DNA from: an uncultured Gammaproteobacteria bacterium
GTDB taxonomy: Bacteria > Patescibacteriota > Microgenomatia > UBA8517
DNA length: 64,000 nucleotides
Assembly: GCA_964645605.1 (NCBI GenBank)
Contig: CAZYCE010000002.1
Span: 67,256-131,255 of the forward strand
Direction of reading: 5' to 3'
Shown here: piece after piece, positions 1-64,000 of the stretch
Numbering within the stretch: position 1 is the first letter of the stretch
Layout of the letters: each line of letters opens with the position of its first letter
The notes under the pieces: model-generated
What the model was told of the DNA's origin: nothing
Seen by the model: the letters and a program-made list of their open reading frames with translations, nothing else
Databases searched by the model: none
Translations under genes and position numbers: made by a program

Positions 1-180
1 ACCTATTACCTTGAGCCCTGTATGGCCTTGCAGGTGCCTTAAGTGAGCTCTGGCGACTCTTCTTTTGATAGGATGAGTCAGCCATTGGGAAATCGGATTG
101 TGTCTTGCAAAAACATCCTCAGGCGGAAGCTTGGGAGTAACCCACCATTTGACGAATTTGTTAATTTTTTTCTGTTGCAT
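1..180 (-). CDS. Possible partial CDS running off the window edge (N-terminal ~60 aa: MQQKKINKFVKWWVTPKLPPEDVFARHNPISQWLTHPIKRRVARAHLRHLQGHTGLKVIG...); function unknown
   Basis: Open minus-strand frame from the ATG at 178-180 to position 1 with no stop. It overlaps the 3' end of ddl by ~20 nt. Too short for the ORF track. No recognisable motif. Confidence 0.25.
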   Translation of the reverse strand, partial: MQQKKINKFVKWWVTPKLPPEDVFARHNPISQWLTHPIKRRVARAHLRHLQGHTGLKVIG

Positions 181-1156
181 ATCTAATAATATCACCAAGT
201 AGACGCGAATATGACATGCCTTTTGCCTTTGCTGCTTTCGGTAAAAGCGACATCGGAGTGAGTCCCGGAATAGTGTTAATCTCCAAGACAACCGGTTCTC
301 TATTATCTTTCAAAATAAAATCAACCCTCCCAAATCCTCGACAACCGACTGTTTGGTAAACTTTAATTGCCAGTTTCTGGACTTTTTCGGTTAGAGCTTT
401 TGAAATTCTGGCAGGAACGATTTCTTCCGACCCGCTTTCGGTATATTTACTTTCATAATCAAAAAAATTTCCCTTCAACGGAATTATCTCCACTAACGGC
501 AATGCGATAGGTTTATCGTTCCCAAGAACCGAACAGGTTAACTCAATCCCCTCTAAATATTCCTCCACCAATACCTTGTGGCTAAACTTGTGTGCAAGTG
601 CCAGTGATTTTTTAAGTTCTTTAGCATTTCTGGCAATCGAAGCTCCGACTGAAGAACCTTGATTATATGGCTTAACAAAGCATGGAAATTTAGTCGAGTT
701 TTTTGGAGTTCGAATCCCCGCACTGTCCATTATTTTTTTAAACATTTCTTTATCCATACCTATAGCAGACGCCAAGACCCCAGCGCCTGTATAAGTAACG
801 CCCGCCAAATCAAGCATCCCTTGAACCGTTCCGTCTTCACCAAATGGTCCATGCATTGCGATAAATACAACATCGACCTTCTTTTCATTTATCGAATTGG
901 CACCAGAGATATTTTGTGTGTTAGACAACACGATTTCCTTAGAAGTGCCTCTCAAACTGAGGATGTTGTCCAAATCTAAAAGTGATTTTTTATCTGTTAA
1001 TTTCCAGGTTAAACCGTCTTTTGAAACAACAACTGGTAAAACTTCATATTTTTTTGAGTCCAAATTTTTAACAACCTCCGAACCAGAAATAATAGACACT
1101 TCATGTTCCGGTGATTTTCCACCCATTAGAACCATTATTCTTAGTTTTCTTTTCAT
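161..1156 (-). CDS. ddl: D-alanine--D-alanine ligase (ATP-grasp)
   Basis: 331 aa. The N-terminus MVLMGGKSPEHEVSIISG and the ATP-grasp core (EEYLEGIELTCSVLGN, GRVDFIL) are typical of Ddl. It sits at the end of the dcw cluster. Confidence 0.9.
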   Translation of the reverse strand: MKRKLRIMVLMGGKSPEHEVSIISGSEVVKNLDSKKYEVLPVVVSKDGLTWKLTDKKSLLDLDNILSLRGTSKEIVLSNTQNISGANSINEKKVDVVFIAMHGPFGEDGTVQGMLDLAGVTYTGAGVLASAIGMDKEMFKKIMDSAGIRTPKNSTKFPCFVKPYNQGSSVGASIARNAKELKKSLALAHKFSHKVLVEEYLEGIELTCSVLGNDKPIALPLVEIIPLKGNFFDYESKYTESGSEEIVPARISKALTEKVQKLAIKVYQTVGCRGFGRVDFILKDNREPVVLEINTIPGLTPMSLLPKAAKAKGMSYSRLLGDIIRYATEKN

Positions 1157-1164
1157 TTATGATT

Positions 1165-2004
1165 TTATTCTGATTGTAGTTCTATTTTTTTTAATTGCCC
1201 TCGAATTTTTCCACCAAGAAACATTTCAGCCACTTTAGTAAATCTTGGTGTTAAATCAGTGACATAAAACACGATACTACCATTTTTCTTTTGAACGTTC
1301 AGTAATTTATTCTCCTCAAGGTATGCGGCAACCTCGCGGGCAACTGATTTACCCGGGTTAATTAGGTTTATTTTTTCTCCTAATTCCTTTTTTATTGTAT
1401 CCTCAATTATTGGATAATGTGTACAACCCATAATCAAAGTGTCGATATTCTGCTCCTTTAATTCCTTCAAATATCTTTTTGCAATTATTTTCAAGGCTGG
1501 GCTTTCAATCTCCCCTTCTTCGATAAAAGGAACAAAAAGCGGACACGCAACACTGAAAACTTTTATTCCGGAGCGTAATTTTGAAATCTTTTCGGGGTAA
1601 GCATGGCTCCCGACGGTTCCGCGTGTACCGATAACTCCAATTCTTTCTCCCTTTTTTACGGCATCTATCGAGGCCGGCTCAATTACTTCAAAAACGGGCG
1701 CTTTTTTAAATTTATTTTTTATGTAACCTGCCGCAACAGCCGAAGATGTGTTGCAGGCAATTACAACAATTTTGACTTTTTTGGTTAACAGAAATTTAGT
1801 ATTATCTATCGAAAATTTTCTGATTGTCGCAGTTCCCCTTGGCCCATAGGGAACTCTGGCCGTATCCCCTAGATACACGATATCTTCATGGGGAAGAATT
1901 TTCATCAATTCCTTGACAACGGTAAGTCCGCCAAGCCCTGAATCAAAAACCCCAATTGGACGGTTATTTAATTTCTGCATTAAGGGTATTATACGACAAT
2001 TCAC
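1165..2004 (-). CDS. murI: Glutamate racemase
   Basis: IGVFDSGLGGLTV, VIACNTSSA and GCTHYP match the two-cysteine racemase motifs. The true start is probably the internal Met at ~1980 (MQKLNN...). Confidence 0.9.
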   Translation of the reverse strand: MNCRIIPLMQKLNNRPIGVFDSGLGGLTVVKELMKILPHEDIVYLGDTARVPYGPRGTATIRKFSIDNTKFLLTKKVKIVVIACNTSSAVAAGYIKNKFKKAPVFEVIEPASIDAVKKGERIGVIGTRGTVGSHAYPEKISKLRSGIKVFSVACPLFVPFIEEGEIESPALKIIAKRYLKELKEQNIDTLIMGCTHYPIIEDTIKKELGEKINLINPGKSVAREVAAYLEENKLLNVQKKNGSIVFYVTDLTPRFTKVAEMFLGGKIRGQLKKIELQSE

Positions 2005-3013
2005 ATATCCGCTTTTGCCCGTCTTCCGTTAATTGTGGACCAAGGGGTAAATATATTATTTTTTGCTTTTTTGTCCATTTAGATCCTTCAAGCTCCAATC
2101 TCACAAATATTTTGTTAATTCTAAGCTTTTCTACGATTTTTGCCGCATTCTTTTTGTGTAAAATAACCGGATAGCCGCGTATGTTCCTTTTATTGCTTTC
2201 TGAAATTAATAATTTTTGAGGAAGTACACTACCCAGCTTTCTTTCATAATAAGATGCTTGCCTCTTTTTTATGTTTCTAATTTTTTTAATATTTATCCGA
2301 ATACTTAGAAATTTTGAGATAAAACCACCTCTTGCCGGAAGTTTGCTATCTCCGATCAAATTGTATCCGCGAACCATCAGCCTTTCTGCAATCTTGCCAA
2401 ATTTGAATGACCAGGCCAAAACCATTAAAAACCAAAGGGTCTTCACTTTTACTGAATAAAAAAATGATTGGTAGAAAGGTGGCGCGGAAAAATCCAAATC
2501 TTCAGTTCTTCCGTAAACATTTGAGCCCTGAAGAGGCAAGACTTTTCTTAAACTATCAATGACGAAATGGTTTTTCTTAATAATCTCAATTTCATTCGGT
2601 TCTATTATTCTATGAACACAATCCTCAACTAAGAACCTATTCCCCGTCGCCTTCTTAAGCCATTCAACATTATTCATTAAATTGGTTTTAATTCCGACCG
2701 GATGAAATATTACAACGACTGCTGGATTAAATTTATTTATCTTGTTTTCAAAATCATCTTTGTCAGCTTTCAGGTTGGGAAGAATTTTATAGTGTGCCAC
2801 CTTATATCCATGTTTTTTGATATTACTTTCCACATCAACGCAATAAAAATCAGGAATTAGGATATAAGAGCCCTTAGCAACATTTCTTTTAATCAGAATA
2901 TCCCACAATGCATCTTCCCAAGAAAGATAGAAAAGCCGCTTTATACCTTTAGTTATTTTATTTTTGCGAAACCGAAAATTTTTCAGACTAAGCACGGGCT
3001 GCGATGTTATCAT
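1964..3013 (-). CDS. Hypothetical protein with a DegT/DnrJ/EryC1-like PLP-dependent aminotransferase fold (tentative)
   Basis: 349 aa. SWEDALWDILIKRNVAKGSYILIPDFYCVDVESNIKKHGYKV resembles the DegT N-terminal pattern (sGTdAL...GDEVIvPsfTf.at..ai..G). FLVEDCVHRI resembles the EDaAha motif. SLRKVL may be the Lys-containing segment. Confidence 0.45.
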   Translation of the reverse strand: MITSQPVLSLKNFRFRKNKITKGIKRLFYLSWEDALWDILIKRNVAKGSYILIPDFYCVDVESNIKKHGYKVAHYKILPNLKADKDDFENKINKFNPAVVVIFHPVGIKTNLMNNVEWLKKATGNRFLVEDCVHRIIEPNEIEIIKKNHFVIDSLRKVLPLQGSNVYGRTEDLDFSAPPFYQSFFYSVKVKTLWFLMVLAWSFKFGKIAERLMVRGYNLIGDSKLPARGGFISKFLSIRINIKKIRNIKKRQASYYERKLGSVLPQKLLISESNKRNIRGYPVILHKKNAAKIVEKLRINKIFVRLELEGSKWTKKQKIIYLPLGPQLTEDGQKRICELSYNTLNAEIK

Positions 3014-3032
3014 AGCTGAGAATTATATACTA

Positions 3033-5354
3033 TCAATGTTTGAGGCTTAATACGGCTTCTTTGAATTTGTTACCGCGATCTTTGTAGTTTTTGAACATAT
3101 CAAAACTGGCTGCGGCCGGAGACAAAATTACCACACCACCGCGTTTGGTTATTTTATGCGCCGCTTCAATAATTTCAATCATTGCGACGTGCCCTAAACT
3201 AATTATATTTTTTCCGGAAATATTACCGCCAATTTTTTCACCCATGTCCCCAATTAAAATTAGATTTTTAACATTCGACTTCCCTCTAATTACTTTTCTT
3301 AATTCTGAATAGTCCAGACCTTTATCACTTCCCCCAAGAATTAACGTTTCATCTTCCGTAAAAGAGTTTATCGCCGCAATTGTCGGTTGAGGTCCTGTGG
3401 CGAATGAATCGTTGTAATATTTGACGCCATCAATTTCAGCAACAAGCTCGAGTCTATGCTCCAAACCTTTGAAACTTCTTACAACATTCAAAATAGTTTT
3501 CTCGTCTACCCCAATTGTCTTGCAGGTTGCAACGGCAGCCGCAATATTTTCCAGATTATGCTCGCCCCGAAGCAGAATCCTCTCTTTATATTTTTTATCA
3601 AGCTTTTCTTTGGAGAAAAATACTACTTTACCGCCGGTGATTTCCGCAAAAGATTTAGGTGTCTCGTATCCCTCATTAATAATCCCGAAGTCTAAATCGG
3701 ATTGATATCGGACTATATTCTTTTTGGCATCTATATACTCTTCCCTGTTTTTATGCCAATCCATATGGTCTTTAGTTATATTTAAAACAACAGAAACGTG
3801 CGGACTTTTTTCCATATCAATTAGTTGGAAAGATGAAAGTTCCAAAACTACCCAAGAATTTTCCGTAAGTTTTGGGAGAATTTCAAGCGAAGGCTTACCG
3901 ATATTGCCACTCAGATAAACATCGCGGTCGTCTGCCTTTAAAATTTCGTAAATTAATGTTGATGTGGTTCCTTTTCCTTTTGTACCCGTAATCCCGATTA
4001 TTTTTCCGGGGCATTCATTAAAAAAAATTTTAATCGCTGACGTAATAACAGTCCCTCCGTTTTTTGCCTCCGTTATCTCCGGTATAAAGGGATAAACCCC
4101 CGGGGATCTGACAATGTAGTCAAAACCGGTAATGCCGTTTTTCAAATAACCGGAACCGCAAACAATTTGTATTTTTGATTTATCAATATTTTCAAAATCC
4201 AATTCGTTCTCCTGTTTTTTGTCAAAAAGAGTAACGCTAGCGTTCCGTTTCAATAAATATTTGATTGCGTCCTTTCCCTCAATGCCCAACCCTAATACTG
4301 CCACCTTCTTACCATCGTATAGCGAGCTTTGCTTATCTGCATGTTTCTCCGTATCAAAATTTATTAATTGGACTTCTCTTTCAAGATTGATTCCGAATTT
4401 TTTCTTAACGTCCTTAATAATCATCTCGGAAAGATCATAAACATCCTTAGCCGTTGCATGCCCCGTTTTATTGATCAGAACGAGGGCGTGTTTTGGAGAA
4501 ACCGCCGCCCCCCCAAGTTCTTTGCCTTTCAACCCCGCGTTTTCAATAAGCCAACCGGCAGAGACTTTGTACTTGTTTTCAAAAGGATAAATTTTAATAT
4601 TGGGGTACTTTTTAATAAGCTCATTCTTTTTATCTAAATTAATGATTGGGTTTTTAAAAAATGATCCAGCGTTGCCAAATTCTCTAGGGTTTTCCAATTT
4701 TTGATTTCTGAGCTTAAGCACACCTTCACGGATTTCTTTCAACGAATCATTTTCTCCGAGGATGTCTTTAAGTGATTCATAAGACATCTTGCTCTTACCG
4801 TTTTTGTTAAGTTTAAACGTAACATTTAATATTAAAAACTTTTGTCGGAAACCAGCTCTTTTAAAAATACTATCTCTGTATTCAAAATGGCAGTTTTCCT
4901 TTTCAAAAGTAACTATCGAGTCGTTAGAAAGATCATACGCTTCGAGTTTATAGAATGTGTCGGCAATTTCCGACCCATATGCACCGATGTTTTGTACAGG
5001 AGAAGCTCCGACCGTTCCCGGTATTCCCGAGAGGCATTCCAATCCCTGCAATCCCTCCTCAACAGAAATCTTAACAAGATCGTCCCATTTCATACCAGCT
5101 TCAGCCGTAATGTATTCTCCATCCACATGGTAAGAATCACCCACGTACTTTATTACCAAACCATTAAAATCTTTATCGCTGGCAACGAAATCACTTCCTC
5201 CACCCAAAATAAATATCGGAAGATTGTTGCTTCGGGCAAATTTGGCTGCCTCCGCCAAATCATCTATGTTTTTTACCTCGATGTAGTATTTTATTTTTCC
5301 ACCAACCCGGAATGTCGTCAGATTTTTAAAATATTTATCTTGTCGAAATTTCAT
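3033..5354 (-). CDS. murB-murD: Fusion protein: UDP-N-acetylenolpyruvoylglucosamine reductase (MurB, N-terminal) joined to UDP-N-acetylmuramoyl-L-alanine--D-glutamate ligase (MurD, C-terminal)
   Basis: 773 aa single frame. aa 1-~335 carry the MurB FAD-binding ILGGGSDF and the C-terminal SAGWLIENAGLKGKELGGAAVSPKHALVLIN. aa ~345-773 carry the MurD Rossmann KKVAVLGLGIEGKDAIKYL, the P-loop GITGTKGKGTT and a Mur-ligase C-terminal domain. Confidence 0.85.
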   Translation of the reverse strand: MKFRQDKYFKNLTTFRVGGKIKYYIEVKNIDDLAEAAKFARSNNLPIFILGGGSDFVASDKDFNGLVIKYVGDSYHVDGEYITAEAGMKWDDLVKISVEEGLQGLECLSGIPGTVGASPVQNIGAYGSEIADTFYKLEAYDLSNDSIVTFEKENCHFEYRDSIFKRAGFRQKFLILNVTFKLNKNGKSKMSYESLKDILGENDSLKEIREGVLKLRNQKLENPREFGNAGSFFKNPIINLDKKNELIKKYPNIKIYPFENKYKVSAGWLIENAGLKGKELGGAAVSPKHALVLINKTGHATAKDVYDLSEMIIKDVKKKFGINLEREVQLINFDTEKHADKQSSLYDGKKVAVLGLGIEGKDAIKYLLKRNASVTLFDKKQENELDFENIDKSKIQIVCGSGYLKNGITGFDYIVRSPGVYPFIPEITEAKNGGTVITSAIKIFFNECPGKIIGITGTKGKGTTSTLIYEILKADDRDVYLSGNIGKPSLEILPKLTENSWVVLELSSFQLIDMEKSPHVSVVLNITKDHMDWHKNREEYIDAKKNIVRYQSDLDFGIINEGYETPKSFAEITGGKVVFFSKEKLDKKYKERILLRGEHNLENIAAAVATCKTIGVDEKTILNVVRSFKGLEHRLELVAEIDGVKYYNDSFATGPQPTIAAINSFTEDETLILGGSDKGLDYSELRKVIRGKSNVKNLILIGDMGEKIGGNISGKNIISLGHVAMIEIIEAAHKITKRGGVVILSPAAASFDMFKNYKDRGNKFKEAVLSLKH

Positions 5355-6550
5355 TTGAGTAATTCAACCGCTTTCCTTGCCCACAAATAACTTTTTCCTG
5401 CACCCATGACAACAATTACCCTATAATTTCTATTTTCTAATTTCAAATTTCTAAACATATTCTCGATGCTGTCAAACGCCTCAATGTTTTTATGTTTGGA
5501 TGCGTCGGCCACTTTTTGGGGAGTGATAGACTTATCGACTTCATCTCGAGCCTGAAAAATCGGACCGATAAACACTTTATCGGCTGCGTCAAAAACCCCA
5601 CTATACATGCGTAAGAGTGCCCCGGTACGTTTATATCCATGGGGTTCGTCAATAACCAAAATTTTTGCTTTTGGATATTTTTCGCGGACTCCCTTAAGGG
5701 TTTCTCTTATAGCCGTAGGATGGTGGGCGTAGTCATCGTAGACCTTAATCTCGTTTTCTCCTGAAATAAGTTCAAGTCTTCTTCCGATTCCGCCAAACGA
5801 TTCTAAGGATTTAACTATTTCGCTCTCACTGATGCCCAATTTTTTCCCTAAGACATAAACCATATTTGCATTCTTTTGGTTAAACTCTCCCATTATCCTC
5901 AAATTGAAATGCCTATGGGGACTATCCTCCGGAGTAATTAAAATCCTTTCCCCCTTTAAATTATTTATAAATTTATCAAACGAGCTTTTGACTTCCTCTT
6001 CGTCTTTGAAAAAGTCGGGGTGATCAAATTCAATATTATTTATAATTGCTATATCCGGATGGTAATGTAAAAAGTTGTTATTAAACTCATCCGCCTCGAC
6101 AACTGCATATTCCCCATTACCAAAACGTGAGTTTCCATTCCATTCGGGAACAAATGCTCCGACAACAATCGTGGGGTTAAACCCCGCATCAATAAGCATT
6201 TTTCCGGCCATTGCAGTGGTGGTGGATTTTCCATGGGTGCCTGCAATACAAATCAATTTTTTGTTTTTGAGAAGAACTGTCCCCAAAAATTCCTGCCAAG
6301 TCATTAGCTTGTTTTGTTTTTTGGCCTCAATAATCTCCGGATTATTACCACTTTGGTAAAGCACTGCAGGGCTTACAACTACCAAATCGGCCTCTGGGAC
6401 ATGAGAGGCGCTGTGTCCCTGAACAATCCCCTTTCTATATGCGGTATTGGCTTCGAGGTCGCAACCGCTAACTTCGTATCCAAATTTTTCCGCTAAATAA
6501 GCTACACCCGAAATGCCGCTTCCTCCGATTCCGACAAAGTGAATATGCAT
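5351..6550 (-). CDS. murC: UDP-N-acetylmuramate--L-alanine ligase
   Basis: 399 aa. HFVGIGGSGISGVA, P-loop GTHGKSTTTAM and DDYAHHP match MurC. It overlaps the murB-murD start by 4 nt. Confidence 0.9.
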   Translation of the reverse strand: MHIHFVGIGGSGISGVAYLAEKFGYEVSGCDLEANTAYRKGIVQGHSASHVPEADLVVVSPAVLYQSGNNPEIIEAKKQNKLMTWQEFLGTVLLKNKKLICIAGTHGKSTTTAMAGKMLIDAGFNPTIVVGAFVPEWNGNSRFGNGEYAVVEADEFNNNFLHYHPDIAIINNIEFDHPDFFKDEEEVKSSFDKFINNLKGERILITPEDSPHRHFNLRIMGEFNQKNANMVYVLGKKLGISESEIVKSLESFGGIGRRLELISGENEIKVYDDYAHHPTAIRETLKGVREKYPKAKILVIDEPHGYKRTGALLRMYSGVFDAADKVFIGPIFQARDEVDKSITPQKVADASKHKNIEAFDSIENMFRNLKLENRNYRVIVVMGAGKSYLWARKAVELLK

Positions 6551-6585
6551 TCTTTATGCTTGTATTATATCAGCATTCACGGCAA

Positions 6586-7062
6586 TCAAACACTTTTAAG
6601 AAGGTTTTTATCGATAATTTCCTGAAGGCTTCCAACAACATATTTAGGCACAACCTTAGTCTCTAAATCCTTATACCTTCCCCGTCTGACCCGGACAACA
6701 AAGAATCCTTTGGCCACTCCTGCCTCAATAACTTCAGGTTTATCATCAATTAATACCACTTTTTTTTCAGATTCATTTACAACGTTCATTTTAGAGAAAC
6801 TTGAAAATATTTGAACTCCGTCTGTAAAAAATTTTTCTATCCCGGTTCCTATTATCTTTTCCATTTGAAATTTCTTATCCCCCTCCGAAAATAAAACCGT
6901 ATCGCCAAAACCTGAAGCGTATTTAATAAACGGGATCGCATCCGGATAAAGAAAGTCTTTGTAGTTTATATGCGCGGGAGAGTCCGATAGATGCTTTACA
7001 AATTCCCCGGTATTAAAAATTGTATGATCGAAGTCAATAAAGATTTTCACTCCCTTTTCCAT
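6586..7062 (-). CDS. Small HAD-superfamily hydrolase (probable phosphatase)
   Basis: 158 aa. Motif I FIDFDHT (DxDxT) and motif IV VLIDDKPEV are present. Confidence 0.7.
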   Translation of the reverse strand: MEKGVKIFIDFDHTIFNTGEFVKHLSDSPAHINYKDFLYPDAIPFIKYASGFGDTVLFSEGDKKFQMEKIIGTGIEKFFTDGVQIFSSFSKMNVVNESEKKVVLIDDKPEVIEAGVAKGFFVVRVRRGRYKDLETKVVPKYVVGSLQEIIDKNLLKSV

Positions 7063-7064
7063 TA

Positions 7065-8303
7065 TTAGTCTTCTACCTTCGACCCCACCCCGTACGAACC
7101 TTTTAGAATTTTGCCGGGAAAAACGACAGATCCTTCTCCAATTATGGTTCCGGGCATTGTAGAAACACGAATACCCACTTTTACCCCGTCGCCCATGAAA
7201 ACTCCAATATTACTTACTCCGGTTTCGACATTTGTTCCTTTAACTTTAGCCGACACCGGAGACCTGTCCAATCTCTTATTTGCAGTTATAAATCCCGCTC
7301 CAACTCTACAATTTTTTCCGATAATGGAGTCCCCGACAAAACCGGAGTGAATATGTGTTCCCTCGCCGATAAGAGAATTTTTGACATCGCAATATCTTTC
7401 AATCTCCGTACCGTTTTCCAGTATTGTTCCCGCGCGGACCTGGCTATATGCACCCACCACTGCATTTTTTCCTATGTAACAAGGCCCTTCAATCAGCGCA
7501 AAATCGTAAATATGGGCACCCTCGCCTATGAATATTCCTTCGCCCTTAAGAATAGCTGTCTTTTCAATGACTGCAGTCGGATCAACACCTTCACCAACCT
7601 CCGATAATATGAAATCTTTAAGTTTCATAAGATCCCAAGGATATTTCAAAGACGGTAAGTTCGAGGAAACACGGACCGAGCCGACTTTTCCGTTTTTGGC
7701 TTCTTTATCTAAAACAAACTCTAAAGAATAATCTGTAACGGGGCTTTCCGCTAGTTTATTAAGAAAATCAAGCGATAGAAGGTAAACTCCGACAAGCCGC
7801 ATGTTTGATGGTTCCTTTCCTGCGTCAGGCTTTTCGACCACGCCCTGCACCTTATCCGCCTGAAGCTCGACAATCCCATATTTAGAGGGAGTATCCGTCT
7901 CTGTTATGCCGACGGTCACAGAGTCCCCTGATTTTTCGTGTGCCTCGATAAAGCTGTCGGCAATAGAATGAAAATTAAATTGATTAGCATTTATCACGAA
8001 AAAATCGTCCTTAATGAGTTCTTTTGCCGATAAAATTGCGTCCCCTTGGCCCAGAGGACTTTCTTCCCTAACAAACTTTACGTCGGAAAAAACGGGGAGT
8101 GATTCACAAATGGTTTTTTCTTTTTCGAAATCCTTCGAACCTAAAACCAATATGATTTCCGAGGGATTAAGCTTTTTCACACTCTCAATGGTTCTTTCCA
8201 GAATTGTTTTACCGGCAATACTGAAAAAGCTCTTATGAATATTGTTGAAAGGGAAAAATCTTGAAGATTCTCCGCCAGCCAATATTACAACCTGATATTT
8301 CAT
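7065..8303 (-). CDS. GlmU-like bifunctional sugar-1-phosphate nucleotidyltransferase / left-handed beta-helix acetyltransferase
   Basis: 412 aa. The N-terminus has VILAGGESSRF (nucleotidyltransferase G-rich loop). The C-terminus has multiple hexapeptide repeats (IGKNAVVG..., IGEGTHIHSGFVGDSIIGKNCRVGAG). This is the GlmU / archaeal-type architecture. Confidence 0.7.
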   Translation of the reverse strand: MKYQVVILAGGESSRFFPFNNIHKSFFSIAGKTILERTIESVKKLNPSEIILVLGSKDFEKEKTICESLPVFSDVKFVREESPLGQGDAILSAKELIKDDFFVINANQFNFHSIADSFIEAHEKSGDSVTVGITETDTPSKYGIVELQADKVQGVVEKPDAGKEPSNMRLVGVYLLSLDFLNKLAESPVTDYSLEFVLDKEAKNGKVGSVRVSSNLPSLKYPWDLMKLKDFILSEVGEGVDPTAVIEKTAILKGEGIFIGEGAHIYDFALIEGPCYIGKNAVVGAYSQVRAGTILENGTEIERYCDVKNSLIGEGTHIHSGFVGDSIIGKNCRVGAGFITANKRLDRSPVSAKVKGTNVETGVSNIGVFMGDGVKVGIRVSTMPGTIIGEGSVVFPGKILKGSYGVGSKVED

Positions 8304-8304
8304 A

Positions 8305-9600
8305 TTATTTGCCCATATATTCTCTCACAATTTCCTGGTCAGACCAAGGAATTTCATGAATTCCGTCTAAATTCATGGATTTTTCATGCCCTTTTCCAAA
8401 TATACCGACGCTATCGCCTTTGCCGGCGTTTTTAAGTGCAATGCCGATTGCCTTTTTTCTGTCCGGCTCTTCTATTACTTTTACTTTTGAATCTTTAGAT
8501 TCCATGCCCGATTTTATCTCGGCAATTATATCTTCTACCTTTTCACTCCTGGGGTCCTCTGCCGTAAGAATCACTTCATCGGCCAATCTTGATGCAATTT
8601 TCCCCATTTTCGGGCGCTTAAAAGGATCTCTTTCACCCGCACATCCGAAAACCGCAATCAGTTTTCCCCGGGTTTTCCCGCGTAAATATTTTAATACGGC
8701 TTCAAGAGACTCGGGAGTATGGGCAAAATCAACAACAATTTTAATACCTTTAGAATTCTTAATTTCTTCAAATCTCCCCTCCGGCATGTTAAAAGACTCC
8801 ATTGTTTTGAGAGCAGATTCTTTATCTATGCCCAAAAATTCCATTGTTTTCAGAGCGATCTCGATATTTAAGTTATTAAATTTACCCGGAAGTATGTCCA
8901 AATCGGTATCAACGGGACCTAATACTTTATACCTACAGGAGTCTATAAAAGACTTTTTTACCCTTTTATATTCTTCAAAGGTCTTGTGATAGTCCAGATG
9001 CTCAGGTGCTATATTAGTCAAAACCCCTATATCAAAAGAGATTCCGGCAATCCTTTTCTGATCAATTCCATGGGAACTAACCTCGATAATGGCGTATTGC
9101 ATTCCTGCGTCGACCATTTCCTTCAAAAACCCGTGAAGAGAGATAGCGTCCGGGGTTGTGACATGGAAGCCTGTATCGATTTCCCTATCTCCGATTTTTG
9201 CGGCATTCGAGGTCACCAAACCGACTTTTTTGCCGAGCCTACTAAGCATGTGGTAAATGATAAAGCAGGTTGTCGTTTTACCCTTCGTGCCGGTTACACC
9301 GATTATTTTAAGCTTTTGTGAAGGATCTCCAAACCAAGCGGAGGCGAGGATCCCAAGCGCCTCACGGGAATCTTGGACTTTGATATAACCAGCATTCTCA
9401 ATTTCAAGCTCTTCTTCACCTACTATTATTTTTGCTCCATTTTTTATTGCCTCTCCAATATATTTGTGACCGTCAGAATGCAGGCCCTTCACGGCAACAA
9501 AAATATAGTTTTCTTTGACTTTGCCGGAGTTCGCTGAAATTCCCGAATATTTGGAGATGTTTTTTTTCAGCTCACTAAGATTTTGGTAAATGCTCTCCAT
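8305..9600 (-). CDS. murE: UDP-N-acetylmuramoyl-L-alanyl-D-glutamate--2,6-diaminopimelate (or L-Lys) ligase
   Basis: 431 aa. P-loop GVTGTKGKTTT, HVTTPD and the Mur-ligase central and C-terminal domains are present. Confidence 0.85.
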   Translation of the reverse strand: MESIYQNLSELKKNISKYSGISANSGKVKENYIFVAVKGLHSDGHKYIGEAIKNGAKIIVGEEELEIENAGYIKVQDSREALGILASAWFGDPSQKLKIIGVTGTKGKTTTCFIIYHMLSRLGKKVGLVTSNAAKIGDREIDTGFHVTTPDAISLHGFLKEMVDAGMQYAIIEVSSHGIDQKRIAGISFDIGVLTNIAPEHLDYHKTFEEYKRVKKSFIDSCRYKVLGPVDTDLDILPGKFNNLNIEIALKTMEFLGIDKESALKTMESFNMPEGRFEEIKNSKGIKIVVDFAHTPESLEAVLKYLRGKTRGKLIAVFGCAGERDPFKRPKMGKIASRLADEVILTAEDPRSEKVEDIIAEIKSGMESKDSKVKVIEEPDRKKAIGIALKNAGKGDSVGIFGKGHEKSMNLDGIHEIPWSDQEIVREYMGK

Positions 9601-10684
9601 AAATCGATTTTACATCAAAATTGATACTAATTAATGTAGCATCGTCTTTAAGTTTCATTCTCGGAATCTTGGTAAAATCAGAGTCCGATTCCAATATTGA
9701 GGCACCCCGCATCAGAGGCGACTCATTTTCCGATGTCTCAAGACTTCCGACAAAATTCCGGACTGCAGTGCCCACGGAAGTGTCCTTTTCCATGTACGGC
9801 AAAATTGCCCCGTCAGAAAACATTAAAATCGAGCAAAGGTCGTCGTTTATAGGTATTGAATCCGTATAAATTAAATTATTACTGATCATTTCCACCATGC
9901 CATTCATAATTCCGCAACCGCCTACTTTGTTAGTTTTCCTATGAAATGATTCGATCAGTTGCCGACGCAATAGCTCCTTTGCTTCCGGGATACTTCTAAA
10001 TTTCGATAAATTAGAATTAAATTTTTCCGACAGTTCCCGGGCATAATCCATGGTTTCTTTATCAAATTTTTCATTCAGGTTTGGGGTAACTATCTTTACT
10101 GCTTTCTTTTGATCAACAACGGCAATAGCACAATCGGCAACTTGCGCAAGCGTAAGTCTTTTTTCCGAAATATCGACAAGTAAAAATGCCGCTGCCATCC
10201 CCGGAACTGAACATGCATCCGAATAGTCGATGCCCGGAACTTGCTTTAGTCTGGTGTGAATCCAGCTGTTCATGGCCATCATTGCGTCTTTTGCGGTCAA
10301 TTCCTGCCTTGTACACAATTCTTGACACTCAAGGCTTCCGGCAAAGTCCATAGAGGCCATATGCGAAATATAAAAAGCGCCGCTAATCCCGACATCGTCA
10401 AGTCCTTCTATTTTCTTTTGACTTGAAGCCCCGTCAAGCACCGCAAACAATGTTCTACCCTTTCCCATGGGAAGCACCGTATAAGAATCTTCATTTTTCT
10501 TTCCTTCAGCACCGGAGCCTAATGTTTCCATGTAGGCCGATCCAAAAGTATATTTCTCCGACTTTATATCGTGTTCCACTCGCGTCATATCTACATACCT
10601 CAGGAACGAGAACATGCGGCTCCGCATGGAAAGATCCCGGAGACTGTCGGTTTCGGAGTGGCTGGTTTTAATTTCTATTTCCAT
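9575..10684 (-). CDS. PP2C-family (PPM) serine/threonine protein phosphatase
   Basis: 369 aa. The PPM motifs are present: NEDS (motif 1), LFAVLDGASS (motif 2, cf. FAVFDGHGG), MFSDGAILPY (DG..D motif) and the C-terminal DDATLISINF (DDiTvivv-like). Confidence 0.65.
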   Translation of the reverse strand: MEIEIKTSHSETDSLRDLSMRSRMFSFLRYVDMTRVEHDIKSEKYTFGSAYMETLGSGAEGKKNEDSYTVLPMGKGRTLFAVLDGASSQKKIEGLDDVGISGAFYISHMASMDFAGSLECQELCTRQELTAKDAMMAMNSWIHTRLKQVPGIDYSDACSVPGMAAAFLLVDISEKRLTLAQVADCAIAVVDQKKAVKIVTPNLNEKFDKETMDYARELSEKFNSNLSKFRSIPEAKELLRRQLIESFHRKTNKVGGCGIMNGMVEMISNNLIYTDSIPINDDLCSILMFSDGAILPYMEKDTSVGTAVRNFVGSLETSENESPLMRGASILESDSDFTKIPRMKLKDDATLISINFDVKSIYGEHLPKS

Positions 10685-10694
10685 GGTTAGAAAA

Positions 10695-11018
10695 CTAGAT
10701 TACCTTTTCTGCTTTCTTCATAGCGTTAAATGGCAAAGGGGCTTTATCGGGATCTCCGATGTATTCAGGAAAACCCGGAGCAGGTACTGCATTAACCAAA
10801 ATTTGTTCTTTGCCTCTGCTAAAGAGGGCCGCGTAGTGAACTCCGTTACCCTCGCTCGCTTCAGGGTAGACTAACACGCTTTTTTCGGCATCAGGAAAAT
10901 TATTGTTCACTTTTTCAATAATTTTAGTAACGGAATTCCGGCAATCGTTTGCTGCCGTCAAAGAGTCATCTTCCTGAAGAAGTTTTCTTACAAAACCGCC
11001 AATGTTCTCTATAGACAT
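10695..11018 (-). CDS. Hypothetical small protein (107 aa)
   Basis: ORF only. No recognisable motifs. It is tightly packed between nagB and the PP2C gene. Confidence 0.4.
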   Translation of the reverse strand: MSIENIGGFVRKLLQEDDSLTAANDCRNSVTKIIEKVNNNFPDAEKSVLVYPEASEGNGVHYAALFSRGKEQILVNAVPAPGFPEYIGDPDKAPLPFNAMKKAEKVI

Positions 11019-11026
11019 TAGATTAG

Positions 11027-11824
11027 TTAATTCAGCCTATCAAGAAGGCTTCCCGCCCCCCGGTCAAGAATAAAGGTAACGGCCGGATGTAGTCTTAAAA
11101 ACGAGGCAGGGGCATCCTCACAAACATCCCCTTCTAAGACCTTTTTCATTCCCGCCGCTTTACCCGAACCTTTAGCTATTAGAATTATTCTCTTTGATTC
11201 CATTATGTCTGCGATTCCCTGTGTTATAGCCAAGTGGGGAACCTTGCTTTCGTCTCCGTCGAAAAATCTGGCATTCGCTTTAATAGTTTCGGAATCGATT
11301 CGAACCAACCTGGTTCTGGAATCAACTTTTGAACCGCGTTCGTTAAAGGCGATATGACAGGTAAGACCCGGTCCTATACCCAAAACGGTTAGATCGGAAG
11401 GCCCTATTTCTTTCAGGACTGATTGGTACCTGACCACTTCATCCTCCGGATCTTCAGCCGAAGAATCGGGAATGTGCCTATGGCTCGCGGGGATGTTGAC
11501 ATGATCAAAAAGATTATCCCGCATAAAACGATAATAGCTCTGTGGATGGTCCTTTGGCAACGGCCAGTATTCGTCGAGATTCTTTGTGATTACCTTGCTC
11601 ATATCCAGTTTTTTTTCGCGGTACGCTTCAATCATCAAACTATATAGGCCCAAAGGGGAGAATCCCGTGGCTAAGGTAAGTACTGCATCGGGTTTTCCGA
11701 GAATGGTATCAGCCATGATATCAAAGGCGTATTTATCAACCTCAGCACCTGAAGGCAACAAAACCACATCGGGCGAGGATACCTGAAGATTTTCTGACAG
11801 CGAACTCAAAAATTCGGATGTCAT
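11027..11824 (-). CDS. nagB: Glucosamine-6-phosphate deaminase / 6-phosphogluconolactonase family (NagB-like)
   Basis: 265 aa. VLTLATGFSP and LGIGPGLTCHIAFNERGS resemble the NagB LGIGPDGHIAFNEP active-site segment. Confidence 0.7.
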   Translation of the reverse strand: MTSEFLSSLSENLQVSSPDVVLLPSGAEVDKYAFDIMADTILGKPDAVLTLATGFSPLGLYSLMIEAYREKKLDMSKVITKNLDEYWPLPKDHPQSYYRFMRDNLFDHVNIPASHRHIPDSSAEDPEDEVVRYQSVLKEIGPSDLTVLGIGPGLTCHIAFNERGSKVDSRTRLVRIDSETIKANARFFDGDESKVPHLAITQGIADIMESKRIILIAKGSGKAAGMKKVLEGDVCEDAPASFLRLHPAVTFILDRGAGSLLDRLN

Positions 11825-11879
11825 ATAGTTATTAACTATCTATATCATTTTACACCCCTTATGCAAGCCGGTTGTCAAT

Positions 11880-13655
11880 TTATTTCACAGTAACGGATTT
11901 TGCTAAATTTCTGGGTTTATCCGGATCTAAGCCTTTTTTTATCGTTAAATAATAGGCAAGAATTTGTGCCGCAACAATTTCCGGAATAATGGAAGCCTCT
12001 CCTGCATCGGCAATGTGTATATAATAATCAAACACCTCATGTGGCTTATAGGAAATACCTATAATATACCCTCCTCTGGCTCTCATTTCCATGGCACCTG
12101 CGAGATTTGCACCGTATGTTTCATCATTGGGTAGAAAGCTAATGCAAGGTGTTCCCTTTTCTACAAGTGCCAGAGGACCGTGTTTTAGCTCGCCTGCCGC
12201 CAAACCTTCAGCGTGAATATATGAAACTTCTTTTATTTTTAGGGCTGTCTCTAAACTTGCCGGATAAGAAAGGCCCCGCCCAATTACGTAAATATGATCC
12301 TTGTTTACGATTTTAGATGCCAAGAGGTCAATTTTTTTCAAAGATTTCGGTGAAAGTACTTCCTTAACTGAGGCTACTGAAGCCATAAGCGCTTTCCTGC
12401 CTTCCTCCACCCCACCATTAAGTGAATTAGCCAAAAGTATAAGATGGGATAGCATCCCCGTCAGAGCTTTGGTGGAAGCAACTGCTCTTTCCTGTCCGGC
12501 ACCAATCAGCATTTTGTAGTCTGAAAGTCTATAAAGTGAAGATCCAGGAACATTGACTAAACCCAATATTTTTGCCCCCTTATCCTTTGCTTTTTTTACG
12601 GACTCGAGGATATCCATGGTCTCGCCCGACTGAGAAATCGCTATCACGAGACTGTCTTTATTTAAAAAATCAAGACTGTACCCAAACTCGCTGCCGATTG
12701 CCCAATTTACATGCCTTTTGGCAATCTTCGAGAAAAGATAGGAACCCGCCAAACAAGCATAAGAAGCCGTCCCGCAACCTACCAAATATGTTCCCCGTGC
12801 ATTTTTAATTATTTTGGCAATTCTTTCCGTCTGAGCGGATGCCGAAATGGCAATGTCTCCCATGATTTGAGGCTGTTCAAAAATTTCTTTGAGCATAAAG
12901 TGTTCATATTTTCCTTTTTTATCCACATCAACCTTCCAATCTAGTTTTTGAATATGCGGAATTATCTTTTTGCCGGTTTTAACATTTAAAATTGTCACTT
13001 TATCGGGTGAAAGAATTGCCATTTCATTGTCTTCAAGAAAATAGATTTCCTTTGTATAGCTAATAAGCGAAGAGGCGTCGCTTGCAAGGAAATTTTCATT
13101 TTTACCGTATCCTATTGCCAGGGGTGATCCGTTTCTGGCGGCTATAATTAAATTTTCCTTTGCGCTTACCGCAATTATGGCATTAAGCCCTTCCATCCGA
13201 TTAAAAGTTTTTCTTACAGACTCAACAAAAGTCCCGGTTTTGGAATAATCCTCAATTAGATGAGAAAGCGTCTCCGTGTCTGTTTCGGAGGTAAACTTAT
13301 GACCATTTGTAAGTAATTCTTTTTTTATACCCTCGTAATTCTCAAAAATTCCATTATGAATAACAGCAACTGTTTTTGTACAATCAAGAAGGGGATGGGC
13401 ATTAGCTTCCGTCACTCCTCCGTGTGTTGCCCAACGCGTATGGCCGAATGATAAATGGCTCTTAGGGAGGTTGTCGACATTGGCATTTCCGATTTTCCCG
13501 ATCCTCTTTTTGACTACAATTTTGCTTTCTTTACCAATGGGGATAACCCCGACTCCCCAGCTATCATACCCACGATATTCAAGGCTTTTCAGACCCTTAA
13601 AAACAATGCTCTGTCCGTTATCTTTGTAGCCGATATATCCGAATATTCCGCACAT
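11880..13655 (-). CDS. glmS: Glutamine--fructose-6-phosphate aminotransferase (isomerizing)
   Basis: 591 aa. The N-terminal MCGIFGY Ntn-amidotransferase domain is followed by two SIS domains and a C-terminal ...VTVK. Confidence 0.95.
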   Translation of the reverse strand: MCGIFGYIGYKDNGQSIVFKGLKSLEYRGYDSWGVGVIPIGKESKIVVKKRIGKIGNANVDNLPKSHLSFGHTRWATHGGVTEANAHPLLDCTKTVAVIHNGIFENYEGIKKELLTNGHKFTSETDTETLSHLIEDYSKTGTFVESVRKTFNRMEGLNAIIAVSAKENLIIAARNGSPLAIGYGKNENFLASDASSLISYTKEIYFLEDNEMAILSPDKVTILNVKTGKKIIPHIQKLDWKVDVDKKGKYEHFMLKEIFEQPQIMGDIAISASAQTERIAKIIKNARGTYLVGCGTASYACLAGSYLFSKIAKRHVNWAIGSEFGYSLDFLNKDSLVIAISQSGETMDILESVKKAKDKGAKILGLVNVPGSSLYRLSDYKMLIGAGQERAVASTKALTGMLSHLILLANSLNGGVEEGRKALMASVASVKEVLSPKSLKKIDLLASKIVNKDHIYVIGRGLSYPASLETALKIKEVSYIHAEGLAAGELKHGPLALVEKGTPCISFLPNDETYGANLAGAMEMRARGGYIIGISYKPHEVFDYYIHIADAGEASIIPEIVAAQILAYYLTIKKGLDPDKPRNLAKSVTVK

Positions 13656-13666
13656 ATTTTGAGTAA

Positions 13667-14683
13667 TTAATCTGCCGAGTTGAGAGAATCCACCACCTTT
13701 AAAATGGCTTTACGGAGTTTATTGGAATCATGCCTGATAATGCTGCGGAAAAGCTTGTCGCCTTTCTCTTTTTTGGGTAGCTTGTCAGACAAAAGATCTG
13801 TCCGAATTATGCGAACATTCGGATTGACTTGACCTATTTTTAAATCATCTTCGATGGGAAAATTATCCATTTCCGCATAAGCTCTTAGGGCAGCTTTGGG
13901 ATAGTTCGTATTATTATTAACCAAAACGTAATCAAAGAGCGTGAGAGGCATGTATTTTTTGAGATCTTCAAAAAAATCAGACAGAGAATAGTAGGGAGTT
14001 TCACTCATGGAATTCATTAGATTGCCGATAAACATAATTTTTCCTTTTGTATTATTGAGTGCTCCGACTACCCCATCCACAACCAAGTCTGCAATCGTGT
14101 TTGTATAAAAACCTCCGGGACCGATAATTATCAGATCGGCATCAAGAATTGCTTTTTCCGCTTCTTTGTTTATTTTTGCTTTTGGCGTCGTTGTCAAATT
14201 TTTAATTCTGCTGCCGGGATATTTGGGAACGTCTATATTATGTTCGCCTATCACCTTTTTACCGTTTTCATACTCCGCAACCAACCTCACATTGTCATAG
14301 CTAATCGGAAAAATATCTCCTCTTACCTGCAATAGACGACATGTTTCCTCTATCCCTTTTTTCTGGGATCCCATTATGTCGGCCATTGCCGCCATAAACA
14401 AATTACCGAAAGTCATTCCGTCTAATCCCTTGCCGCCTTTACTGTATCGATAAGTAAAAAGTTTCCGGAGCACTGTCTTATTTTCGGAAAGTGCCACTAT
14501 CGCTTGCCTAATCCCGGATGTCGGTAAAAGACCAAACTCGTCACGGATTATGCGATTTGATCCTCCGTCATCAACCATTGTCATAAGCATTGTTATGTGT
14601 ACCGGGGCGGAGCTTAAACCGGAAGCAACAACATAAGAGCCTGTTCCTCCCCCGATGATCACAATTTCAGGAATTTTATTCAT
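13667..14683 (-). CDS. YvcK/CofD-family (UPF0052) gluconeogenesis factor-like protein
   Basis: 338 aa. IVIIGGGTGSYVVASGL and DLIIIGPGGFYTN are typical of the YvcK/CofD family. Confidence 0.8.
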   Translation of the reverse strand: MNKIPEIVIIGGGTGSYVVASGLSSAPVHITMLMTMVDDGGSNRIIRDEFGLLPTSGIRQAIVALSENKTVLRKLFTYRYSKGGKGLDGMTFGNLFMAAMADIMGSQKKGIEETCRLLQVRGDIFPISYDNVRLVAEYENGKKVIGEHNIDVPKYPGSRIKNLTTTPKAKINKEAEKAILDADLIIIGPGGFYTNTIADLVVDGVVGALNNTKGKIMFIGNLMNSMSETPYYSLSDFFEDLKKYMPLTLFDYVLVNNNTNYPKAALRAYAEMDNFPIEDDLKIGQVNPNVRIIRTDLLSDKLPKKEKGDKLFRSIIRHDSNKLRKAILKVVDSLNSAD

Positions 14684-15932
14684 TTTTTTCTAAGATTTCG
14701 GCCCCTAGAGATTTTAATCTTTCAGCAATATTTTCATACCCTCTGGCAACTACTTCAACATTTTCTATTTCACTCCGGCCCTCCGCGCAAAGGGCGGCTA
14801 AAATTACCGAGATACCCGCCCTAATATCTTTGCAGAATAGTCTATCACTCATAAGAGGGGTTGCTCCGCTAACTATTACGCGATGAGGGTCGGCTATAAA
14901 TATCTTCGCCCCCATAGAAATTAGGTCGTCAACAAAAAACATTCTCCATTCATACATCCAGTCATGACAGACAACTGTTCCTTCAGTCTGTGTTGCCAAA
15001 ACAATAAAAGGACTCATCAAATCTGTCGGAAAACCCGGCCATGGACGTGTCTGGAACTTTCCCCTGGTGGAAACAAGCTTTGACGGCAAAACCATTAAAG
15101 AATGGTCGGTTTGTTTAAAGTTCACACCCATATACCTCAAATAATTCATAATCATCGGGTAACGCCCGGCGTCAAAATCTTCAATTTCCACTTTTCCTCC
15201 GGTTATGGCTGCGGCAATGGCAAAAGTACCGCCCTCAATATGATCCGGGCAAATTTTATGTTTAACGCCCCTAAGTTTATCTCCTTTGATTCGCAGGACA
15301 TTAGATCCGATTCCATCGATGTGTGCGCCCATTTCTACAAGCATTTCAGCCAAATTGGTTACATGAGGTTCTGTTGCGGCATCCTCAATGGTAATGCCTG
15401 AAGAAAGTGACGAGGCCATCATAAGTCCCATCTCGGTCGCGGTAACTGAAGGCTCATCAAGAAATACATTTACAGGTTTTCGTTTCTTCCAATCAAGGTA
15501 AAATCTGCCGTCTTTACGTCTAATTTCAACGCCCATTCTTTGCATCATGGCGAAATGGGTATCCAAGAGCCTTTCTCCAATTTGATCGCCCCCGGGAGGG
15601 GTAACAATTGTTTTGCCAAACTTGACCAAAAGAGGAGCCGCCAAAACGACCGACGCTCTGAATCTTGAGGCCAAATCGGGATCAGGGTCAAACGAGTTAA
15701 GCCCCCGTGGATCTATGGTAATTTCATGATCACGCTTTTCAACCTTCACTCCGAGACGGGAGATCATATCAAGCATCACTGCCACATCGGAAATATCGGG
15801 CACGTTTGTTAGTACCGTTGGGGAATCTGCCAGAAGCGCTGCCGGGATTAACTTTAAAGCCGAGTTTTTGTTGCCGGACAGTTTGATTGCGCCTTCAAGC
15901 TTGTTTCCGCCCTGCACAATAAATTTCGACAT
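14676..15932 (-). CDS. murA: UDP-N-acetylglucosamine 1-carboxyvinyltransferase, with Asp at the fosfomycin-target position
   Basis: 418 aa. KLSGNKNSALKLIPAALLA is the MurA N-terminus. The active-site loop reads PPGGDQIGERLLD, versus E. coli PGGCAIGARPVD. Confidence 0.9.
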   Translation of the reverse strand: MSKFIVQGGNKLEGAIKLSGNKNSALKLIPAALLADSPTVLTNVPDISDVAVMLDMISRLGVKVEKRDHEITIDPRGLNSFDPDPDLASRFRASVVLAAPLLVKFGKTIVTPPGGDQIGERLLDTHFAMMQRMGVEIRRKDGRFYLDWKKRKPVNVFLDEPSVTATEMGLMMASSLSSGITIEDAATEPHVTNLAEMLVEMGAHIDGIGSNVLRIKGDKLRGVKHKICPDHIEGGTFAIAAAITGGKVEIEDFDAGRYPMIMNYLRYMGVNFKQTDHSLMVLPSKLVSTRGKFQTRPWPGFPTDLMSPFIVLATQTEGTVVCHDWMYEWRMFFVDDLISMGAKIFIADPHRVIVSGATPLMSDRLFCKDIRAGISVILAALCAEGRSEIENVEVVARGYENIAERLKSLGAEILEKNE

Positions 15933-15951
15933 TCTGATAATTGGTATTGTA

Positions 15952-17661
15952 TCACCTATCAGGCGCTATCCCAAAATAGGGGAAAAGATCTTTTGCAATC
16001 AAATACCAGGTTGGAGCCGCTGTTTCCGCTGCCCAGGGGGAAGCTTGAGGCGAGTTTAGAGTAACAAGCATAACAAATTTAGGGTTAACGGCAGGTGCAA
16101 AACCTATAAATGAATGGTTGGTGTTATTTTCATCATAATGCCCTTCAACTGCAATTTGGGCGGTGCCGGTTTTTCCCGCTATAGCATACCCGGGAATCTT
16201 GCACCACTTCGCCTCACCACTATTGGCGGCCTCAACCATCATTTGCGTCATTTCTGAAGCCGCCTTCTGACTGATTATCCTGGTTGGGGCATCCGACTCT
16301 ACTTTTTCTTTCCAGCCTTCGCCATTAACAAAATCCACAACCCTGGGGGTAACAAGGTAGCCTCCATTGGCTATAACAGAAACGGCCCTTATCATCTGTA
16401 TTCCGGTTACGGCAATTCCTTGGCCAAAACTGGCTGTAGCCAGATCTACTTCGTTCCATGTCCCCTTTTGTCTAAGTTTTGAAGGTGTTTCACCTTGCAA
16501 ATCTATACCGGTTTTTTGCCCAAAACCGAATTTGTATAGATAATCGTATAGCCTGTCAGCGCCTAGTTTTTGTCCGACAAATGACATTCCCACATTGTCG
16601 GACTGCACTATCACGTCGGTCATAGATATGTTGGGTGTGTATTTATCATTCCAGGTTTTGATGAAGTATTTATCAAGCTTTAGAGCACTTCCACAAATAT
16701 CACAGGGGGTATCAGGTTTAACAACGCCGGCATCAAGCCCCGAGGCCATAATTACAACTTTAAGAATCGATCCGGGTTCGAAAGTGTCTGTGATAACCGG
16801 GTTTTTAAAAAGCGAGTCCGAATAGGAACTGTAATTTGAGGGATTAAACGAAGGTAAACTGGCCATGGCCAGAATTTTACCCGTCTTAGGATCCATTATG
16901 GTCACGCTCCCGCCTTTTGCCTGATATTTCTCAATTCCTTCGGCAAGCCCTCTTTCCGCTACAATCTGGGCTCTTTTATCGATATTGGTCAGAAGATCTA
17001 CTCCGGAAATTGCCGAAACCTCAGTGGTACCCCCCATAAGCAGAGGTGAGCCCTTTGCGTCCCGTTCTCCGCCAATAAACCCCGATTTTCCGCTTAGGGG
17101 AAGATTGTAGTATCCCTCCAGGCCAAAATAACCTATATCGTTTCCGTCGCTATCTTTACCCACAAAGCCCAATATTTGTGCAGCCGACGAAGCTTCCGGA
17201 TAAAACGAATCCTCCACGGAATCAAACCCGATTCCTTTCAAATCAAGAGCCTCGATGTTTCTTTTGACCCGGTCATCAACTTTCGACCTAAGTAAAACCC
17301 AACTGACGTCTTTCTCCAAAAGAGTACGAATTCTATCTCTTTCCTGAGACAAAGTTGCTTCATCAATTTCTCCATCCACAAGAATAGGAGTTATCTTTTT
17401 TGACATTTCGGAGGCAGATATATCCATTATGCGGGGATTGGCCCAAACGTTCCAGGCAGGTATTCTGGCAACCCAAGGAGTTCCGTCAGAGGCTAAAATA
17501 TTGCCGCGGGGAGCGGAAGTAACGGTTGAGGTGTTGTGTTGATTTTTAGCTTGATCGGCAAGGGATTTTCCTTCGACAACCTGCCAATAAAAAAGCCTTA
17601 CCGCCAGTGCCAAGAAAAGAAGTATAAAAAATACTGAAAGAACTCGTATTCTGGCAAACAT
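15952..17661 (-). CDS. ftsI: Penicillin-binding protein / peptidoglycan D,D-transpeptidase (FtsI/PBP2-like)
   Basis: 569 aa. An N-terminal TM is followed by a PBP dimerisation domain and the transpeptidase motifs SILK (SxxK), SDN and KTGTA. Confidence 0.85.
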   Translation of the reverse strand: MFARIRVLSVFFILLFLALAVRLFYWQVVEGKSLADQAKNQHNTSTVTSAPRGNILASDGTPWVARIPAWNVWANPRIMDISASEMSKKITPILVDGEIDEATLSQERDRIRTLLEKDVSWVLLRSKVDDRVKRNIEALDLKGIGFDSVEDSFYPEASSAAQILGFVGKDSDGNDIGYFGLEGYYNLPLSGKSGFIGGERDAKGSPLLMGGTTEVSAISGVDLLTNIDKRAQIVAERGLAEGIEKYQAKGGSVTIMDPKTGKILAMASLPSFNPSNYSSYSDSLFKNPVITDTFEPGSILKVVIMASGLDAGVVKPDTPCDICGSALKLDKYFIKTWNDKYTPNISMTDVIVQSDNVGMSFVGQKLGADRLYDYLYKFGFGQKTGIDLQGETPSKLRQKGTWNEVDLATASFGQGIAVTGIQMIRAVSVIANGGYLVTPRVVDFVNGEGWKEKVESDAPTRIISQKAASEMTQMMVEAANSGEAKWCKIPGYAIAGKTGTAQIAVEGHYDENNTNHSFIGFAPAVNPKFVMLVTLNSPQASPWAAETAAPTWYLIAKDLFPYFGIAPDR

Positions 17662-17662
17662 A

Positions 17663-17995
17663 TTAAGGAAGTTGGGCTACGGTCTCCTTAGATCCTGAAA
17701 CGTATATCGTATCAGACGGTTCTACGTAACCAAGCTGTACACTTTTTTCTTCAAGATCACTCAAGGACAGTGATTTAACCAGAATATTTTCCAAATTTCT
17801 CTTTTCCGCCTCAAGTTCGCTTTGTTTTTCTCTTAGGCTGGCAACCTCCACCCCTGAACTGGCCGTTTCAACAGTCATAATAACGGATGAGATTGCAAAA
17901 ATTCCTCCAAAACCAAGAAGTACATATTTAATAATACTTCTTTTTTCAGTTTTTATAGTTTTATGTTGTCTTATCAAATTTGTTCTTTTCATCAT
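17663..17995 (-). CDS. ftsL: Cell division protein FtsL-like (single TM plus coiled coil)
   Basis: 110 aa. It has a TM helix (VLLGFGGIFAISSVIM) and then a coiled-coil segment. It sits between rsmH and ftsI. Confidence 0.55.
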   Translation of the reverse strand: MMKRTNLIRQHKTIKTEKRSIIKYVLLGFGGIFAISSVIMTVETASSGVEVASLREKQSELEAEKRNLENILVKSLSLSDLEEKSVQLGYVEPSDTIYVSGSKETVAQLP

Positions 17996-17999
17996 ATTG

Positions 18000-18878
18000 T
18001 TATTTTTCTAAAACCCGCATTTTTGCACTTCTTGCCCTCCTGTTCGCCTCAAGTTCCTCGGGCCCCGCACCAATTGGCTTAAATGTAATCATTTTGGCTC
18101 CCTTTTCTCCCATTTCTCTAAAAAAGTTTTTAACTAATACATCTTCTTTAGAGTGAAAGCTTATTACGACCAGTCTTCCACCCTTTTTAAGAAGTCCGTA
18201 TGCCTTAGGTAAAACCTCTTCTAAGTTGTTAAGTTCGCTATTGACCGCAATCCTGACTGCCAAAAAAGGCAAGGTTGCCTCATTATTGCTGTACCTGCCT
18301 GTCCTCAAACCCTGACTTATCTCTAAAAGATCACCTACATTCTCGATAGGTTTTTCTTCTCTTGAATGAATAACCCGTCCGGTAATCCATTTAGCTGCCC
18401 CGGGATCGAGTGTAATTTCAAAAAGATCCCTCAGTTGATCCTCTCTTAGTACATTTAAAAGATCTGATCCTTTAACCCCTTGGGTTTCCGGGTCCATTCT
18501 CATATCGAGAGGAGCCTCCGAATTTTCAAAAGAAAAACCTCTTTCGGAATCCTTAAGATGTAAATTTGTAACACCGAGGTCGAATAGAATCCCATCAGCC
18601 GGGATCCAGTCATTTTCCTGGGCAATTTTATCTATACTGATAAAATTGGCGTTAACCAGCTTGTAATCTCTGTACTTTTCCTCGCCTAAACGTTCTTCCG
18701 CAATATCAAGCATCTTTGGATCAATCTCAATTCCCAAGACTTTTCCTCCTGCTTTTAATATTTCCAGTGAATGTCCGCCGTTTCCAAGCGTTGCGTCAAT
18801 ATATTTGCCGCCTTTTTCAATGTGCAAAGCTTCAACTACCTCCTGAGCTAGTACCGTCTCGTGATATTTACTTTTCAT
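18000..18878 (-). CDS. rsmH: 16S rRNA (cytosine1402-N4)-methyltransferase
   Basis: 292 aa. HETVLAQEVVEAL, DATLGNGGHS and FHSKEDV are diagnostic of RsmH/MraW. Confidence 0.9.
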   Translation of the reverse strand: MKSKYHETVLAQEVVEALHIEKGGKYIDATLGNGGHSLEILKAGGKVLGIEIDPKMLDIAEERLGEEKYRDYKLVNANFISIDKIAQENDWIPADGILFDLGVTNLHLKDSERGFSFENSEAPLDMRMDPETQGVKGSDLLNVLREDQLRDLFEITLDPGAAKWITGRVIHSREEKPIENVGDLLEISQGLRTGRYSNNEATLPFLAVRIAVNSELNNLEEVLPKAYGLLKKGGRLVVISFHSKEDVLVKNFFREMGEKGAKMITFKPIGAGPEELEANRRARSAKMRVLEK

Positions 18879-19305
18879 TTCTCTTTGCCAGATCTTCTAT
18901 ATATTTGGCTGCTCCCTCGCTTACCTCCTTCTCCCGAGCCTCCCAAATTTCTTTATTCCAAATCTCAACCCTATCTCCAACTCCTAAAAAGTAAACCTGA
19001 GATCCCAATTTCGCATAATCCATGAGTCTGTCCGGAATAACGATTCTTCCTTGTTCGTCCGGAACAACCTCGTAAGATGATGCATAAATGAAATGCTCCG
19101 TCTTTCTTACGGGCTCAATTATCGTTCTTTCTTTACCCGTAACCCTTCCTAAAAGTGTATTTAAAGAGCTTTTAGCCACCAGCACCAAACATTCTTCATA
19201 CCACTGCGACAATACCAATTCTTTTCCAAGATTTTCGCGAAAAACAGAAGGGATGGATATTCTTTTCCCTGAAGTCACACTTACCAAATATGTTCCTAAA
19301 AACAT
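18868..19305 (-). CDS. mraZ: Transcriptional regulator MraZ
   Basis: 145 aa. Tandem MraZ domains (FLGTYLVSVTSGKRISIP ... GRIVIPDRL) are present. It is the first gene of the cluster. Confidence 0.85.
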   Translation of the reverse strand: MFLGTYLVSVTSGKRISIPSVFRENLGKELVLSQWYEECLVLVAKSSLNTLLGRVTGKERTIIEPVRKTEHFIYASSYEVVPDEQGRIVIPDRLMDYAKLGSQVYFLGVGDRVEIWNKEIWEAREKEVSEGAAKYIEDLAKRNEK

Positions 19306-19330
19306 TTTTTTTCATCTGGGCAGATGTGTT

Positions 19331-19440
19331 GAGTAATGGTTACCACCATTTCTCACCATTAATAACCATTTAATATCATTTTCACAGATATGTCAATAGG
19401 TTTTCACTATTTTCACTGAGTTTTCGTGAAGGAAGTAAAT
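19331..19440 (-). promoter_or_regulatory. Putative dcw-cluster promoter region with an MraZ-operator-like array of 10-bp-periodic direct repeats
   Basis: 19341-19380 reads TACCACCATT/TCTCACCATT/AATAACCATT/TAATATCATT. On the minus strand this is AATGGTG-type repeats at 10-bp spacing. Additional TTTTCAC repeats follow at 19379-19430. The region lies directly upstream of mraZ. Confidence 0.45.
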
Positions 19441-20120
19441 TACTCGGAAGCAATCGTGCCTGAGTGTGGTTTGCCGTCAGAGGCAAACACTCCGTAGCCA
19501 TCCTGCCATATGACCGTCGGTACTGTAGGCTCAAGATAAGTCTTCATTGTTATAAAATAGACTCCTTTGGCGACCTTATCCAGCGTATATTTAAAAATAC
19601 CATCAACTGAAGTCAGCTCAGTTACTCCAGTTTGCAGATGAAAATCGGTAGATAGTTTGCCCAGCATTTTACCATTCGCATCCCTAAAGGTAACTGTGAC
19701 GATTCCTTGTTCAACTCCGGCATCATAACGGAATTTTCCCGATGATTCAGAGCCCATAAGAAGTTGTTTTTCTATATCGGACCCTGTCAGTTTTACAGTA
19801 CCCGGAACTCCCTGCTGACCCCCATCGCTCGTGTTGTAAACCAGAAGATAATCCATCGAGGCAGCACCGGGAACATTAATTTTTTCAACCCTAAAATCCA
19901 ACCAGTGGCCCATCGATCCCGTAACCCCCGGGTTGTCGGTTGGAGTAAGAGAAATGGCCGGCCATTGGCTCTCACTAAGGACAGGCACGTTTGAGGCCTC
20001 TTCTGACTCGCTGTCTTGAGTATTTCCCCCTTTTCCTTTTAGGACAATAAATCCAATAATCAGGACTGCAACAACCAGAACCCCTACAATAATTGGCATT
20101 AATTTCTTAAATTTCTTCAT
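19440..20120 (-). CDS. Hypothetical membrane-anchored secreted protein
   Basis: 226 aa. An N-terminal TM (LMPIIVGVLVVAVLIIGFIVL) is followed by a Thr/Gly-rich beta-like domain. Confidence 0.5.
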   Translation of the reverse strand: MKKFKKLMPIIVGVLVVAVLIIGFIVLKGKGGNTQDSESEEASNVPVLSESQWPAISLTPTDNPGVTGSMGHWLDFRVEKINVPGAASMDYLLVYNTSDGGQQGVPGTVKLTGSDIEKQLLMGSESSGKFRYDAGVEQGIVTVTFRDANGKMLGKLSTDFHLQTGVTELTSVDGIFKYTLDKVAKGVYFITMKTYLEPTVPTVIWQDGYGVFASDGKPHSGTIASE

Positions 20121-20188
20121 AATGCTTGCGTTATATCCGGCTAGCCAACTTCAAACTTGTTTATAAAAATAACAGCCAGAATTCGATA

Positions 20189-21469
20189 CTACAGTTTATT
20201 TTGAAAATATTCCGTCAATTTGTCAATGGCAACCCTTTCCTGCTCTGCGCTATCCCTGTCCCGAACCGTAACACTGCCGTCTTCCAGGCTTTGGAAATCA
20301 ACGGTAACACACCAGGGAGTGCCTATTTCATCTTGAGCAAAGTAACGCTTTCCGATATTTCCCCTATCGTCCCAGGCAACATTTAGGCTTTTTTTGAGAT
20401 CTTTGTAAACTTCCCGGGCTTTTTCGACTAGGTCCGGCTTATTGGCCAAAAGAGGAAAGACGGCAACTTTATATGGCGCAAGCTTAGGGTGAAGTTTAAG
20501 GTAAATCCTGTCCCCGTCCTCGGAATAGGAGTCAATCAGGAAGAAAAGCATGGCGCGGTCTACTCCGCCTGAGGCCTCAATTACCCAAGGAGTATATTCT
20601 TCACCCGTCAAATTATCTTTGTATGTCAGGCCGTGGTTTTTAAGGTCAAAATCTCCCCTGTGATGAATTCCCTCAAACTCGCTCCATCCGAAGGGAGCCT
20701 CATATTCAAGATCTGTGGCATAGCGAGCATAATGTGCAAGCTTGTCGGGTTCATGATCGTGGAACCTTAGCTTCTCCGGCCGTATCCCCAGATTTTCATA
20801 CCACTTTCTTCGCGCTTCCTTCCAAAATTCAAAGGCTTCCTTGCTTTCGGCTTCGTCGGGTTTTACAAAATATTCAAGTTCCATCTGTTCAAACTCGCGC
20901 GAACGGAAAGTAAGATTTCCGGGTGTAATTTCATTCCTGAAAGCCTTGCCTATTTGAGCAATTCCGAAGGGAATTTTAATACGTGTTGAATCAACAACGT
21001 TTTCAAAATTAACAAATGCGCCCTGCGTTATCTCACCCCTAAGATAAGATTTTTCCTTGGGTTCGGTTGTTCCCAGAAGCACTTCCGTCATAAGGTTGAA
21101 TGTTTTGGGCTCGGTCCAGATATCCTTCTTATCCCCGTGGGTTTTTACGTGTCCGCGAAGGTCGTCTTCATTATCAGCCCTAAATCTTTTGTGACAAATT
21201 TTACATTCAACAAGAGGATCGGAAAACGCCTTAAGATGGCCCGACTTTTCCCAAACCGACGGATTCATTATTACCGCGGCATCCATTCCGACAATATTTT
21301 CGCTTTCATAAACCATATATTTCCACCATTCTTTTTTGATGTTATTTTTCATCTCGACTCCGGCCGGGCCATAATCCCAAAAACCCTGATATCCCCCGTA
21401 AATTTCACTACCCTGGAAGATAAATCCGCGCCTTTTGGCAAGAGAAGTCACTTTGTCCATTAAGTCCAT
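20189..21469 (-). CDS. glyQS: Glycine--tRNA ligase, dimeric (alpha2, GlyQS-type class II)
   Basis: 426 aa. FQGSEIYGG, FRNEITPG (motif 2), GGVDRAML (motif 3) and a C-terminal anticodon-binding domain are present. Confidence 0.9.
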   Translation of the reverse strand: MDLMDKVTSLAKRRGFIFQGSEIYGGYQGFWDYGPAGVEMKNNIKKEWWKYMVYESENIVGMDAAVIMNPSVWEKSGHLKAFSDPLVECKICHKRFRADNEDDLRGHVKTHGDKKDIWTEPKTFNLMTEVLLGTTEPKEKSYLRGEITQGAFVNFENVVDSTRIKIPFGIAQIGKAFRNEITPGNLTFRSREFEQMELEYFVKPDEAESKEAFEFWKEARRKWYENLGIRPEKLRFHDHEPDKLAHYARYATDLEYEAPFGWSEFEGIHHRGDFDLKNHGLTYKDNLTGEEYTPWVIEASGGVDRAMLFFLIDSYSEDGDRIYLKLHPKLAPYKVAVFPLLANKPDLVEKAREVYKDLKKSLNVAWDDRGNIGKRYFAQDEIGTPWCVTVDFQSLEDGSVTVRDRDSAEQERVAIDKLTEYFQNKL

Positions 21470-21569
21470 GACAACATTATATGATAAACATACTCAAAAA
21501 GGTACCTCTTACGCCCTTACCCGGTTTGCCCTAACGCGGAAATGCAATATATATTAAAATGACAGGGTA

Positions 21570-22619
21570 ATGAAGTTTAAATTCACAAAAAGAAATATTT
21601 TAATCACGGCCGCCTTCCTGATAATCTTCAGTGCAGGCTTCATTGGAGCGTATTTCGGCCTCAAACTTTCAAAAATATTTGTTAAAAACTTTCCTCCGCC
21701 TGCACCCGTCGCAACAGCGGCTCAGGATGGGGTGATTTTCGGTTCCGCACCGGAAACACCAAGCGAAAAAGGAATCTACAATACCGTACTTTTAGGCTAT
21801 GGAGGGGCAGGACATGATGGCGCATACCTCACAGACAGTATTATTGTGGTCCATATCAATACCAACAACAAAACCGCGGCTCTGATCTCCATCCCGAGAG
21901 ATTTGTGGGTTTCCGGCGGACACAAGATAAATGCAGACGCCTCAATTAACGGTTTCCAGAATGTAGGCGGGGTTATTAAAGATGTAACAGGACTCACTAC
22001 CGAATATTTTGCCGCGGTTGATTTTTCGGGGTTTCCCAAGCTGATAGACAATCTCGGAGGGATCACCGTTGATGTTCCTAAAACTTTCGACGATTATTTT
22101 TATCCTATTGCAGGAATGGAAAATAATACTTGCGGCAAAACAGAGGCTGAAATTGCGGCTCTGAAAACGCAATATTCAAATTCCCTGCTTGAAATGCAGT
22201 TTACCTGCAGATATGAGCACCTTCATTTTGACAAGGGACCGACGAATCTTGACGGTGCCACTGCTCTCAAATTTGTCAGATCCCGTCACGGCGATAGCGA
22301 CTTCGGTAGGAGCGAGCGCCAATTTGCAGTTCTTAAGGGAGTTTTGGCAAAACTGGTTAGTCTCCACGCATTTGACAAAACAAGCCAAACGATTGACAGT
22401 CTTGTTGCCATTACAAGAACAAACTTGAACGCTTCACTAATTAAAAGCCTTTTCGAGGTCGTGGGAGATACGGGACAATATAGGATAAACGAAATCCACC
22501 TGACCACGGAAAACCTTTTGAACGAAGGAAAATCGGCAGACGGAGCCTATATACTCTTACCCAAAGCGGGAATGCTTAACTTCACGGATATTAAAAATTA
22601 CATCTCTCAAAACATCTAG
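21570..22619 (+). CDS. LytR-CpsA-Psr (LCP) family cell-wall glycopolymer transferase
   Basis: 349 aa. An N-terminal TM is followed by DSIIVVHIN, ISIPRDLWV and RHGDSDFGRSERQ, which are LCP hallmarks. Confidence 0.8.
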   Translation: MKFKFTKRNILITAAFLIIFSAGFIGAYFGLKLSKIFVKNFPPPAPVATAAQDGVIFGSAPETPSEKGIYNTVLLGYGGAGHDGAYLTDSIIVVHINTNNKTAALISIPRDLWVSGGHKINADASINGFQNVGGVIKDVTGLTTEYFAAVDFSGFPKLIDNLGGITVDVPKTFDDYFYPIAGMENNTCGKTEAEIAALKTQYSNSLLEMQFTCRYEHLHFDKGPTNLDGATALKFVRSRHGDSDFGRSERQFAVLKGVLAKLVSLHAFDKTSQTIDSLVAITRTNLNASLIKSLFEVVGDTGQYRINEIHLTTENLLNEGKSADGAYILLPKAGMLNFTDIKNYISQNI

Positions 22620-23485
22620 TCAGAGAACATATAAACGTCCTGTCTCGTATCACTCACCCCGACAAATTCTCCTTCTCCTTTAAGAATCCGTTCATAAGGA
22701 CGGCAGGAGTGGCAGCCACCCTTTAGACACTTGAAGTGATTGATTTTGCGGGCAAGCTGTATTCTTTTGGCTATTTTATAAACTTTTTCGTAAGATTCCT
22801 GTTCCGTCGGCAAATGTTTACTCACGATCCCGTCATCGCGGTCCAGGTACCAATACGAAGCCCCCGTCACCTTTTTTGATTGGGTATGAGTTGCCACCAA
22901 TAAATATATAGGAAGCTGAAGAGAACCTTCTTTTTCCTCATTTTTTCCGGTTTTGAAATCAATTATCTCAACAGAGTCATTTTTTTCGTTATATTTAAGC
23001 CAGTCAATTTTTCCTGCAAGAATTATTTCGTCTTCCTCGTTTAGCCAATAGTGAGGCAGGTTCATTTTTGATCTGATTTTTATTGCTTTTTCCACTATCG
23101 GTCCGGGATTTTCCTGCAAATTTATAAGCATCTGGACAGCTCTTTCTTTGTACTGCATTTCTTCATCATGATTTTTAAAACCACCTCTTTTGCCCGTAAC
23201 TTTCAACCAAACAGGATCCAATTTTTTAACAAGGGAGATTTTAAGTCTTTCTTCAGCCGGTAAAACCGCCAAAGATTCAATAACTTCATGTACAGCCTGG
23301 CCCAAGGCCATAGGGGGTGTAACTATTGTCATCTTGCGCCCGGTTTTTGGGTTTTTGTAAACGTTCCGTAAGTAGTAGGACCTCGGGCATTTTAAAAAAT
23401 CTGATATCGAAGAATGCGAAACCCAAGTGGCGGAATATTCGTCCATCAGCGCGTAATTAAGTCTCCGGAGCCGGATGCCAAACAT
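22616..23485 (-). CDS. Cas4-like PD-(D/E)xK nuclease with a predicted Fe-S cluster (DUF83/RecB-family), orphan
   Basis: 289 aa. N-terminal CPRSYYL; motif II ILAGKIDWL; motif III VEIIDFKTGK (D-x-K, DYKTG-like); QLPIYLL (QhxxY); C-terminal Cys triad CLKGGCHSC. No CRISPR or cas genes are nearby. Confidence 0.65.
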   Translation of the reverse strand: MFGIRLRRLNYALMDEYSATWVSHSSISDFLKCPRSYYLRNVYKNPKTGRKMTIVTPPMALGQAVHEVIESLAVLPAEERLKISLVKKLDPVWLKVTGKRGGFKNHDEEMQYKERAVQMLINLQENPGPIVEKAIKIRSKMNLPHYWLNEEDEIILAGKIDWLKYNEKNDSVEIIDFKTGKNEEKEGSLQLPIYLLVATHTQSKKVTGASYWYLDRDDGIVSKHLPTEQESYEKVYKIAKRIQLARKINHFKCLKGGCHSCRPYERILKGEGEFVGVSDTRQDVYMFSD

Positions 23486-23913
23486 TGAGAAATCATGCTG
23501 GTTGGAAATTCCGGAAAAGGAGAAACACTATCACAATCAATTATTCCGTTGCCGTCCCAAACCAATGTCCACGTTCCGTTTAATTTTGCCGCAAACCAGA
23601 TTCCTCCATCGCCCGTCTCACCTGCCGTCCCTCTGGCATATTCACCTTGAATCTCAGAAACCGTGATGGTCATTCCGGAGGCTTGTTGTCCGTGTTCCGC
23701 AATCAGTCCTTTTCTCACTGCCTCAATGAGCGCGTCACTTTCCTCCAGGGAGAGTGGTATAACGGTGGCAAGTGGATTTGCAATGGTTGAGCTTTCGGTG
23801 GAAACTACCGAAACACCCTCGGGTTTCGCAAATTTAGGAAAGCCTTTATAGTAAACAGTCGCGCCCAAGAAAACAATAACGGCTGTGACAAGAACGGTGG
23901 CTACGTACTTCAT
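23446..23913 (-). CDS. Hypothetical membrane-anchored secreted protein
   Basis: 155 aa. It has an N-terminal TM. It overlaps the nuclease gene by 40 nt. Confidence 0.45.
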   Translation of the reverse strand: MKYVATVLVTAVIVFLGATVYYKGFPKFAKPEGVSVVSTESSTIANPLATVIPLSLEESDALIEAVRKGLIAEHGQQASGMTITVSEIQGEYARGTAGETGDGGIWFAAKLNGTWTLVWDGNGIIDCDSVSPFPEFPTSMISQCLASGSGDLITR

Positions 23914-23915
23914 TT

Positions 23916-24707
23916 CTATTTATTTTTAGCAGGTTTTTTAAGGAAAAACAATACAACGCCCAGCATACTCAATATGACCCCTGCAATGATCCAAATCTCA
24001 GCAATTTCCCCCAGTATTGGAGGAGCAATAACGGCGGCAAGGGATGTGCCAACATTGGTACTTTCCACAAAGTTATTTGTCAAAAAACGGTTTTCGTAAT
24101 CAATCACAAAAAACAATCCCGTAATAAGAAGTCCCGACAGGATAAATGTTGTCCCCACTCCACCCAAATGTTTACCGGGAGTAATCAATAAATATTTTAG
24201 GCACAAAATCAAAGCCGAAAGAAAGATGGTCAAACCGAAAAGCAACCAGCTCCATAATCCAAACCGGGATACAATTTCCACATCTTCCTGGTTTATTCCC
24301 GAAATATTATATTCCCGTAGAAAATCAAAAAAGTTGGTTTTTACTAAAGAACTACCCATCCCATTTAACTGTAAAGGGGGAACAAATACTTCAAGCTGGG
24401 GGATCTTGCCGTTGGCATAGACTAAAACACTTTGAATATTTTTTTCCAAAAAATCTTTAACATTTAGCGGAGATATTATGTTTGTCAAAATGCTTACGTC
24501 TCTTTCGGTTCCACCTTCGGCCACAACCCTAGATTCAAGTCTGCCGGCTATGACGGTTGAAATTTTAGAATATACCCCGCCTTTTTCCAAAGTGGTTGTC
24601 CAAAACTCGGGAGACAAAAGCTGAAACCTGATATTGATTGACAATACTAATAAAACTAAAATGGGAACTGCAATTACAGTTAAAAGAAATTTGGCTATAA
24701 ATTTCAT
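23916..24707 (-). CDS. Hypothetical integral membrane protein
   Basis: 263 aa. One N-terminal TM and several C-terminal TM helices. Confidence 0.5.
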   Translation of the reverse strand: MKFIAKFLLTVIAVPILVLLVLSINIRFQLLSPEFWTTTLEKGGVYSKISTVIAGRLESRVVAEGGTERDVSILTNIISPLNVKDFLEKNIQSVLVYANGKIPQLEVFVPPLQLNGMGSSLVKTNFFDFLREYNISGINQEDVEIVSRFGLWSWLLFGLTIFLSALILCLKYLLITPGKHLGGVGTTFILSGLLITGLFFVIDYENRFLTNNFVESTNVGTSLAAVIAPPILGEIAEIWIIAGVILSMLGVVLFFLKKPAKNK

Positions 24708-24753
24708 ACGTATTTAGTATACAATGAATGTGCTAAAGAGGAGGTGATAAAAA

Positions 24754-25137
24754 ATGGCAGGATATAAAGGAGATCTGGAAAAAGACACGCTCGCAAACAC
24801 GTTTTTTAGAAATGTTATCTACACAGCTCCCCATTCTCAGTTGGTTTTGATGAGTCTCAAACCGGGTGAGGAAATAGGCATGGAGGTCCATCCTGATAAT
24901 GATCAATTTTTAAGATTTGAGGAGGGTGATTGGATGGCAGAGATTTCAGGAGAAAAGTTTACGGGAGGATCTGGTGAATGTGTAATCGTACCGGCAGGTA
25001 ACTACCACAATATCGTTAACACATCTCAAGAGAAAGAACTTAAGCTTTACACAATCTATTCACCGGCTCACCACCCTGAAGGAACTATTCACAAAACCAA
25101 AGAGGATGCGATGCATGCTGAAGCAGAAGAAAAGTAA
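24754..25137 (+). CDS. Cupin-domain protein
   Basis: 127 aa. A two-His cupin-like core (GMEVHPDND ... GNYHNIVN). Confidence 0.55.
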   Translation: MAGYKGDLEKDTLANTFFRNVIYTAPHSQLVLMSLKPGEEIGMEVHPDNDQFLRFEEGDWMAEISGEKFTGGSGECVIVPAGNYHNIVNTSQEKELKLYTIYSPAHHPEGTIHKTKEDAMHAEAEEK

Positions 25138-25144
25138 ATTGCTA

Positions 25145-25762
25145 TCAAAATAAGCTTTCCTGATTTTCAGAGGGTTGTCTTTGTGGATAAGAGAAATCAA
25201 GAGTTATTCTGCGGGTTTCGTTCCAAAAGTCTTTGTATTCCAGGTATCCGTTTTTCAGTACGAAATCGTATAGGTTTTTCGTAATCGTCACGTCCATTTC
25301 GCAATACTTTTTAAGTTTTGCCAAGCTTTCGGAAGATCCCTCGGCCCAATATTTAATGGCATTTACTCCGCTGTCATTTTTGGTTGACCCCAATGTCGCT
25401 TTGGCCAAAGCGTCAAGGGACATTCTTTTGCCCTCAACCTTTTTAATCTCGGAAAGGATATCAAAATGCCTTAGCCTTGGCCAGTGTTTTGGCAAATACG
25501 GCGAAAGTGCGGGAACGTCAAAGCCGATTGAGTTAAATCCGATTATCCTGTCGGCTTTTTCAAAAAGCTTAAACATTTCCGTGAAATCTTTTTCCCAAAA
25601 ACTTTTCATTTCACCCTGAAGCTCATGAAAGGAATTGTCCAAGGTTCGTGAGTACACGGAGCAAATTGAAACGCCCAGTTTTGCAGGATCGTTTCCGGGT
25701 ACTTCGTCAAAAAATCTTTTGGTTTCAGTGTCGAAAATTACTTCAAAAAACTCCATAGACAA
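25145..25762 (-). CDS. DEDD-family 3'-5' exonuclease (RNase H-like fold)
   Basis: 205 aa. VIFDTETK (Exo I D-x-E), GFNSIGFDVP (Exo II) and YCEMDVTIT (Exo III Y-x3-D). Confidence 0.55.
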   Translation of the reverse strand: MSMEFFEVIFDTETKRFFDEVPGNDPAKLGVSICSVYSRTLDNSFHELQGEMKSFWEKDFTEMFKLFEKADRIIGFNSIGFDVPALSPYLPKHWPRLRHFDILSEIKKVEGKRMSLDALAKATLGSTKNDSGVNAIKYWAEGSSESLAKLKKYCEMDVTITKNLYDFVLKNGYLEYKDFWNETRRITLDFSYPQRQPSENQESLF

Positions 25763-25810
25763 ATTTCATTCTACTCCTAATCTGAAGCTGTTGTTAATAA
25801 GCGTGGAAGA

Positions 25811-26581
25811 TTATTTTCTTCTGAATATAAAACTGAAACCAAAACAAGCAATTGCTACCAGTACCACTATCGGTCCCGACGGGGTGGCAAAATATTTAGC
25901 TATCAAAATCCCAATTGTCGTGGATACTGCACCCAGGGCAATAGCTATGGCCTGAAATTCCTTTATGCTTTTAGAGACATTTTTTGCGGCAACTGCCGGA
26001 ATGATTACCATTGCTCCCGTAAGCAGAGTTCCTAAAAACTTCACACCAAGAGCAACAACAAGTCCTACCAAAAGCAGATAGACCAAATTGACCCTGTCGG
26101 TTTTTATTCCCTGAGATTTTGCCAAATCTTCAGAAACTACACTCAAAAGAAGCTTTTTCGAAATGAGTTTCGTGGCAACAAAAATAACGGCAACACCCGC
26201 AATAACCATCAATCCGTCAAGTGATGTAATTTTATCAATATCCCCAAAAAGAGCCTCCAAAAGTTCCGGTTCCGGAGTTAAAAGAAGTCCCAAAGAAAGT
26301 GCCCCGGTAAAAAATACTCCGACCAGCGCATCCGGATAAACTTCGGTTTTTTTCTCCAAATACCAAATGCCGATTATTGCAACTGCAAGAGCAGTTAATG
26401 CACCAAGCATGGGGTTAATTCCGAAAGAAAGGGCAACCGCAATTCCCGGGAGGGCAACGTGTGAAAGAGCATCTCCAACCAAAGACATTCTTTTCAAAAC
26501 CATAAAGCCCCCAAGGTACCCTGACGCAGCCCCGACAAGAGCCCCGATTGTGATCAAAAAAAATATATTGTCGGTATTCAT
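25811..26581 (-). CDS. ABC-3 family metal (Zn/Mn) transporter permease
   Basis: About 257 aa from the internal Met at 26581 (MNTDNIFFLI...). The ORF itself extends to 26659. There are multiple TM helices. The ZnuB/TroC-like start lies 1 nt after the upstream ATPase stop. Confidence 0.8.
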   Translation of the reverse strand: MNTDNIFFLITIGALVGAASGYLGGFMVLKRMSLVGDALSHVALPGIAVALSFGINPMLGALTALAVAIIGIWYLEKKTEVYPDALVGVFFTGALSLGLLLTPEPELLEALFGDIDKITSLDGLMVIAGVAVIFVATKLISKKLLLSVVSEDLAKSQGIKTDRVNLVYLLLVGLVVALGVKFLGTLLTGAMVIIPAVAAKNVSKSIKEFQAIAIALGAVSTTIGILIAKYFATPSGPIVVLVAIACFGFSFIFRRK

Positions 26582-26582
26582 A

Positions 26583-27311
26583 TTAGTGATGTCCTCCCAG
26601 GTGCTGATGCAGGGAAATATCTTCCCCGTAAAGCTTTTCCAAATTTTCTTTATTAACAACTTCCAGCGGAGGCCCGAAACTTATCTGTTCTTTATTCAGA
26701 CAAAGAACATTGTCGGCATGCTGATAAACTACTTGAAGCTCGTGAGAAATAAAAATAATTGTCAGGTCCTCGTCTTTTTTAAGTTTGTTAATGAGAGAAT
26801 AGACAGTTTCCTCGCCCGCCACGTCAACACCGGCAGTCGGCTCATCGAAAAGAAGAACGTTTGGATCCCCGAGGAGGGCATAGGCAATCATCACCCTTTG
26901 CAATTCACCCCCGGAAAGAACACCCATCGGGGTTTTCAAAACCCTGATATCATTGTGAAGGTGTTTAGCTTCTTCCAAAAAACCCACACATCTCATGGCC
27001 TTAATTATTTTTTCCCTATCTTTTTCTTTAAAATGCATAAACTCTTCGACAGTAAGCGGAAGGTCTTTGCCGATAGCAAGTTTTTGCGGAACGTAGCCTA
27101 TTCGTACATCTTTAGCCCAGGAAACGTCACCGGAATAGGGTATAAGACCCAGGATCGATCTGAAAAGCACCGATTTTCCGGCACCATTTGGGCCGATTAT
27201 TGCAAGCGTTGAGTCCCTTTTAACATCGAAGCTGATATTTTTGATTATTGTATGACCGTCAAATTCAACCGTTAGATTTAAAACTTTTAAAATCGGTTCC
27301 ATCATATTCAT
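26583..27311 (-). CDS. ABC transporter ATP-binding protein (metal uptake, ZnuC-like)
   Basis: 242 aa. Walker A GPNGAGKS, signature LSGGELQR, Walker B LLFDEPTAGVD. The C-terminus is His-rich (HQHLGGHH). Confidence 0.85.
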   Translation of the reverse strand: MNMMEPILKVLNLTVEFDGHTIIKNISFDVKRDSTLAIIGPNGAGKSVLFRSILGLIPYSGDVSWAKDVRIGYVPQKLAIGKDLPLTVEEFMHFKEKDREKIIKAMRCVGFLEEAKHLHNDIRVLKTPMGVLSGGELQRVMIAYALLGDPNVLLFDEPTAGVDVAGEETVYSLINKLKKDEDLTIIFISHELQVVYQHADNVLCLNKEQISFGPPLEVVNKENLEKLYGEDISLHQHLGGHH

Positions 27312-27853
27312 TCTAACATCCTTTTACCCACCCTGATGCTGGTAATTTGCCGCTCCATTACCTCTTCCAATTTCTCATCCGGAAATGACAGCTCTTTATC
27401 TTTCGGCCAAAAACCCAGAATTTTCAAAAGATCCGCAACAAACCTAATCCTTAATTCTTTCAGTTTTTTGCTGGTTTTTAGCTCTTCCATGGAATTTGTA
27501 AGAAGTTCGTATACCTCAGCCGATCCGCTGCCCTCACGGGCAATTTTTGCAGTTACTTCCATAAAATAATAAGCAAGCGATACCTTATTCATTGATTTGC
27601 GGATCCTGCCATAACTGTCAATTGTATCGGCCTCCGTCATTATCCCAATCCCCGACCCGTCTGTCGCCTGAAAGTTAATCTTACTGAAAATTTCCAGGTG
27701 TCCTCTTTTACGGCTTCCCGGGCGTCTTACCCCTTTAGCAATCAGGGAAATTTTGCCTTTATCTTTGGAAAATATATCGATAATCCTATCCGCCTCGCCA
27801 AAATTCCTACGTGCCAAAATAAAACCTTCTGAAGTAAATGAATGAGGGATCAT
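27308..27853 (-). CDS. recO: DNA repair protein RecO
   Basis: 181 aa. EGFILARRNFGEADRIIDIFSKDKGKISLIAKGVRR is the RecO N-terminal OB fold. The protein is a short form. Confidence 0.75.
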   Translation of the reverse strand: MIPHSFTSEGFILARRNFGEADRIIDIFSKDKGKISLIAKGVRRPGSRKRGHLEIFSKINFQATDGSGIGIMTEADTIDSYGRIRKSMNKVSLAYYFMEVTAKIAREGSGSAEVYELLTNSMEELKTSKKLKELRIRFVADLLKILGFWPKDKELSFPDEKLEEVMERQITSIRVGKRMLE

Positions 27854-27890
27854 GGAAGCATTCTACAATCTTTAGTCCATTATCTACAAT

Positions 27891-29885
27891 CTATAATTCA
27901 ATTTTAATTTCCTTGTCGGTTGTTAATTTGAATTCCTCCATGTGTTTGCCAAGATTTATTGTATATAAAAATCCGTCGGTTCCGGGCTGTTTTTGAATAA
28001 GCATTTTATACTGACCGGACACTTTGAACGGAAGTTTATATTTGAAAGTGACTTTCGAAACTCCCTCCGGCCTTAGCTGGAAGTATCCCGCAAATACGGT
28101 CTTGCCCAAGTCCTCATATGGATCGGCTGTTGCATCAAGTCCTTCGGAAGTAATAAGTTCGCTGCCTTTGGGAACGTAAACCCTAACCCATGTCGGAAGG
28201 ACCGAATTAAGCCAACCATCCTGCTTTTCAGGATTTTGGTATGTAATGGTTACGGTTTTTGTAACACTTCCGTCCCCGGCAATTTGAATATCTTGTTCAA
28301 CATTTTCATAGGCGTAAAGGTTGGACTTTCTCCCTCCAAGATTTGCATCGTTTACATGCAGGTAGTCCCCTTCATAAGTCTGATTTATGGTTCCGCCAAG
28401 ACCAAAATCGGCCACGGCTTTTTGAACTTCGTCATCCAAAAGATAGAAAAGTACATGCTTTTCCGATACGGATTTGAATCCTGCTTCCAAAAGACCCGGG
28501 ATTTTTTCTTTCGGCTGTCCCATGGCGTTGGCTAAAATCGAGTTCATTAAAGGTCCTATTATTTTCTTCCTATTATCCGAATTCGGAGGACTTTGAATAA
28601 TTTTTCCGGTTATCGGATCCCATATAACTGGACCTTCAACGTCTGCAAAAGATTCCAGTTCATAAATTACCTGAGGACAATTACATTTAGGCTCTATTGC
28701 CGTACTAAAATTTCCGTACCCGGGAACACCGATTGCACCGATCACATTCAGGATATTTACCAAAAGCTGTGTATCAACGGCTATTACACCGTCAATCTCA
28801 GAAATTCCTGCTTTCTGAGCTGCAGGAATCACCGTCTCCATACTGACGGCAAAGTCGGGAGACCAGTTCATATCCCTAAGTCTCCATTTCTGCGAAAGTA
28901 TGTAAGGACCTTTTATATAGCGAATGATAGGCGCAGGCGCCTGAATTACCGGCTTATAGGCAGCATCGAGTGAGTAAATGTCGTTGCTTGAAACTGCACT
29001 GACTTTCGCTTTATCAACTTTCAATAAAGCATAAGCCGTCATAAAACCGCCCGTGGGGCGAAGTTCCTTATCGTTTTGAAACATAACTAAATAGGTTCTC
29101 GGAGAATCAACCCCCAAAAGATATTGGACCGATTCCAAAAAAGGTTTCCCATTAACCAAAAATACCGATACCTTGCTTATCAAGTCTTCGGCATTTTTAA
29201 GCTGAGACCTGACGGCAATTCCTTTTATCGTTTCCGGATATCGGTCGGGATTTATCTGAGAGACTTCGTCTTGAACAATTTTAATCTTTGCAGATATCCC
29301 GTCTATTTGAGACGCAAGATCCGGAATTGTTTTAACAATAAAATCAATTCTATCCTGAGCAGTCTCTTCGCCGGTTGTAGCCGCCAGTACTGCCGTCCCG
29401 TTTGTGAAACCAAGTAAATCGGAATACGGCTCTATAACCGTAAGTACCAAATTGCCCGCATCAAGCCCGGCTTGTCCGGCCACAACTGCATGGCCTCCGT
29501 CGGCGATATAGGATCCCACAAAAGGAAGGAATTTTTCCCAAGATATTAATTTATAGTTGGAGGCTACTCCATCCAGAGATCTTTTGGTATTTGTAATTTC
29601 CGTTTTTATCTTTCCTAAATCTTGAGTTTTTGCAGCAGCCGAAAGCGCCTCAACGCTATCCACAAGCTTCAGACCTTTTTGATAAATCAAAAAACCGGAA
29701 ACAGCATTATAAAGTAGGAAGACCAGGATAAAACCAAGAACACCCAAAACTATCTTTACCCACGTCTTTTTGGGTTTAACCGGTAATTTTACAGTCTGTG
29801 GATTTTTTTCCTCCGGCATCGGGGATGGACCCGCAACTTTTTCGGTAACATCGATTTTTGGAACAAGAATAGAGGATTCCTCCAT
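27891..29885 (-). CDS. Large membrane-anchored extracellular protein (DUF4012-like, tentative)
   Basis: 664 aa. An N-terminal TM (IVLGVLGFILVFLL) is followed by a long extracytoplasmic domain. It lies adjacent to the initiating glycosyltransferase gene. Confidence 0.5.
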   Translation of the reverse strand: MEESSILVPKIDVTEKVAGPSPMPEEKNPQTVKLPVKPKKTWVKIVLGVLGFILVFLLYNAVSGFLIYQKGLKLVDSVEALSAAAKTQDLGKIKTEITNTKRSLDGVASNYKLISWEKFLPFVGSYIADGGHAVVAGQAGLDAGNLVLTVIEPYSDLLGFTNGTAVLAATTGEETAQDRIDFIVKTIPDLASQIDGISAKIKIVQDEVSQINPDRYPETIKGIAVRSQLKNAEDLISKVSVFLVNGKPFLESVQYLLGVDSPRTYLVMFQNDKELRPTGGFMTAYALLKVDKAKVSAVSSNDIYSLDAAYKPVIQAPAPIIRYIKGPYILSQKWRLRDMNWSPDFAVSMETVIPAAQKAGISEIDGVIAVDTQLLVNILNVIGAIGVPGYGNFSTAIEPKCNCPQVIYELESFADVEGPVIWDPITGKIIQSPPNSDNRKKIIGPLMNSILANAMGQPKEKIPGLLEAGFKSVSEKHVLFYLLDDEVQKAVADFGLGGTINQTYEGDYLHVNDANLGGRKSNLYAYENVEQDIQIAGDGSVTKTVTITYQNPEKQDGWLNSVLPTWVRVYVPKGSELITSEGLDATADPYEDLGKTVFAGYFQLRPEGVSKVTFKYKLPFKVSGQYKMLIQKQPGTDGFLYTINLGKHMEEFKLTTDKEIKIEL

Positions 29886-29904
29886 GGGTTAATAATACTA
29901 TAAA

Positions 29905-30582
29905 TCAGACAGCTCCGACACCACTAATCATAGCAAATGGGGTTTTTATGAGAATAGTCAGATCCATCAATAAAGATTTTTTCTGAGCGTAATTTGCATC
30001 CATTTCGATTCTTTTATCAAAATTTATATTGCTTCTGCCGGATACCTGCCAATATCCTGTTATTCCCGGTTTGACGGTCTGTGTTTGAACAACAAACTTT
30101 TCAGTTCCGGGGTATCTTTTCTGCTGCTCCGTAAGTTCGTCTGCATGATAAGGACGGGGTCCCACCATACTCATATCTCCTTTGAGAACATTGAAAAATT
30201 GAGGAGTCTCGTCTATCGAATATTTGCGGATAAATTTGCCGAATTTTGTAACACGCGGGTCTTCGTGAAGTTTAAAACTTGATCTTTTATACTCGTTATA
30301 TAGTTTTTTAAATCTGGGGTCTTTAGTTAAAAGGTAATCTGCATTGACAGGCATTGAGCGGAATTTATAAAGCCTGAAAACTTTGCCCCCTTTTCCAATT
30401 CTTTTCATATGTTTATTGGTTTTTTCCACAAGAACCGGTCCCGGGGATGTAAATTTAATAATGATTGCCGTCAAAAGCATTATTGGAGAAAAAACAATGA
30501 TAAGTATTATTGCTAAAACAATATCGATCACTCTTTTTGTTATTTCGTATAGCATAATTTCAGAGAAGTTCTGATCTTGCAC
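29905..30582 (-). CDS. Initiating polyprenyl-phosphate phosphoglycosyl transferase (small monotopic PGT, WbaP/PglC-like)
   Basis: 225 aa. KRVIDIVLAIILIIVFSPIMLLTAIIIK (re-entrant helix), SMVGPRP and GITGYWQV are bacterial sugar transferase family motifs. Confidence 0.8.
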   Translation of the reverse strand: MQDQNFSEIMLYEITKRVIDIVLAIILIIVFSPIMLLTAIIIKFTSPGPVLVEKTNKHMKRIGKGGKVFRLYKFRSMPVNADYLLTKDPRFKKLYNEYKRSSFKLHEDPRVTKFGKFIRKYSIDETPQFFNVLKGDMSMVGPRPYHADELTEQQKRYPGTEKFVVQTQTVKPGITGYWQVSGRSNINFDKRIEMDANYAQKKSLLMDLTILIKTPFAMISGVGAV

Positions 30583-31714
30583 CTTCCTTCAGCTTCTCTA
30601 CTACCTTCTTTACGGCCTGTGCGTGGCTTTTGGAACAAACCAAAAGCGCGTCTTTCGTATCGACAATTACAACATTATCAAGCCCGACAACAGCAATCAT
30701 TCTTCCATCGGAATGAACCAAAGTGTCTGTCGTATCAAAGGTCATAACCTCTCCACCCGGTTCATCCCCCGATATAACAACATTGCTTTTATTGTCTTTT
30801 TTAGAATTCGCCCAAACCTCCCGCCAATCACCAATATCCGTCCAGAAAAAGTCCCCCGCAACCACCGCAAAGTTTTTCTCCTTTTCACTTATGGCATAAT
30901 CAACCGAAATCGACGGCATTTTTTGATACTCGGATACTAAAAATTCGGCTTCATCGGATTTACCGATATGTGGTTTTATTTCTTGAAGATTTTTATAAAT
31001 CTCGGGTTGGTGTTTTTTATAAGCATTCAAAAGATCATCTACCCTCCAGACGTATTGCCCTGCATTCCAAAGATATTTTCCCGAAGCTGTATACTTTTTG
31101 GCAAGTTCGATAGGTGGCTTTTCCTCAAACTTTTCAAGTTTATAAAAATCCACATTCCCGGCAACTTTTAACTTATCTCCTTTTTTGATATGTCCCAAAC
31201 CCGTGTGGGGATAGCGGGGTTCAACCCCCATTGCCACGAGTACGTGGTTTTCATAAGCCCACTTTGCAGCTGCCATTATAGTTTCCAAATATCTGGGAAT
31301 CGGCTTAACCAGTCTGTCTGCCGCTTCGGTCATAATAACGGCATCCGGATCTTTTGATTCAATAAAAAGCGCCCCGACTGCGTGGGCCGGGCCCGTCTCA
31401 CGCCTGGCCGGTTCCACAATAATATTTTCTTTGGGAAGAGCCGGAACCTCTCTGACTATCTCACGCTTATAATCTTCCGAGACGGTAATAATAAATATTT
31501 TCTCCATCGGAAGGACCTCAGCAAAGCGCTTAACAGCCACCTGGGTTAAAGTATCGTGATCAAAAAGTTTTAAAAATTGTTTCGGAGTTTTTTGTCTGGA
31601 TCTGGGCCAAAGTCTGGTTCCTCCCCCCCCTGCCAAAATTAATGCATAGAGATGATCTTTGTAATTGCCATTTTCCATTTTTTGCATTTTAGACAAAAAA
31701 TTAAAAACTTTCAC
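30560..31714 (-). CDS. manC: Mannose-1-phosphate guanylyltransferase
   Basis: 384 aa. LILAGGGGTRLWPRSRQKTPKQF is the GMP-type nucleotidyltransferase N-terminus. Confidence 0.75.
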   Translation of the reverse strand: MKVFNFLSKMQKMENGNYKDHLYALILAGGGGTRLWPRSRQKTPKQFLKLFDHDTLTQVAVKRFAEVLPMEKIFIITVSEDYKREIVREVPALPKENIIVEPARRETGPAHAVGALFIESKDPDAVIMTEAADRLVKPIPRYLETIMAAAKWAYENHVLVAMGVEPRYPHTGLGHIKKGDKLKVAGNVDFYKLEKFEEKPPIELAKKYTASGKYLWNAGQYVWRVDDLLNAYKKHQPEIYKNLQEIKPHIGKSDEAEFLVSEYQKMPSISVDYAISEKEKNFAVVAGDFFWTDIGDWREVWANSKKDNKSNVVISGDEPGGEVMTFDTTDTLVHSDGRMIAVVGLDNVVIVDTKDALLVCSKSHAQAVKKVVEKLKEGARSELL

Positions 31715-31724
31715 TGGTTAATAA

Positions 31725-32810
31725 TTAGTGTATCACCTTTTTGGTTAAGTCAAGAAACTCTTTTTTAAACCGGGACTTCGAAAATCTGCGTGCATTATGA
31801 ACAATTACTTCTTTACGGAATTTCATTTTATTGAATTTCAATATGGCGGAACATAAACTTTTAACGTTTTGTCTATCAAAAAATATTCCGGTTTTTCCAT
31901 CTACCACAGTATCTTCCGCTCCACCTTTTCGGTAAGCAATTACGGGAACTCCGTAGCTTTGTGCCTCTACCGCAACGATACCGAAATCTTCCTCTTGGGG
32001 CATTATTAAAGCCTTAGCGCCTGAATAATAAGTCTTCAATTTTTCTTCACTGACTTTTCCCGCAAATTCGATATTTATGCCTGCAATCCTTTTTAATTTT
32101 TCTTCCTCCCTCCCTGTTCCAACAATAATTAACGGAAAACCAAGCTTATTAAAAGCCTTGATGGCCAGATCAACTTTTTTATAACCATAATCCAATCTTG
32201 AAACCAGAAGGAAATACTTCCCTTTTATAGGTTTGGGATTTGTAATTTGGAATTTTTCCATATTTACCGGCGGAAAAATTATTTCCGAATTGCGTTTGTA
32301 ATATTTTTTGATTCGTTTTTGAACCGCTTTCGAAATTGCAATCATTCTGTCCGGATTTTGGGCAGCTTTCCTATCCCAGATTCTCAACAGTTTAACCGCA
32401 GGCCAGCCGGTAATCTTCAGAGGTAGCCATTTAAAATATTCCTTATATCCGCTCCAAAGATAACGAGTTGGGGTAAGACAATAACAAACATGCTTTGTTT
32501 TTCCGAAGGTTTTAATTCCCTTGGCAGATTCGGAAGTAACGGAAATAACCAGATCGTACTTTGAAAAATCGAAACTTCTAAAAACGAACGGCATAAAAAT
32601 CGGTAAAAATTCGTGGTTGGATTTTGTAAAAGGCAACTTTTGCAAAAATGATGTAACAACTGCCGGAAATACTTTTGCCCAAGGGGCACCTTTCGGATCA
32701 TAAACCGATGTGTAAAGCGGGGCTTTAGGAAAAATTTCGTGAAGGGCAAGAAGAACACGTTCAGCTCCTCCCCATTTATTAACTCTGTCGTAGACTATTG
32801 CAACTTGCAT
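31725..32810 (-). CDS. Glycosyltransferase family 4 (GT-B)
   Basis: 361 aa. The C-terminal EEDFGIVAVEAQSYGVPVIA has the E-x7-E motif. Confidence 0.75.
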   Translation of the reverse strand: MQVAIVYDRVNKWGGAERVLLALHEIFPKAPLYTSVYDPKGAPWAKVFPAVVTSFLQKLPFTKSNHEFLPIFMPFVFRSFDFSKYDLVISVTSESAKGIKTFGKTKHVCYCLTPTRYLWSGYKEYFKWLPLKITGWPAVKLLRIWDRKAAQNPDRMIAISKAVQKRIKKYYKRNSEIIFPPVNMEKFQITNPKPIKGKYFLLVSRLDYGYKKVDLAIKAFNKLGFPLIIVGTGREEEKLKRIAGINIEFAGKVSEEKLKTYYSGAKALIMPQEEDFGIVAVEAQSYGVPVIAYRKGGAEDTVVDGKTGIFFDRQNVKSLCSAILKFNKMKFRKEVIVHNARRFSKSRFKKEFLDLTKKVIH

Positions 32811-33900
32811 AAATTTTTAAAGTTTCTTCCGCCATTTTAGCCCAAGAATATTTATTTACAAACTTGGCGGAATTTTGAATTCTTATTTGGCGTTCGGACT
32901 TGTCCAGACTGAGCGCCGTCTCCATCGCTTTTTCTATAGAAAGAGGGTCTATCGGGTCAAAATATAGAGCGTTGTCTTCATATATTTCCTTAAAAACAGG
33001 AATATTTGATGCTAAAAGAAGCGTTCCCGAAGCCATTGCCTCAATCCCGGGAAGCCCGAAGCCCTCCGATAAGGAAGGAAATATAAATCCGACGGAATTT
33101 CTAAAAAGTGTCCCCAATTTGTTGTCGGGTACAAAACCAAGCATTCTGACAAAATTTTCGACCCCAGCCTCCGAAATTAATTTTTCAATTCTCTGAGTAA
33201 AAACATTCCTCGATGATGCAATTGCCAAAAAAACCTTCTGTTCACTTTTTGTGTTCAGTAATTTAATCGCTTTAATTAAATTACTTAGGTTTTTGTGAGG
33301 ATAGGCATTTCCTGTATAAACAAAATAAGGTTTAAGCATTTCAATTGAGGACTCGCTTGTCACTTTTCTATCAAAACCTTCATATGTTACCTTGATTTTA
33401 TCCGGATTAATCTTATATTTTCCCAGTATTTCTTGTCTGACAGTCATTGTGGGTACAATAACGGCAATTGATTTTCTTACGGCATTATCAAAGACCACTC
33501 TATATCCCAATCTTTTAATAAAATATAGAGGTGCCGGAAGAGTCGTTGCGGCAAGCCCCACGCTCTTGTGCATTAACATATCGTGTATCGTTACAACAAA
33601 TTTTCCACGGAAAAAATACGGTACATTGAAGTGGGGAAAATGGGTCAGATCCGGTTTCTCTTTATTAATTATTCTCGGAATTTTTAATTGCTCGGCAAAG
33701 CTGTAATGTCGAAAATCTGCCAGTACTTTTTTCCAATTTCCCGGAAGTGCCAACTCCTGAAAGTACCTTTTCCTTAGAAGAATTACATATTCATTTTTTG
33801 AATCGGTTTTCGAAAGTTCTCCGACAAGGTTAATTATGTATCTTCCAATCCCCGCGTTCTCGAGCCCGTAAAGCCGTGCATCTATTAATATTTTCATCAA
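32779..33900 (-). CDS. Glycosyltransferase family 4 (GT-B)
   Basis: 373 aa. SEGFGLPGIEAMASGTLLL. Confidence 0.75.
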   Translation of the reverse strand: MMKILIDARLYGLENAGIGRYIINLVGELSKTDSKNEYVILLRKRYFQELALPGNWKKVLADFRHYSFAEQLKIPRIINKEKPDLTHFPHFNVPYFFRGKFVVTIHDMLMHKSVGLAATTLPAPLYFIKRLGYRVVFDNAVRKSIAVIVPTMTVRQEILGKYKINPDKIKVTYEGFDRKVTSESSIEMLKPYFVYTGNAYPHKNLSNLIKAIKLLNTKSEQKVFLAIASSRNVFTQRIEKLISEAGVENFVRMLGFVPDNKLGTLFRNSVGFIFPSLSEGFGLPGIEAMASGTLLLASNIPVFKEIYEDNALYFDPIDPLSIEKAMETALSLDKSERQIRIQNSAKFVNKYSWAKMAEETLKIYASCNSLRQS

Positions 33901-34832
33901 TATGAAGAAAGTACCGCAACCCTTATATATCGTAAAATAGTGAACATTTTTATTCCGAATATCACAAAATAATCAAAAATCCTCGGATAGTTATTCCAAA
34001 GATTTTTCCTGAAAAATCTTTCCATTGAGGCAACTCCCGCCAGACGTAGTTTCTTCCTTTGTTGAGGAGAGACTTTATATTTCCATTTTTCAACCTTGCC
34101 CTTGGTGACTCCTTTAAGATGGGTCACCGTAACCTCCGGATAATAAATAATCTTATATCCTGCTTTATGAATTTGGTAACAAAGATCTATATCTTCTCCG
34201 TCAAAAAAATATTTTTCATCAAACCAGCCAACTTTATCCAATATCTTCTTCCATGTTAAAAAGAATGCGCCCTGAATTACTTCTACCTCGTGAGTTTCCC
34301 GTTCGGGTACATCTTCGTACCAATAATTCTTATTGATCCCAAGTGCCAAGTGTTCAAATGCAATTTTGGGTGTGGGAAAACGCCGTCTGACATCTTTATC
34401 CATCTGTCCATTCGGTAAAACCAGCTTACAGGTTAGTGCCCCCACATCGGGATGCTCTTTTAAATATTGCACTGTTTTTGCAAAAACATCTTTATGAACT
34501 ACCGTATCGGGGTTTAAGAAAAGCACCATTTTACCTTCAACCAAACCTTTTGCCCTATTATTTCCCTTAGAAAAACCCTCGTTAGGCCCTTCCGTATATT
34601 TTACCCATGGAAACTTTTTTTTGACCATTTCAGGGCTCCCGTCGGTTGAGGAATTATCTGAAACAATCACCTCAAGGGGTACCTCGTCCATATATTTCTT
34701 AACCGAGTTAAGACAATCTTCCAAAAGTTCTTTTGTGTTGTAGTTAAGAATTATTACCGATAGTTCTGGTTTTTTCATAAAGACCCTCCAGATATTCTCC
34801 CATTTTATACCAGCTAAACTTTTCCTCAACAA
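33897..34832 (-). CDS. Glycosyltransferase family 2 (GT-A)
   Basis: 311 aa. LSVIILNYNTKELL and DNSSTDGS are present, with a DxD-type core. Confidence 0.75.
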   Translation of the reverse strand: MLRKSLAGIKWENIWRVFMKKPELSVIILNYNTKELLEDCLNSVKKYMDEVPLEVIVSDNSSTDGSPEMVKKKFPWVKYTEGPNEGFSKGNNRAKGLVEGKMVLFLNPDTVVHKDVFAKTVQYLKEHPDVGALTCKLVLPNGQMDKDVRRRFPTPKIAFEHLALGINKNYWYEDVPERETHEVEVIQGAFFLTWKKILDKVGWFDEKYFFDGEDIDLCYQIHKAGYKIIYYPEVTVTHLKGVTKGKVEKWKYKVSPQQRKKLRLAGVASMERFFRKNLWNNYPRIFDYFVIFGIKMFTILRYIRVAVLSSY

Positions 34833-35955
34833 GTTTTCTTGCGTTTACGGCAATGTTTTCGGCCAACTTATCGTCACTTAGCACTTTTAGGGTCGCTTCA
34901 GCGATTTCCTCGGGAGTGTTTTTAACAATAATATCTTTGCCGTCGGTTGCCGCAAGTCCTTCGGCTCCAACCGAAGTGGTCACAAGCGGAAGCCCCGCCG
35001 CCATTGCAGCTAAATGCTTCAACCGTGTTCCTCCCGGCCCTCTAAGAGGAGACACAAATACCGATGAGTTGTAATAAGCATTTCTTATACCTTCCTGATC
35101 GTCCTCCTTCAAATCGTCTATTATTATGTCGCCGGATCTGAAAGCCAATATTTCTTCAGGGATATGCTGTCCAACGACCCACATTTTGGCTTTTGGGTTT
35201 TTGGCATGGACTTTCGGAAAAACTTCCCTCAAAAGAAGTTCCGCTGCCTCAACATTTTGAAGCCATTTAAAATTGGCAATAAAGAGAATTCTGGGTGAAT
35301 CGGTTCCCCAGGAAGTTTTCTGCTTGAAAAATGAAAGGTTTACCCCGTTAGGGACAAGGTCTACTTTCAGATCATTCACGAGTTTATGCATTTCCTTTTT
35401 ATCAGATTCCGAAACGGCTACCACCCTGTCGGCCTTTTTCCAAAAGTTTGTTTCCCAGAACTTCAGTTTGGCAACATCAATTGCCAAAAGGGCGCGAAGC
35501 ATGGGATTTTTAGTCCCTTCCATATAATGTTTATAAACCAGATATTCGATGGTTTGCTCAACGAGGAGAATGGGAATTTTTGTCTCGGGAATATGAGGCA
35601 TTACATAAAACGTTTCTGCGTGTATTAGGTCATAATGCTCGCTTGCTACCTCTTCCTGTATGGCTTTTTTCTCTTGTGGGGAAAGGTTTCGTATGACCAA
35701 AAACGGGTACGGTCCAAATCCCGTCAGAAGTATGTTTCTCAAAGTCCATGGGGATTTAGATCTTTTGAACACTTTTACCTTATAACAATACTTTTGCAGC
35801 TCAGGAATGAACTTTCTTTCGGAATCGTCTTTGATAAGAGAGAAAAGAGTTATTTTATGCTTTTTGCTTAAGCCTTTTATCAAATTATAGGAACGAATCT
35901 GTCCTCCGGAAGAATCCGGAAAAGGCAGATAGGGAGTTAGCATCAATATCTTCAT
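34744..35955 (-). CDS. Glycosyltransferase family 4 (GT-B)
   Basis: 403 aa. KILMLTPYLPFPDSSGGQIR and a C-terminal GT-B domain. Confidence 0.75.
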   Translation of the reverse strand: MKILMLTPYLPFPDSSGGQIRSYNLIKGLSKKHKITLFSLIKDDSERKFIPELQKYCYKVKVFKRSKSPWTLRNILLTGFGPYPFLVIRNLSPQEKKAIQEEVASEHYDLIHAETFYVMPHIPETKIPILLVEQTIEYLVYKHYMEGTKNPMLRALLAIDVAKLKFWETNFWKKADRVVAVSESDKKEMHKLVNDLKVDLVPNGVNLSFFKQKTSWGTDSPRILFIANFKWLQNVEAAELLLREVFPKVHAKNPKAKMWVVGQHIPEEILAFRSGDIIIDDLKEDDQEGIRNAYYNSSVFVSPLRGPGGTRLKHLAAMAAGLPLVTTSVGAEGLAATDGKDIIVKNTPEEIAEATLKVLSDDKLAENIAVNARKLVEEKFSWYKMGEYLEGLYEKTRTIGNNS

Positions 35956-36041
35956 CCCGTTAGAAATTCATACGCTATCGAGTGATCGTTTGAACTTTCC
36001 AAATTACTGTTTTTGATAATATTTTTAACGGGATTCATTCT

Positions 36042-37514
36042 TTAATGTACGATAGATTCCTTTAGGTCAATAATTATAAATTTATCTGTTTTTTCTATTG
36101 TTTTAAATCTTGACTCCACCATTTTTGTGTCGGCGCTTCCAAGGTCAACAGAAACATAATATGAGGCGCCTCGAGCAATTATGTTGTCTATTGAATCTTC
36201 CACCGCCGGCCAGCCCCATCTTTTTGTTTGATAAAGAAATGCCGTGTCGCCGTTATAGGGAGCCACAATTAATGCATCTTTTGGTGCAATTTTGTCTATT
36301 TCGGTACCGGCCTGAATGATTTCCGGGTGATTTACATTGTAATTTCCCACTATTTGATTCCAACCGGTGAAGAGCATAACTCCAATACTAATTGCAAGAA
36401 TTGTTCTGGACAAAATTTTATTAAAAATTTTGTTTTCCCATAGGTAGATGCTTCCGGAGGCAAGGGCCAGGGCTAATGCCGGAATAACCAAAATCTGGTA
36501 ATAATCATGCATTACATTGGCATCGGCAACCAGAACCACATAAAAAAGCGCACCTGCCAGAAATGCCTGAATAAACAAATTTTTAGACTTGGTATTTAAA
36601 ACCCCAAAAATAAACGGAATAAGCCCAAGTGAACCCAAAATAAGGTGTCCAAGTCTCTCCCCAAAAATCCAATACCACCATGACGGTTTGAACCTTATAT
36701 GGTTTCCATTAAACGCCCATTTATAAAAGGGGATTCCTTCAGGAAATTGTCCCTCCCACACGCGCCAAAGAAGAAATGGAATAAAAGAAATTGCCAGAAA
36801 AACCAAACTCCAAATTATGACTTTTTTGTTCTTATAAAAACTTTTGATTCCATACTTTTTGATAGCCAAATAGGCTATGGGAAACAAATAAAATCCCATA
36901 TAGGGTTTAATCAAAAGCGCCAAGGCCATAAAGGCGGCCGATATAAAGAAGTGAAGTTTCTTCGCGGATCCATAAAACTCCAAAAAGGCCCAGATTGAAA
37001 TTACGCCAAACATAGCCCCCATTGGGTCAGGCAAAATCGTGCGGGTAAAATAAATATTGAAAGGAATAAAAAGGTAAAAGAAGGCACTCAAAAGACCACC
37101 CCATTTATTCATGAGCTTCTTGCCTATTAGATAAATAAAGAATGCTGAAATTACTGCACAAGATATCGTAATAAGCCTGGCCCATACCTCAAGAGAGAAA
37201 TTGGTAAAAGTCTTGGCCAATATTGCATTGAGGGCATTGTAAAAAGGAAATTCGACCATTCTATAACCCTGTGGATTGGGGATTCCCGTCTGAATGCTTG
37301 AGACGTCATGATATCTGGGCAAAAGAAGGTTAATGCCCTGCTCCAGATACACCCTGCTAACGGAGGCTGTGTCTGCCTGACGCCAGGAATGCCAATCGGC
37401 TATCGGATTATTTATCTTATACAACCGGACCGTAAAGCCTAAAATAAGTATGACTGATAACAAAATATACTCAAAATGTTTACTCTTTATAAAACGTATA
37501 AGTTTAAGTTTCAT
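36042..37514 (-). CDS. GT-C fold polytopic glycosyltransferase (ArnT/PMT_2, GT39/83-like)
   Basis: 490 aa. The N-terminus VRLYKINNPIADWHSWRQADTASVSR is followed by about 11 TM helices. Confidence 0.6.
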   Translation of the reverse strand: MKLKLIRFIKSKHFEYILLSVILILGFTVRLYKINNPIADWHSWRQADTASVSRVYLEQGINLLLPRYHDVSSIQTGIPNPQGYRMVEFPFYNALNAILAKTFTNFSLEVWARLITISCAVISAFFIYLIGKKLMNKWGGLLSAFFYLFIPFNIYFTRTILPDPMGAMFGVISIWAFLEFYGSAKKLHFFISAAFMALALLIKPYMGFYLFPIAYLAIKKYGIKSFYKNKKVIIWSLVFLAISFIPFLLWRVWEGQFPEGIPFYKWAFNGNHIRFKPSWWYWIFGERLGHLILGSLGLIPFIFGVLNTKSKNLFIQAFLAGALFYVVLVADANVMHDYYQILVIPALALALASGSIYLWENKIFNKILSRTILAISIGVMLFTGWNQIVGNYNVNHPEIIQAGTEIDKIAPKDALIVAPYNGDTAFLYQTKRWGWPAVEDSIDNIIARGASYYVSVDLGSADTKMVESRFKTIEKTDKFIIIDLKESIVH

Positions 37515-38928
37515 TTAATCTATTTTTGATCAATACTACGGCACTACCCAGAAACATCCAAAACATTATCGCAAATTTTGACGCTTCAAACAAATCTATT
37601 AATAATGCTGTAGCCAGACTGCCAACTACACCACCAAATATACCAAAAAGCAAGCCTTTTTCCCAATTATCAAATTTATCTTTCGATTTATATGCCTTTG
37701 CGAAAATTTTCCCTATTCTCAAGAAAATCAGCGCAAAGGCCATCGTTCCAAGGATACCGGTTTCTCCAAGCATCCTAAGATAATCATTATCAGTTGCCAA
37801 TCCTATCGACGAATATCCTGTGCCCAGAAGCGGATTTTTCGCAAAAGCTCTTAAGGCTCTGGGCCATTCAACATTATATCTGATTGAAATCGATACATCA
37901 TTCACAATATTTACCGCCGTTGGTTTGGTAGACGTTGGTAAAGATATCGGGGTTGGTGATGAATCTACCCCGAGAATTATGGTCTTACCTTCAGCCTTAA
38001 CAACAAATCCGGGCACAATATATGAGATACCTCCCTTTTCCGAAATATGCTGATACAGGAACTTTATCGCCTGAGTAAACCTGGCATCAAGCCCCGACGA
38101 CATAAACATGCAAACTAAACTAATAAGTACAACTACTATCCAACCCTTAATTTTTTTCAAGAGTAGTAGCGTGATGGTTATTGCCAATAGATAAGTTGCC
38201 TGGGCAGTCCTTGAGACAGAATTTATTAAAAGCCAGAGCCCCATACCTGAAGAAAGTAGTAAAATAAGCTTCAATAATTTGTTCTTAAAGCTGAAAAATA
38301 ATCCCAAGAGTATTGGCATGACCAAAACCATAAAAGCCGAAAGGTCGTAATGTCCTGCAAAGGTAGAATTTATATGCGCTCCGGGGGTCCAGCGAAGCCC
38401 AATCCCTTTAGAATATTCTTCGTTTTGGGTAATTATTACCGGAAAATGATAGTATCGTTGTCCGATTCCATAAGCAAAAACAATTATCACAACAATTACC
38501 AGAACTTTCAGGTAAAATTGCAAATATTCTTTTATTTTTTCCCTGGGAGTCAGAAGATAGACCGCCAAAAACGGAATAATATATTCTATGCGCCTCGCCC
38601 AATGAAGAAAGCCCAGACGTAGCTCAAGGGTCTGCGTCAGGAATGCTCCGGCGATAAGGGAAATAAAAGTGGCGCCAAAAAATATCAGAATTGAGATTAT
38701 TATCTTGTCTTTCAGAATTTTCCTAAAATCTACTAGAAACTTAGGGACAAGAATTATGGCCAAAGCGAGCATCAGTAGGTCCTCAGATCTGATTGCCACA
38801 TAAGTTCCGGGTACTTTTATAAGCGGAAATTTCGGCAAAAGCGGAACAATTATTAGTACCGCCGCAACCAGGTACTTACTAATTTTTTCAGATAGATTTA
38901 AAAGCTTTCGCATAGATTTGTGAAACAT
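37504..38928 (-). CDS. O-antigen ligase / Wzy-like polymerase family membrane protein
   Basis: 474 aa, polytopic. LLINSVSRTAQATYLLAI resembles the Wzy_C/O-antigen ligase loop. Confidence 0.5.
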   Translation of the reverse strand: MFHKSMRKLLNLSEKISKYLVAAVLIIVPLLPKFPLIKVPGTYVAIRSEDLLMLALAIILVPKFLVDFRKILKDKIIISILIFFGATFISLIAGAFLTQTLELRLGFLHWARRIEYIIPFLAVYLLTPREKIKEYLQFYLKVLVIVVIIVFAYGIGQRYYHFPVIITQNEEYSKGIGLRWTPGAHINSTFAGHYDLSAFMVLVMPILLGLFFSFKNKLLKLILLLSSGMGLWLLINSVSRTAQATYLLAITITLLLLKKIKGWIVVVLISLVCMFMSSGLDARFTQAIKFLYQHISEKGGISYIVPGFVVKAEGKTIILGVDSSPTPISLPTSTKPTAVNIVNDVSISIRYNVEWPRALRAFAKNPLLGTGYSSIGLATDNDYLRMLGETGILGTMAFALIFLRIGKIFAKAYKSKDKFDNWEKGLLFGIFGGVVGSLATALLIDLFEASKFAIMFWMFLGSAVVLIKNRLNET

Positions 38929-39814
38929 TGCGCTTACCCACCACTCCCCAAATTGTCATCCTCAAAAAAACTCCTGTTTTAAGAATCGCACGAAGTACGG
39001 GGATTTTCCAACCCGGTTCGTGCTTTTTGTACATCAAAATCAGGTTCTGAAATTCATCGATTGTGGCTTTTTCACTCCCTGCGGTAACTTGTCCGAAATG
39101 AACTATCTTCCACTGCGGCAAATACCATATCTGCCAACCTTTTTTAATAAACCTCGCCGAAAGTTCCACCTCTTCAACATAAAGGAAAAAATCTTCATCA
39201 AAAATCCCCGCCTGGTCTAAAGCTTCTTTGCGCATAAGATAAAATGCACCGGTTACCCAATCTTGCTGATGAGGTTTTTTGAAAAAATTCTCGCCTTTAT
39301 AAACCGGCGAAAGGGAGTGCATAGGATGATACGGCTTGATTAATTTATCAATTCCCGGAATATCATCCAAAAAGCTCATCCAGGCGGCTACTCGCAAAAG
39401 GGTCGGGTAAAAACCCCCGGAACCTTGATATGTGGTTTCATCGGGATTAAGAAGCGCACATCCGGAAACGCCTGCTTTGGGATGCGCATCCATCCAGGCG
39501 ATCATTTCCCTGAGAATCTTGGGGTCGATAAGCTTTGTGTCATCGTTAAGAAGGAGAATATATTTGCCTTTGGCGATCTTTAAACCCATATTGTTGTTCT
39601 CGCCGAATCCTCCATTTTCCTCACGTCTCAAAACTTTTACTTGAGGGTACTTTTCCTTCACTAAAGCACCGATTTTATCAATTGATGCATTGTCAATTAA
39701 AATAATTTCACTCGTCAGCCCTTTTAAGGCCGGAGTAAGGGTTGTCAGACAATCAAACAGATAGTCTTTTTTTGAAGATACTATAATTACCGAAAGATCG
39801 GTGTGTTTATCCAT
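38888..39814 (-). CDS. Glycosyltransferase family 2 (GT-A)
   Basis: 308 aa. LSVIIVSSKKDYL and LLLNDDTKL (DxD). Confidence 0.75.
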   Translation of the reverse strand: MDKHTDLSVIIVSSKKDYLFDCLTTLTPALKGLTSEIILIDNASIDKIGALVKEKYPQVKVLRREENGGFGENNNMGLKIAKGKYILLLNDDTKLIDPKILREMIAWMDAHPKAGVSGCALLNPDETTYQGSGGFYPTLLRVAAWMSFLDDIPGIDKLIKPYHPMHSLSPVYKGENFFKKPHQQDWVTGAFYLMRKEALDQAGIFDEDFFLYVEEVELSARFIKKGWQIWYLPQWKIVHFGQVTAGSEKATIDEFQNLILMYKKHEPGWKIPVLRAILKTGVFLRMTIWGVVGKRNVSQIYAKAFKSI

Positions 39815-40352
39815 TTTTCTTTTTGAAAGTTTCTATATACTCACGAAATACAACGGCTGTCATAGTCATTGTAACCAAAAATATTACCTCCCTGACCCAA
39901 ATATTGCTCGGTACAAGGCGGATTATAATTTTTTGTTTCCAGGGTTTTCCGTCCACAAGAAATATTGGTTTATCCTCAAAACTGGGGGGTTCAAACCCAT
40001 TAATAAACATACTTTCTCTGAAAGGATGGGCATATTCCTGTAAAAAAGTACTGCCGGTTTGGTCCCTAATGATGGTCTGGGCATTTTCAGGCGGATAATT
40101 AAATAGAGATGTCGGAATTTTTAAGCCCAAAAAAGATGAGTGATCAAATTGACGCCCGTACCAATCCAGAACCTCCTGTCTCGTATAGTTTGTAAAATAT
40201 CCACGTCTTAGGGGAGATTCAAGGTCTGCCGGTTCCTGCGATTGTATGGAATCCGGAGGGGGCATAGGAAAGCTGTAATCCGGCAAGGCCAAATAAAAAA
40301 CTCCTGCGATACAGAAAAGTACGAAGAAAGCTGTTATAAATTTTTTAAACAT
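39807..40352 (-). CDS. Hypothetical membrane-anchored protein
   Basis: 181 aa with an N-terminal TM. Confidence 0.45.
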   Translation of the reverse strand: MFKKFITAFFVLFCIAGVFYLALPDYSFPMPPPDSIQSQEPADLESPLRRGYFTNYTRQEVLDWYGRQFDHSSFLGLKIPTSLFNYPPENAQTIIRDQTGSTFLQEYAHPFRESMFINGFEPPSFEDKPIFLVDGKPWKQKIIIRLVPSNIWVREVIFLVTMTMTAVVFREYIETFKKKNG

Positions 40353-40370
40353 GAGATATCAACAAATGAG

Positions 40371-40994
40371 TTATTGGAAAAGCCTTGCGCGCCCCAACTT
40401 ATAATCAGGATTTTTATTCTTCCGCTCTCCGATCTTTTCCGCGGGTATTCCTCCGACAATCGTGAATTCAGGCACGTTCTTTACAACAACTGCCCCGGCC
40501 GCAACGACTGCCCCTTTACCGATTTTCACTCCCGGAAGAATAATGGCTCTGGGACCGATAAAAACGTAGTCTCCGATCTCAACGGGTTCGGTTCTGGCGG
40601 AAAATTCTTCACTTTCAAGGTCGTGTTCTGAATTATAAATCATTACAGAGGAGGCAATATCCACATGATTACCAATTTTAAGGGGAGCCCGCCCGTCCAA
40701 AAAAGCGTGATCGCCAACTATCGTGTCCTGCCCGATGGAAATACCTGACGGGTCAAAAAAATTAGCCCACATATGAACAGTTGACCCTTTCCCGATTTTC
40801 ATACCGGCAAGTCTGTAGATGAATTTACGAAAGAAGTGGCACGGAACATGGGAAACCCAACGCAAGACCATGAGTTCAAAATCCAAAATAATGTTGCCTA
40901 TCCTATTTAGAATTTTAGATAACGCCTCTTGGTTTGATAATTTTTTGCCTGTTTTATCTGTAAACATCGTTAAATTACAAATCACAAATTTCAA
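40371..40994 (-). CDS. Hexapeptide-repeat (LbH) sugar O-acetyltransferase
   Basis: 207 aa. Tandem hexapeptide repeats (IGDYVFIGPRAIILPGVKIGKGAVVAAGAVV). Confidence 0.75.
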   Translation of the reverse strand: MKFVICNLTMFTDKTGKKLSNQEALSKILNRIGNIILDFELMVLRWVSHVPCHFFRKFIYRLAGMKIGKGSTVHMWANFFDPSGISIGQDTIVGDHAFLDGRAPLKIGNHVDIASSVMIYNSEHDLESEEFSARTEPVEIGDYVFIGPRAIILPGVKIGKGAVVAAGAVVVKNVPEFTIVGGIPAEKIGERKNKNPDYKLGRARLFQ

Positions 40995-41023
40995 GTTCTA
41001 AACAAGCACCAATCAACAATAAA

Positions 41024-42205
41024 CTATTTGTATTTTTGTTTATTGCTTGTAATTAAATTCTTGGAATTTGTCACTACTTTTAAGGTTTCTCTTGCAGTTT
41101 TCTCCCAGGAAAACTTTTTGGCCTGCGATAAACCTTCCATAACCATTCTATTATACTTCTCCTTCGGGGCTAATAGCACCTTTTTCATGCCTGTGGCCAT
41201 ACTATCTATGTCTTTCGGGTCAACGAGTACTCCCGCCGTTCCGACTACCTCAGGTAAACTGCCCACGTTTGAGGCAACTACGGGTACCCCCGAGGCCATC
41301 GCATTTAGGACATCGAGTCCAAAACCTTCCCAAAAAGACGGAAGCACAAAAACTTTTGCACCCGCAATAAGGCCAGGTTTGTCTTCCTCAGGTATGAAAT
41401 CCGTAAAAATAACATCATCTGTCAAACCTAAACTTTTAACTTTCTCAAAAATAGTCTCGTACATCCAACCTTTCTTTCCTGCTATAACAAGTTTTAAATT
41501 GCTAATTTGTTTATTGGTTCTTGGAATTTGTAATTTCAGTGCATGAAACGCACTGATTAATCCTTCAATATTTTTACTGGGCTTGAGCGTACCTAAATAC
41601 AAGACATAGTCATGAACTATGGAGTACCGGGACCCCACACGTCGCACATCTTTCTTGGAAATGCTTAAATTAAACTTAGCACTATCGTAAGCAAGTGGAG
41701 TAACGTAAATTTTGCCTTTTGCAAAGGGATAATGTCGTACAATGTCGTCTTTTGTACTATTTGATATAGCAAAGACTGCCTTTGATACAAAAATACTCAT
41801 AGCAGTCCATACTTTTAACTGCCAGAAGTCCTTTTTTCGAAATTGTCCCGAGAATTTGAGGTATCCAAGGTCCATAATTGAACATATTCTCGGTATCGGA
41901 ACCATTGGAGGAACGTAATGACTCGGAGAAAAGAAAACGTCGCATACTTTTTTGTTCTTTAAAAGGTACGGCACAAGTTTCGTCAAAATCCAGGCACCGG
42001 ATCCTCCAATCACAACATACCTAAAATACGGGGTTTCCTTCGGCATATCCCCTCTTGGTTCATTTTTGAGAAATACTATAAGTCTATGCTCATTTTTCCA
42101 TTCGTCTTGTAGTTTCCACATCCCCCAGAGCAATTCGAAGGCATAGGTGTTTACTCCTACCCTCTTTTCTATGTTAGCTTCGTTCCCGTCTATACCGACA
42201 ATCAT
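41024..42205 (-). CDS. Glycosyltransferase family 4 (GT-B)
   Basis: 393 aa. FWEGFGLDVLNAMASGVPVVAS. Confidence 0.75.
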   Translation of the reverse strand: MIVGIDGNEANIEKRVGVNTYAFELLWGMWKLQDEWKNEHRLIVFLKNEPRGDMPKETPYFRYVVIGGSGAWILTKLVPYLLKNKKVCDVFFSPSHYVPPMVPIPRICSIMDLGYLKFSGQFRKKDFWQLKVWTAMSIFVSKAVFAISNSTKDDIVRHYPFAKGKIYVTPLAYDSAKFNLSISKKDVRRVGSRYSIVHDYVLYLGTLKPSKNIEGLISAFHALKLQIPRTNKQISNLKLVIAGKKGWMYETIFEKVKSLGLTDDVIFTDFIPEEDKPGLIAGAKVFVLPSFWEGFGLDVLNAMASGVPVVASNVGSLPEVVGTAGVLVDPKDIDSMATGMKKVLLAPKEKYNRMVMEGLSQAKKFSWEKTARETLKVVTNSKNLITSNKQKYK

Positions 42206-43275
42206 TTTTGTGCTTCTTTATATACTTTAAGTGTTTCTTCGGCTGTTTTTTCCCAGGAAAAATTCTTTACACGCAAACTCCCTTTATCGGTAAGTCCCTT
42301 TCCTCCACGCACAACCCGGGCAATACCTTCAGCAATTGAGTCCACAGATTCCGGGTCAACAAGCTCGGCAGCATTCCCGGCAACTTCAGGCATTGAACCT
42401 ACATTTGACGTAATCACAGGAACTCCGCAGGCAAACCCGTCGAGTATTGGAATTCCGTAGCCCTCGTAAAGCGAGGCAAATATCAAACCTTTGGAACCGC
42501 TTAAAAGTGCCGCCAAATCTTCCGGTGGGATATGACCAAGCAGCCTGACGTTTCTTTCGGGTTCAATCTTAATATTTGAGGGCCTCCCGGCAATTATCAA
42601 TTTAAGCTCCTTCCCTGCCGTGGCAAGATGAAAAGCTTTAATTATCCTCTCAGTATTTTTCAAGGGCGTCACACCAATTGAAATAAAATAGTCCCCTCCC
42701 ACCTGATATTTCTTTTTAACCTCCGCAATTTTTTCCTCACCGACCCTCTCCATTGACGGAGCTTCCGGAATTACCCGAATGATATTTTCCGAGAAACCCA
42801 TACCAACAAGGTCATTTTTGGTTGAGGTTGAAGGGACTATTATTCTTCTTGATTCCTTCATTACCCAATAAAGTTTCCTTTTATGGACAGCTAAAACTTT
42901 GGGGTGAACAAGCTTGGGAAATTTCAGAGGATAAAGATCGTGTACTGTCGTAACTTTGAAGGCGCTGCTTGGCGGCTCAGCCCAATCTGAAGTATGAAGA
43001 ACATCGGCATTCCCGATCAGCTTTTCAATTGGTAATATGTGTAGTCTGTTCCAAATGATATCTGCCGCCATGGGCGGAATAGGAAATACCCGGGTACCCG
43101 GAAACGTCTCCAGTATCTCTCCTCGCCTCCTGAAAGCCCCGCCAAAGAGCCTAAATTCATTTTCCTTATCGATAGACAGGAGAGAAGCAACGAGGTTTTT
43201 GGTATAGCTTGAAACACCCGTCCCGTAAACAATTTGACTAATGTCGATAGCAATTTTCATTTGGCGTACTTCCAA
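42202..43275 (-). CDS. Glycosyltransferase family 4 (GT-B)
   Basis: 357 aa. LYEGYGIPILDGFACGVPVITS. Confidence 0.75.
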   Translation of the reverse strand: MEVRQMKIAIDISQIVYGTGVSSYTKNLVASLLSIDKENEFRLFGGAFRRRGEILETFPGTRVFPIPPMAADIIWNRLHILPIEKLIGNADVLHTSDWAEPPSSAFKVTTVHDLYPLKFPKLVHPKVLAVHKRKLYWVMKESRRIIVPSTSTKNDLVGMGFSENIIRVIPEAPSMERVGEEKIAEVKKKYQVGGDYFISIGVTPLKNTERIIKAFHLATAGKELKLIIAGRPSNIKIEPERNVRLLGHIPPEDLAALLSGSKGLIFASLYEGYGIPILDGFACGVPVITSNVGSMPEVAGNAAELVDPESVDSIAEGIARVVRGGKGLTDKGSLRVKNFSWEKTAEETLKVYKEAQK

Positions 43276-44603
43276 AACTCAACCCCGTTTAGGTTCAGTT
43301 CCTGAACCTTATTATATCCCAAATTCTCGATCTTAACCCTGGCAGAGTCTGCGGGATCAAAAACATTCCAAACGTATCTTGATAACCAGATATTTTGGCT
43401 TCCCACGTCGAAATTTTTGTAATAAACAATTCGGTCCCCCTTGCCATAATAAATAAGGGCCTCATATTGGGAACTTGACGGGAAAACGATAGGGTCGCTT
43501 CCTACCGCCCCGGTGATTCCCCTCCAGTTTTCCCTTTGAAATCTAGGATTAAGAAGATAATACCCCGAGGAAAGAACGTTTATAACAACGGCGACGGCAA
43601 GCACCGCGCCGAACTTGACCCCCCGAAGTCCTGAAATTCCTTTTGCCGCAAGAATATAGAGCGCGGGCAGACAAAATATAAATCTAAAGTAGTGGAGAAC
43701 CGGAATTTTTATGCTGATGGTTATTCCCAAAAGTATCGGTATTACCAACCATCCCCACACCACCTTGCAAGGTCGATCTTTACAAGGTCGTCGCAGTATA
43801 CTTAGTCCCAGAAGCGCAAGATAAAAGAGAGTCGTGCCTCCTGCCACAAATGCATAAATTAATTTATTATCAAAACTAATCCTTCCAAGGATAAATTTAA
43901 CCGGAATAAGTCCTAAATTTTTCCAAGACAGAACTCCTAAGATCCTTCCCCAATTTGTCCCCGTTACCGCAACACCCGATCCGATTTGTTCCAAAAATGT
44001 GGGTGTCCAGAGGGCAAAGACTCCTATTAACGGAACCGTGCTTAATAAAACTTTCTTCAGATCTTTCCCGGCAAAGATTATAAATACCGGTACAACCAAA
44101 AGAGCCGTATAATCCGTCATTCCGAGGATTGCCAGACAAATTGAAAAAGGAATCCATTTACGTTCCAAAAATAAATAGAACAGGATGCTCACCAAAAATG
44201 CCGCAAGCGAATACATTCTCGCTTCCTGCGAATAATAGATCAAAAGCCCGGAGGAGGCAGCAAGAGCCGAGGCAATCACAGCTACCTTTCTATCAAAAAA
44301 TTTTTTGGCAATAAGATAAATGAAATAGATTGTCGCAACTCCAAAAATTACCGAAGGAATTCTTAGAGCTATTTCAGAAGATCCGAAAATACCAACCCAG
44401 CCTTTCATTAAAAGGTAATAAAAAGGTGGGTGAAAGTCGGCCGGCAAAAATTTAGTAAATATATCAGTCAAGGGCATTTTGGCCGCAAGCGCGGTTGTAG
44501 CCTCATCAAGCCAAATAGATTGATTTAAAGAAATTAGTCTCAGAACTAGGCCCAGTATCACCACTACCCAAATGAAATATTTGCTTTTAATGAATCTATG
44601 CAT
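43257..44603 (-). CDS. GT-C fold polytopic glycosyltransferase (PMT_2/ArnT-like)
   Basis: 448 aa. LRLISLNQSIWLDEATTALAA is the PMT_2-type N-terminus. There are about 11 TM helices. Confidence 0.55.
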   Translation of the reverse strand: MHRFIKSKYFIWVVVILGLVLRLISLNQSIWLDEATTALAAKMPLTDIFTKFLPADFHPPFYYLLMKGWVGIFGSSEIALRIPSVIFGVATIYFIYLIAKKFFDRKVAVIASALAASSGLLIYYSQEARMYSLAAFLVSILFYLFLERKWIPFSICLAILGMTDYTALLVVPVFIIFAGKDLKKVLLSTVPLIGVFALWTPTFLEQIGSGVAVTGTNWGRILGVLSWKNLGLIPVKFILGRISFDNKLIYAFVAGGTTLFYLALLGLSILRRPCKDRPCKVVWGWLVIPILLGITISIKIPVLHYFRFIFCLPALYILAAKGISGLRGVKFGAVLAVAVVINVLSSGYYLLNPRFQRENWRGITGAVGSDPIVFPSSSQYEALIYYGKGDRIVYYKNFDVGSQNIWLSRYVWNVFDPADSARVKIENLGYNKVQELNLNGVEFWKYAK

Positions 44604-44609
44604 CGAGGT

Positions 44610-45449
44610 TTATTTTGCTCCCTTTCCCGAATACATATACTGCAGTATTCCGATAAATACGCCGAAGTCGTAGACAATTTTAAAAATTAAAAATCTCAAC
44701 TCTTTATTAATTACTCCTTTTAAAAGTCCTGCGACGATTGAAAAAGGAATAAGCACCCTAAAAATTGCAATAAAATCTCCGATTATTCCCAATTTATATT
44801 TCCTTTTCCCCACCCACCGGGCGTGCTTATAAATTTCAGCTAGAGATGAAGGATTTTTGTGATAAAAAACGGCACAGGGAGCGACGACAGCATCGTAGCC
44901 CAGCTTCCTACCGAGAGACCAGTCATCATTATATCCTCCCGGGGTAAACCCTCCCACTCTATCAAACTCGCTTTTTAAGATCGCTCTAAAAACAGGTTGG
45001 TAGTCAGGATAATTTTTAGGATGCCTTCTTTCTTTTTCCCAGCCTTCATTTATATTCCAGCATCTAGCCCAAACATTTTTCCAATTGGAAACAATTTCTT
45101 CCTTGCTAAATGTACCCTTGGCCCTACCCGAAATAATTGGGGAGACCAGCTTGCCAAGAAACTCTTTGTCAAAAGCCATATCAGCATCCACAAAGACTAG
45201 TATGCTACCCTTGGCACTTTTGGCTCCTAAATTTCTTGCTGCCCCGGCACCTTTATGTTTTTGCTCAAGAAATCGAAAATTGGGTATTGTTGATTGTAAA
45301 TTCCGCAAAATTTCCAAGGTTTTGTCTGTACTCCCGTCATCAACAACTATAATTTCAAAGTCGTCATATATCTGGAAGCCCAGGGATTCAATGGCATCCG
45401 GAAGAACCTTTTCTTCATTGTAAGTCGGAATAATTATTGATAATTTCAT
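44610..45449 (-). CDS. Glycosyltransferase family 2 (GT-A)
   Basis: 279 aa. LSIIIPTYNEEKVL, VVDDGSTDKT and DAD. Confidence 0.75.
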   Translation of the reverse strand: MKLSIIIPTYNEEKVLPDAIESLGFQIYDDFEIIVVDDGSTDKTLEILRNLQSTIPNFRFLEQKHKGAGAARNLGAKSAKGSILVFVDADMAFDKEFLGKLVSPIISGRAKGTFSKEEIVSNWKNVWARCWNINEGWEKERRHPKNYPDYQPVFRAILKSEFDRVGGFTPGGYNDDWSLGRKLGYDAVVAPCAVFYHKNPSSLAEIYKHARWVGKRKYKLGIIGDFIAIFRVLIPFSIVAGLLKGVINKELRFLIFKIVYDFGVFIGILQYMYSGKGAK

Positions 45450-46780
45450 TTAGTTAATTTATACAAACCGTAGCCCGTACCTATATCAGACAACAAACTA
45501 ATCTTATATGGCCCTCCCGCATTTATTTCCCAAACATCGGATTTTTCAAAATTATATCCTTTTTGGGATAATACATATAATGCGGGAGTTTTATCATACT
45601 CAATTTCCCCTAATGGCTTACTGCCGTATTTAAACTGCACATAATATCTAAGAACATAGGCTCTTTTATCAAAATCCAGGACCTCTGCCACATTAAAATC
45701 ACCCTTAGCATCGCTTGCAATAATCTGTGAGGCATAGGAAATGTCAGCTGTTGTCAATCCCGTAGGCATTCCGGTTGGATGCTTAAAAGAAACTTTGGAG
45801 GAAGTGAGATTTAAGAATAAATAAATTGCAACAAGTGCTATGGATAAATATTTATTGAATTTGAAAACTTTTGAAAGCAAATATCCAGCTCCTAGTGCCA
45901 CAATGGGCCAAAACGGAAGCAAATAGTAATAACTAAACGCGGCATCGCTCGTTCCTTTAATTGTATCTAGCATATATTGCCATAAGGCGGTGAAATTATA
46001 GAAATTGTGTCTGATGTCAAAAAGGATCATCGGTAAATTGCCGATAACAAGACCGGCGGCAAAAAGCGTCGTATCTGCAAATTTTTTCTTGCTTTTCCAA
46101 ATTCCCAAAATAAAAACAACGGGGATAATTAAAACATAAAGAATCTGAAAACTGACACCCAAGCCGCTTAGAAGTCCCAAAATAAATATATTTTTATAAT
46201 CAGGCTTCCTATTTTGAACCACCAAGAAATAAAAAGTAAGAATTCCCACAAGGGGAAGAAGATTGTAATTCCAGATAAATAAAGAATGGTAAATCATCAT
46301 GTTGTTAAACAAAAACAAGATTACTGAAAAAACGGCTACTCTCCCATCAAATAATTTTCTTGCAACCCAATAAATTACAAACCCGGTAAATACATTCAAA
46401 ATAGCAAAAAAGGCAGTAATAGGTACCGGATCGTAATTTGTAACCAGGAGAAGAGGAACAAGTAAATAATTAAACACAGCGCCTGAAAAGATTTTATGGC
46501 CGTTACTGGCTACTCTGAAATATTCCTGTCCGAGAAGTGAAGGCTTGTCTTTAATATAATTGGCAGAAGTTACAAGGCTTCTCGCCTGTTCTGACCAAAA
46601 AGTAATCCTATTGGGAAAGTTATAAAACCTGACAGCAAAAGCCAAGACAAAAATTACCAGGATGAGCAAGCCTTCTTTATTTAATAATTTCTTTAAAAAG
46701 GTCTTCATACTTCTTTGCAATACTGTCCCAGGAAAATTTTTCGGCCTGAGTTCTTGGGGTATTCCTCCACTTTTTACCAA
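45446..46780 (-). CDS. Polytopic membrane protein, GT-C-like (ArnT-like, tentative)
   Basis: 444 aa. Multiple TM helices and a C-terminal soluble domain. The start is probably the internal Met at ~46708. Confidence 0.5.
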   Translation of the reverse strand: MVKSGGIPQELRPKNFPGTVLQRSMKTFLKKLLNKEGLLILVIFVLAFAVRFYNFPNRITFWSEQARSLVTSANYIKDKPSLLGQEYFRVASNGHKIFSGAVFNYLLVPLLLVTNYDPVPITAFFAILNVFTGFVIYWVARKLFDGRVAVFSVILFLFNNMMIYHSLFIWNYNLLPLVGILTFYFLVVQNRKPDYKNIFILGLLSGLGVSFQILYVLIIPVVFILGIWKSKKKFADTTLFAAGLVIGNLPMILFDIRHNFYNFTALWQYMLDTIKGTSDAAFSYYYLLPFWPIVALGAGYLLSKVFKFNKYLSIALVAIYLFLNLTSSKVSFKHPTGMPTGLTTADISYASQIIASDAKGDFNVAEVLDFDKRAYVLRYYVQFKYGSKPLGEIEYDKTPALYVLSQKGYNFEKSDVWEINAGGPYKISLLSDIGTGYGLYKLTK

Positions 46781-47615
46781 GAGCGAATTTTATGGCTTTG
46801 GCGAAAGCGCCTGTATCTGTCGGGTCGATTAGTATTCCGGCATCCCCAACAATTTCGCGTCTTACAGGATCGTCTGTCGCAATAACAGGCAGATTTGTGG
46901 CCATTGCCTCAACCAAAACGTTTCCAAATGATTCAGAGGGTCCGGAGGGAAGCGTAAAAACATCTGCTGCCCGGTAGACTTCAGGCATTTTTTCAAAAGG
47001 AACAGACATTAATTTAAATCTTTCTTTTCCCAATACCTTTTCGCCATACCCTTGAAGCTTTTCTTTCAATTCTCCGCCACCGCCAACCATCAATAAAGAA
47101 GCCTCGGGAATCTCAGCAACAGCTTTAATAGACAAATACATCCTTTTTTGCGCAGTGAAGGCTCCTACGCAAAGTATAACAGGCTTTTTTAACCCTGTTT
47201 TATAGGCATTTCCTCCGGGTTTAAATTTGTCCAAATCCACACCGTTCGGAATGTAAATGACTTTAACATGAGGGTTAACGCTTTTTGCCCAATTCATAGC
47301 CTTTTTCGAAAGTGCAATAAAGGCGTCGGGGAAGCTGTAAAGATTTACCCTATCATCCCAACCCATTCCCGATTGACCCGAAACTATCATCTTGGCACCC
47401 GTAAGCCAGGAAATAATTCTCACCAAAACCACCTGGAACCTGCCATTTGTGGGAATAATAATATCGTATTTTTTCTTTAAAAGATTTAAATAATTTACTT
47501 CGGAGATGGTATCAACCCGATGATTCTTGGAAAGCCTTTTACCAAGCTCAAAAACAAAAGTTTCTGCTCCCCTAAAAACTTTATTCTGGTATTTATTCAA
47601 AATTGCTATACGCAT
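46677..47615 (-). CDS. Glycosyltransferase family 4 (GT-B)
   Basis: 312 aa. SESFGNVLVEAMATNLPVIA. Confidence 0.75.
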   Translation of the reverse strand: MRIAILNKYQNKVFRGAETFVFELGKRLSKNHRVDTISEVNYLNLLKKKYDIIIPTNGRFQVVLVRIISWLTGAKMIVSGQSGMGWDDRVNLYSFPDAFIALSKKAMNWAKSVNPHVKVIYIPNGVDLDKFKPGGNAYKTGLKKPVILCVGAFTAQKRMYLSIKAVAEIPEASLLMVGGGGELKEKLQGYGEKVLGKERFKLMSVPFEKMPEVYRAADVFTLPSGPSESFGNVLVEAMATNLPVIATDDPVRREIVGDAGILIDPTDTGAFAKAIKFALGKKWRNTPRTQAEKFSWDSIAKKYEDLFKEIIK

Positions 47616-49029
47616 ATTGTTTACGGGTTAAGATTACCACACCGTCCACTTTTTGGCCGGTTGTATAGTTAGCCATAACATAATTATAAATTTTTTCGGG
47701 AATGTATGAGGATAGACCGAAATTTGTATAAGGCTTAAAAACAATCAATTTAGGAGGGTTTTCCTGTAAATCCGCAATCATCTTTTCCTGAATGCCCGGT
47801 ATTTCCATATACCAGGAAAGTTGAGGAATCCAAGGGTCCGTCGAAGGAAGTGTGTTTGTAAGGGCGTAGATATTGTCCCACCAGTTCATTACAAATATCG
47901 GGTCCCCGGAGGATGTGTTGTATTTTACATAATCGGCGACCTCGACGACATCTTTCTCATAGAACCTTGTCCCTTCATTGAAATTTCGGATAAAGAAGCT
48001 CCCAAGAATATATAGGTTTCCCAGAATATAAATTGGGATAAAAATTTTAATAAAAAGATTTCTTTTATCTTTAAAGGACTCGATGCCAAGTGCCGTAGCA
48101 ATTGCCAAATAGGGAATCGCCGGCTGAAAATGAAAATATTCAAATCGGGGGTAAGCCCCAAGAGCGCCAGCTATGGCCCAAACCAACAGATTAATATTTT
48201 TCTTGCCGGTTTTTAAAATCAAAGGAATAAAAATCAGAAACGGAAAGACAGCAACACAGAGGGCTTTCAAATCGGGAAGTTGAATCTGTCCTTGAGCTTT
48301 GGGAAGGATAAAAACTCCGAATTTTACGGCCCAGTTCCAAAAATCCGGGAATATCTTCAAAACCTCAAGAATAACTACAAAGGGTACGGCGATCACAAAA
48401 ATTCCAGCTGCAAATTTTAGAATTTTCTTAACCGCCAATCTGTAATGCATTACCTTTTTGTTAAGATAGTGTCTTTGCAAATTAATTATCATCTCAAATA
48501 AAATTGGTATAAGTAACCAGACGGCAGTTTGTTTGGAGATAAAAGCGAGAGCCCAGAAAATACCGGTCCATAGCCAATTTTTGCAGGTGACAAAGTAGAA
48601 TGAGCAAAAGGCTAGAAGACCCATGTAAAGATCAAACCATAAGCCGTTTCCGTCGAAGAACAGCATCCAAACTGCAAAAAAGATAGTCGCCAAAAACGCT
48701 GATTTTTGGTTCCAAATTTTCCTGACAACCCCAAACACCAACCCGTCGGTAAAAAGTATCAAAATCCAGGTAAAAATCTTGAGCTGAAGTATGCCGGTTC
48801 CAAAAACTTTGTAGAACAGGCTCAAGTCAAAAAGCATCAGGGGGGTATGGGCTACGGCGATATCTCTGTAGGGCAGCCATCCTTTTGTAATTAGATACGG
48901 CCAAAGGGTCATTTCCGGCCAAGCGGTAAACTTCAGAACAATAAGAAGTACTAAATGAATTACCGAAATCCCAATTAAAAAAAGGTAGTCTTTACGTTTC
49001 ATCTTTAGTATCCAGCCCTTCCCCACCAA
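47593..49029 (-). CDS. Polytopic membrane protein, GT-C-like (tentative)
   Basis: 478 aa, about 12 TM helices. No soluble catalytic domain is recognisable. Confidence 0.45.
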   Translation of the reverse strand: MVGKGWILKMKRKDYLFLIGISVIHLVLLIVLKFTAWPEMTLWPYLITKGWLPYRDIAVAHTPLMLFDLSLFYKVFGTGILQLKIFTWILILFTDGLVFGVVRKIWNQKSAFLATIFFAVWMLFFDGNGLWFDLYMGLLAFCSFYFVTCKNWLWTGIFWALAFISKQTAVWLLIPILFEMIINLQRHYLNKKVMHYRLAVKKILKFAAGIFVIAVPFVVILEVLKIFPDFWNWAVKFGVFILPKAQGQIQLPDLKALCVAVFPFLIFIPLILKTGKKNINLLVWAIAGALGAYPRFEYFHFQPAIPYLAIATALGIESFKDKRNLFIKIFIPIYILGNLYILGSFFIRNFNEGTRFYEKDVVEVADYVKYNTSSGDPIFVMNWWDNIYALTNTLPSTDPWIPQLSWYMEIPGIQEKMIADLQENPPKLIVFKPYTNFGLSSYIPEKIYNYVMANYTTGQKVDGVVILTRKQYAYSNFE

Positions 49030-49841
49030 ATTCTGCGTTTCAGTTTCCTAAGGGGAGTTTCGAGGCTCGATCTAAACTTTAATTTAAAATCCATTGTCCT
49101 CCATGGGCTTTTGATAAATTCGGGTCTACTTCTGAAAAACACCTCCGGATAGTAAAAATCTTTTGGAAAAGGTTCACCTATTTCGTGCTTTAGTTTTTTG
49201 CCGCGTTTAATTACCTCCGCGTCCTTCCCCTCCCCCGCCCTTGGCAAAAAAGTTGTATGAAGGTAAGGAGCATCAACAAAGCCGACTTTGGACCCCCTAT
49301 CCTGGATCATCCGATTGTCCCCATCCACCCAGCCCCAAACACCGTGAGCGCCCTCTGAGTGCAGTCCCAGGATTTTCCTATTTACTGCCCTGAGATTATA
49401 GTGCCCGGTACGTCCGGCAAGTTTATATCTTCCTGCTTTTTCTTCCTGTCTATGAAAAACATCACCTACAGGATTTATTGTCGGGACAACAATTGATTCC
49501 AATTCATTTCCTTTCTCCCTTATCAGATCGGTAATCTTTTTGATGGACTCTTCCCACCAAACCTCATCCGCATCGACCACGATAAACCAATCGGAGATTG
49601 TCGCATCGAGCATTTCCTGACGGGCCCTGGTAAACGTTTCGGAGGTAACCTCACCATACTGTCTAAATTCAATTTTGTCAGGATACTTTTTTCTAAGTTC
49701 TTCAATAATTTCTAGCGTCCCATCGGTACTCCCCGTATCCCAAAGGAGAAGTTTATCAACATGGTTGACGACACTCGACACAGCATACCAAAGCCAGAGT
49801 GCTTCGTTTTTTACAAGAGTATGAGCAACAATAGAATTCAT
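49005..49841 (-). CDS. GT-A fold glycosyltransferase (GT2-like, DxD)
   Basis: 278 aa. LWDTGSTDGT and VVDADEVWW. Confidence 0.6.
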   Translation of the reverse strand: MNSIVAHTLVKNEALWLWYAVSSVVNHVDKLLLWDTGSTDGTLEIIEELRKKYPDKIEFRQYGEVTSETFTRARQEMLDATISDWFIVVDADEVWWEESIKKITDLIREKGNELESIVVPTINPVGDVFHRQEEKAGRYKLAGRTGHYNLRAVNRKILGLHSEGAHGVWGWVDGDNRMIQDRGSKVGFVDAPYLHTTFLPRAGEGKDAEVIKRGKKLKHEIGEPFPKDFYYPEVFFRSRPEFIKSPWRTMDFKLKFRSSLETPLRKLKRRIWWGRAGY

Positions 49842-49936
49842 AAAGCAAATTACTAATTTAAAATTCCTAATTACTAATAAAATCCCAATTAATAAATTTA
49901 AAAAATTCGAATTTTATTTAAATTTTAAATTCAAAA

Positions 49937-51223
49937 TTAACCATTTTTATGTCCCCAATAATGCTTAATCACAATCGTCCATGTATAAATGACGAGGATT
50001 GTATTCGTTACTCCTAAAGTTATTGTCGGTCCAAAAACTCCAAATTTCGGAATCAGTAAAAAATTAAGAAGGAATATCGCCGCAACCTGAAAAAAAGAAA
50101 ATGCTCCTATGTAAACAGTCTTTTTCATTGAATAGATAATTGCCGAAACACTTGGCGCTGTAAATAAAAACGGAATTTGTGCTGCAGCAAGTGCCCGGAA
50201 AACAGGAACCGAATCGATATATTTGTCTCCGAACAGGGTAAGAATAAACGGTTTGGCAATTATTATCCATAAAACTACTCCAGCAGCAATCGGAAGAATT
50301 GCCAGGAGGGATTTTAGAATATATTTTTTCTCTGCTTCTTTATTTCCGAATGAGGCAAGACGAGGTGCCAAAACTGCGGAAAAGCTTCCGGAAAGAATTA
50401 TTATAAAAGAAGCCAGACGGGAGGGAATTGAATAGAGACCGGTGGCAAGGGCCCCTGCCATTGTTGCCAGCATCTGGACATCAAGCCTTCCTGAAACTGA
50501 AGAGATAATCCTATTGACCCCAATCCAACCTGAATATTTCAGTAAATTTCTGTATTCGTTCCTTTGAGGTCTTGAGTGGAGAAAATCGCCCTTAACAAAA
50601 AACGCAATCAAGGCAATCTCTACTACAAAACCTGCTCCGAATGCCCAAAAGGCTTTGGACATAGTTAAACCTCCGATTAAATAAAATCCGAGAGCAAAAA
50701 GAAATCTTGCCAGATAAAATGCGTTATCGATTACCGTTGAATGAAGAAATTTCTTCTTTGCCTGCAAAATATAAGGGAAAAACATATCGGGGAAAAGAAA
50801 GATCGGAATAACCGCCGCCCAGAGAGCAATTTTGGGGTCATTTGACGCCAAAAAAGTCTTTGAAACAAAAGGCGCAAATACGGCAACTATTGCGGATATT
50901 GCCAAAACTATAAAAAGTCTTATCAGAAATGATGCTTTTGTGTACTCGTTGGCTTTCTCGTGTTCCCCGCGAGCTGTGTGGCTGGAGACAAAATTTACAG
51001 CACCTGTGGAGATACCAATGTCAGCAAGTGAGGAAAGAATAACTACAAAGTTCAGAACAGCGGAGAAAATTCCGAATTCGGAGATACTCATCGAACGGGC
51101 TGCAAAGAGTGTGAAGAGAAATCCCCAAAAGGAAGAGCCCAGGTTCCCAGCAAAAAGAATAAAAGTATCTTTGGCCGTGGCCGTAAAAAGCATGCCTTTG
51201 ACCATATCGTAATACTTCCGCAT
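49937..51223 (-). CDS. wzx: Wzx-type polysaccharide flippase (MOP superfamily)
   Basis: 428 aa, about 12 TM helices, with the typical Wzx N-terminal pattern. Confidence 0.7.
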   Translation of the reverse strand: MRKYYDMVKGMLFTATAKDTFILFAGNLGSSFWGFLFTLFAARSMSISEFGIFSAVLNFVVILSSLADIGISTGAVNFVSSHTARGEHEKANEYTKASFLIRLFIVLAISAIVAVFAPFVSKTFLASNDPKIALWAAVIPIFLFPDMFFPYILQAKKKFLHSTVIDNAFYLARFLFALGFYLIGGLTMSKAFWAFGAGFVVEIALIAFFVKGDFLHSRPQRNEYRNLLKYSGWIGVNRIISSVSGRLDVQMLATMAGALATGLYSIPSRLASFIIILSGSFSAVLAPRLASFGNKEAEKKYILKSLLAILPIAAGVVLWIIIAKPFILTLFGDKYIDSVPVFRALAAAQIPFLFTAPSVSAIIYSMKKTVYIGAFSFFQVAAIFLLNFLLIPKFGVFGPTITLGVTNTILVIYTWTIVIKHYWGHKNG

Positions 51224-51276
51224 TCTACAATTATAGATGATTAATCCCTAATGGTTAATGGTGGTAAAATTAATGT

Positions 51277-51987
51277 ATGAAAATACGCGATTTTGTCTTA
51301 TCTCTTCCCTCCATAATTATAAGTGCGATTTTTCTTTACCTCTATTATTTGGAGTCGTTTAATTACGACAATTTCGTATTTACGACTTTCCACTTTAATT
51401 TAGCACGTTTCTCGTTTATTCCCGGAGTCTTCTGGGCAAGCTGGGCAGTCTACTTTTTGGCAAGAAAGAAAGTAAAACAGGAAATTATAGTTTTGGCTGT
51501 CATTTTTTGCCTTGTCTCAATTCCTTCCGGTGTTCGGTCTTTGGGGATCGTATCTGCAAGGACGGTTCTTACATTTAGGGGAAAGGGTCGTATTGTCCAA
51601 AAATCTATGGAGAAAATGTACGGAAACGACTATAAATTTATGAATTTCGTTAAATCATATTTGCCGGAAAACAAAAATATTGTTCTTATTCTTCCGCCGA
51701 ACACACTCCCATGGAGACACACCGGAAATCCCCAAATTATGAATAGCTATCTTTATCCTGTTACAACCACCAACAGCACACAAAGCGCATCTCCCTATGT
51801 GCTAATTTCGTCTGAAGAAGACGGTGCCGGCTACCACCTTTGGCCGGATTATAAAATACGGACAGAGAAAATTGTTATTTTTAACTGGAATAATAATGAA
51901 CCAACAATAATTGAAAATGCGGATTGGGATCCTAAGGAATGGGAGGATAAAAAACCTTGGGGTTTAATCATAAAAAACAATGAATAA
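51277..51987 (+). CDS. Hypothetical membrane-anchored protein
   Basis: 236 aa. Two N-terminal TM helices and a soluble C-terminal domain. Plus strand. Confidence 0.45.
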   Translation: MKIRDFVLSLPSIIISAIFLYLYYLESFNYDNFVFTTFHFNLARFSFIPGVFWASWAVYFLARKKVKQEIIVLAVIFCLVSIPSGVRSLGIVSARTVLTFRGKGRIVQKSMEKMYGNDYKFMNFVKSYLPENKNIVLILPPNTLPWRHTGNPQIMNSYLYPVTTTNSTQSASPYVLISSEEDGAGYHLWPDYKIRTEKIVIFNWNNNEPTIIENADWDPKEWEDKKPWGLIIKNNE

Positions 51988-53188
51988 TTTAATCGGAGGC
52001 GTTGCACTTTTGTCTCTAGCCGTTCCCGGCTTTTTTATTAATTCGATTATTTTGAAAAAAGAAAGAGCTATCGAATCTTTGGCTCTTTCCTGGCTCACGG
52101 GAAGTGCCGCCTTTACTCTAATTCTTTACTTCTTAAATAGTTTTTTGAAAATACCCCTAAACCTCGCATCCTCCACATCAGTTTTTATAATTCTTACTCT
52201 CGTATTATTTATCATCGCCCGTAAAAACATTGCATTTCCTAAAGTTGAATTTAAAAACAACAAGCTTCTTGTCGGCATTCCGGTAGTTATCGCGGTCTTA
52301 ATGTTTGCCACATCATTTTTCTATCCAGTTATGGATTGGGACGCAATAACACTTTTTGATTTCAGGGCAAGAATATTGGTTAGAGAGGGCTTTCTTACCA
52401 ACGAGATAATAGAAATGCTTTACGGAGGTTACCCAATGTATACGTCCCTTCTTCACTTCTGGACATATATAACAGGGCTTTCCTCACCAATGCCTATCTA
52501 CCCGATTTTTACAATTTCACTTTTTGTCGGAATTTATTTTGCTTTGAAAAAAATATTAACTAAAAACATTTCGCTTTTGATTGCCTCTGCCTGCATTCTC
52601 ACTCCGAGAATCTTTGAGAATTCTTTTATCGCCTACACGAACCTTCCCTACACTGTCTTTGTTACACTTGGAGCTTTGTATATATATCTTTTCGTTAGAG
52701 ACAAAAATTACAGAAGTCTGATTATCGGAATTGCTTTTTCTTTAACAACATTTTGGGTACGCTCGTTTCCTTTTGCCTTAATAAATTTTGCACTTATCTT
52801 TTTAGCGGCACCATACGTCAAAAGATATTCAAAATATTTGGCCGTTGGTTCAATAATTTTATTAATTGCAAGCTATTTTCTCCCTTTCACCCGCGAGGTG
52901 GCAGACTACCTAAAATGGGCAGTGTTTGAATATTATTTCCCCTACTGGATAATTTTTATCGGTATCTTTATATATAAATTGATTAGGAATTCGAAAGACT
53001 GGTTCTGGGCGCTAACTTACATTGGCTACGCATTCGTTACACTCGTTGGTACTTACATTATTGGTAAAACCTGGCCGGGATATTACAAGGCTATTCCCGA
53101 CGCGGTCCAACGGATGACAATGTTTATAAATATCGCAGTGGTGTTATTTGCATCTACTCTCATTAATCCTTCTTCACAAAAAGAATAG
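51980..53188 (+). CDS. Polytopic membrane protein, GT-C-like (tentative)
   Basis: 402 aa, about 11 TM helices. Plus strand. Overlaps the previous gene by 8 nt. Confidence 0.45.
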   Translation: MNNLIGGVALLSLAVPGFFINSIILKKERAIESLALSWLTGSAAFTLILYFLNSFLKIPLNLASSTSVFIILTLVLFIIARKNIAFPKVEFKNNKLLVGIPVVIAVLMFATSFFYPVMDWDAITLFDFRARILVREGFLTNEIIEMLYGGYPMYTSLLHFWTYITGLSSPMPIYPIFTISLFVGIYFALKKILTKNISLLIASACILTPRIFENSFIAYTNLPYTVFVTLGALYIYLFVRDKNYRSLIIGIAFSLTTFWVRSFPFALINFALIFLAAPYVKRYSKYLAVGSIILLIASYFLPFTREVADYLKWAVFEYYFPYWIIFIGIFIYKLIRNSKDWFWALTYIGYAFVTLVGTYIIGKTWPGYYKAIPDAVQRMTMFINIAVVLFASTLINPSSQKE

Positions 53189-53214
53189 CTGAAGCGCCAA
53201 TAAGTTCATTATCG

Positions 53215-54525
53215 TCACTCAATTATATTAAGACCCTTCAGATCATAATACCCGGCAACGCATGAAGCTACCCATCCGTTATTATCCGAAAAATTATCCA
53301 GCCCCCCAACGGATTTAATATTGTGAATAGTCGGTAAATTTTTAACTTCTTCATCCCAAGATATGGCGTAGTTTTTAACTTCCGTTCTGACTTTACTCCA
53401 ATCTTTCCAAACCGAAACACCCACTAGGCTGGAGAAAACAATATTTAATATTATGAATATCCAAGATATTTTTGAGAGAAACTTTTTATTTAATAAATTG
53501 TTTAAAAGAGTCACTAAACAGACTGAGAAAATAAAGAAACAATACAATATCAAGCTGGTTATTATAAAAAGAGTTCTTTCCGGAGGGATAATGCTCATCG
53601 AATAGTAGCCCGATCCCATTACCGCCATCGTAACAGATACCGAAGCCAGCGCCGTTATCAGCATTATATATATTATTTTCTTGGATCTAACAATAAATTT
53701 TCGAGAGAATAAATATGTTGCGGTCAAAATAACAACAAGAGAAGACAAAAAAGTCTTGATTGACAAAAATCTCAATAGATACCATTTTGTTGCCAGGATG
53801 GTAGATTTCATAACAAACAATAAACTTTCCGGTTTTGTTACAGAGAGACCCCTTGCAGCATTACCGGGGGCAAGTAACATGATTATCAGTGAGATTGTAA
53901 TTCCGGCGATTCCTGCAACAGCAATTTTCATCTTTTCTTTTTTGTCTTTCGGATTGATGACTAAAACTATTCCCAATACAAAAATCAAAAAGACCAATGC
54001 GGCGACGGCAAACGATTCGGAAAATCCTCCGGCAACGAACATAAAAAGAAATGGAATGATTACTCCCCTCTTTTCTTTTTTGGAAACTAAACGAACGAGA
54101 AATAAATTTAAAAATATAAAGGGAATTGTGTAATTAAGTGACCCCGTCTGCCAATAAAACGACTGAATGATATTTGGTGCATTTATTAAAGTGAGTATTA
54201 CAAAAAGTGATGCAAAAATAACATTTGAAAAGAAAAGTGGAATGGTAGTTAGGACCAAACCGGCTAACAAAAGTATCGGAAGAACTCTTATGACCCATGG
54301 CCCAATGAGTTCAAAAAAATCAAGGAAAGCGATATAAGAATACCGGCCCGTCCAAGTTTTCCACCAACCAATTTGTGCACCAAAATAACCATTGTCTCGC
54401 AAAAATGTCGCTGAGCAAAAATCGTCCACCCAATAACGAACGTATGGAACAGTTGTAACAATATAATATAGTCCCATACCAATCAGAATAATGTATGGCA
54501 AATAAATAAGAAGTTTTTTAATCAT
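53215..54525 (-). CDS. Polytopic membrane protein, GT-C-like (tentative)
   Basis: 436 aa. Multiple TM helices and a C-terminal soluble tail. Confidence 0.45.
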   Translation of the reverse strand: MIKKLLIYLPYIILIGMGLYYIVTTVPYVRYWVDDFCSATFLRDNGYFGAQIGWWKTWTGRYSYIAFLDFFELIGPWVIRVLPILLLAGLVLTTIPLFFSNVIFASLFVILTLINAPNIIQSFYWQTGSLNYTIPFIFLNLFLVRLVSKKEKRGVIIPFLFMFVAGGFSESFAVAALVFLIFVLGIVLVINPKDKKEKMKIAVAGIAGITISLIIMLLAPGNAARGLSVTKPESLLFVMKSTILATKWYLLRFLSIKTFLSSLVVILTATYLFSRKFIVRSKKIIYIMLITALASVSVTMAVMGSGYYSMSIIPPERTLFIITSLILYCFFIFSVCLVTLLNNLLNKKFLSKISWIFIILNIVFSSLVGVSVWKDWSKVRTEVKNYAISWDEEVKNLPTIHNIKSVGGLDNFSDNNGWVASCVAGYYDLKGLNIIE

Positions 54526-56095
54526 TCTTTATTAGGAGTATTGCACCGGCATCCTGTTTCTCGTAATTATCGGCCGAACTGACCTTATACATTCCTTTCA
54601 ATGTGTATTCTCTTGCGATCTCGCCGCATCCTTCGCATGTCCATTTTTTGGAATCGGTAGGATTTTCAAAAATCATTCTCCAACTATCCCCCATATAATA
54701 ATTGGCGTCATCTATCAAATAACTTGTAAGATAAATTGCATCAAAAGGAATTTTGCCTGTTGCAGGATCTAACAACTGTTTCGGTTCCAACGGAAACCAC
54801 ACGGTTTTTCTTTCTCCGTACCAGCTTCCCCAAGTATCAAGATTGGTAATAACAACCTGGCCAGAATCCGTGTTCTCTTTCAGAATCCTGCTTAGTTCAG
54901 CATATACAGGGGGCTTGCCCGTATTGTGTATCTTTGCTTCAAACCTCGAGTCAAGCATGAATATACCTATTGTTTGACCAACGCCGAATAATAGAATTAT
55001 GAATAATGAATTAAGAATTATGCAGGCCTGTTTTGAAATTGAAAATTTTGATTTTGATAATTGATTGGTAATTGGTAATTGAAAATTGGTTATTAGTTCC
55101 ACGATTGTCCCCACCGCAATTATGTAAACAAATGGAATTACCGGATGAATATAACGGTAGAACGGAATACTGGCCGCCGTTACAATAAGTGTCACAACGA
55201 TCATGAACATGCTCGCCCATTTAAAAGCATGCCGTTCCGAAGCCTTTGGCGAAGGACGGAATAATCCAATGATAAACAAAGCTAAGAAATATGGGTTAAT
55301 GATTTGCGGAAGTGCTTTGTAAAAATTGTAGAGATTGTAAAAGATATTTTTCAGTGTTGGTACTATTCCCCCACCGGCAACAACTGCCGCTCCTCTTAAG
55401 GCATCTGATGCCGTAGAACTTTGGTTGAAAGACGATCCTATTCCCCTACCGATGATGGAATACAAAAAGTATTTTCCGGAAAGAGGCCTCAATACAAAAT
55501 AATCAATCAAAACTCCAAAAAACAAAATACAAATAAAGGAAATTACGGCTTTTTTAGGCTTAAAGTTTACAAGAAGCCAGAAAAGAATTATCCCCGCAAT
55601 ATAAATAAATGCCTGAGGACGGGTAAAATACATCAGAACCAAAAACAAAACTGTTACCGCATTCGTCCATTTTTTCTTGAGGGACGCAAAATAAAGTCCG
55701 GCAACTATTTCAAAAATAAATGGTGACTCGGAAGCACCGTTTGTAGCATAGTGAATAATGTCATAGCTTGCCCCAACTGCCAACGTCGACAAAGCTCCAA
55801 CCAATTTGCTATTAAATATTTTCTTTCCAAGAAGGTAGACAAAAACTAATGTCAGAATGAAATAGAAAAACGACGTAGCAATTACTGCAAAATCAGTAAC
55901 TCCAAAAATCTTAAAAAACGCAGCAATTGACACCGGCATTACAGGTGGTGTCCAAAGAGCAGAAAAGATAGCACTTTTAATTAATTCAAAAATATTTGAT
56001 GACCAAAATGAAAAATTGCTTCCAAATCCTAACCCATTAATTAAATTCCTGGCAAAATCCGCAAATTTGGCTGCATCAGAAAGGTCAAGATACAT
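54518..56095 (-). CDS. GT-C fold polytopic glycosyltransferase (ArnT/PMT_2-like)
   Basis: 525 aa. LDLSDAAKFADFARNLINGLGF is the ArnT-family N-terminus. About 11 TM helices and a C-terminal periplasmic-type domain. Confidence 0.5.
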   Translation of the reverse strand: MYLDLSDAAKFADFARNLINGLGFGSNFSFWSSNIFELIKSAIFSALWTPPVMPVSIAAFFKIFGVTDFAVIATSFFYFILTLVFVYLLGKKIFNSKLVGALSTLAVGASYDIIHYATNGASESPFIFEIVAGLYFASLKKKWTNAVTVLFLVLMYFTRPQAFIYIAGIILFWLLVNFKPKKAVISFICILFFGVLIDYFVLRPLSGKYFLYSIIGRGIGSSFNQSSTASDALRGAAVVAGGGIVPTLKNIFYNLYNFYKALPQIINPYFLALFIIGLFRPSPKASERHAFKWASMFMIVVTLIVTAASIPFYRYIHPVIPFVYIIAVGTIVELITNFQLPITNQLSKSKFSISKQACIILNSLFIILLFGVGQTIGIFMLDSRFEAKIHNTGKPPVYAELSRILKENTDSGQVVITNLDTWGSWYGERKTVWFPLEPKQLLDPATGKIPFDAIYLTSYLIDDANYYMGDSWRMIFENPTDSKKWTCEGCGEIAREYTLKGMYKVSSADNYEKQDAGAILLIKND

Positions 56096-56118
56096 AGATA
56101 GATTCTATCACCAACGTT

Positions 56119-57498
56119 TCACTTTTTGATTTTCTGTATTAAAAACAAAAATTTTCCCCTTTTAGAAAGAGGGATACTTCTAACATATTTAAACTTGACT
56201 TTTGTATCGGCTAATTTAAGAAACTTCTCATTAATTTCAAGTTTATCTTTTAGACCAAATAGCCTATCTGGAATTATTTTTATAATCACGATGCCTTTTT
56301 CTGACTGAATTATTTGCCATTTTTTGATGTTTCTAAAAGCTTTATAATGTTGACCAAAAACTAAGGCGGTTAAGGGTGTCTTGTCGCCACTTGAACCATA
56401 TATGTAATCTTGTGTTCTCCCTTGCAGTTCCCTCAGACAAACAACTCCGTTCTTTAGTCCTCCGTAAACTGCAATGTCACCGGTTCTATATCTAATAAAT
56501 GGCATAGCATAATTATAAAAGCCTGTTACCACAATCTCTCCTGCTGAACCCTTTTTAACATGCTTGCCCTTCTCATCCAGAATTTCAGTGAAACCATAAA
56601 ATGGTGAGCATAGATATTTGGTAGAATTTTTTAGGGTATAAGCAAAAACACAAGCTTCAGTATGGCCATATTGAAAAAATATATTTGTATCTAAAACTCT
56701 TGCTATTTTCTTAATTTGCCAATCAAAAGCCTGCTCAGATGTTAAAATTACACCTTTAATTTTGAATGAGATTTTGGCCTTCATAGAGTCGACATATCGT
56801 ACAAAATCGTAAATGGTTGATGGATACCCACGTATTAAACTTGGACATACTTTCAAAAAATCGGCTAAATACTGTGACTTGTTTTTATTTTTAAAATATA
56901 GAGATGAATATGTTTTTTTACCGAATGGTAAGTTGTGTTTATTACTTATCCAAAAAATATTTCTATTTCGCAGTTTAGAAGGAACAGAGCTACCGCTAAA
57001 AGAAATAAAAGAATCTCCTTTTCTATAACCAATATATTTGGCATAATATTCCTGATGAATATCATCTATTATCCCCACTTTGGGAGATAAAAAAAGTCGC
57101 AGTGGTTCGCCTGTGCTCCCACCTGTATATCCCTCATAGTATTCCCACGGCCTCAGACTTTTGGTTATTAATTCATCTTCATGTTTTCTAATTATTGTTT
57201 TATCAAGTATGGGAATACTATCAAAATTACTTAAATTATTTAAGTCAAGATTCACTTTTTGGAAAATTCTTTTATAGTATTCGTTATTTTTATACGCAAA
57301 ACGACAAAGATTAATTAATTTCTTTTTTTGAAAAGATTCAATACGCACTCTGATATCCTTGCCATTCTCAATGTCCTTAAGCCCCCTTTTAATTTTTAAT
57401 ATCTCTCTTTTGTAAAAAAATCTTAATCCTAACTTTGTAAAACATATCACATCTAACAGAGAATTTTGTTTCAAAAAATCTATAAATCTTCTATTCAT
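56119..57498 (-). CDS. PaaK/CapK-like adenylate-forming enzyme (phenylacetate-CoA ligase family, COG1541-like)
   Basis: 459 aa. YTGGSTGEPLR (AMP-binding motif I), YGHTEA and YRTGD (motif II-like). Confidence 0.65.
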   Translation of the reverse strand: MNRRFIDFLKQNSLLDVICFTKLGLRFFYKREILKIKRGLKDIENGKDIRVRIESFQKKKLINLCRFAYKNNEYYKRIFQKVNLDLNNLSNFDSIPILDKTIIRKHEDELITKSLRPWEYYEGYTGGSTGEPLRLFLSPKVGIIDDIHQEYYAKYIGYRKGDSFISFSGSSVPSKLRNRNIFWISNKHNLPFGKKTYSSLYFKNKNKSQYLADFLKVCPSLIRGYPSTIYDFVRYVDSMKAKISFKIKGVILTSEQAFDWQIKKIARVLDTNIFFQYGHTEACVFAYTLKNSTKYLCSPFYGFTEILDEKGKHVKKGSAGEIVVTGFYNYAMPFIRYRTGDIAVYGGLKNGVVCLRELQGRTQDYIYGSSGDKTPLTALVFGQHYKAFRNIKKWQIIQSEKGIVIIKIIPDRLFGLKDKLEINEKFLKLADTKVKFKYVRSIPLSKRGKFLFLIQKIKK

Positions 57499-57541
57499 TC
57501 CTTACAAAAAATATCCCTTACTGATATTGGCATATAAATAC

Positions 57542-58768
57542 TTATTGCTCTAATTCCATATTAAAATATTTAAGATATATCTTAACAGTATTATCTATTT
57601 TATATTTGAAATTGTGTTTAGATGCTTTTTCATTAAGCAAGTTGCAAATACAATTAATACATTTTTGATTAGAAGAACCCTCCTCTAATAGATGGTTTCT
57701 ATTAATTTCCGCAGAACCCGTATTGTTGAATGCTAAAACAGTCAAGCCACACGCCAGTGCCTCCAGATTTGCCATGCTTGCATTTTCCATAGCAGAAGTC
57801 ATAAAAAACAAATTGGAAGCACTATAATATTTAGCTAAATTCTCAGGATTTTTTTGATAAGGACGATAAAGAATATTTTTATCTTGTATCTCTTTGTTTG
57901 TTCTACCCAAACAAACAAATAATAAATCCTTGTTATTGCGCAATGAATTGGACACTCTCTTAAATATTTCGAATCTTTTTTTTCTGTCATGTTTATTACC
58001 GCTATAGATACCCAAAATTATTTTTTTGTCTAACGGCAAATTTAGACTTTTTCTTGCAAGTTTTTTGTCTGTCGGGTGAAATATTTTCGTGTCAACACCA
58101 TTTTGAATAACACCCATTTTCTTGTCACCAAAGATATTAGTACTTTCCGCAACACCTTTGAGCCATTTGGAAGGTGAAATAATTCTAAAATTGCTTTCTT
58201 TATAAATATCATGTTTACGTGTCCATAAATATTTCGAGTTATTCCAAAGCATTGGTTGATAGTGATAAATTCCCGAAGTAAAGTGCTTACCATGATTAAA
58301 GTGCTTACATTCAAAACAAAAGCCACAATGAGATGTCATTGACCACATGTCGTGTAGGGTCCAAACAACCGGCTTCCGCTTTGTTACTTCAATTAGCGTA
58401 GATAGTTTAAAATAATGACCATGCAAATTGTGGATGTGAACAATATCCGCCCCCTTAAACCACGGATGATTAATAATTTCGTGTGAGGCTCCAAAATCAA
58501 TATCATTTGAAAAAATAAAAGCTCTCAAGTGCCTGAGGTAGCGCAGAACATTATTCCCGAAAATATTTCGGATGAATTCTGAAAATATGCTTGCTGAGAT
58601 TACATCGACATCCGACGATTTTGTATATTTATAACCAACCAGATATCTAACCTGGTTCCCTTCTTTTCTAATTTTATTTCCCAATTGCCAAGCTAAATTT
58701 GCTGCCCCACCTATTGCGTCAGTTGTATTTATAATTAATATTTTCATAATATTATTTTTTTGCAACAA
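57542..58768 (-). CDS. Glycosyltransferase family 4-like (GT-B)
   Basis: 408 aa. MENASMANLEALACGLTVLAF (E-x7-E). Confidence 0.6.
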   Translation of the reverse strand: MLQKNNIMKILIINTTDAIGGAANLAWQLGNKIRKEGNQVRYLVGYKYTKSSDVDVISASIFSEFIRNIFGNNVLRYLRHLRAFIFSNDIDFGASHEIINHPWFKGADIVHIHNLHGHYFKLSTLIEVTKRKPVVWTLHDMWSMTSHCGFCFECKHFNHGKHFTSGIYHYQPMLWNNSKYLWTRKHDIYKESNFRIISPSKWLKGVAESTNIFGDKKMGVIQNGVDTKIFHPTDKKLARKSLNLPLDKKIILGIYSGNKHDRKKRFEIFKRVSNSLRNNKDLLFVCLGRTNKEIQDKNILYRPYQKNPENLAKYYSASNLFFMTSAMENASMANLEALACGLTVLAFNNTGSAEINRNHLLEEGSSNQKCINCICNLLNEKASKHNFKYKIDNTVKIYLKYFNMELEQ

Positions 58769-59492
58769 TGAAGATATGCGTTGAGATCAACCTATTACGA
58801 ATACCAATTTTGGCTAGTAGTAGACCTACAAAATTTAACCCATATGTAAGAATTCTCAAAAATGGAGACCTTTCAGAAATAGATTCTAGCCAAACCAGTT
58901 TGCCACTTACATAAAATACTTTATACGATTCGGGTTTTAACGACCCCACAATTTTTTTCAAACTTTGGATGTTCATAGAATTTAGATTATGAGTCTTAAT
59001 ATTATCTGGATCAAACAAAATTTGGTATGCTCCATTTAAACCCAAAAAATTTGGCAATCCGATTATCATGCTTCCACCCTGAGAAACCAGTTGCCAATGT
59101 TTATTGATTACATCATTTGTATCGTTAAAATGCTCAATAAAACCCAGAGAAAAAACAAGATCGTATTTTTTAGATGTTTTATATTTAAAAAAGTCAGTTT
59201 CGGAAATATCTATATTGCCACAAGGCAAACCATTTACTTCAACATTTTTACCAATAATCCCCCGATCTACCACAAAATCAAGAATTGTCGATTTGTAACC
59301 AAAATATTTACTAAAATAGATGGCATAGTTCCCAGGAAAACCTCCAATTTCAATCATGTTTTTGTAATTTTTATTTTTTAGATACTTTTCAAAAATATTG
59401 TTAAAGCTAAAAATTCTTGAAATTTTTTGTACATGCGGCTTGCTACTCCAATATTTTTTCCAAAAAGCGATGTCTGTAAGTTCTTTGTTCAT
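58752..59492 (-). CDS. Class I SAM-dependent methyltransferase
   Basis: 246 aa. MIEIGGFPGNY (motif I) and DLVFSLGFIEHF (motif II/III). Confidence 0.65.
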   Translation of the reverse strand: MNKELTDIAFWKKYWSSKPHVQKISRIFSFNNIFEKYLKNKNYKNMIEIGGFPGNYAIYFSKYFGYKSTILDFVVDRGIIGKNVEVNGLPCGNIDISETDFFKYKTSKKYDLVFSLGFIEHFNDTNDVINKHWQLVSQGGSMIIGLPNFLGLNGAYQILFDPDNIKTHNLNSMNIQSLKKIVGSLKPESYKVFYVSGKLVWLESISERSPFLRILTYGLNFVGLLLAKIGIRNRLISTHIFIVAKK

Positions 59493-60388
59493 TATAAATT
59501 TCCAAACATGGATTTCGCTAACAAGGATAATACTACAAACGGATTCATGTATACATTTCTCTCCGTAACCAAATCAGCCTTTTTATTTTCAACTATGTTG
59601 TTCGGATGTTTCAATGGAAAATTTATTTTTTCAGTTTTCATCCCCATTGTTCTTATCTTAAAAAAAGTATGAGTCGCCTGTTTCCCGTACCCGGTATTTG
59701 AAACAAGATTTACTTTCGGAATGATGGTCAATTTTTGATTTTTAAACGCAGTATATGACCAAATGTATGCCCAGGAATTAATTTCACCTTGATAAACCAA
59801 TTTAAATATTTGTTTCCAATACATTACTGAAAATATATTTTGAAAATAATTTTGGAAACTCTTATCTTTACTAATAACGAGCCAGTCTTTCATTGAGTCG
59901 TCATATAACTTCCAACCTCTCCTCCATGTTGCCCATCCCCAAGAATGTACATATTTTGAAAAATAGTAACTTTCTTTAATTTTTGTCTTTCCAAATTGAA
60001 AATTATTTCCGGAAATAGATATTATTTCATCACTATCTTTATACTTTTCAAGAAGTTCGTCGCAAAACTTGAAAAAAGATTCATCGATTGTCAAATCATC
60101 CTCCAGAATGATGGCTCTATCAACACTCTTAAACACCCAATCGAGCCCATTTACCATATTTCTTCTTAAACCATTATTTATTTTAGAATACCTTTTATGT
60201 ATCGTACAATTCCAGTCTATTTTTTCAACTTCGTTCCTGGCCTGTCTACATTTGCCGAAATCCGTATCATCTTTTGGTCCATCAGCAATAACATAAATAG
60301 TTTTAGGTTTAATATTCCGTAGAACATCAATAATTTTTTTCGTCAGGTATGACCTATTATAAATAATTAAAACAATTGGGGCTTTCAT
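59492..60388 (-). CDS. Putative GT-A fold glycosyltransferase (DxD-like ILEDDL)
   Basis: 298 aa. IVLIIYNRSYL, ILEDDL and HSWGWATWRRGW. Confidence 0.45.
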   Translation of the reverse strand: MKAPIVLIIYNRSYLTKKIIDVLRNIKPKTIYVIADGPKDDTDFGKCRQARNEVEKIDWNCTIHKRYSKINNGLRRNMVNGLDWVFKSVDRAIILEDDLTIDESFFKFCDELLEKYKDSDEIISISGNNFQFGKTKIKESYYFSKYVHSWGWATWRRGWKLYDDSMKDWLVISKDKSFQNYFQNIFSVMYWKQIFKLVYQGEINSWAYIWSYTAFKNQKLTIIPKVNLVSNTGYGKQATHTFFKIRTMGMKTEKINFPLKHPNNIVENKKADLVTERNVYMNPFVVLSLLAKSMFGNL

Positions 60389-60417
60389 TTGGTTATTACG
60401 CTATCCAAAATTATCTT

Positions 60418-61806
60418 TTAATATTTTATTCCACCTGATAACTTTCTATAAAAATTAAAAATTACCAAAAAGGTCGATATCAGAACCAATACTTTCCAGA
60501 ATATACTAAACTTATCCAGAGATCCACCTAGGGCTGAAAAATCTGTATAGGATGATATTAATCTGTAAAATATTGTTCCACCAAAAAATATTAATAAATA
60601 AAACAAACAAAACAATAACAACAAAGACACTTCCTTTCCCATTTTTAATTTTGTTAAATATAGAAAAACACATATAAAAAGAATTGGTATCAGCATATCT
60701 AATATCACAGAGTTAAAAACCATTACAAAGGAGTCTGATATTGTTTTTAGACTAAAATTATATAAATAGGCAGACAGTTTGGTCACAAAACTAAACTGAG
60801 ATATGCGCAACTTATCAAATTCAAAACTATAATAGGATAAATATTTTCCGGATGCATATCCCACAAAATAGTTAGAGGTTAAAAATATAAGAAGACCAAC
60901 CAAATAACGTTTTTTAAATAACAATCTCTTAACCAGCAGATAAATTATTAAGAACACAAGTGCAGCCATCCATATGGGTTCATTTCGGGTAAATCTGCTA
61001 AAGACGAAAAACAAGCTACCCAAAACCAGGTAATTTATTTTTTCCCTAGATAACCATTTAACTAAATAAAGAGTGCCTAAAACCAAAAAGGTTGACTGAA
61101 TTAAATTTGATGATACACGTACTGACCAATCGTAAAATAACGGATAAAAAGAAATCAGAAATGCTAAAGCTAAGCCAACTTTTTTATTCGTTAAATTTTT
61201 AGCAAATGCGTAAACCCCAAAAATCAGAGATAAAAATATCAAAGTATAAATGAATTTGGGGTTGGTACTTCCAGCAACATATAAAATTGAATGCATGAGA
61301 GAAGTCAAAAGAGGATAAGAAATGTCATAAAAGGACCGGGCGGAAAAAAATATACTTTGGGCGGTAACAATTAATTTTGCTCTATAGTCATACATCTGGA
61401 CAGCGTCCCACATCCAGATGGGCCAATATAAATTTCTAATAATAGAGGTCAGCAAGAAAAATCCTATGCCACCAACAGAAACCTTCTCAAATAAGTCTAA
61501 ATTTTTAAAAAATTTGATGGGGAAAAAATCATGTAATGAATATTTGTTCTTTAATATAATTTTATTGACCAGAATCAAAATTAAATTCCCCGTTACCAAG
61601 AAAATAAAAACGTTTTGAAAATTAAATTTATAACCGATAAAGCCAAGAAGAAAAAGCCCAAAAGTTGTGAGTCCAATTCCCAACATAAAACCTGAGGATA
61701 ATTCTTCCGCTAATCCAGACTTAATTCTAAACAATTTAAAAAAATTAATTCCCGAAAACAGAATCATTAAAAGAAACAATGTTTGTTTTAAAATATTTAA
61801 TATCAT
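60418..61806 (-). CDS. Polytopic membrane protein (GT-C or O-antigen-polymerase-like, tentative)
   Basis: 462 aa, about 12 TM helices. Very AT-rich. Confidence 0.45.
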   Translation of the reverse strand: MILNILKQTLFLLMILFSGINFFKLFRIKSGLAEELSSGFMLGIGLTTFGLFLLGFIGYKFNFQNVFIFLVTGNLILILVNKIILKNKYSLHDFFPIKFFKNLDLFEKVSVGGIGFFLLTSIIRNLYWPIWMWDAVQMYDYRAKLIVTAQSIFFSARSFYDISYPLLTSLMHSILYVAGSTNPKFIYTLIFLSLIFGVYAFAKNLTNKKVGLALAFLISFYPLFYDWSVRVSSNLIQSTFLVLGTLYLVKWLSREKINYLVLGSLFFVFSRFTRNEPIWMAALVFLIIYLLVKRLLFKKRYLVGLLIFLTSNYFVGYASGKYLSYYSFEFDKLRISQFSFVTKLSAYLYNFSLKTISDSFVMVFNSVILDMLIPILFICVFLYLTKLKMGKEVSLLLLFCLFYLLIFFGGTIFYRLISSYTDFSALGGSLDKFSIFWKVLVLISTFLVIFNFYRKLSGGIKY

Positions 61807-62816
61807 TTTTTTATTTCAATAATTCCCCACACATTTTTCCCTCTAAAATCATCGGGGTTGTAATTGCCATAGAAAACATTTTGCACATAAGTTCCATTGT
61901 CTTGTTGAATGAGATAGACAATCTTATCTGATTTTACGGGAAAATCCGGCCAAATGTAATTTACTTGAGAAGGGCCATCATATATCGGGTGCAAATATCC
62001 TTTGGCAAGAACTATGTATTCATAGTTGTCGTTGTCCATTTCGGAACCGTAATTTATAAGTGTTCTGTCAGTCAAGAAATACCTGAAATATTCAATTCTG
62101 CCGTCAACACTATGCGGTGCAATATCTACAGGAAGTAAAATTGAGTTCCCGGAATTGGTATTATCCCCAATCAGTGAAATGTATCTATATAGAAGTCCCC
62201 ACTTAATCGTCATCTTTTCCTGATATGAATAATTAAGATGGGTAAAAATAAATATCATATCTGACGCTGCATCACTGAATGTTATATAAAATTTGCTACC
62301 TACGAAAACCAATATTAGAACTGCGGCTACACTTACAGGAAGTATATTTTTCTTATTTTTAATTCCATATATGTCTTTTGCGGTTTTAATTATAGTTTCT
62401 GGCCTAACCATCTGTATCAAAAGAAGAAAAAAACTTAAGAGAACTAAATTAAAAAAAATCCTGGGCTGAATATGAAAGGTTACAAAGGAATAATTGGAGT
62501 ATTTTGCCGAATTTAAAAAAAACATAACAAAATAGAAAGCAGTAATTGGAATAAAAAATACAGTGTTGAGTCTCAAAAGCAACTTTTCTAAAACGGTGGG
62601 TTTGTAATTTTTATTTTCTATCCTAAGGAAAAGGATTAAAAATGCCGAAAAGATAGAAACAGCTAGGAAAAAACCGGTTGGCAGGAAAATATGCTTACTC
62701 AAAAATCCGGAATATTTATATGACTCTATCAAAAGGAAAAATCCAGAAACACTAATCAGATACGGAAAGATAGTCTTATTTAAGGTTAGTATTTTTCTAA
62801 AAAATTTATTTTTCAC
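61803..62816 (-). CDS. Membrane protein with C-terminal extracytoplasmic domain (hypothetical)
   Basis: 337 aa. About 6 TM helices followed by a soluble domain. Overlaps its neighbours by 4 nt at each end. Confidence 0.4.
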   Translation of the reverse strand: MKNKFFRKILTLNKTIFPYLISVSGFFLLIESYKYSGFLSKHIFLPTGFFLAVSIFSAFLILFLRIENKNYKPTVLEKLLLRLNTVFFIPITAFYFVMFFLNSAKYSNYSFVTFHIQPRIFFNLVLLSFFLLLIQMVRPETIIKTAKDIYGIKNKKNILPVSVAAVLILVFVGSKFYITFSDAASDMIFIFTHLNYSYQEKMTIKWGLLYRYISLIGDNTNSGNSILLPVDIAPHSVDGRIEYFRYFLTDRTLINYGSEMDNDNYEYIVLAKGYLHPIYDGPSQVNYIWPDFPVKSDKIVYLIQQDNGTYVQNVFYGNYNPDDFRGKNVWGIIEIKK

Positions 62817-64000
62817 TTAGTAATTTCATTAGTTGGATAGAAACCAGCTTTGATGTTCCCATATTGAATCATTTTAAATCCTGATAGATATGGTGTACAA
62901 GGTAATTGTGAGTTTCCACAACGATCACCATTTACTGGAGTCCAAACATAAAAGGACTGATCCGGATAATTAATGATAAACGGCTTTACTAAAGTACTTT
63001 CTTCTTTTTGAACAGTAAACAACTCCGGTTCTTTCTTCAAATCCACGGCATTTAGAAGGTAGCCGGATATTGTAAATATAAATAATAAAACAATTAGATT
63101 TTTGAAATGAGCATATTTAAGGAAATCAGTTAAGAATGGTGGCAAAATTAATGAAATAACAACATAAATATATATACCCATAAACCTAAAATCCGGAGCC
63201 GTTATAAATGTGTATAAAAGGGATGCCAAATTCATAAATATTAAAAAGTCGATCTTTTTAATATTATTTATTACATTTTGATTCTCTTTAAATTTATACC
63301 TAGAAAAAAAATAGGCAAACGTCAGTGGGATTACGCTAAATAAATAATATAAATTAGGCTTATTATTATTGAACCAATTTATAAACCAACCCCAAAAACC
63401 AACATTTAAAGAACTTAGATATTTTGGACCCGGTAATCTTGCCCAAGCCTTAACAACATCATTAAAATTTCTGGCGATTTCTATCGGCACTTGCCACTGA
63501 AAATGAACACCAAGAATTGGCAATGGAAAAAAGGGCCAGCCAGATAAAATTAGGTTACGGAGTATGAAACCAAGAAAGAACGCCAAGGTAAATAGTAAAA
63601 ATATTATATTTTTCTTTGATGATAAAAGTATACTTTTTAACTCAATTATAACAAACAAAAAAAATAAAATTAAACCTACAAAATAAGAATATTTCGTTGT
63701 AGCAGCCATGGCAAATAATGGAACCGCCAATATTAAATTTTCCTTATCTAAAAGTAGAGTATAGAAAGCAGATACCAAGACAAAGATCGTCAATCCAAAA
63801 TCGGTTGAAAGAGAATTAATCTGACCAACAAACATAGACATAACTAAAAGAGAAAAAAGTCCAAATATACGAATTAGGTTATTTTTATTTTTACTAAACA
63901 AGAATGTAATTATCTGAAAAGCAAAAACTACAAATAAAAGAGAATTCACTACATGAGTGGAAGCATTTGTAAAAACACCATGACCCATAATCGCCGCCAA
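62813..64000 (-). CDS. Membrane protein with C-terminal extracytoplasmic domain (hypothetical). The 5' end is truncated by the window edge
   Basis: More than 395 aa. Multiple TM helices then a soluble C-terminal domain. Its architecture resembles the downstream paralog at 61803-62816. Confidence 0.4.
   Translation of the reverse strand: MAAIMGHGVFTNASTHVVNSLLFVVFAFQIITFLFSKNKNNLIRIFGLFSLLVMSMFVGQINSLSTDFGLTIFVLVSAFYTLLLDKENLILAVPLFAMAATTKYSYFVGLILFFLFVIIELKSILLSSKKNIIFLLFTLAFFLGFILRNLILSGWPFFPLPILGVHFQWQVPIEIARNFNDVVKAWARLPGPKYLSSLNVGFWGWFINWFNNNKPNLYYLFSVIPLTFAYFFSRYKFKENQNVINNIKKIDFLIFMNLASLLYTFITAPDFRFMGIYIYVVISLILPPFLTDFLKYAHFKNLIVLLFIFTISGYLLNAVDLKKEPELFTVQKEESTLVKPFIINYPDQSFYVWTPVNGDRCGNSQLPCTPYLSGFKMIQYGNIKAGFYPTNEITK

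What the first reader, a model, noticed from the sequence alone, without database searches (positions are those of the whole stretch)
36042..61806. Expansion of polytopic GT-C (ArnT/PMT-like) paralogs
The GT-C-like ORFs are 36042-37514 (WHSWRQADTA), 43257-44603 (SIWLDEATTALAA), 45446-46780, 47593-49029, 51980-53188, 53215-54525, 54518-56095 (LDLSDAAKFADFARNL) and 60418-61806. Each has ~400-525 aa and 10-12 TM helices. At least three carry ArnT/PMT_2-type N-terminal signatures. Eight or more lipid-linked-sugar-dependent transferases in one locus is unusual. This fits systems that decorate a protein or polymer with several distinct sugars on the outer face of the membrane, as in mycobacterial Emb/Aft or protein O-mannosylation.
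Basis: inference. Interest (0 to 1): 0.55.

Follow-up and report, generated by a model that had tools for sequence, protein, structure and literature searches.

The report
Eight membrane glycosyltransferases in one glycan locus
A tiny-genome Woesebacteria (CPR) bacterium carries a surface-sugar gene cluster of at least 34 kb, running off the window's edge, that contains eight very different membrane-embedded GT-C glycosyltransferases; this arrangement is shared by its relatives and probably lets the cell add several different sugars to its surface glycan from outside the membrane.

Summary
All eight ORFs exist. Six match Pfam PMT_2 above its gathering score. One matches PF19528 (DUF6056, now named GT_STM0557_N after the Salmonella GtrC glucosyltransferase). 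The eighth (51980-53188, + strand) has no Pfam hit but is a homolog of 60418-61806, and 9 of 27 members of their joint alignment, which includes 60418-61806 itself, hit PMT_2.

Each family keeps acidic residues just after its first canonical helix. An AlphaFold model of the DUF6056 member best resembles STT3, ArnT and AftB, not transporters.

This is not a recent paralog burst. The proteins share at most 28% identity, and most have orthologs in other Woesebacteria.

They sit in a Wzx/Wzy-type glycan locus: a phosphoglycosyl transferase, ManC, twelve cytoplasmic glycosyltransferases, a flippase and a Wzy_C protein. The locus lies next to peptidoglycan genes and an LCP gene. Its 14-gene core is syntenic across Microgenomates, and the GT-C-rich part varies.

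The closest analogues are the multi-component transmembrane glycosylation systems (Gtr, CsbB/YfhO, SccN/M). Donor sugars and the acceptor (wall polysaccharide or protein) remain inferred.

One new detail: the two GT-Cs that lack an outer domain are always preceded by a gene for a membrane-anchored outer-domain protein. Natural fusions of the two exist, which suggests a split GT-C.

The parts
36042..37514 (-). GT-C 'A' (490 aa), the conserved-core member. It has a C-terminal outer domain of ~100 aa.
   Evidence: PMT_2 53.7 bits and PMT 28.6 bits. 73 orthologous loci across Microgenomates at 34-78% identity. D40, D48, E88 and H336-D337-Y338-Y339 are invariant in 70 or 35 sequences.
43257..44603 (-). 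GT-C 'B' (448 aa), with a D33-E34 motif directly after TM1.
   Evidence: PMT_2 47.9 bits. D33 and E34 invariant in 26-29 orthologs. hhalign to the A family 98.6%.
45446..46780 (-). GT-C 'C' (444 aa ORF; called as 424 aa, so the likely start is at 46720).
   Evidence: PMT_2 29.4 bits. hhalign to the A family 98.0%. The acidic residue at position 64 is conserved as E or D in 9/9 sequences. Called length.
47593..49029 (-). GT-C 'D' (478 aa ORF; called as 469 aa).
   Evidence: PMT_2 41.1 bits. hhalign to A 97.0% and to C 96.2%. E39 and D133 invariant in 16 sequences.
51277..51987 (+). 'Z' (236 aa): 2-3 N-terminal membrane helices plus an outer domain of ~140 aa of unknown fold. Proposed partner of GT-C 'E'.
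   Evidence: No Pfam, NCBIfam or PDB match. Homolog of X. Always immediately upstream of an E/H-type gene. Fused to one in P0211 and P0216.
51980..53188 (+). GT-C 'E' (402 aa; called as 392 aa). All-membrane core with no C-terminal outer domain and a W120-D121...D127 motif after its fourth helix.
   Evidence: No Pfam hit. Blastp to H: E 4e-18. 9/27 alignment rows hit PMT_2. hhalign to the C family 84.8%. AlphaFold pLDDT 85 and pTM 0.89. Foldseek inconclusive.
53215..54525 (-). GT-C 'F' (436 aa), DUF6056 / GT_STM0557_N (GtrC-type).
   Evidence: PF19528 76 bits, named GT_STM0557_N. AlphaFold pLDDT 94.7. Foldseek top hits are STT3, AftB, ArnT and PimE. D34 and D35 are >=90% conserved and E170 is invariant in 45 sequences.
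54518..56095 (-). GT-C 'G' (525 aa). It starts directly at the S-D-x-A-K-F-x-D-x-A-R-N motif with no TM1.
   Evidence: PMT_2 31.4 bits. hhalign to A 90.8% and to B 90.0%. D7 and D13 conserved in 4/4 sequences. TM1 is absent in 3 of 4 homologs.
60418..61806 (-). GT-C 'H' (462 aa), paralog of E, without a C-terminal outer domain.
   Evidence: PMT_2 33.8 bits. Blastp to E: E 4e-18. Hydropathy.
61803..62816 (-). 'X' (337 aa): 4-5 membrane helices plus an outer domain. Paralog of Z and proposed partner of H.
62813..64000 (-). 'Y': a polytopic membrane protein cut off by the window end.
   Evidence: NCBIfam LIC_10190 family, 110 bits against a cutoff of 100, matching profile positions 157-422. No profile link to the GT-C families.
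37504..38928 (-). Wzy_C-family polytopic protein (474 aa): a polymerase, ligase or O-oligosaccharyltransferase type.
   Evidence: PF04932 42.1 bits. Conserved next to A in 72 loci.
49937..51223 (-). Wzx/MOP-type flippase (428 aa).
   Evidence: Polysacc_synt 85 bits and Polysacc_synt_3 48.5 bits. MOP flippase family.
44610..45449 (-). GT2 'c' (279 aa) between GT-Cs C and B. Candidate polyprenyl-phosphate sugar synthase.
   Evidence: Glycos_transf_2 120 bits. Two predicted C-terminal membrane segments at 218-272. Its 67%-identical ortholog in L076 sits next to a DUF2304 gene. Against this role, similarity to ArnC, DPMS and GtrB covers only the N-terminal ~110 aa.
29905..30582 (-). Initiating phosphoglycosyl transferase (225 aa).
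   Evidence: Bac_transf 205 bits.
30560..35955 (-). ManC-like nucleotidyltransferase, then GT4, GT4, GT2 and GT4 (the 3' half of the conserved core).
   Evidence: Pfam. Synteny.
38888..43275 (-). GT2b, the unknown 181-aa membrane protein V, a hexapeptide acyltransferase, GT4d and GT4e (the 5' half of the conserved core).
   Evidence: Pfam. Synteny.
46677..47615 (-). GT4f, lying between GT-Cs D and C.
   Evidence: Glycos_transf_1 90.6 bits.
49005..49841 (-). GT2d, upstream of GT-C D.
   Evidence: Glycos_transf_2 52.2 bits.
56119..60388 (-). Low-GC variable block: a CapK/PaaK-like adenylating enzyme, GT4g, a methyltransferase and a GT25-like protein.
   Evidence: CapK_C. GC is 0.30-0.32 from 56 kb to the window end, against ~0.40 earlier. 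A relative carries different genes at this position.
27891..29885 (-). DUF4012 protein (664 aa), the conserved terminal gene of the core.
   Evidence: PF13196 85 bits. Present in 48-49 related loci.
21570..22619 (+). LytR-CpsA-Psr (LCP) family protein. A possible ligase that attaches the glycopolymer to peptidoglycan.
   Evidence: PF03816 119 bits.

Best explanation
The region is the variable, GT-C-rich half of a Wzx/Wzy-type surface-glycan gene cluster of at least 34 kb in a Candidatus Woesebacteria (Microgenomates, CPR/Patescibacteria) bacterium.

Shown by tool results:
- Eight polytopic proteins belong to GT-C-type families: six PMT_2, one GtrC/STM0557-type DUF6056, and one PMT_2-related.
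- Each family keeps conserved acidic residues just after the helix that corresponds to GT-C TM1.
- The genes are interleaved and translationally coupled with cytoplasmic GT2 and GT4 genes.
- They sit beside a phosphoglycosyl transferase, a Wzx flippase and a Wzy_C protein.

Inferred mechanism:
1. A lipid-linked oligosaccharide is built on the cytoplasmic face by the phosphoglycosyl transferase and up to twelve GT4, GT2 and GT25-like enzymes.
2. Wzx flips it across the membrane.
3. The Wzy_C protein polymerises or transfers it.
4. The GT-C enzymes then add further sugars on the outer face, each from a polyprenyl-phosphate sugar and each with its own specificity. This is the way Gtr, CsbB/YfhO, Csd and SccN/M systems work.
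5. The product ends up on the cell wall (an LCP gene and the peptidoglycan genes are adjacent) or on surface proteins.

The set of GT-C genes differs between relatives, so it probably sets strain-specific surface glycan structure.

Two of the eight (E and H) are minimal membrane cores. They most likely work as split enzymes with the separately encoded outer-domain proteins Z and X.
For: GT-C identity:
- Pfam hits for seven of eight, with the eighth linked by homology.
- Family profiles link A, B, C, D, G and E/H.
- The F model best matches STT3, AftB, ArnT and PimE; transporters score TM ~0.12.
- PF19528 carries the name of Salmonella STM0557, whose operon adds glucose to O-antigen galactose.

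Catalytic motifs conserved:
- A: D40 and D48, 70/70
- B: D33 and E34, 29/29
- D: E39, 16/16
- E/H: D121 and D127 invariant
- F: D34 and D35 at >=90%
- C: acidic at position 64, 9/9
- G: D7 and D13, 4/4

Pathway context: Bac_transf, ManC, 7 GT4, 4 GT2, Wzx, Wzy_C, an acyltransferase, a methyltransferase, an LCP protein and an adjacent Mur/Ddl/FtsI cluster.

Organism and conservation:
- 73 related loci were found. The informatively labelled ones are almost all Microgenomates/Patescibacteria; many carry implausible non-CPR labels.
- The 14-gene core is syntenic, and the B/C/D region varies.
- Two relatives carry six or seven GT-C genes in the same order.

Split-enzyme idea:
- E and H alone lack a C-terminal outer domain.
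- A Z/X-type gene directly precedes an E/H-type gene in all 8 complete pairs examined: window x2, L077, L078, L079, L080 and L081 x2.
- Two divergent natural fusions, of 759 and 781 aa, carry an E/H-type N-terminal part (E 1.6e-31) and a Z/X-type C-terminal part (E 2.3e-36).
- A review explicitly speculated that small GT-Cs may need a second, acceptor-binding protein.
Against: - No enzyme activity, donor or acceptor is shown.
- No clear polyprenyl-phosphate sugar synthase was found in the window. The four GT2 proteins are generic. GT2c resembles ArnC, DPMS and GtrB only over its first ~110 residues.
- No GtrA-type small flippase was found in the window.
- Profiles of A, B, E/H and F found no solved GT-C structure by sequence.
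- Alignment of the A profile to E. coli ArnT is in register at the motif but not significant (5.8% probability).
- Foldseek for E was inconclusive, and the E-values for F are weak (7e-3 or worse).
- F has no profile link to the other seven.
- The Z/X outer domain has no detectable similarity to the C-terminal domains of the other GT-Cs.
- The fusions could have arisen at the junction of tandem modules, so which partner pairs with which core is not settled.
Confidence: 0.6

Rival explanations
1. The locus is a general protein O-glycosylation system. The Wzy_C protein would act as a PglL/PilO-like O-oligosaccharyltransferase. The PMT_2 proteins would glycosylate S-layer, pilin or other surface proteins rather than a wall polysaccharide.
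For: PF04932 (Wzy_C) is the ligase/O-OTase family (that it includes PglL and PilO is from my own knowledge). CPR bacteria are thought to lack an outer membrane (my own knowledge), which would leave no lipid A-core acceptor for a WaaL-type ligase. A also matches the PMT protein-mannosyltransferase model (28.6 bits) and weakly matches archaeal STT3 and Agl23. ManC in the locus suggests mannose.
Against: An LCP gene and the peptidoglycan genes lie next to the locus, as in wall-polymer loci. No acceptor protein gene is evident. F belongs to a family named after a polysaccharide-modifying GtrC. The two models are not mutually exclusive.
Confidence: 0.25
2. Some or most of the GT-C-like proteins are not monosaccharide transferases. 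They would instead be polymerases or ligases acting on polyprenyl-diphosphate oligosaccharides, in the manner of Wzy, WaaL or STT3, with one for each of several glycans made by the locus.
For: F's best structural matches are STT3 subunits, which transfer oligosaccharides en bloc. No dedicated monosaccharide-donor synthase was identified. Each GT-C alternates with cytoplasmic GTs.
Against: Only one initiating transferase and one Wzx flippase lie in the 34 kb. A dedicated Wzy_C protein is already present. As far as I know, characterised bacterial PMT_2 members and GtrC use monophosphate-linked single sugars (and my own knowledge).
Confidence: 0.1
3. The proteins are transporters or other non-enzymatic polytopic proteins, and the PMT_2 matches come from hydrophobic composition.
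For: Several PMT_2 scores are only a few bits above the threshold: 29.4, 31.4 and 33.8 against 26.1. Foldseek for E found nothing significant.
Against: Four other polytopic proteins of the locus do not hit PMT_2. Family profiles link to each other at 90-98.6% probability. MFS structures match the F model at TM ~0.12, against 0.37-0.44 for GT-C enzymes. Conserved acidic motifs sit at the expected position.
Confidence: 0.03

Closest known systems
Multi-component transmembrane glycosylation systems of cell-wall polymers and O-antigens: GtrABC; CsbB/GtcA/YfhO; L. lactis CsdAB/CD/EF; S. mutans SccN-SccM and SccP-SccQ; S. pyogenes GacI/J/K/L
   Same: A polytopic GT-C (often PMT_2, sometimes with no Pfam hit) has an acidic motif in an outer loop, is encoded next to a GT-A/GT2 gene inside or near a wall-polysaccharide locus, and adds single sugars outside the membrane. 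F falls in the Pfam family named after Salmonella GtrC STM0557. A Wzx-type flippase can substitute for GtrA.
   Different: No clear Und-P-sugar synthase or GtrA is present. The GT-Cs alternate with GT4 as well as GT2 genes. Two of them are split from their putative outer-domain partner. The host is a CPR bacterium of ~0.8 Mb (genome sizes).
ArnT (GT83) and the Pfam PMT_2 family
   Same: Six proteins pass the PMT_2 gathering score. The N-terminal motifs of A, B and G align in register with the ArnT W-x-P-D-E-T-R-Y-A-E-I-S-R segment (and direct reading of the sequences).
   Different: The profile-to-ArnT comparison is not significant (5.8% and 1.4%). There are no Arn pathway genes and no lipid A. 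The proteins are shorter, at 402-525 aa against 550.
Mycobacterial Emb/Aft/PimE cell-wall GT-C enzymes
   Same: Many GT-C enzymes cluster near cell-wall genes and build or decorate a peptidoglycan-linked glycan from polyprenyl-phosphate sugars (my own knowledge). AftB and PimE are among the structural matches of F.
   Different: No Emb/Aft Pfam family was hit. There are no large carbohydrate-binding C-terminal domains. The backbone pathway here is Wzx/Wzy-type.
Protein O-mannosyltransferases (PMT, GT39)
   Same: A passes the PMT model (28.6 against 22.7 bits). B has a D-E motif after TM1. ManC is in the locus.
   Different: Only one of the eight touches PF02366. No MIR domain was reported. No polyprenyl-phosphate mannose synthase was identified.

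Membership tests
GT-C superfamily (Pfam PMT_2 PF13231 / PF19528) | Profile match above the curated gathering score | tested here: met
   Six proteins match PMT_2 at 29.4-53.7 bits against 26.1, and F matches PF19528 at 76 against 27. E itself has no hit, but 9/27 rows of the E+H alignment do, and E aligns to H at E 4e-18.
GT-C superfamily (Pfam PMT_2 PF13231 / PF19528) | Polytopic membrane protein (8-13 helices) | tested here: met
   Hydropathy gives 7-11 segments per protein. The AlphaFold models of E and F are almost all helical. No dedicated topology predictor was available.
GT-C superfamily (Pfam PMT_2 PF13231 / PF19528) | Conserved acidic residue(s) in the first extracytoplasmic loop after TM1 | tested here: met
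   A: D40/D48. B: D33/E34. C: E/D64. D: E39. E/H: D121/D127. F: D34/D35. G: D7/D13. All are conserved across orthologs. The outside location is inferred only from positively charged N-termini, not measured.
GT-C superfamily (Pfam PMT_2 PF13231 / PF19528) | GT-C fold in three dimensions | tested here: inconclusive
GT-C superfamily (Pfam PMT_2 PF13231 / PF19528) | Uses a polyprenyl-phosphate-linked sugar donor | not testable with these tools
   Needs biochemistry.
Multi-component transmembrane glycosylation system (Gtr / CsbB-GtcA-YfhO type) | Adjacent GT-A enzyme that makes the polyprenyl-phosphate sugar | tested here: inconclusive
   GT2c has a GT2 domain plus two predicted C-terminal membrane segments, and its ortholog neighbours a DUF2304 gene. 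However, it resembles ArnC, DPMS and GtrB only over ~110 N-terminal residues, and its best PDB hit is chondroitin synthase. The other GT2s are generic.
Multi-component transmembrane glycosylation system (Gtr / CsbB-GtcA-YfhO type) | GtrA-type small flippase | tested here: not met
   No GtrA family hit in any ORF scanned (only ORFs of >=150 aa were scanned), and the genes are packed with no room for a small ORF. A Wzx-type flippase is present, and the review accepts this as an alternative.
Wzx/Wzy-dependent glycan pathway | Initiating phosphoglycosyl transferase, MOP flippase and Wzy-type protein in one locus | tested here: met
   Bac_transf 205 bits, Polysacc_synt 85 bits and Wzy_C 42 bits. 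No recognisable chain-length regulator. DUF4012 is unassigned.
Mycobacterial Emb/Aft arabinosyltransferases | Match to the arabinosyltransferase families and a large C-terminal carbohydrate-binding domain | tested here: not met
   No such Pfam hit at E<=0.01. The C-terminal outer parts are only 65-145 aa.
Protein O-mannosyltransferase PMT (GT39) | PF02366 match, MIR domain and protein acceptor | tested here: inconclusive
   Only A passes PF02366 (28.6 bits). No MIR hit. The acceptor is not testable.

The most novel reading that the evidence does not exclude
Woesebacteria and related CPR bacteria use a modular set of GT-C enzymes as a combinatorial surface-glycan code. The set includes a previously undescribed split GT-C, in which the catalytic membrane core (E/H family) and a membrane-anchored outer domain of unknown fold (Z/X family, ~500 clusters in public data) are separate proteins that are fused in some lineages. 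The outer module would supply acceptor recognition. Swapping modules would change the glycan that mediates attachment to hosts or escape from phages.
Probability: 0.3. Interest if true: 0.6.

Novelty: new variant of a known kind. Interest (0 to 1): 0.42.

Why it matters
CPR/Patescibacteria have genomes of about 0.8 Mb and lack many biosynthetic pathways. Yet this lineage spends at least 34 kb (roughly 4% of such a genome) on about 20 glycosyltransferases, eight of which act from within the membrane. Part of the locus is conserved across Microgenomates.

Their surface glycan is therefore probably central to their biology, for example attachment to hosts or phage and predator avoidance. It is also completely uncharacterised.

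The locus offers a compact natural collection of very divergent GT-C enzymes for structural and specificity studies. The conserved pairing, and occasional fusion, of a minimal GT-C core with a separate outer-domain protein makes a testable case for an open question raised in the field: whether small GT-Cs need a partner to recognise their acceptor.

Tried and rejected
- Sequence or profile searches of the PDB with A (single sequence and profile) and with profiles of B, E/H, F and Z found no relevant solved structure.
- I tested the idea that Z/X is the detached C-terminal module of a D-type GT-C. A 5-sequence profile gave 30% probability. This fell to 3.6% with 30 sequences, so I rejected it as sequence evidence. 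The link now rests on synteny and fusions.
- I tried to assign the GT2 genes to the Und-P-sugar synthase class. NCBIfam, PDB and a direct comparison with E. coli ArnC showed only generic N-terminal GT2 similarity.
- A DUF2304 (GacJ-type) partner gene was sought in the window by tblastn and not found.
- hhalign of the A and B profiles against E. coli ArnT was in register but not significant.
- Rfam and tRNA scans for taxonomic markers found nothing.
- I tried to extend the locus beyond 64 kb and complete protein Y. The look-ups returned only short or shorter Logan contigs.
- The promoter and terminator scan was not above chance.
- Five literature searches found no paper describing GT-C or PMT_2 enrichment in CPR, Patescibacteria or Woesebacteria.

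Full report
**What is there**

ORF listing confirms all eight reading frames at the stated coordinates. I label them as follows:

| Label | Coordinates | Strand |
|---|---|---|
| A | 36042-37514 | - |
| B | 43257-44603 | - |
| C | 45446-46780 | - |
| D | 47593-49029 | - |
| E | 51980-53188 | + |
| F | 53215-54525 | - |
| G | 54518-56095 | - |
| H | 60418-61806 | - |

Pfam places A, B, C, D, G and H in PMT_2 (PF13231) above its gathering score of 26.1 bits, with scores of 29.4-53.7 bits. A also passes the PMT model. F matches PF19528/DUF6056 at 76 bits, and E matches nothing, even at E<=5.

E is nevertheless a homolog of H (28% identity over 239 aa, E 4e-18). Nine of the 27 rows of the E+H alignment individually hit PMT_2 and no other family.

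Four other polytopic proteins in the same locus do not hit PMT_2: the Wzx flippase, the Wzy_C protein, X at 61803-62816 and Y at 62813-64000. Hydrophobic composition therefore does not explain the matches.

**How related are the eight?**

They are only distantly related. All-against-all BLASTP gives at most 28% identity (E-H). A-B is 26% (E 3e-7), several pairs show nothing, and F has no link at all.

Profile-profile comparison used orthologs collected from related genomes. It links:
- A-B at 98.6% probability
- A-C at 98.0%
- A-D at 97.0%
- C-D at 96.2%
- B-D at 94.7%
- C-E/H at 84.8%
- G (as a single sequence) to A and B at about 90%

F links to none of them.

So these are ancient branches of one superfamily, not a recent burst of paralogs. 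The only visible duplication is of a two-gene module, described below.

**Fold and catalytic motif**

The AlphaFold model of F, built on 45 homologs, is confident (pLDDT 94.7, pTM 0.93). Its best PDB matches by Foldseek are:
- STT3 subunits of oligosaccharyltransferase (probability about 1.0, TM 0.37-0.42)
- AftB (TM 0.43)
- ArnT (TM 0.44)
- PimE

MFS and other transporters match at TM about 0.12. The E-values are weak (7e-3 at best), so I count this as supportive rather than decisive.

Sequence profiles of A, B, E/H and F found no solved structure. A profile-to-E. coli ArnT comparison aligned the A motif in register with ArnT's W-Q-P-D-E-T-R-Y-A-E-I-S-R segment, but at only 5.8% probability.

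Every family keeps acidic residues just after the helix that corresponds to GT-C TM1:

| Family | Residues | Conservation |
|---|---|---|
| A | D40, D48 | 70/70 |
| B | D33-E34 | 29/29 |
| C | E or D at 64 | 9/9 |
| D | E39 | 16/16 |
| E/H | D121, D127 | invariant |
| F | D34, D35 | >=90% of 45 |
| G | D7, D13 | 4/4 |

The N-termini before these helices are rich in Lys and Arg. That places the motifs outside the membrane; this topology is inferred, not measured.

**Organism and context**

A scan of one genome per species with protein A returned 73 loci. Those with informative labels are nearly all Patescibacteria of the Microgenomates group. Candidatus Woesebacteria are closest (72-78% identity), and Levy-, Ames-, Shapiro-, Roizman- and Pacebacteria follow at 34-46%. 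The complete or near-complete genomes among them are 0.74-1.14 Mb.

The window's first 20 kb encodes peptidoglycan and division genes: Ddl, MurI, a MurB-MurD fusion, Mur ligases, GlmU, GlmS, MurA, FtsI and MraW. An LCP-family gene follows.

From 27.9 kb to the window end, almost everything is on the - strand and tightly packed or overlapping. The genes, in order of rising coordinate, are:
- DUF4012
- a small Bac_transf phosphoglycosyl transferase
- ManC
- GT4, GT4, GT2, GT4
- A
- Wzy_C
- GT2
- an unknown 181-aa membrane protein
- a hexapeptide acyltransferase
- GT4, GT4
- B
- GT2
- C
- GT4
- D
- GT2
- a Wzx/MOP flippase
- Z and E (inverted, on the + strand)
- F
- G
- a CapK/PaaK-like adenylating enzyme
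- GT4
- a methyltransferase
- a GT25-like protein
- H
- X
- Y

That makes eight GT-C proteins, twelve cytoplasmic glycosyltransferases and one initiating transferase in about 34 kb.

**Conservation**

tblastn of every locus protein against the 73 loci shows a conserved core. The block from DUF4012 to the second GT4 upstream of A (window 27891-43275) is syntenic across Microgenomates. B, C, D and their flanking GT2 and GT4 genes come and go or change order.

Within 36 loci of at least 20 kb centred on A, the number of GT-C genes is distributed as follows:

| GT-C genes per locus | Loci |
|---|---|
| 1 | 12 |
| 2 | 7 |
| 3 | 16 |
| 4 | 1 |

Two relatives were examined around their F orthologs.
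- GCA_964635715.1 has the order X-like, H-like, GT25-like..., G, F, Wzx, GT2, D, GT4, C, GT2, B, GT4, GT4. That gives seven GT-Cs once A is counted.
- The 785,860-bp genome AP024680.1 has at least six GT-Cs in 21 kb.

A GT-C-rich locus is therefore a trait of this lineage, not a peculiarity of this genome.

The region between H and G differs between genomes. The relative has FdtA and DegT aminosugar genes there. In the window this region coincides with a fall in GC from about 0.40 to about 0.30. Both features fit a variable, exchangeable part of the locus.

**A split GT-C?**

E and H are the only two of the eight that end in membrane helices with no outer C-terminal domain. Each is immediately preceded by a gene for a protein with N-terminal membrane helices and an outer domain of about 140-170 aa. 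These are Z (51277-51987) before E and X (61803-62816) before H.

Z and X are homologs (E 3e-9). They have no Pfam, NCBIfam or PDB match.

The same adjacency holds in every relative examined: L077, L078, L079, L080 and twice in tandem in L081. At least ten longest-contig lengths are shared between the E-homolog and Z-homolog hit lists, consistent with the two families lying on the same contigs.

A full scan of 1.84 billion cluster representatives with the Z/X profile found 499 proteins at E<=1e-3. Most are 280-350 aa long. Two are much longer (759 and 781 aa), and each carries an E/H-type GT-C core at the N-terminus (E 1.6e-31) and a Z/X-type region at the C-terminus (E 2.3e-36).

Conserved adjacency plus natural fusion supports the idea that the two proteins work together. 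It matches a speculation in the literature that small GT-Cs may need a second, acceptor-binding protein (PMC8035078).

Two caveats apply. I found no sequence similarity between Z/X and the C-terminal domains of the other GT-Cs. The fusions may also have arisen at the junction of tandem modules.

**Mechanism**

The best-supported reading is a Wzx/Wzy-type pathway whose product is further glycosylated outside the membrane by GT-C enzymes, each using a polyprenyl-phosphate sugar. This is how the following systems work:
- Salmonella GtrABC: the STM0557-0559 operon adds glucose to O-antigen galactose (PMC3688519)
- CsbB/GtcA/YfhO, and the Csd pairs of Lactococcus (PMC8035078)
- SccN-SccM and SccP-SccQ of S. 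mutans (PMC11754754)

The family assignments, motifs and gene context are shown. The donors, the acceptor and the order of steps are inferred.

The weakest link is the donor. None of the four GT2 proteins is clearly a polyprenyl-phosphate sugar synthase. GT2c is a candidate for two reasons. It has two predicted C-terminal membrane segments, and its ortholog in AP024680.1 sits next to a DUF2304 gene. From my own knowledge, DUF2304 is the family of GacJ and Rv3632, which partner such synthases.

No GtrA-type flippase is present in the window.

The acceptor could equally be a protein. Wzy_C-family enzymes include protein O-oligosaccharyltransferases (my own knowledge), and A touches the PMT model. 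I rate that rival at about 0.25.

**Novelty and score**

The individual enzymes are new, very divergent members of known families. The number and density of GT-Cs, their regular alternation with cytoplasmic transferases, their setting in a roughly 0.8-Mb CPR genome, and the split core-plus-partner module amount to a new variant of a known kind of system.

Five literature searches found no description of this in CPR bacteria, though the searchable library is incomplete. Nothing here contradicts established mechanisms, and no function is demonstrated. Interest is therefore moderate (0.42).

Noticed in passing
window 3033-5354 (- strand): A single 773-aa ORF combines MurB (FAD_binding_4 plus MurB_C, residues 22-331) with a MurD-like Mur ligase (residues 349-747). 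This is an unusual fusion of two peptidoglycan precursor enzymes.
   Followed up: no
window 27891-43275: A 14-gene glycan core is syntenic across Woese-, Levy-, Shapiro- and Pacebacteria. It runs DUF4012, phosphoglycosyl transferase, ManC, 2 GT4, GT2, GT4, GT-C A, Wzy_C, GT2, an unknown 181-aa membrane protein, an acyltransferase and 2 GT4. It looks like a clade-wide envelope glycan pathway that has not been described.
   Followed up: partly
window 56000-64000: GC falls from about 0.40 to 0.30-0.32 over the block that holds the CapK-like enzyme, GT4, methyltransferase, GT25-like protein, H, X and Y. A relative has different genes (FdtA, DegT) between its H-like and G genes. The Logan assembly of the same run breaks at about 57.84-58.03 kb, but one intact GT4 ORF spans the gap.
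   Followed up: partly
window 54518-56095: GT-C G begins directly at its catalytic-type motif with no first transmembrane helix. Two close homologs are the same; a more distant one (L077, 535 aa) has the helix. How the N-terminus reaches the outer face is unexplained.
   Followed up: partly
loci L002, L004, L006, L014, L036, L037 and others: Many MAG records that carry this Microgenomates-type locus at up to 78% identity are titled 'uncultured Gammaproteobacteria', 'Alphaproteobacteria', 'Methylomirabilota' or 'Pacearchaeota'. These are probably wrong taxonomic labels in the public records.
   Followed up: no
L076 15248-15637 (AP024680.1): A bAvd/23S_rRNA_IVP gene sits between the Wzx flippase and the GT2-GT-C genes of a related genome. 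This is the accessory protein type of diversity-generating retroelements. It could be a nearby DGR.
   Followed up: no
window 51223-51277: The Z-E module is inverted relative to the rest of the locus and is absent at this position in the relative L075. The 53-bp divergent gap contains a sigma-70-like site (TTAACC-17-TATAAT) facing the Wzx gene, although such sites are not enriched over chance in the region.
   Followed up: partly
P0179, P0204, P0250, P0287: Some Z/X-family proteins (458-495 aa) carry two or three tandem copies of the N-terminal membrane segment (the Y-x-N-Y-V-F-S-x-F-H motif) before the outer domain.
   Followed up: no

What the first reader, a model, noticed from the sequence alone, without database searches (positions are those of the whole stretch)
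56119..60388. Adenylating enzyme + methyltransferase + GT module in the AT-rich block
A PaaK/CapK-like ligase (YTGGSTGEPLR), a GT4, a class I SAM methyltransferase (IEIGGFPG) and a DxD GT-A (ILEDDL; WGWATWRRGW) are packed head-to-tail, with the methyltransferase overlapping the GT4 by 17 nt. CapK-type enzymes in capsule loci are thought to activate a carboxylic or amino acid for transfer onto a sugar. Together with O-methylation, this predicts a chemically decorated terminal residue, the kind of non-stoichiometric modification that defines serotypes.
Basis: inference. Interest (0 to 1): 0.55.

Follow-up and report, generated by a model that had tools for sequence, protein, structure and literature searches.

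The report
Surface-glycan decoration genes with CapK ligase
Four neighbouring genes in a very large cell-surface sugar-polymer locus encode two sugar-adding enzymes, a methyl-adding enzyme and an ATP-using ligase that probably makes an amide link on the polymer; this is a fairly ordinary, variable decoration cassette rather than a new kind of system.

Summary
All four genes are real and sit where the finding says, on the minus strand.

- **GT-A (59492-60388):** a glycosyltransferase whose model best matches GnT-I (family GT13). Its EDD motif is invariant.
- **Methyltransferase (58752-59492):** a class I SAM enzyme. Whether it methylates O, N or a carboxyl group is unknown.
- **GT4 (57542-58747):** carries a conserved EX7E motif.
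- **CapK ligase (56119-57498):** has every catalytic motif of the ANL adenylating enzymes, including the C-terminal lysine.

The reported 17-nt overlap comes from choosing a TTG start. The ATG at 58747 fits the orthologues and leaves a 4-nt gap.

The four genes are not one evolutionary unit. GT-A, methyltransferase and GT4 form a trio, conserved in that order, in three other lineages that lack CapK within 10 kb. One of these lineages is Pacebacteria. CapK looks like an addition. Even so, this CapK subfamily lies within 3 kb of a related GT-A in 9 of 21 loci from several phyla, and in 0 of 60 loci with more distant CapK relatives.

The only functional precedent is Vibrio cholerae VpsH, which is needed for a glycine amide on a uronic acid. 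The likeliest role here is amide formation on the glycan. The substrates are unknown: the window encodes no uronic-acid or amino-sugar pathway.

Verdict: a new member of a known kind, of modest interest.

The parts
59492..60388 (-). GT-A fold glycosyltransferase, GnT-I (GT13)-like, of the family often annotated 'HlpA-like / glycosyltransferase family 2'; 298 aa; EDD motif at aa 96-98 and WGWATWRR at aa 150-157
   Evidence: More than 5000 homologues. E96, D98 and W150-G151-W152-A153-W155-R157 are invariant in 40 sequences. AlphaFold model pLDDT 92.9. Foldseek best hits are GnT-I 1fo8/1foa at E = 3e-10, then POMGnT1 and GnT-II. In the local Pfam copy there is only a weak GT25 hit below threshold.
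58752..59492 (-). Class I SAM-dependent methyltransferase, 246 aa, from a small family (21 hits; the one named member is from Pacebacteria, a candidate phyla radiation (CPR) group); atom specificity unknown
   Evidence: Motif I EIGGFPG and YDLVFSLGFIEH are invariant or nearly so in 19 sequences. Pfam Methyltransf_23/12/11 hits fall below gathering scores, but several homologues carry these domains in the precomputed hits. Model pLDDT 93.6. Foldseek gives more than 1200 class I methyltransferase hits, best E = 3e-11. The start codon overlaps the GT-A stop by 1 nt.
57542..58747 (-). GT4 (GT-B fold) glycosyltransferase, 401 aa from ATG 58747 (not TTG 58768); EX7E motif E321-E329
   Evidence: Pfam Glyco_transf_4 at 51.6 bits and Glycos_transf_1 at 47.3 bits, both above gathering scores. 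The public gene call uses the ATG. It aligns with orthologues from L085, L087 and L090 at 37-39% identity in the multiple alignment (40-41% by tblastn), with a shared N-terminus and EX7E.
56119..57498 (-). CapK-family adenylate-forming (ANL, PaaK-related) ligase, 459 aa; P-loop at aa 125-132, YGHTE 277-281, TGD 339-341, GRTQD 360-364, G448-K449
   Evidence: Pfam CapK_C (PF27533) in the precomputed hits. NCBIfam hits to PaaK-like models fall far below the equivalog cut-offs. Against PDB PaaK 4r1l, E = 1.3e-8 for the single sequence and 3e-27 for the profile. All catalytic motifs are invariant in 31 homologues.
60418..61806 (-). Context: upstream PMT_2-type (GT-C) polytopic membrane glycosyltransferase, same strand, 29-nt gap, also AT-rich
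   Evidence: Pfam PMT_2 at 33.8 bits; 29.2% GC.
54518..56095 (-). Context: downstream PMT_2-type (GT-C) membrane glycosyltransferase, same strand, 23-nt gap; GC returns to 37.6% here
   Evidence: Pfam PMT_2 at 31.4 bits.
49937..51223 (-). Context: Wzx-type (MOP) flippase of the same glycan locus; in relatives the cassette and CapK lie next to this gene
   Evidence: Pfam Polysacc_synt at 85.2 bits. 74% identical to the L002 flippase, which lies about 1.7 kb downstream of the L002 CapK genes with one opposite-strand gene between. A Wzx gene lies near CapK in 9 of 21 loci.

Best explanation
The four genes are a low-GC, variable decoration cassette inside a very large surface-polysaccharide locus. 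The locus runs from about 27.9 kb to beyond 64 kb. It has a phosphoglycosyl transferase, a Wzx flippase and a Wzy-like protein, so it looks Wzx/Wzy-type. It also encodes many GT4, GT2 and PMT_2 membrane glycosyltransferases. The genome is probably from Patescibacteria (the candidate phyla radiation, CPR).

Two cytoplasmic glycosyltransferases each add one sugar to the lipid-linked glycan. One is an inverting GnT-I-like GT-A that probably uses a UDP-HexNAc-type donor. The other is a GT4. A class I SAM methyltransferase methylates one residue or substituent.

The CapK-family ligase uses ATP to adenylate a carboxylate and forms an amide. The likeliest reaction joins a carboxyl-bearing sugar of the glycan to an amino acid or small amine, as proposed for V. 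cholerae VpsH.

Shown: gene presence, folds, intact catalytic motifs and conserved gene neighbourhoods. Inferred: substrates, order of steps, amide chemistry and co-transcription.
For: - **Families and motifs:**
- **Glycan-locus context:** Bac_transf, GDP-mannose pyrophosphorylase, Wzy_C, Wzx and at least 6 PMT_2 genes.
- **Conserved trio:** GT-A (52-56% identity), then methyltransferase (51-57%), then 1-2 extra methyltransferases, then GT4 (40-41%), in three other lineages: L085/L086, L087-L089 (Pacebacteria) and L090.
- **GT-A with methyltransferase:** a methyltransferase lies directly beside the GT-A in all six other lineages examined, that is the three above plus L091-L093.
- **CapK with GT-A:** a related GT-A lies within 3 kb of this CapK subfamily in 9 of 21 loci, from Paenibacillus, Prevotella, Ignavibacterium, Lentisphaerae and Erysipelotrichaceae among others. 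It lies near none of 60 loci with more distant CapK relatives.
- **Hints of carboxylate chemistry:** a UDP-sugar dehydrogenase follows CapK and GT-A in two Paenibacillus loci. In L093 an asparagine-synthase-like amidotransferase sits directly upstream of the closest GT-A homologue. In L090 two such genes sit upstream with one gene between. From general knowledge, asparagine-synthase-type enzymes also work by adenylating a carboxylate. The glutamine-dependent amidotransferases WbmC, WbmI and WbmZ are the candidate uronamide-forming enzymes of the Bordetella O antigen (PMC2615507).
- **Functional precedent:** VpsH, a PaaK/CapK-like protein, is required for the glycine amide on GulNAcA of the lipid-linked VPS disaccharide (PMC13463779).
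- **Spacing:** same strand, with spacings of -1 to 43 nt.
Against: - No UDP-sugar dehydrogenase, aminotransferase, NAD-dependent epimerase, PGA_cap or polysaccharide deacetylase homologue was found anywhere in the 64-kb window (Pfam scans; tblastn). The carboxylate substrate is therefore not identified.
- I could not compare the ligase directly with the VpsH sequence.
- VpsH itself has only genetic evidence, and its chemistry is unresolved.
- The closest GT-A/methyltransferase/GT4 cassettes work without CapK, so the ligase may act on another residue of the glycan.
- Some related CapK loci carry FdtA and DegT amino-sugar genes instead of a dehydrogenase. That fits the opposite direction of amide formation.
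- There are no expression data.
Confidence: 0.5

Rival explanations
1. The ligase adenylates a free carboxylic acid or amino acid and N-acylates an amino sugar. The sugar would be either a nucleotide sugar or already on the lipid-linked glycan. This is the opposite polarity to VpsH.
For: In the closest relative, L002 (65% identical CapK, two copies), one CapK directly follows FdtA and a DegT aminotransferase, which make a 3-amino-3,6-dideoxyhexose. The same block of GT-A, MetW-type methyltransferase, unknown gene, FdtA and DegT, with CapK alongside, recurs in the Ignavibacterium locus L020. A polysaccharide deacetylase sits beside CapK in L014, L015 and L016. From general knowledge, ANL enzymes that form amides directly from a free acid are known.
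Against: The window has no aminotransferase or deacetylase. The only functional precedent, VpsH, points to activation of the sugar carboxylate. A UDP-sugar dehydrogenase or an asparagine-synthase-like gene sits near the GT-A in other loci.
Confidence: 0.2
2. The ligase is a true acyl-CoA ligase like PaaK. It supplies an unusual acyl-CoA to a separate acyltransferase that decorates the glycan, for example the hexapeptide-repeat transferase at 40371-40994.
For: The best solved relatives are phenylacetate-CoA ligases and 2-hydroxyisobutyryl-CoA synthetase. A hexapeptide acyltransferase is encoded in the locus.
Against: Scores against the PaaK equivalog models are far below the cut-offs, 36 bits against 646. 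Only the N-terminal domain and hinge align to PaaK, and the C-terminal domain is the separate Pfam family CapK_C. In all 21 close loci examined the gene lies among polysaccharide genes. The acyltransferase is 15 kb away.
Confidence: 0.12
3. The four genes are merely co-located in a mosaic variable region. Each acts on a different residue or step of a complex glycan, and there is no shared 'decorated terminal residue'.
For: The trio recurs without CapK. The window's CapK is most similar to the L002 copies, whose partner GT-As are only 31-35% identical to the window GT-A. The low-GC block and the fragmented assemblies fit a recombining variable region.
Against: A cross-phylum CapK and GT-A adjacency, with a median distance of 16 bp, suggests functional coupling between at least these two genes.
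Confidence: 0.18

Closest known systems
VpsH (V. cholerae VPS cluster; PaaK/CapK-like protein needed for the glycine amide on L-GulNAcA; PMC13463779)
   Same: A PaaK-related, CapK-like adenylating enzyme encoded in a Wzx/Wzy-type polysaccharide locus. The modification is a dispensable decoration made on the lipid-linked intermediate.
   Different: The VPS cluster encodes the uronic-acid pathway (VpsA/VpsB), while the window encodes none. [quoted passage not shown] Here the partner is a GnT-I-like GT-A.
Phenylacetate-CoA ligase PaaK (PDB 4r1l, 9s3l, 2y27, 2y4o)
   Same: ANL N-terminal domain, P-loop, YGxTE, TGD and hinge. The family profile matches 4r1l at E = 3e-27.
   Different: About 20-25% identity. 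The C-terminal domain is not aligned (CapK_C). NCBIfam PaaK equivalog cut-offs are missed by a wide margin. The genomic context is glycan synthesis, not aromatic catabolism.
GnT-I / POMGnT1 (GT13) and GnT-II (GT16), eukaryotic inverting beta-1,2-GlcNAc transferases
   Same: GT-A fold. An EDD motif is present. Top Foldseek hits have E = 3e-10 to 1e-9 and TM about 0.5-0.57.
   Different: 12-17% identity. No stem or transmembrane region. A bacterial family with an invariant WGWATWRR motif. Donor and acceptor are unknown.
Asparagine-synthase-like / glutamine-dependent amidotransferases of O-antigen loci (e.g. Bordetella WbmC/WbmI/WbmZ, candidate uronamide-forming enzymes; PMC2615507)
   Same: They would do the same kind of job, amidating a sugar carboxylate, and they sit upstream of the GT-A in L093 (directly) and L090 (one gene between).
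   Different: An unrelated fold and family. They deliver ammonia from glutamine rather than an amino acid. No such gene is in the window.

Membership tests
ANL adenylate-forming superfamily (PaaK-related, CapK family) | P-loop motif (T/S)(S/G)G(S/T)TGxP | tested here: met
   TGGSTGEP at aa 125-132. T125, G126, G127, S128, G130 and P132 are invariant in 31 homologues. The motif aligns to the PaaK P-loop.
ANL adenylate-forming superfamily (PaaK-related, CapK family) | YGxTE, TGD, the GRxxD hinge and the C-terminal catalytic Lys | tested here: met
   YGHTE 277-281, TGD 339-341, GRTQD 360-364 and G448-K449. All are invariant columns.
ANL adenylate-forming superfamily (PaaK-related, CapK family) | Pfam CapK_C (PF27533) C-terminal domain | tested here: met
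   The precomputed Pfam hit is listed for this exact protein and nearly all homologues. The model is absent from the local Pfam copy, so I did not re-score it.
Phenylacetate-CoA ligase PaaK (equivalog) | Score above the NCBIfam equivalog cut-off (TIGR02155, NF041878) | tested here: not met
   36.2 bits against 646.3, and 37.1 against 700.
VpsH-type glycan amino-acid ligase | Sequence orthology to VpsH | not tested
The link rests on the shared PaaK/CapK-like description in PMC13463779.
VpsH-type glycan amino-acid ligase | A uronic-acid (carboxyl sugar) pathway encoded with it | tested here: not met
   No UDPG_MGDP_dh hit among the scanned window ORFs of at least 150 aa. tblastn with a dehydrogenase from L007 found nothing. 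The contig extends beyond the window.
VpsH-type glycan amino-acid ligase | ATP-dependent amide formation on a lipid-linked glycan | not testable with these tools
   Needs biochemistry or profiling of lipid-linked intermediates.
GT-A glycosyltransferase, GnT-I (GT13)-like | GT-A Rossmann-like fold | tested here: met
   Model pLDDT 92.9, pTM 0.91. 72 PDB hits at E <= 1e-3; those listed are mostly GT-A glycosyltransferases plus some nucleotidyltransferases, and the top hits are GnT-I, POMGnT1 and GnT-II.
GT-A glycosyltransferase, GnT-I (GT13)-like | DxD metal/nucleotide-binding motif | tested here: met
   E96-D97-D98. E96 and D98 are invariant and D97 is at least 90% conserved in 40 sequences.
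GT-A glycosyltransferase, GnT-I (GT13)-like | Pfam GNT-I (PF03071) at gathering score | tested here: inconclusive
   The window protein gives only a sub-threshold GT25 hit. PF03071 is on record, mostly weak, for a few homologues.
GT4 (GT-B) glycosyltransferase | Glyco_transf_4 and Glycos_transf_1 domains above gathering score, plus EX7E | tested here: met
   51.6 and 47.3 bits against cut-offs of 28.5 and 26.4. E321-x7-E329 is conserved in 4 orthologues.
Class I SAM-dependent methyltransferase | Motif I (E/D)xGxGxG-like and the Rossmann methyltransferase fold | tested here: met
   EIGGFPG is invariant. Model pLDDT 93.6. More than 1200 PDB methyltransferase hits. The Pfam scores of the window protein itself are below gathering.
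   The nearest folds are a mix, with many N-methyltransferases (phosphoethanolamine, coclaurine, plantazolicin, NodS) and carboxyl methyltransferases (Tam, BioC, CmoM). Fold alone does not tell the acceptor atom.
Single operon | Same strand, short gaps and no internal terminator | tested here: inconclusive
   Spacings are 29, -1, 4, 43 and 23 nt. Promoter-like and terminator-like counts equal the shuffled expectation. No RNA data.

The most novel reading that the evidence does not exclude
This CapK subfamily and the GnT-I-like 'HlpA-like' GT-A, often with a PGA_cap protein, may form an unrecognised module found in many phyla. The module would install a sugar and then amidate its carboxyl group. 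The ligase role would be interchangeable with asparagine-synthase-like amidotransferases. In the lineages related to this window, the module would be joined to a methylation cassette, giving a methylated, amide-decorated surface glycan.
Probability: 0.25. Interest if true: 0.5.

Novelty: new member of a known kind. Interest (0 to 1): 0.3.

Why it matters
If the model is right, this cassette helps explain how cell-surface glycans vary in an uncultured bacterium that is probably from the candidate phyla radiation (CPR). It would also extend the newly proposed role of CapK/VpsH-type ligases, amide decoration of polysaccharides, to many phyla. The recurring pairing of CapK with a GnT-I-like GT-A gives a concrete two-gene target for biochemical work on a large family (more than 2000 CapK relatives and more than 5000 GT-A relatives) that has no assigned reaction. 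As a single locus it is ordinary glycan-decoration gene content.

Tried and rejected
- **Co-transcription signals:** promoter and terminator scans over 53-64 kb were at chance level (53 found against 50.9 expected; 4 against 5.9), so they say nothing.
- **RNA features:** no tRNA genes and no Rfam matches in the whole window.
- **Precursor pathway:** Pfam scans of the window's longer ORFs (at least 150 aa) and tblastn with neighbour-derived queries (UDP-sugar dehydrogenase, PGA_cap, DegT, NAD-dependent epimerase, deacetylase) found nothing.
- **Source organism:** exact look-ups found the proteins only in an unnamed NCBI contig (132 kb) and in Logan assemblies. The CPR assignment is an inference from the names of homologues (Pacebacteria, Woesebacteria) and from the gene content.
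- **Sequence beyond 64 kb:** the Logan assemblies are fragmented exactly here.
- **Plasmid collection:** only distant CapK relatives at 22-30% identity.
- **Literature:** nothing on 'HlpA-like'. Apart from the VpsH paper, the CapK searches gave nothing functional.
- **Cys-rich stretch in GT4 (CGFCFEC):** considered as a metal site and rejected, because only one Cys is conserved in orthologues.
- **Unknown neighbour genes in related loci:** Pfam gave nothing usable.

Full report
**1. Observation**

The window holds four consecutive minus-strand ORFs at 59492-60388, 58752-59492, 57542-58768 and 56119-57498. The exact protein sequences are in public gene calls from an NCBI contig of 132 kb and from Logan assemblies. 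Their homologues reach E-values of 1e-126 to 1e-202, so these are real genes.

The 'AT-rich block' is also real. The four genes are 31.4% GC and the rest of the window up to 64000 is 30.1%. The housekeeping part and the remainder of the glycan locus are 39.5-41.2%.

One detail does not hold. The 17-nt overlap between the methyltransferase and GT4 needs a TTG start at 58768. The ATG at 58747 is the start of the public gene call (401 aa). It also matches the N-termini of three orthologues. That start leaves a 4-nt gap. The only true overlap is 1 nt (TAATG) between the GT-A stop and the methyltransferase start.

**2. What the four proteins are**

*Ligase.* It hits AMP-binding only weakly in the local Pfam copy. 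It does carry the newer Pfam domain CapK_C in the precomputed annotation. It matches solved phenylacetate-CoA ligases at E = 5e-10 as a single sequence and 3e-27 as a family profile. That match covers the N-terminal domain and hinge only.

In an alignment of 31 homologues from several bacterial phyla, all ANL catalytic motifs are invariant: P-loop T125-P132, G278/E281, T339-G340-D341, G360-R361-D364 and G448-K449. Scores against the curated PaaK equivalog models are far below the cut-offs. It is a PaaK relative, not a PaaK.

*GT-A.* This protein has no convincing Pfam hit. It belongs to a family of more than 5000 proteins that are variously named 'glycosyltransferase family 2' or 'hemolytic protein HlpA-like'. 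E96, D98 and the WGWATWRR block are invariant. A confident model (pLDDT 92.9) matches GnT-I, POMGnT1 and GnT-II best (E = 3e-10 to 1e-6). It is therefore a GnT-I-like GT-A with the same type of EDD motif.

*GT4.* It is a textbook case, with both Pfam domains above threshold and a conserved EX7E.

*Methyltransferase.* It belongs to a small family of 21 hits. The only named member is from Pacebacteria, a candidate phyla radiation (CPR) group. The family has a conserved motif I and a confident class I fold. Its nearest solved relatives are a mix that includes many N-methyltransferases and carboxyl methyltransferases. 'O-methylation' is therefore an assumption, not a finding.

**3. Surroundings**

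The first 20 kb of the window is a cell-wall gene cluster: Ddl, a racemase, a MurB-Mur ligase fusion, further Mur ligases, GlmU-like, GlmS, MurA, a PBP and MraW.

From about 27.9 kb to the end lies one long glycan locus, almost entirely on the minus strand. It encodes:
- DUF4012, a Bac_transf phosphoglycosyl transferase and GDP-mannose pyrophosphorylase;
- many GT4 and GT2 enzymes, and a hexapeptide acyltransferase;
- a Wzy_C protein and a Wzx flippase;
- a DUF6056 protein and at least six PMT_2-type membrane glycosyltransferases.

The four genes sit between two PMT_2 genes, about 5 kb upstream of Wzx. No UDP-sugar dehydrogenase, sugar aminotransferase, NAD-dependent epimerase, PGA_cap or deacetylase is encoded anywhere in the window.

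**4. Comparative evidence**

(a) *Closest CapK relatives.* The two closest homologues (65% identity) lie on one contig, L002. Its Wzx, GT2, GT4 and membrane-protein genes are 50-74% identical to those of the window. There, one CapK directly follows a related GT-A (31% identical to the window GT-A). The other ends a block that begins with a second related GT-A (35%). That block runs GT-A, methyltransferase, unknown gene, FdtA, DegT, CapK.

(b) *CapK neighbourhoods across genomes.* I scanned one genome per species and kept 80 loci. With L002, this gives 21 loci whose CapK is at least 37% identical to the window's.
- A related GT-A is present in 12 of these 21 loci by clustering, at a median of 16 bp from CapK.
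- Under a stricter coverage rule it is present in 10 of the 21 loci, and within 3 kb of CapK in 9 of them. It is present in 0 of 60 loci with more distant CapKs.
- PGA_cap proteins occur in 9 of the 21 loci.
- UDP-sugar dehydrogenases (6 of 21 by clustering), DegT, deacetylases and Wzx also recur.

(c) *The trio without CapK.* Seen from the other side, GT-A (52-56% identity), methyltransferase (51-57%) and GT4 (40-41%) occur in the same order in three other lineages. These are L085/L086, the Pacebacteria loci L087-L089, and L090. One or two extra methyltransferases are inserted, and there is no CapK within 10 kb.

(d) *More GT-A contexts.* Three further GT-A contexts (L091-L093) also have methyltransferases directly adjacent. 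In L093 an asparagine-synthase-like amidotransferase lies directly upstream of the GT-A. L090 has two such genes upstream, with a PGA_cap gene between them and the GT-A.

The finding therefore breaks down into a conserved GT-A/methyltransferase/GT4 cassette plus an appended CapK. The GT-A is the hub that links to CapK in other phyla.

**5. Mechanism**

The only functional evidence for a CapK-like protein that I could find is VpsH of V. cholerae. In a vpsI background, deleting vpsH traps a lipid-linked disaccharide that lacks the glycine amide on GulNAcA (PMC13463779). The authors note that the activation chemistry is still unresolved.

Three observations fit a model in which the GT-A adds a carboxyl-bearing sugar that is then amidated:
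- all adenylation motifs of the ligase are intact;
- a UDP-sugar dehydrogenase follows CapK and GT-A in Paenibacillus;
- asparagine-synthase-like amidotransferases sit near the same GT-A in two loci. From general knowledge these also work by adenylating a carboxylate. The glutamine-dependent amidotransferases WbmC, WbmI and WbmZ are the candidate uronamide-forming enzymes in Bordetella (PMC2615507).

I give this about 0.5.

The FdtA/DegT-linked and deacetylase-linked CapK loci keep the opposite polarity alive, in which a free acid is attached to an amino sugar (0.2). A true CoA-ligase role is less likely (0.12). The window gives no clue to the actual substrates. Nothing supports the specific claims of a 'terminal residue' or 'non-stoichiometric' decoration.

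**6. Known or new**

All four families are known kinds. CapK-type ligases in polysaccharide loci are long annotated, and one now has a genetic function. The locus is a new member of a known kind.

Two things here go beyond the annotation. I found nothing on either in the few literature searches I ran, so whether they have been described before is open.
- The CapK and GnT-I-like GT-A pairing across phyla.
- The conserved GT-A/methyltransferase/GT4 cassette in the related lineages.

Both are modestly interesting leads for biochemistry. Neither is a surprise to a specialist. Interest 0.3.

Noticed in passing
window 3033-5354 (-): A single 773-aa ORF joins MurB domains (FAD_binding_4, MurB_C) to a MurD-like Mur ligase (MurD-like_N, Mur_ligase_M, Mur_ligase_C). 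It looks like a MurB-Mur ligase fusion inside the cell-wall gene cluster.
   Followed up: no
window 36042-37514, 43257-44603, 45446-46780, 47593-49029, 54518-56095, 60418-61806 (all -): At least six paralogous PMT_2-type (GT-C) polytopic membrane glycosyltransferases lie in one locus. There are also a DUF6056 protein (53215-54525) and several unannotated ORFs whose translations look strongly hydrophobic (51277-53188, 61803-64000). That is an unusually high density of outer-face glycosyltransferases.
   Followed up: partly
window 56119-64000; Logan contigs L001 and L003: GC falls from about 40% to about 30% exactly at the ligase gene and stays low to the end of the window. Independent Logan assemblies of the same sample break inside GT4 (between 57842 and 58032) and at 61138. 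A second sample (L004) carries the same methyltransferase with 2 mismatches in 1674 nt. This suggests a low-coverage or strain-variable island.
   Followed up: partly
L002 4648-6030 and 8076-9455; also L009 and L015: Tandem or near-tandem CapK paralogues occur in three related loci. The two L002 copies are each 65% identical to the window ligase.
   Followed up: no
L005, L006, L008, L020, L021 (next to CapK); L085 721-1779 and L090 5896-6978 (next to the GT-A): PGA_cap (CapA-like metallophosphatase-fold) genes repeatedly sit directly beside CapK or directly upstream of the GnT-I-like GT-A. They are present in 9 of 21 close CapK loci against 2 of 60 distant ones. Their role in a polysaccharide locus is unexplained. 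None is in the window.
   Followed up: partly
L093 2150-4057; L090 2804-5903: Asparagine-synthase-like amidotransferases lie upstream of the closest GT-A homologues, directly in L093 and with a PGA_cap gene between in L090. CapK flanks related GT-As in other loci, so these may be alternative amide-forming partners.
   Followed up: partly
L002 533-6030 and L020 about 9839-19000: A block of GT-A, MetW-type methyltransferase, a 329-aa unknown protein, FdtA and DegT, with CapK alongside, is shared between the relative L002 and an Ignavibacterium genome. This suggests transfer of whole decoration cassettes between phyla.
   Followed up: no
L087 19663-20297 (-): An HTH_3 and Gp49 gene pair, which looks like a toxin-antitoxin pair, lies at the edge of the Pacebacteria glycan locus.
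   Followed up: no
window 1-64000: There are no tRNA genes and no Rfam matches at gathering score in the whole 64 kb.
   Followed up: yes
window 58293-58313 (GT4 aa 145-151): A Cys-rich stretch, CGFCFEC, in the GT4 N-terminal domain looks like a metal site. Only one neighbouring Cys (C141) is conserved in orthologues.
   Followed up: yes
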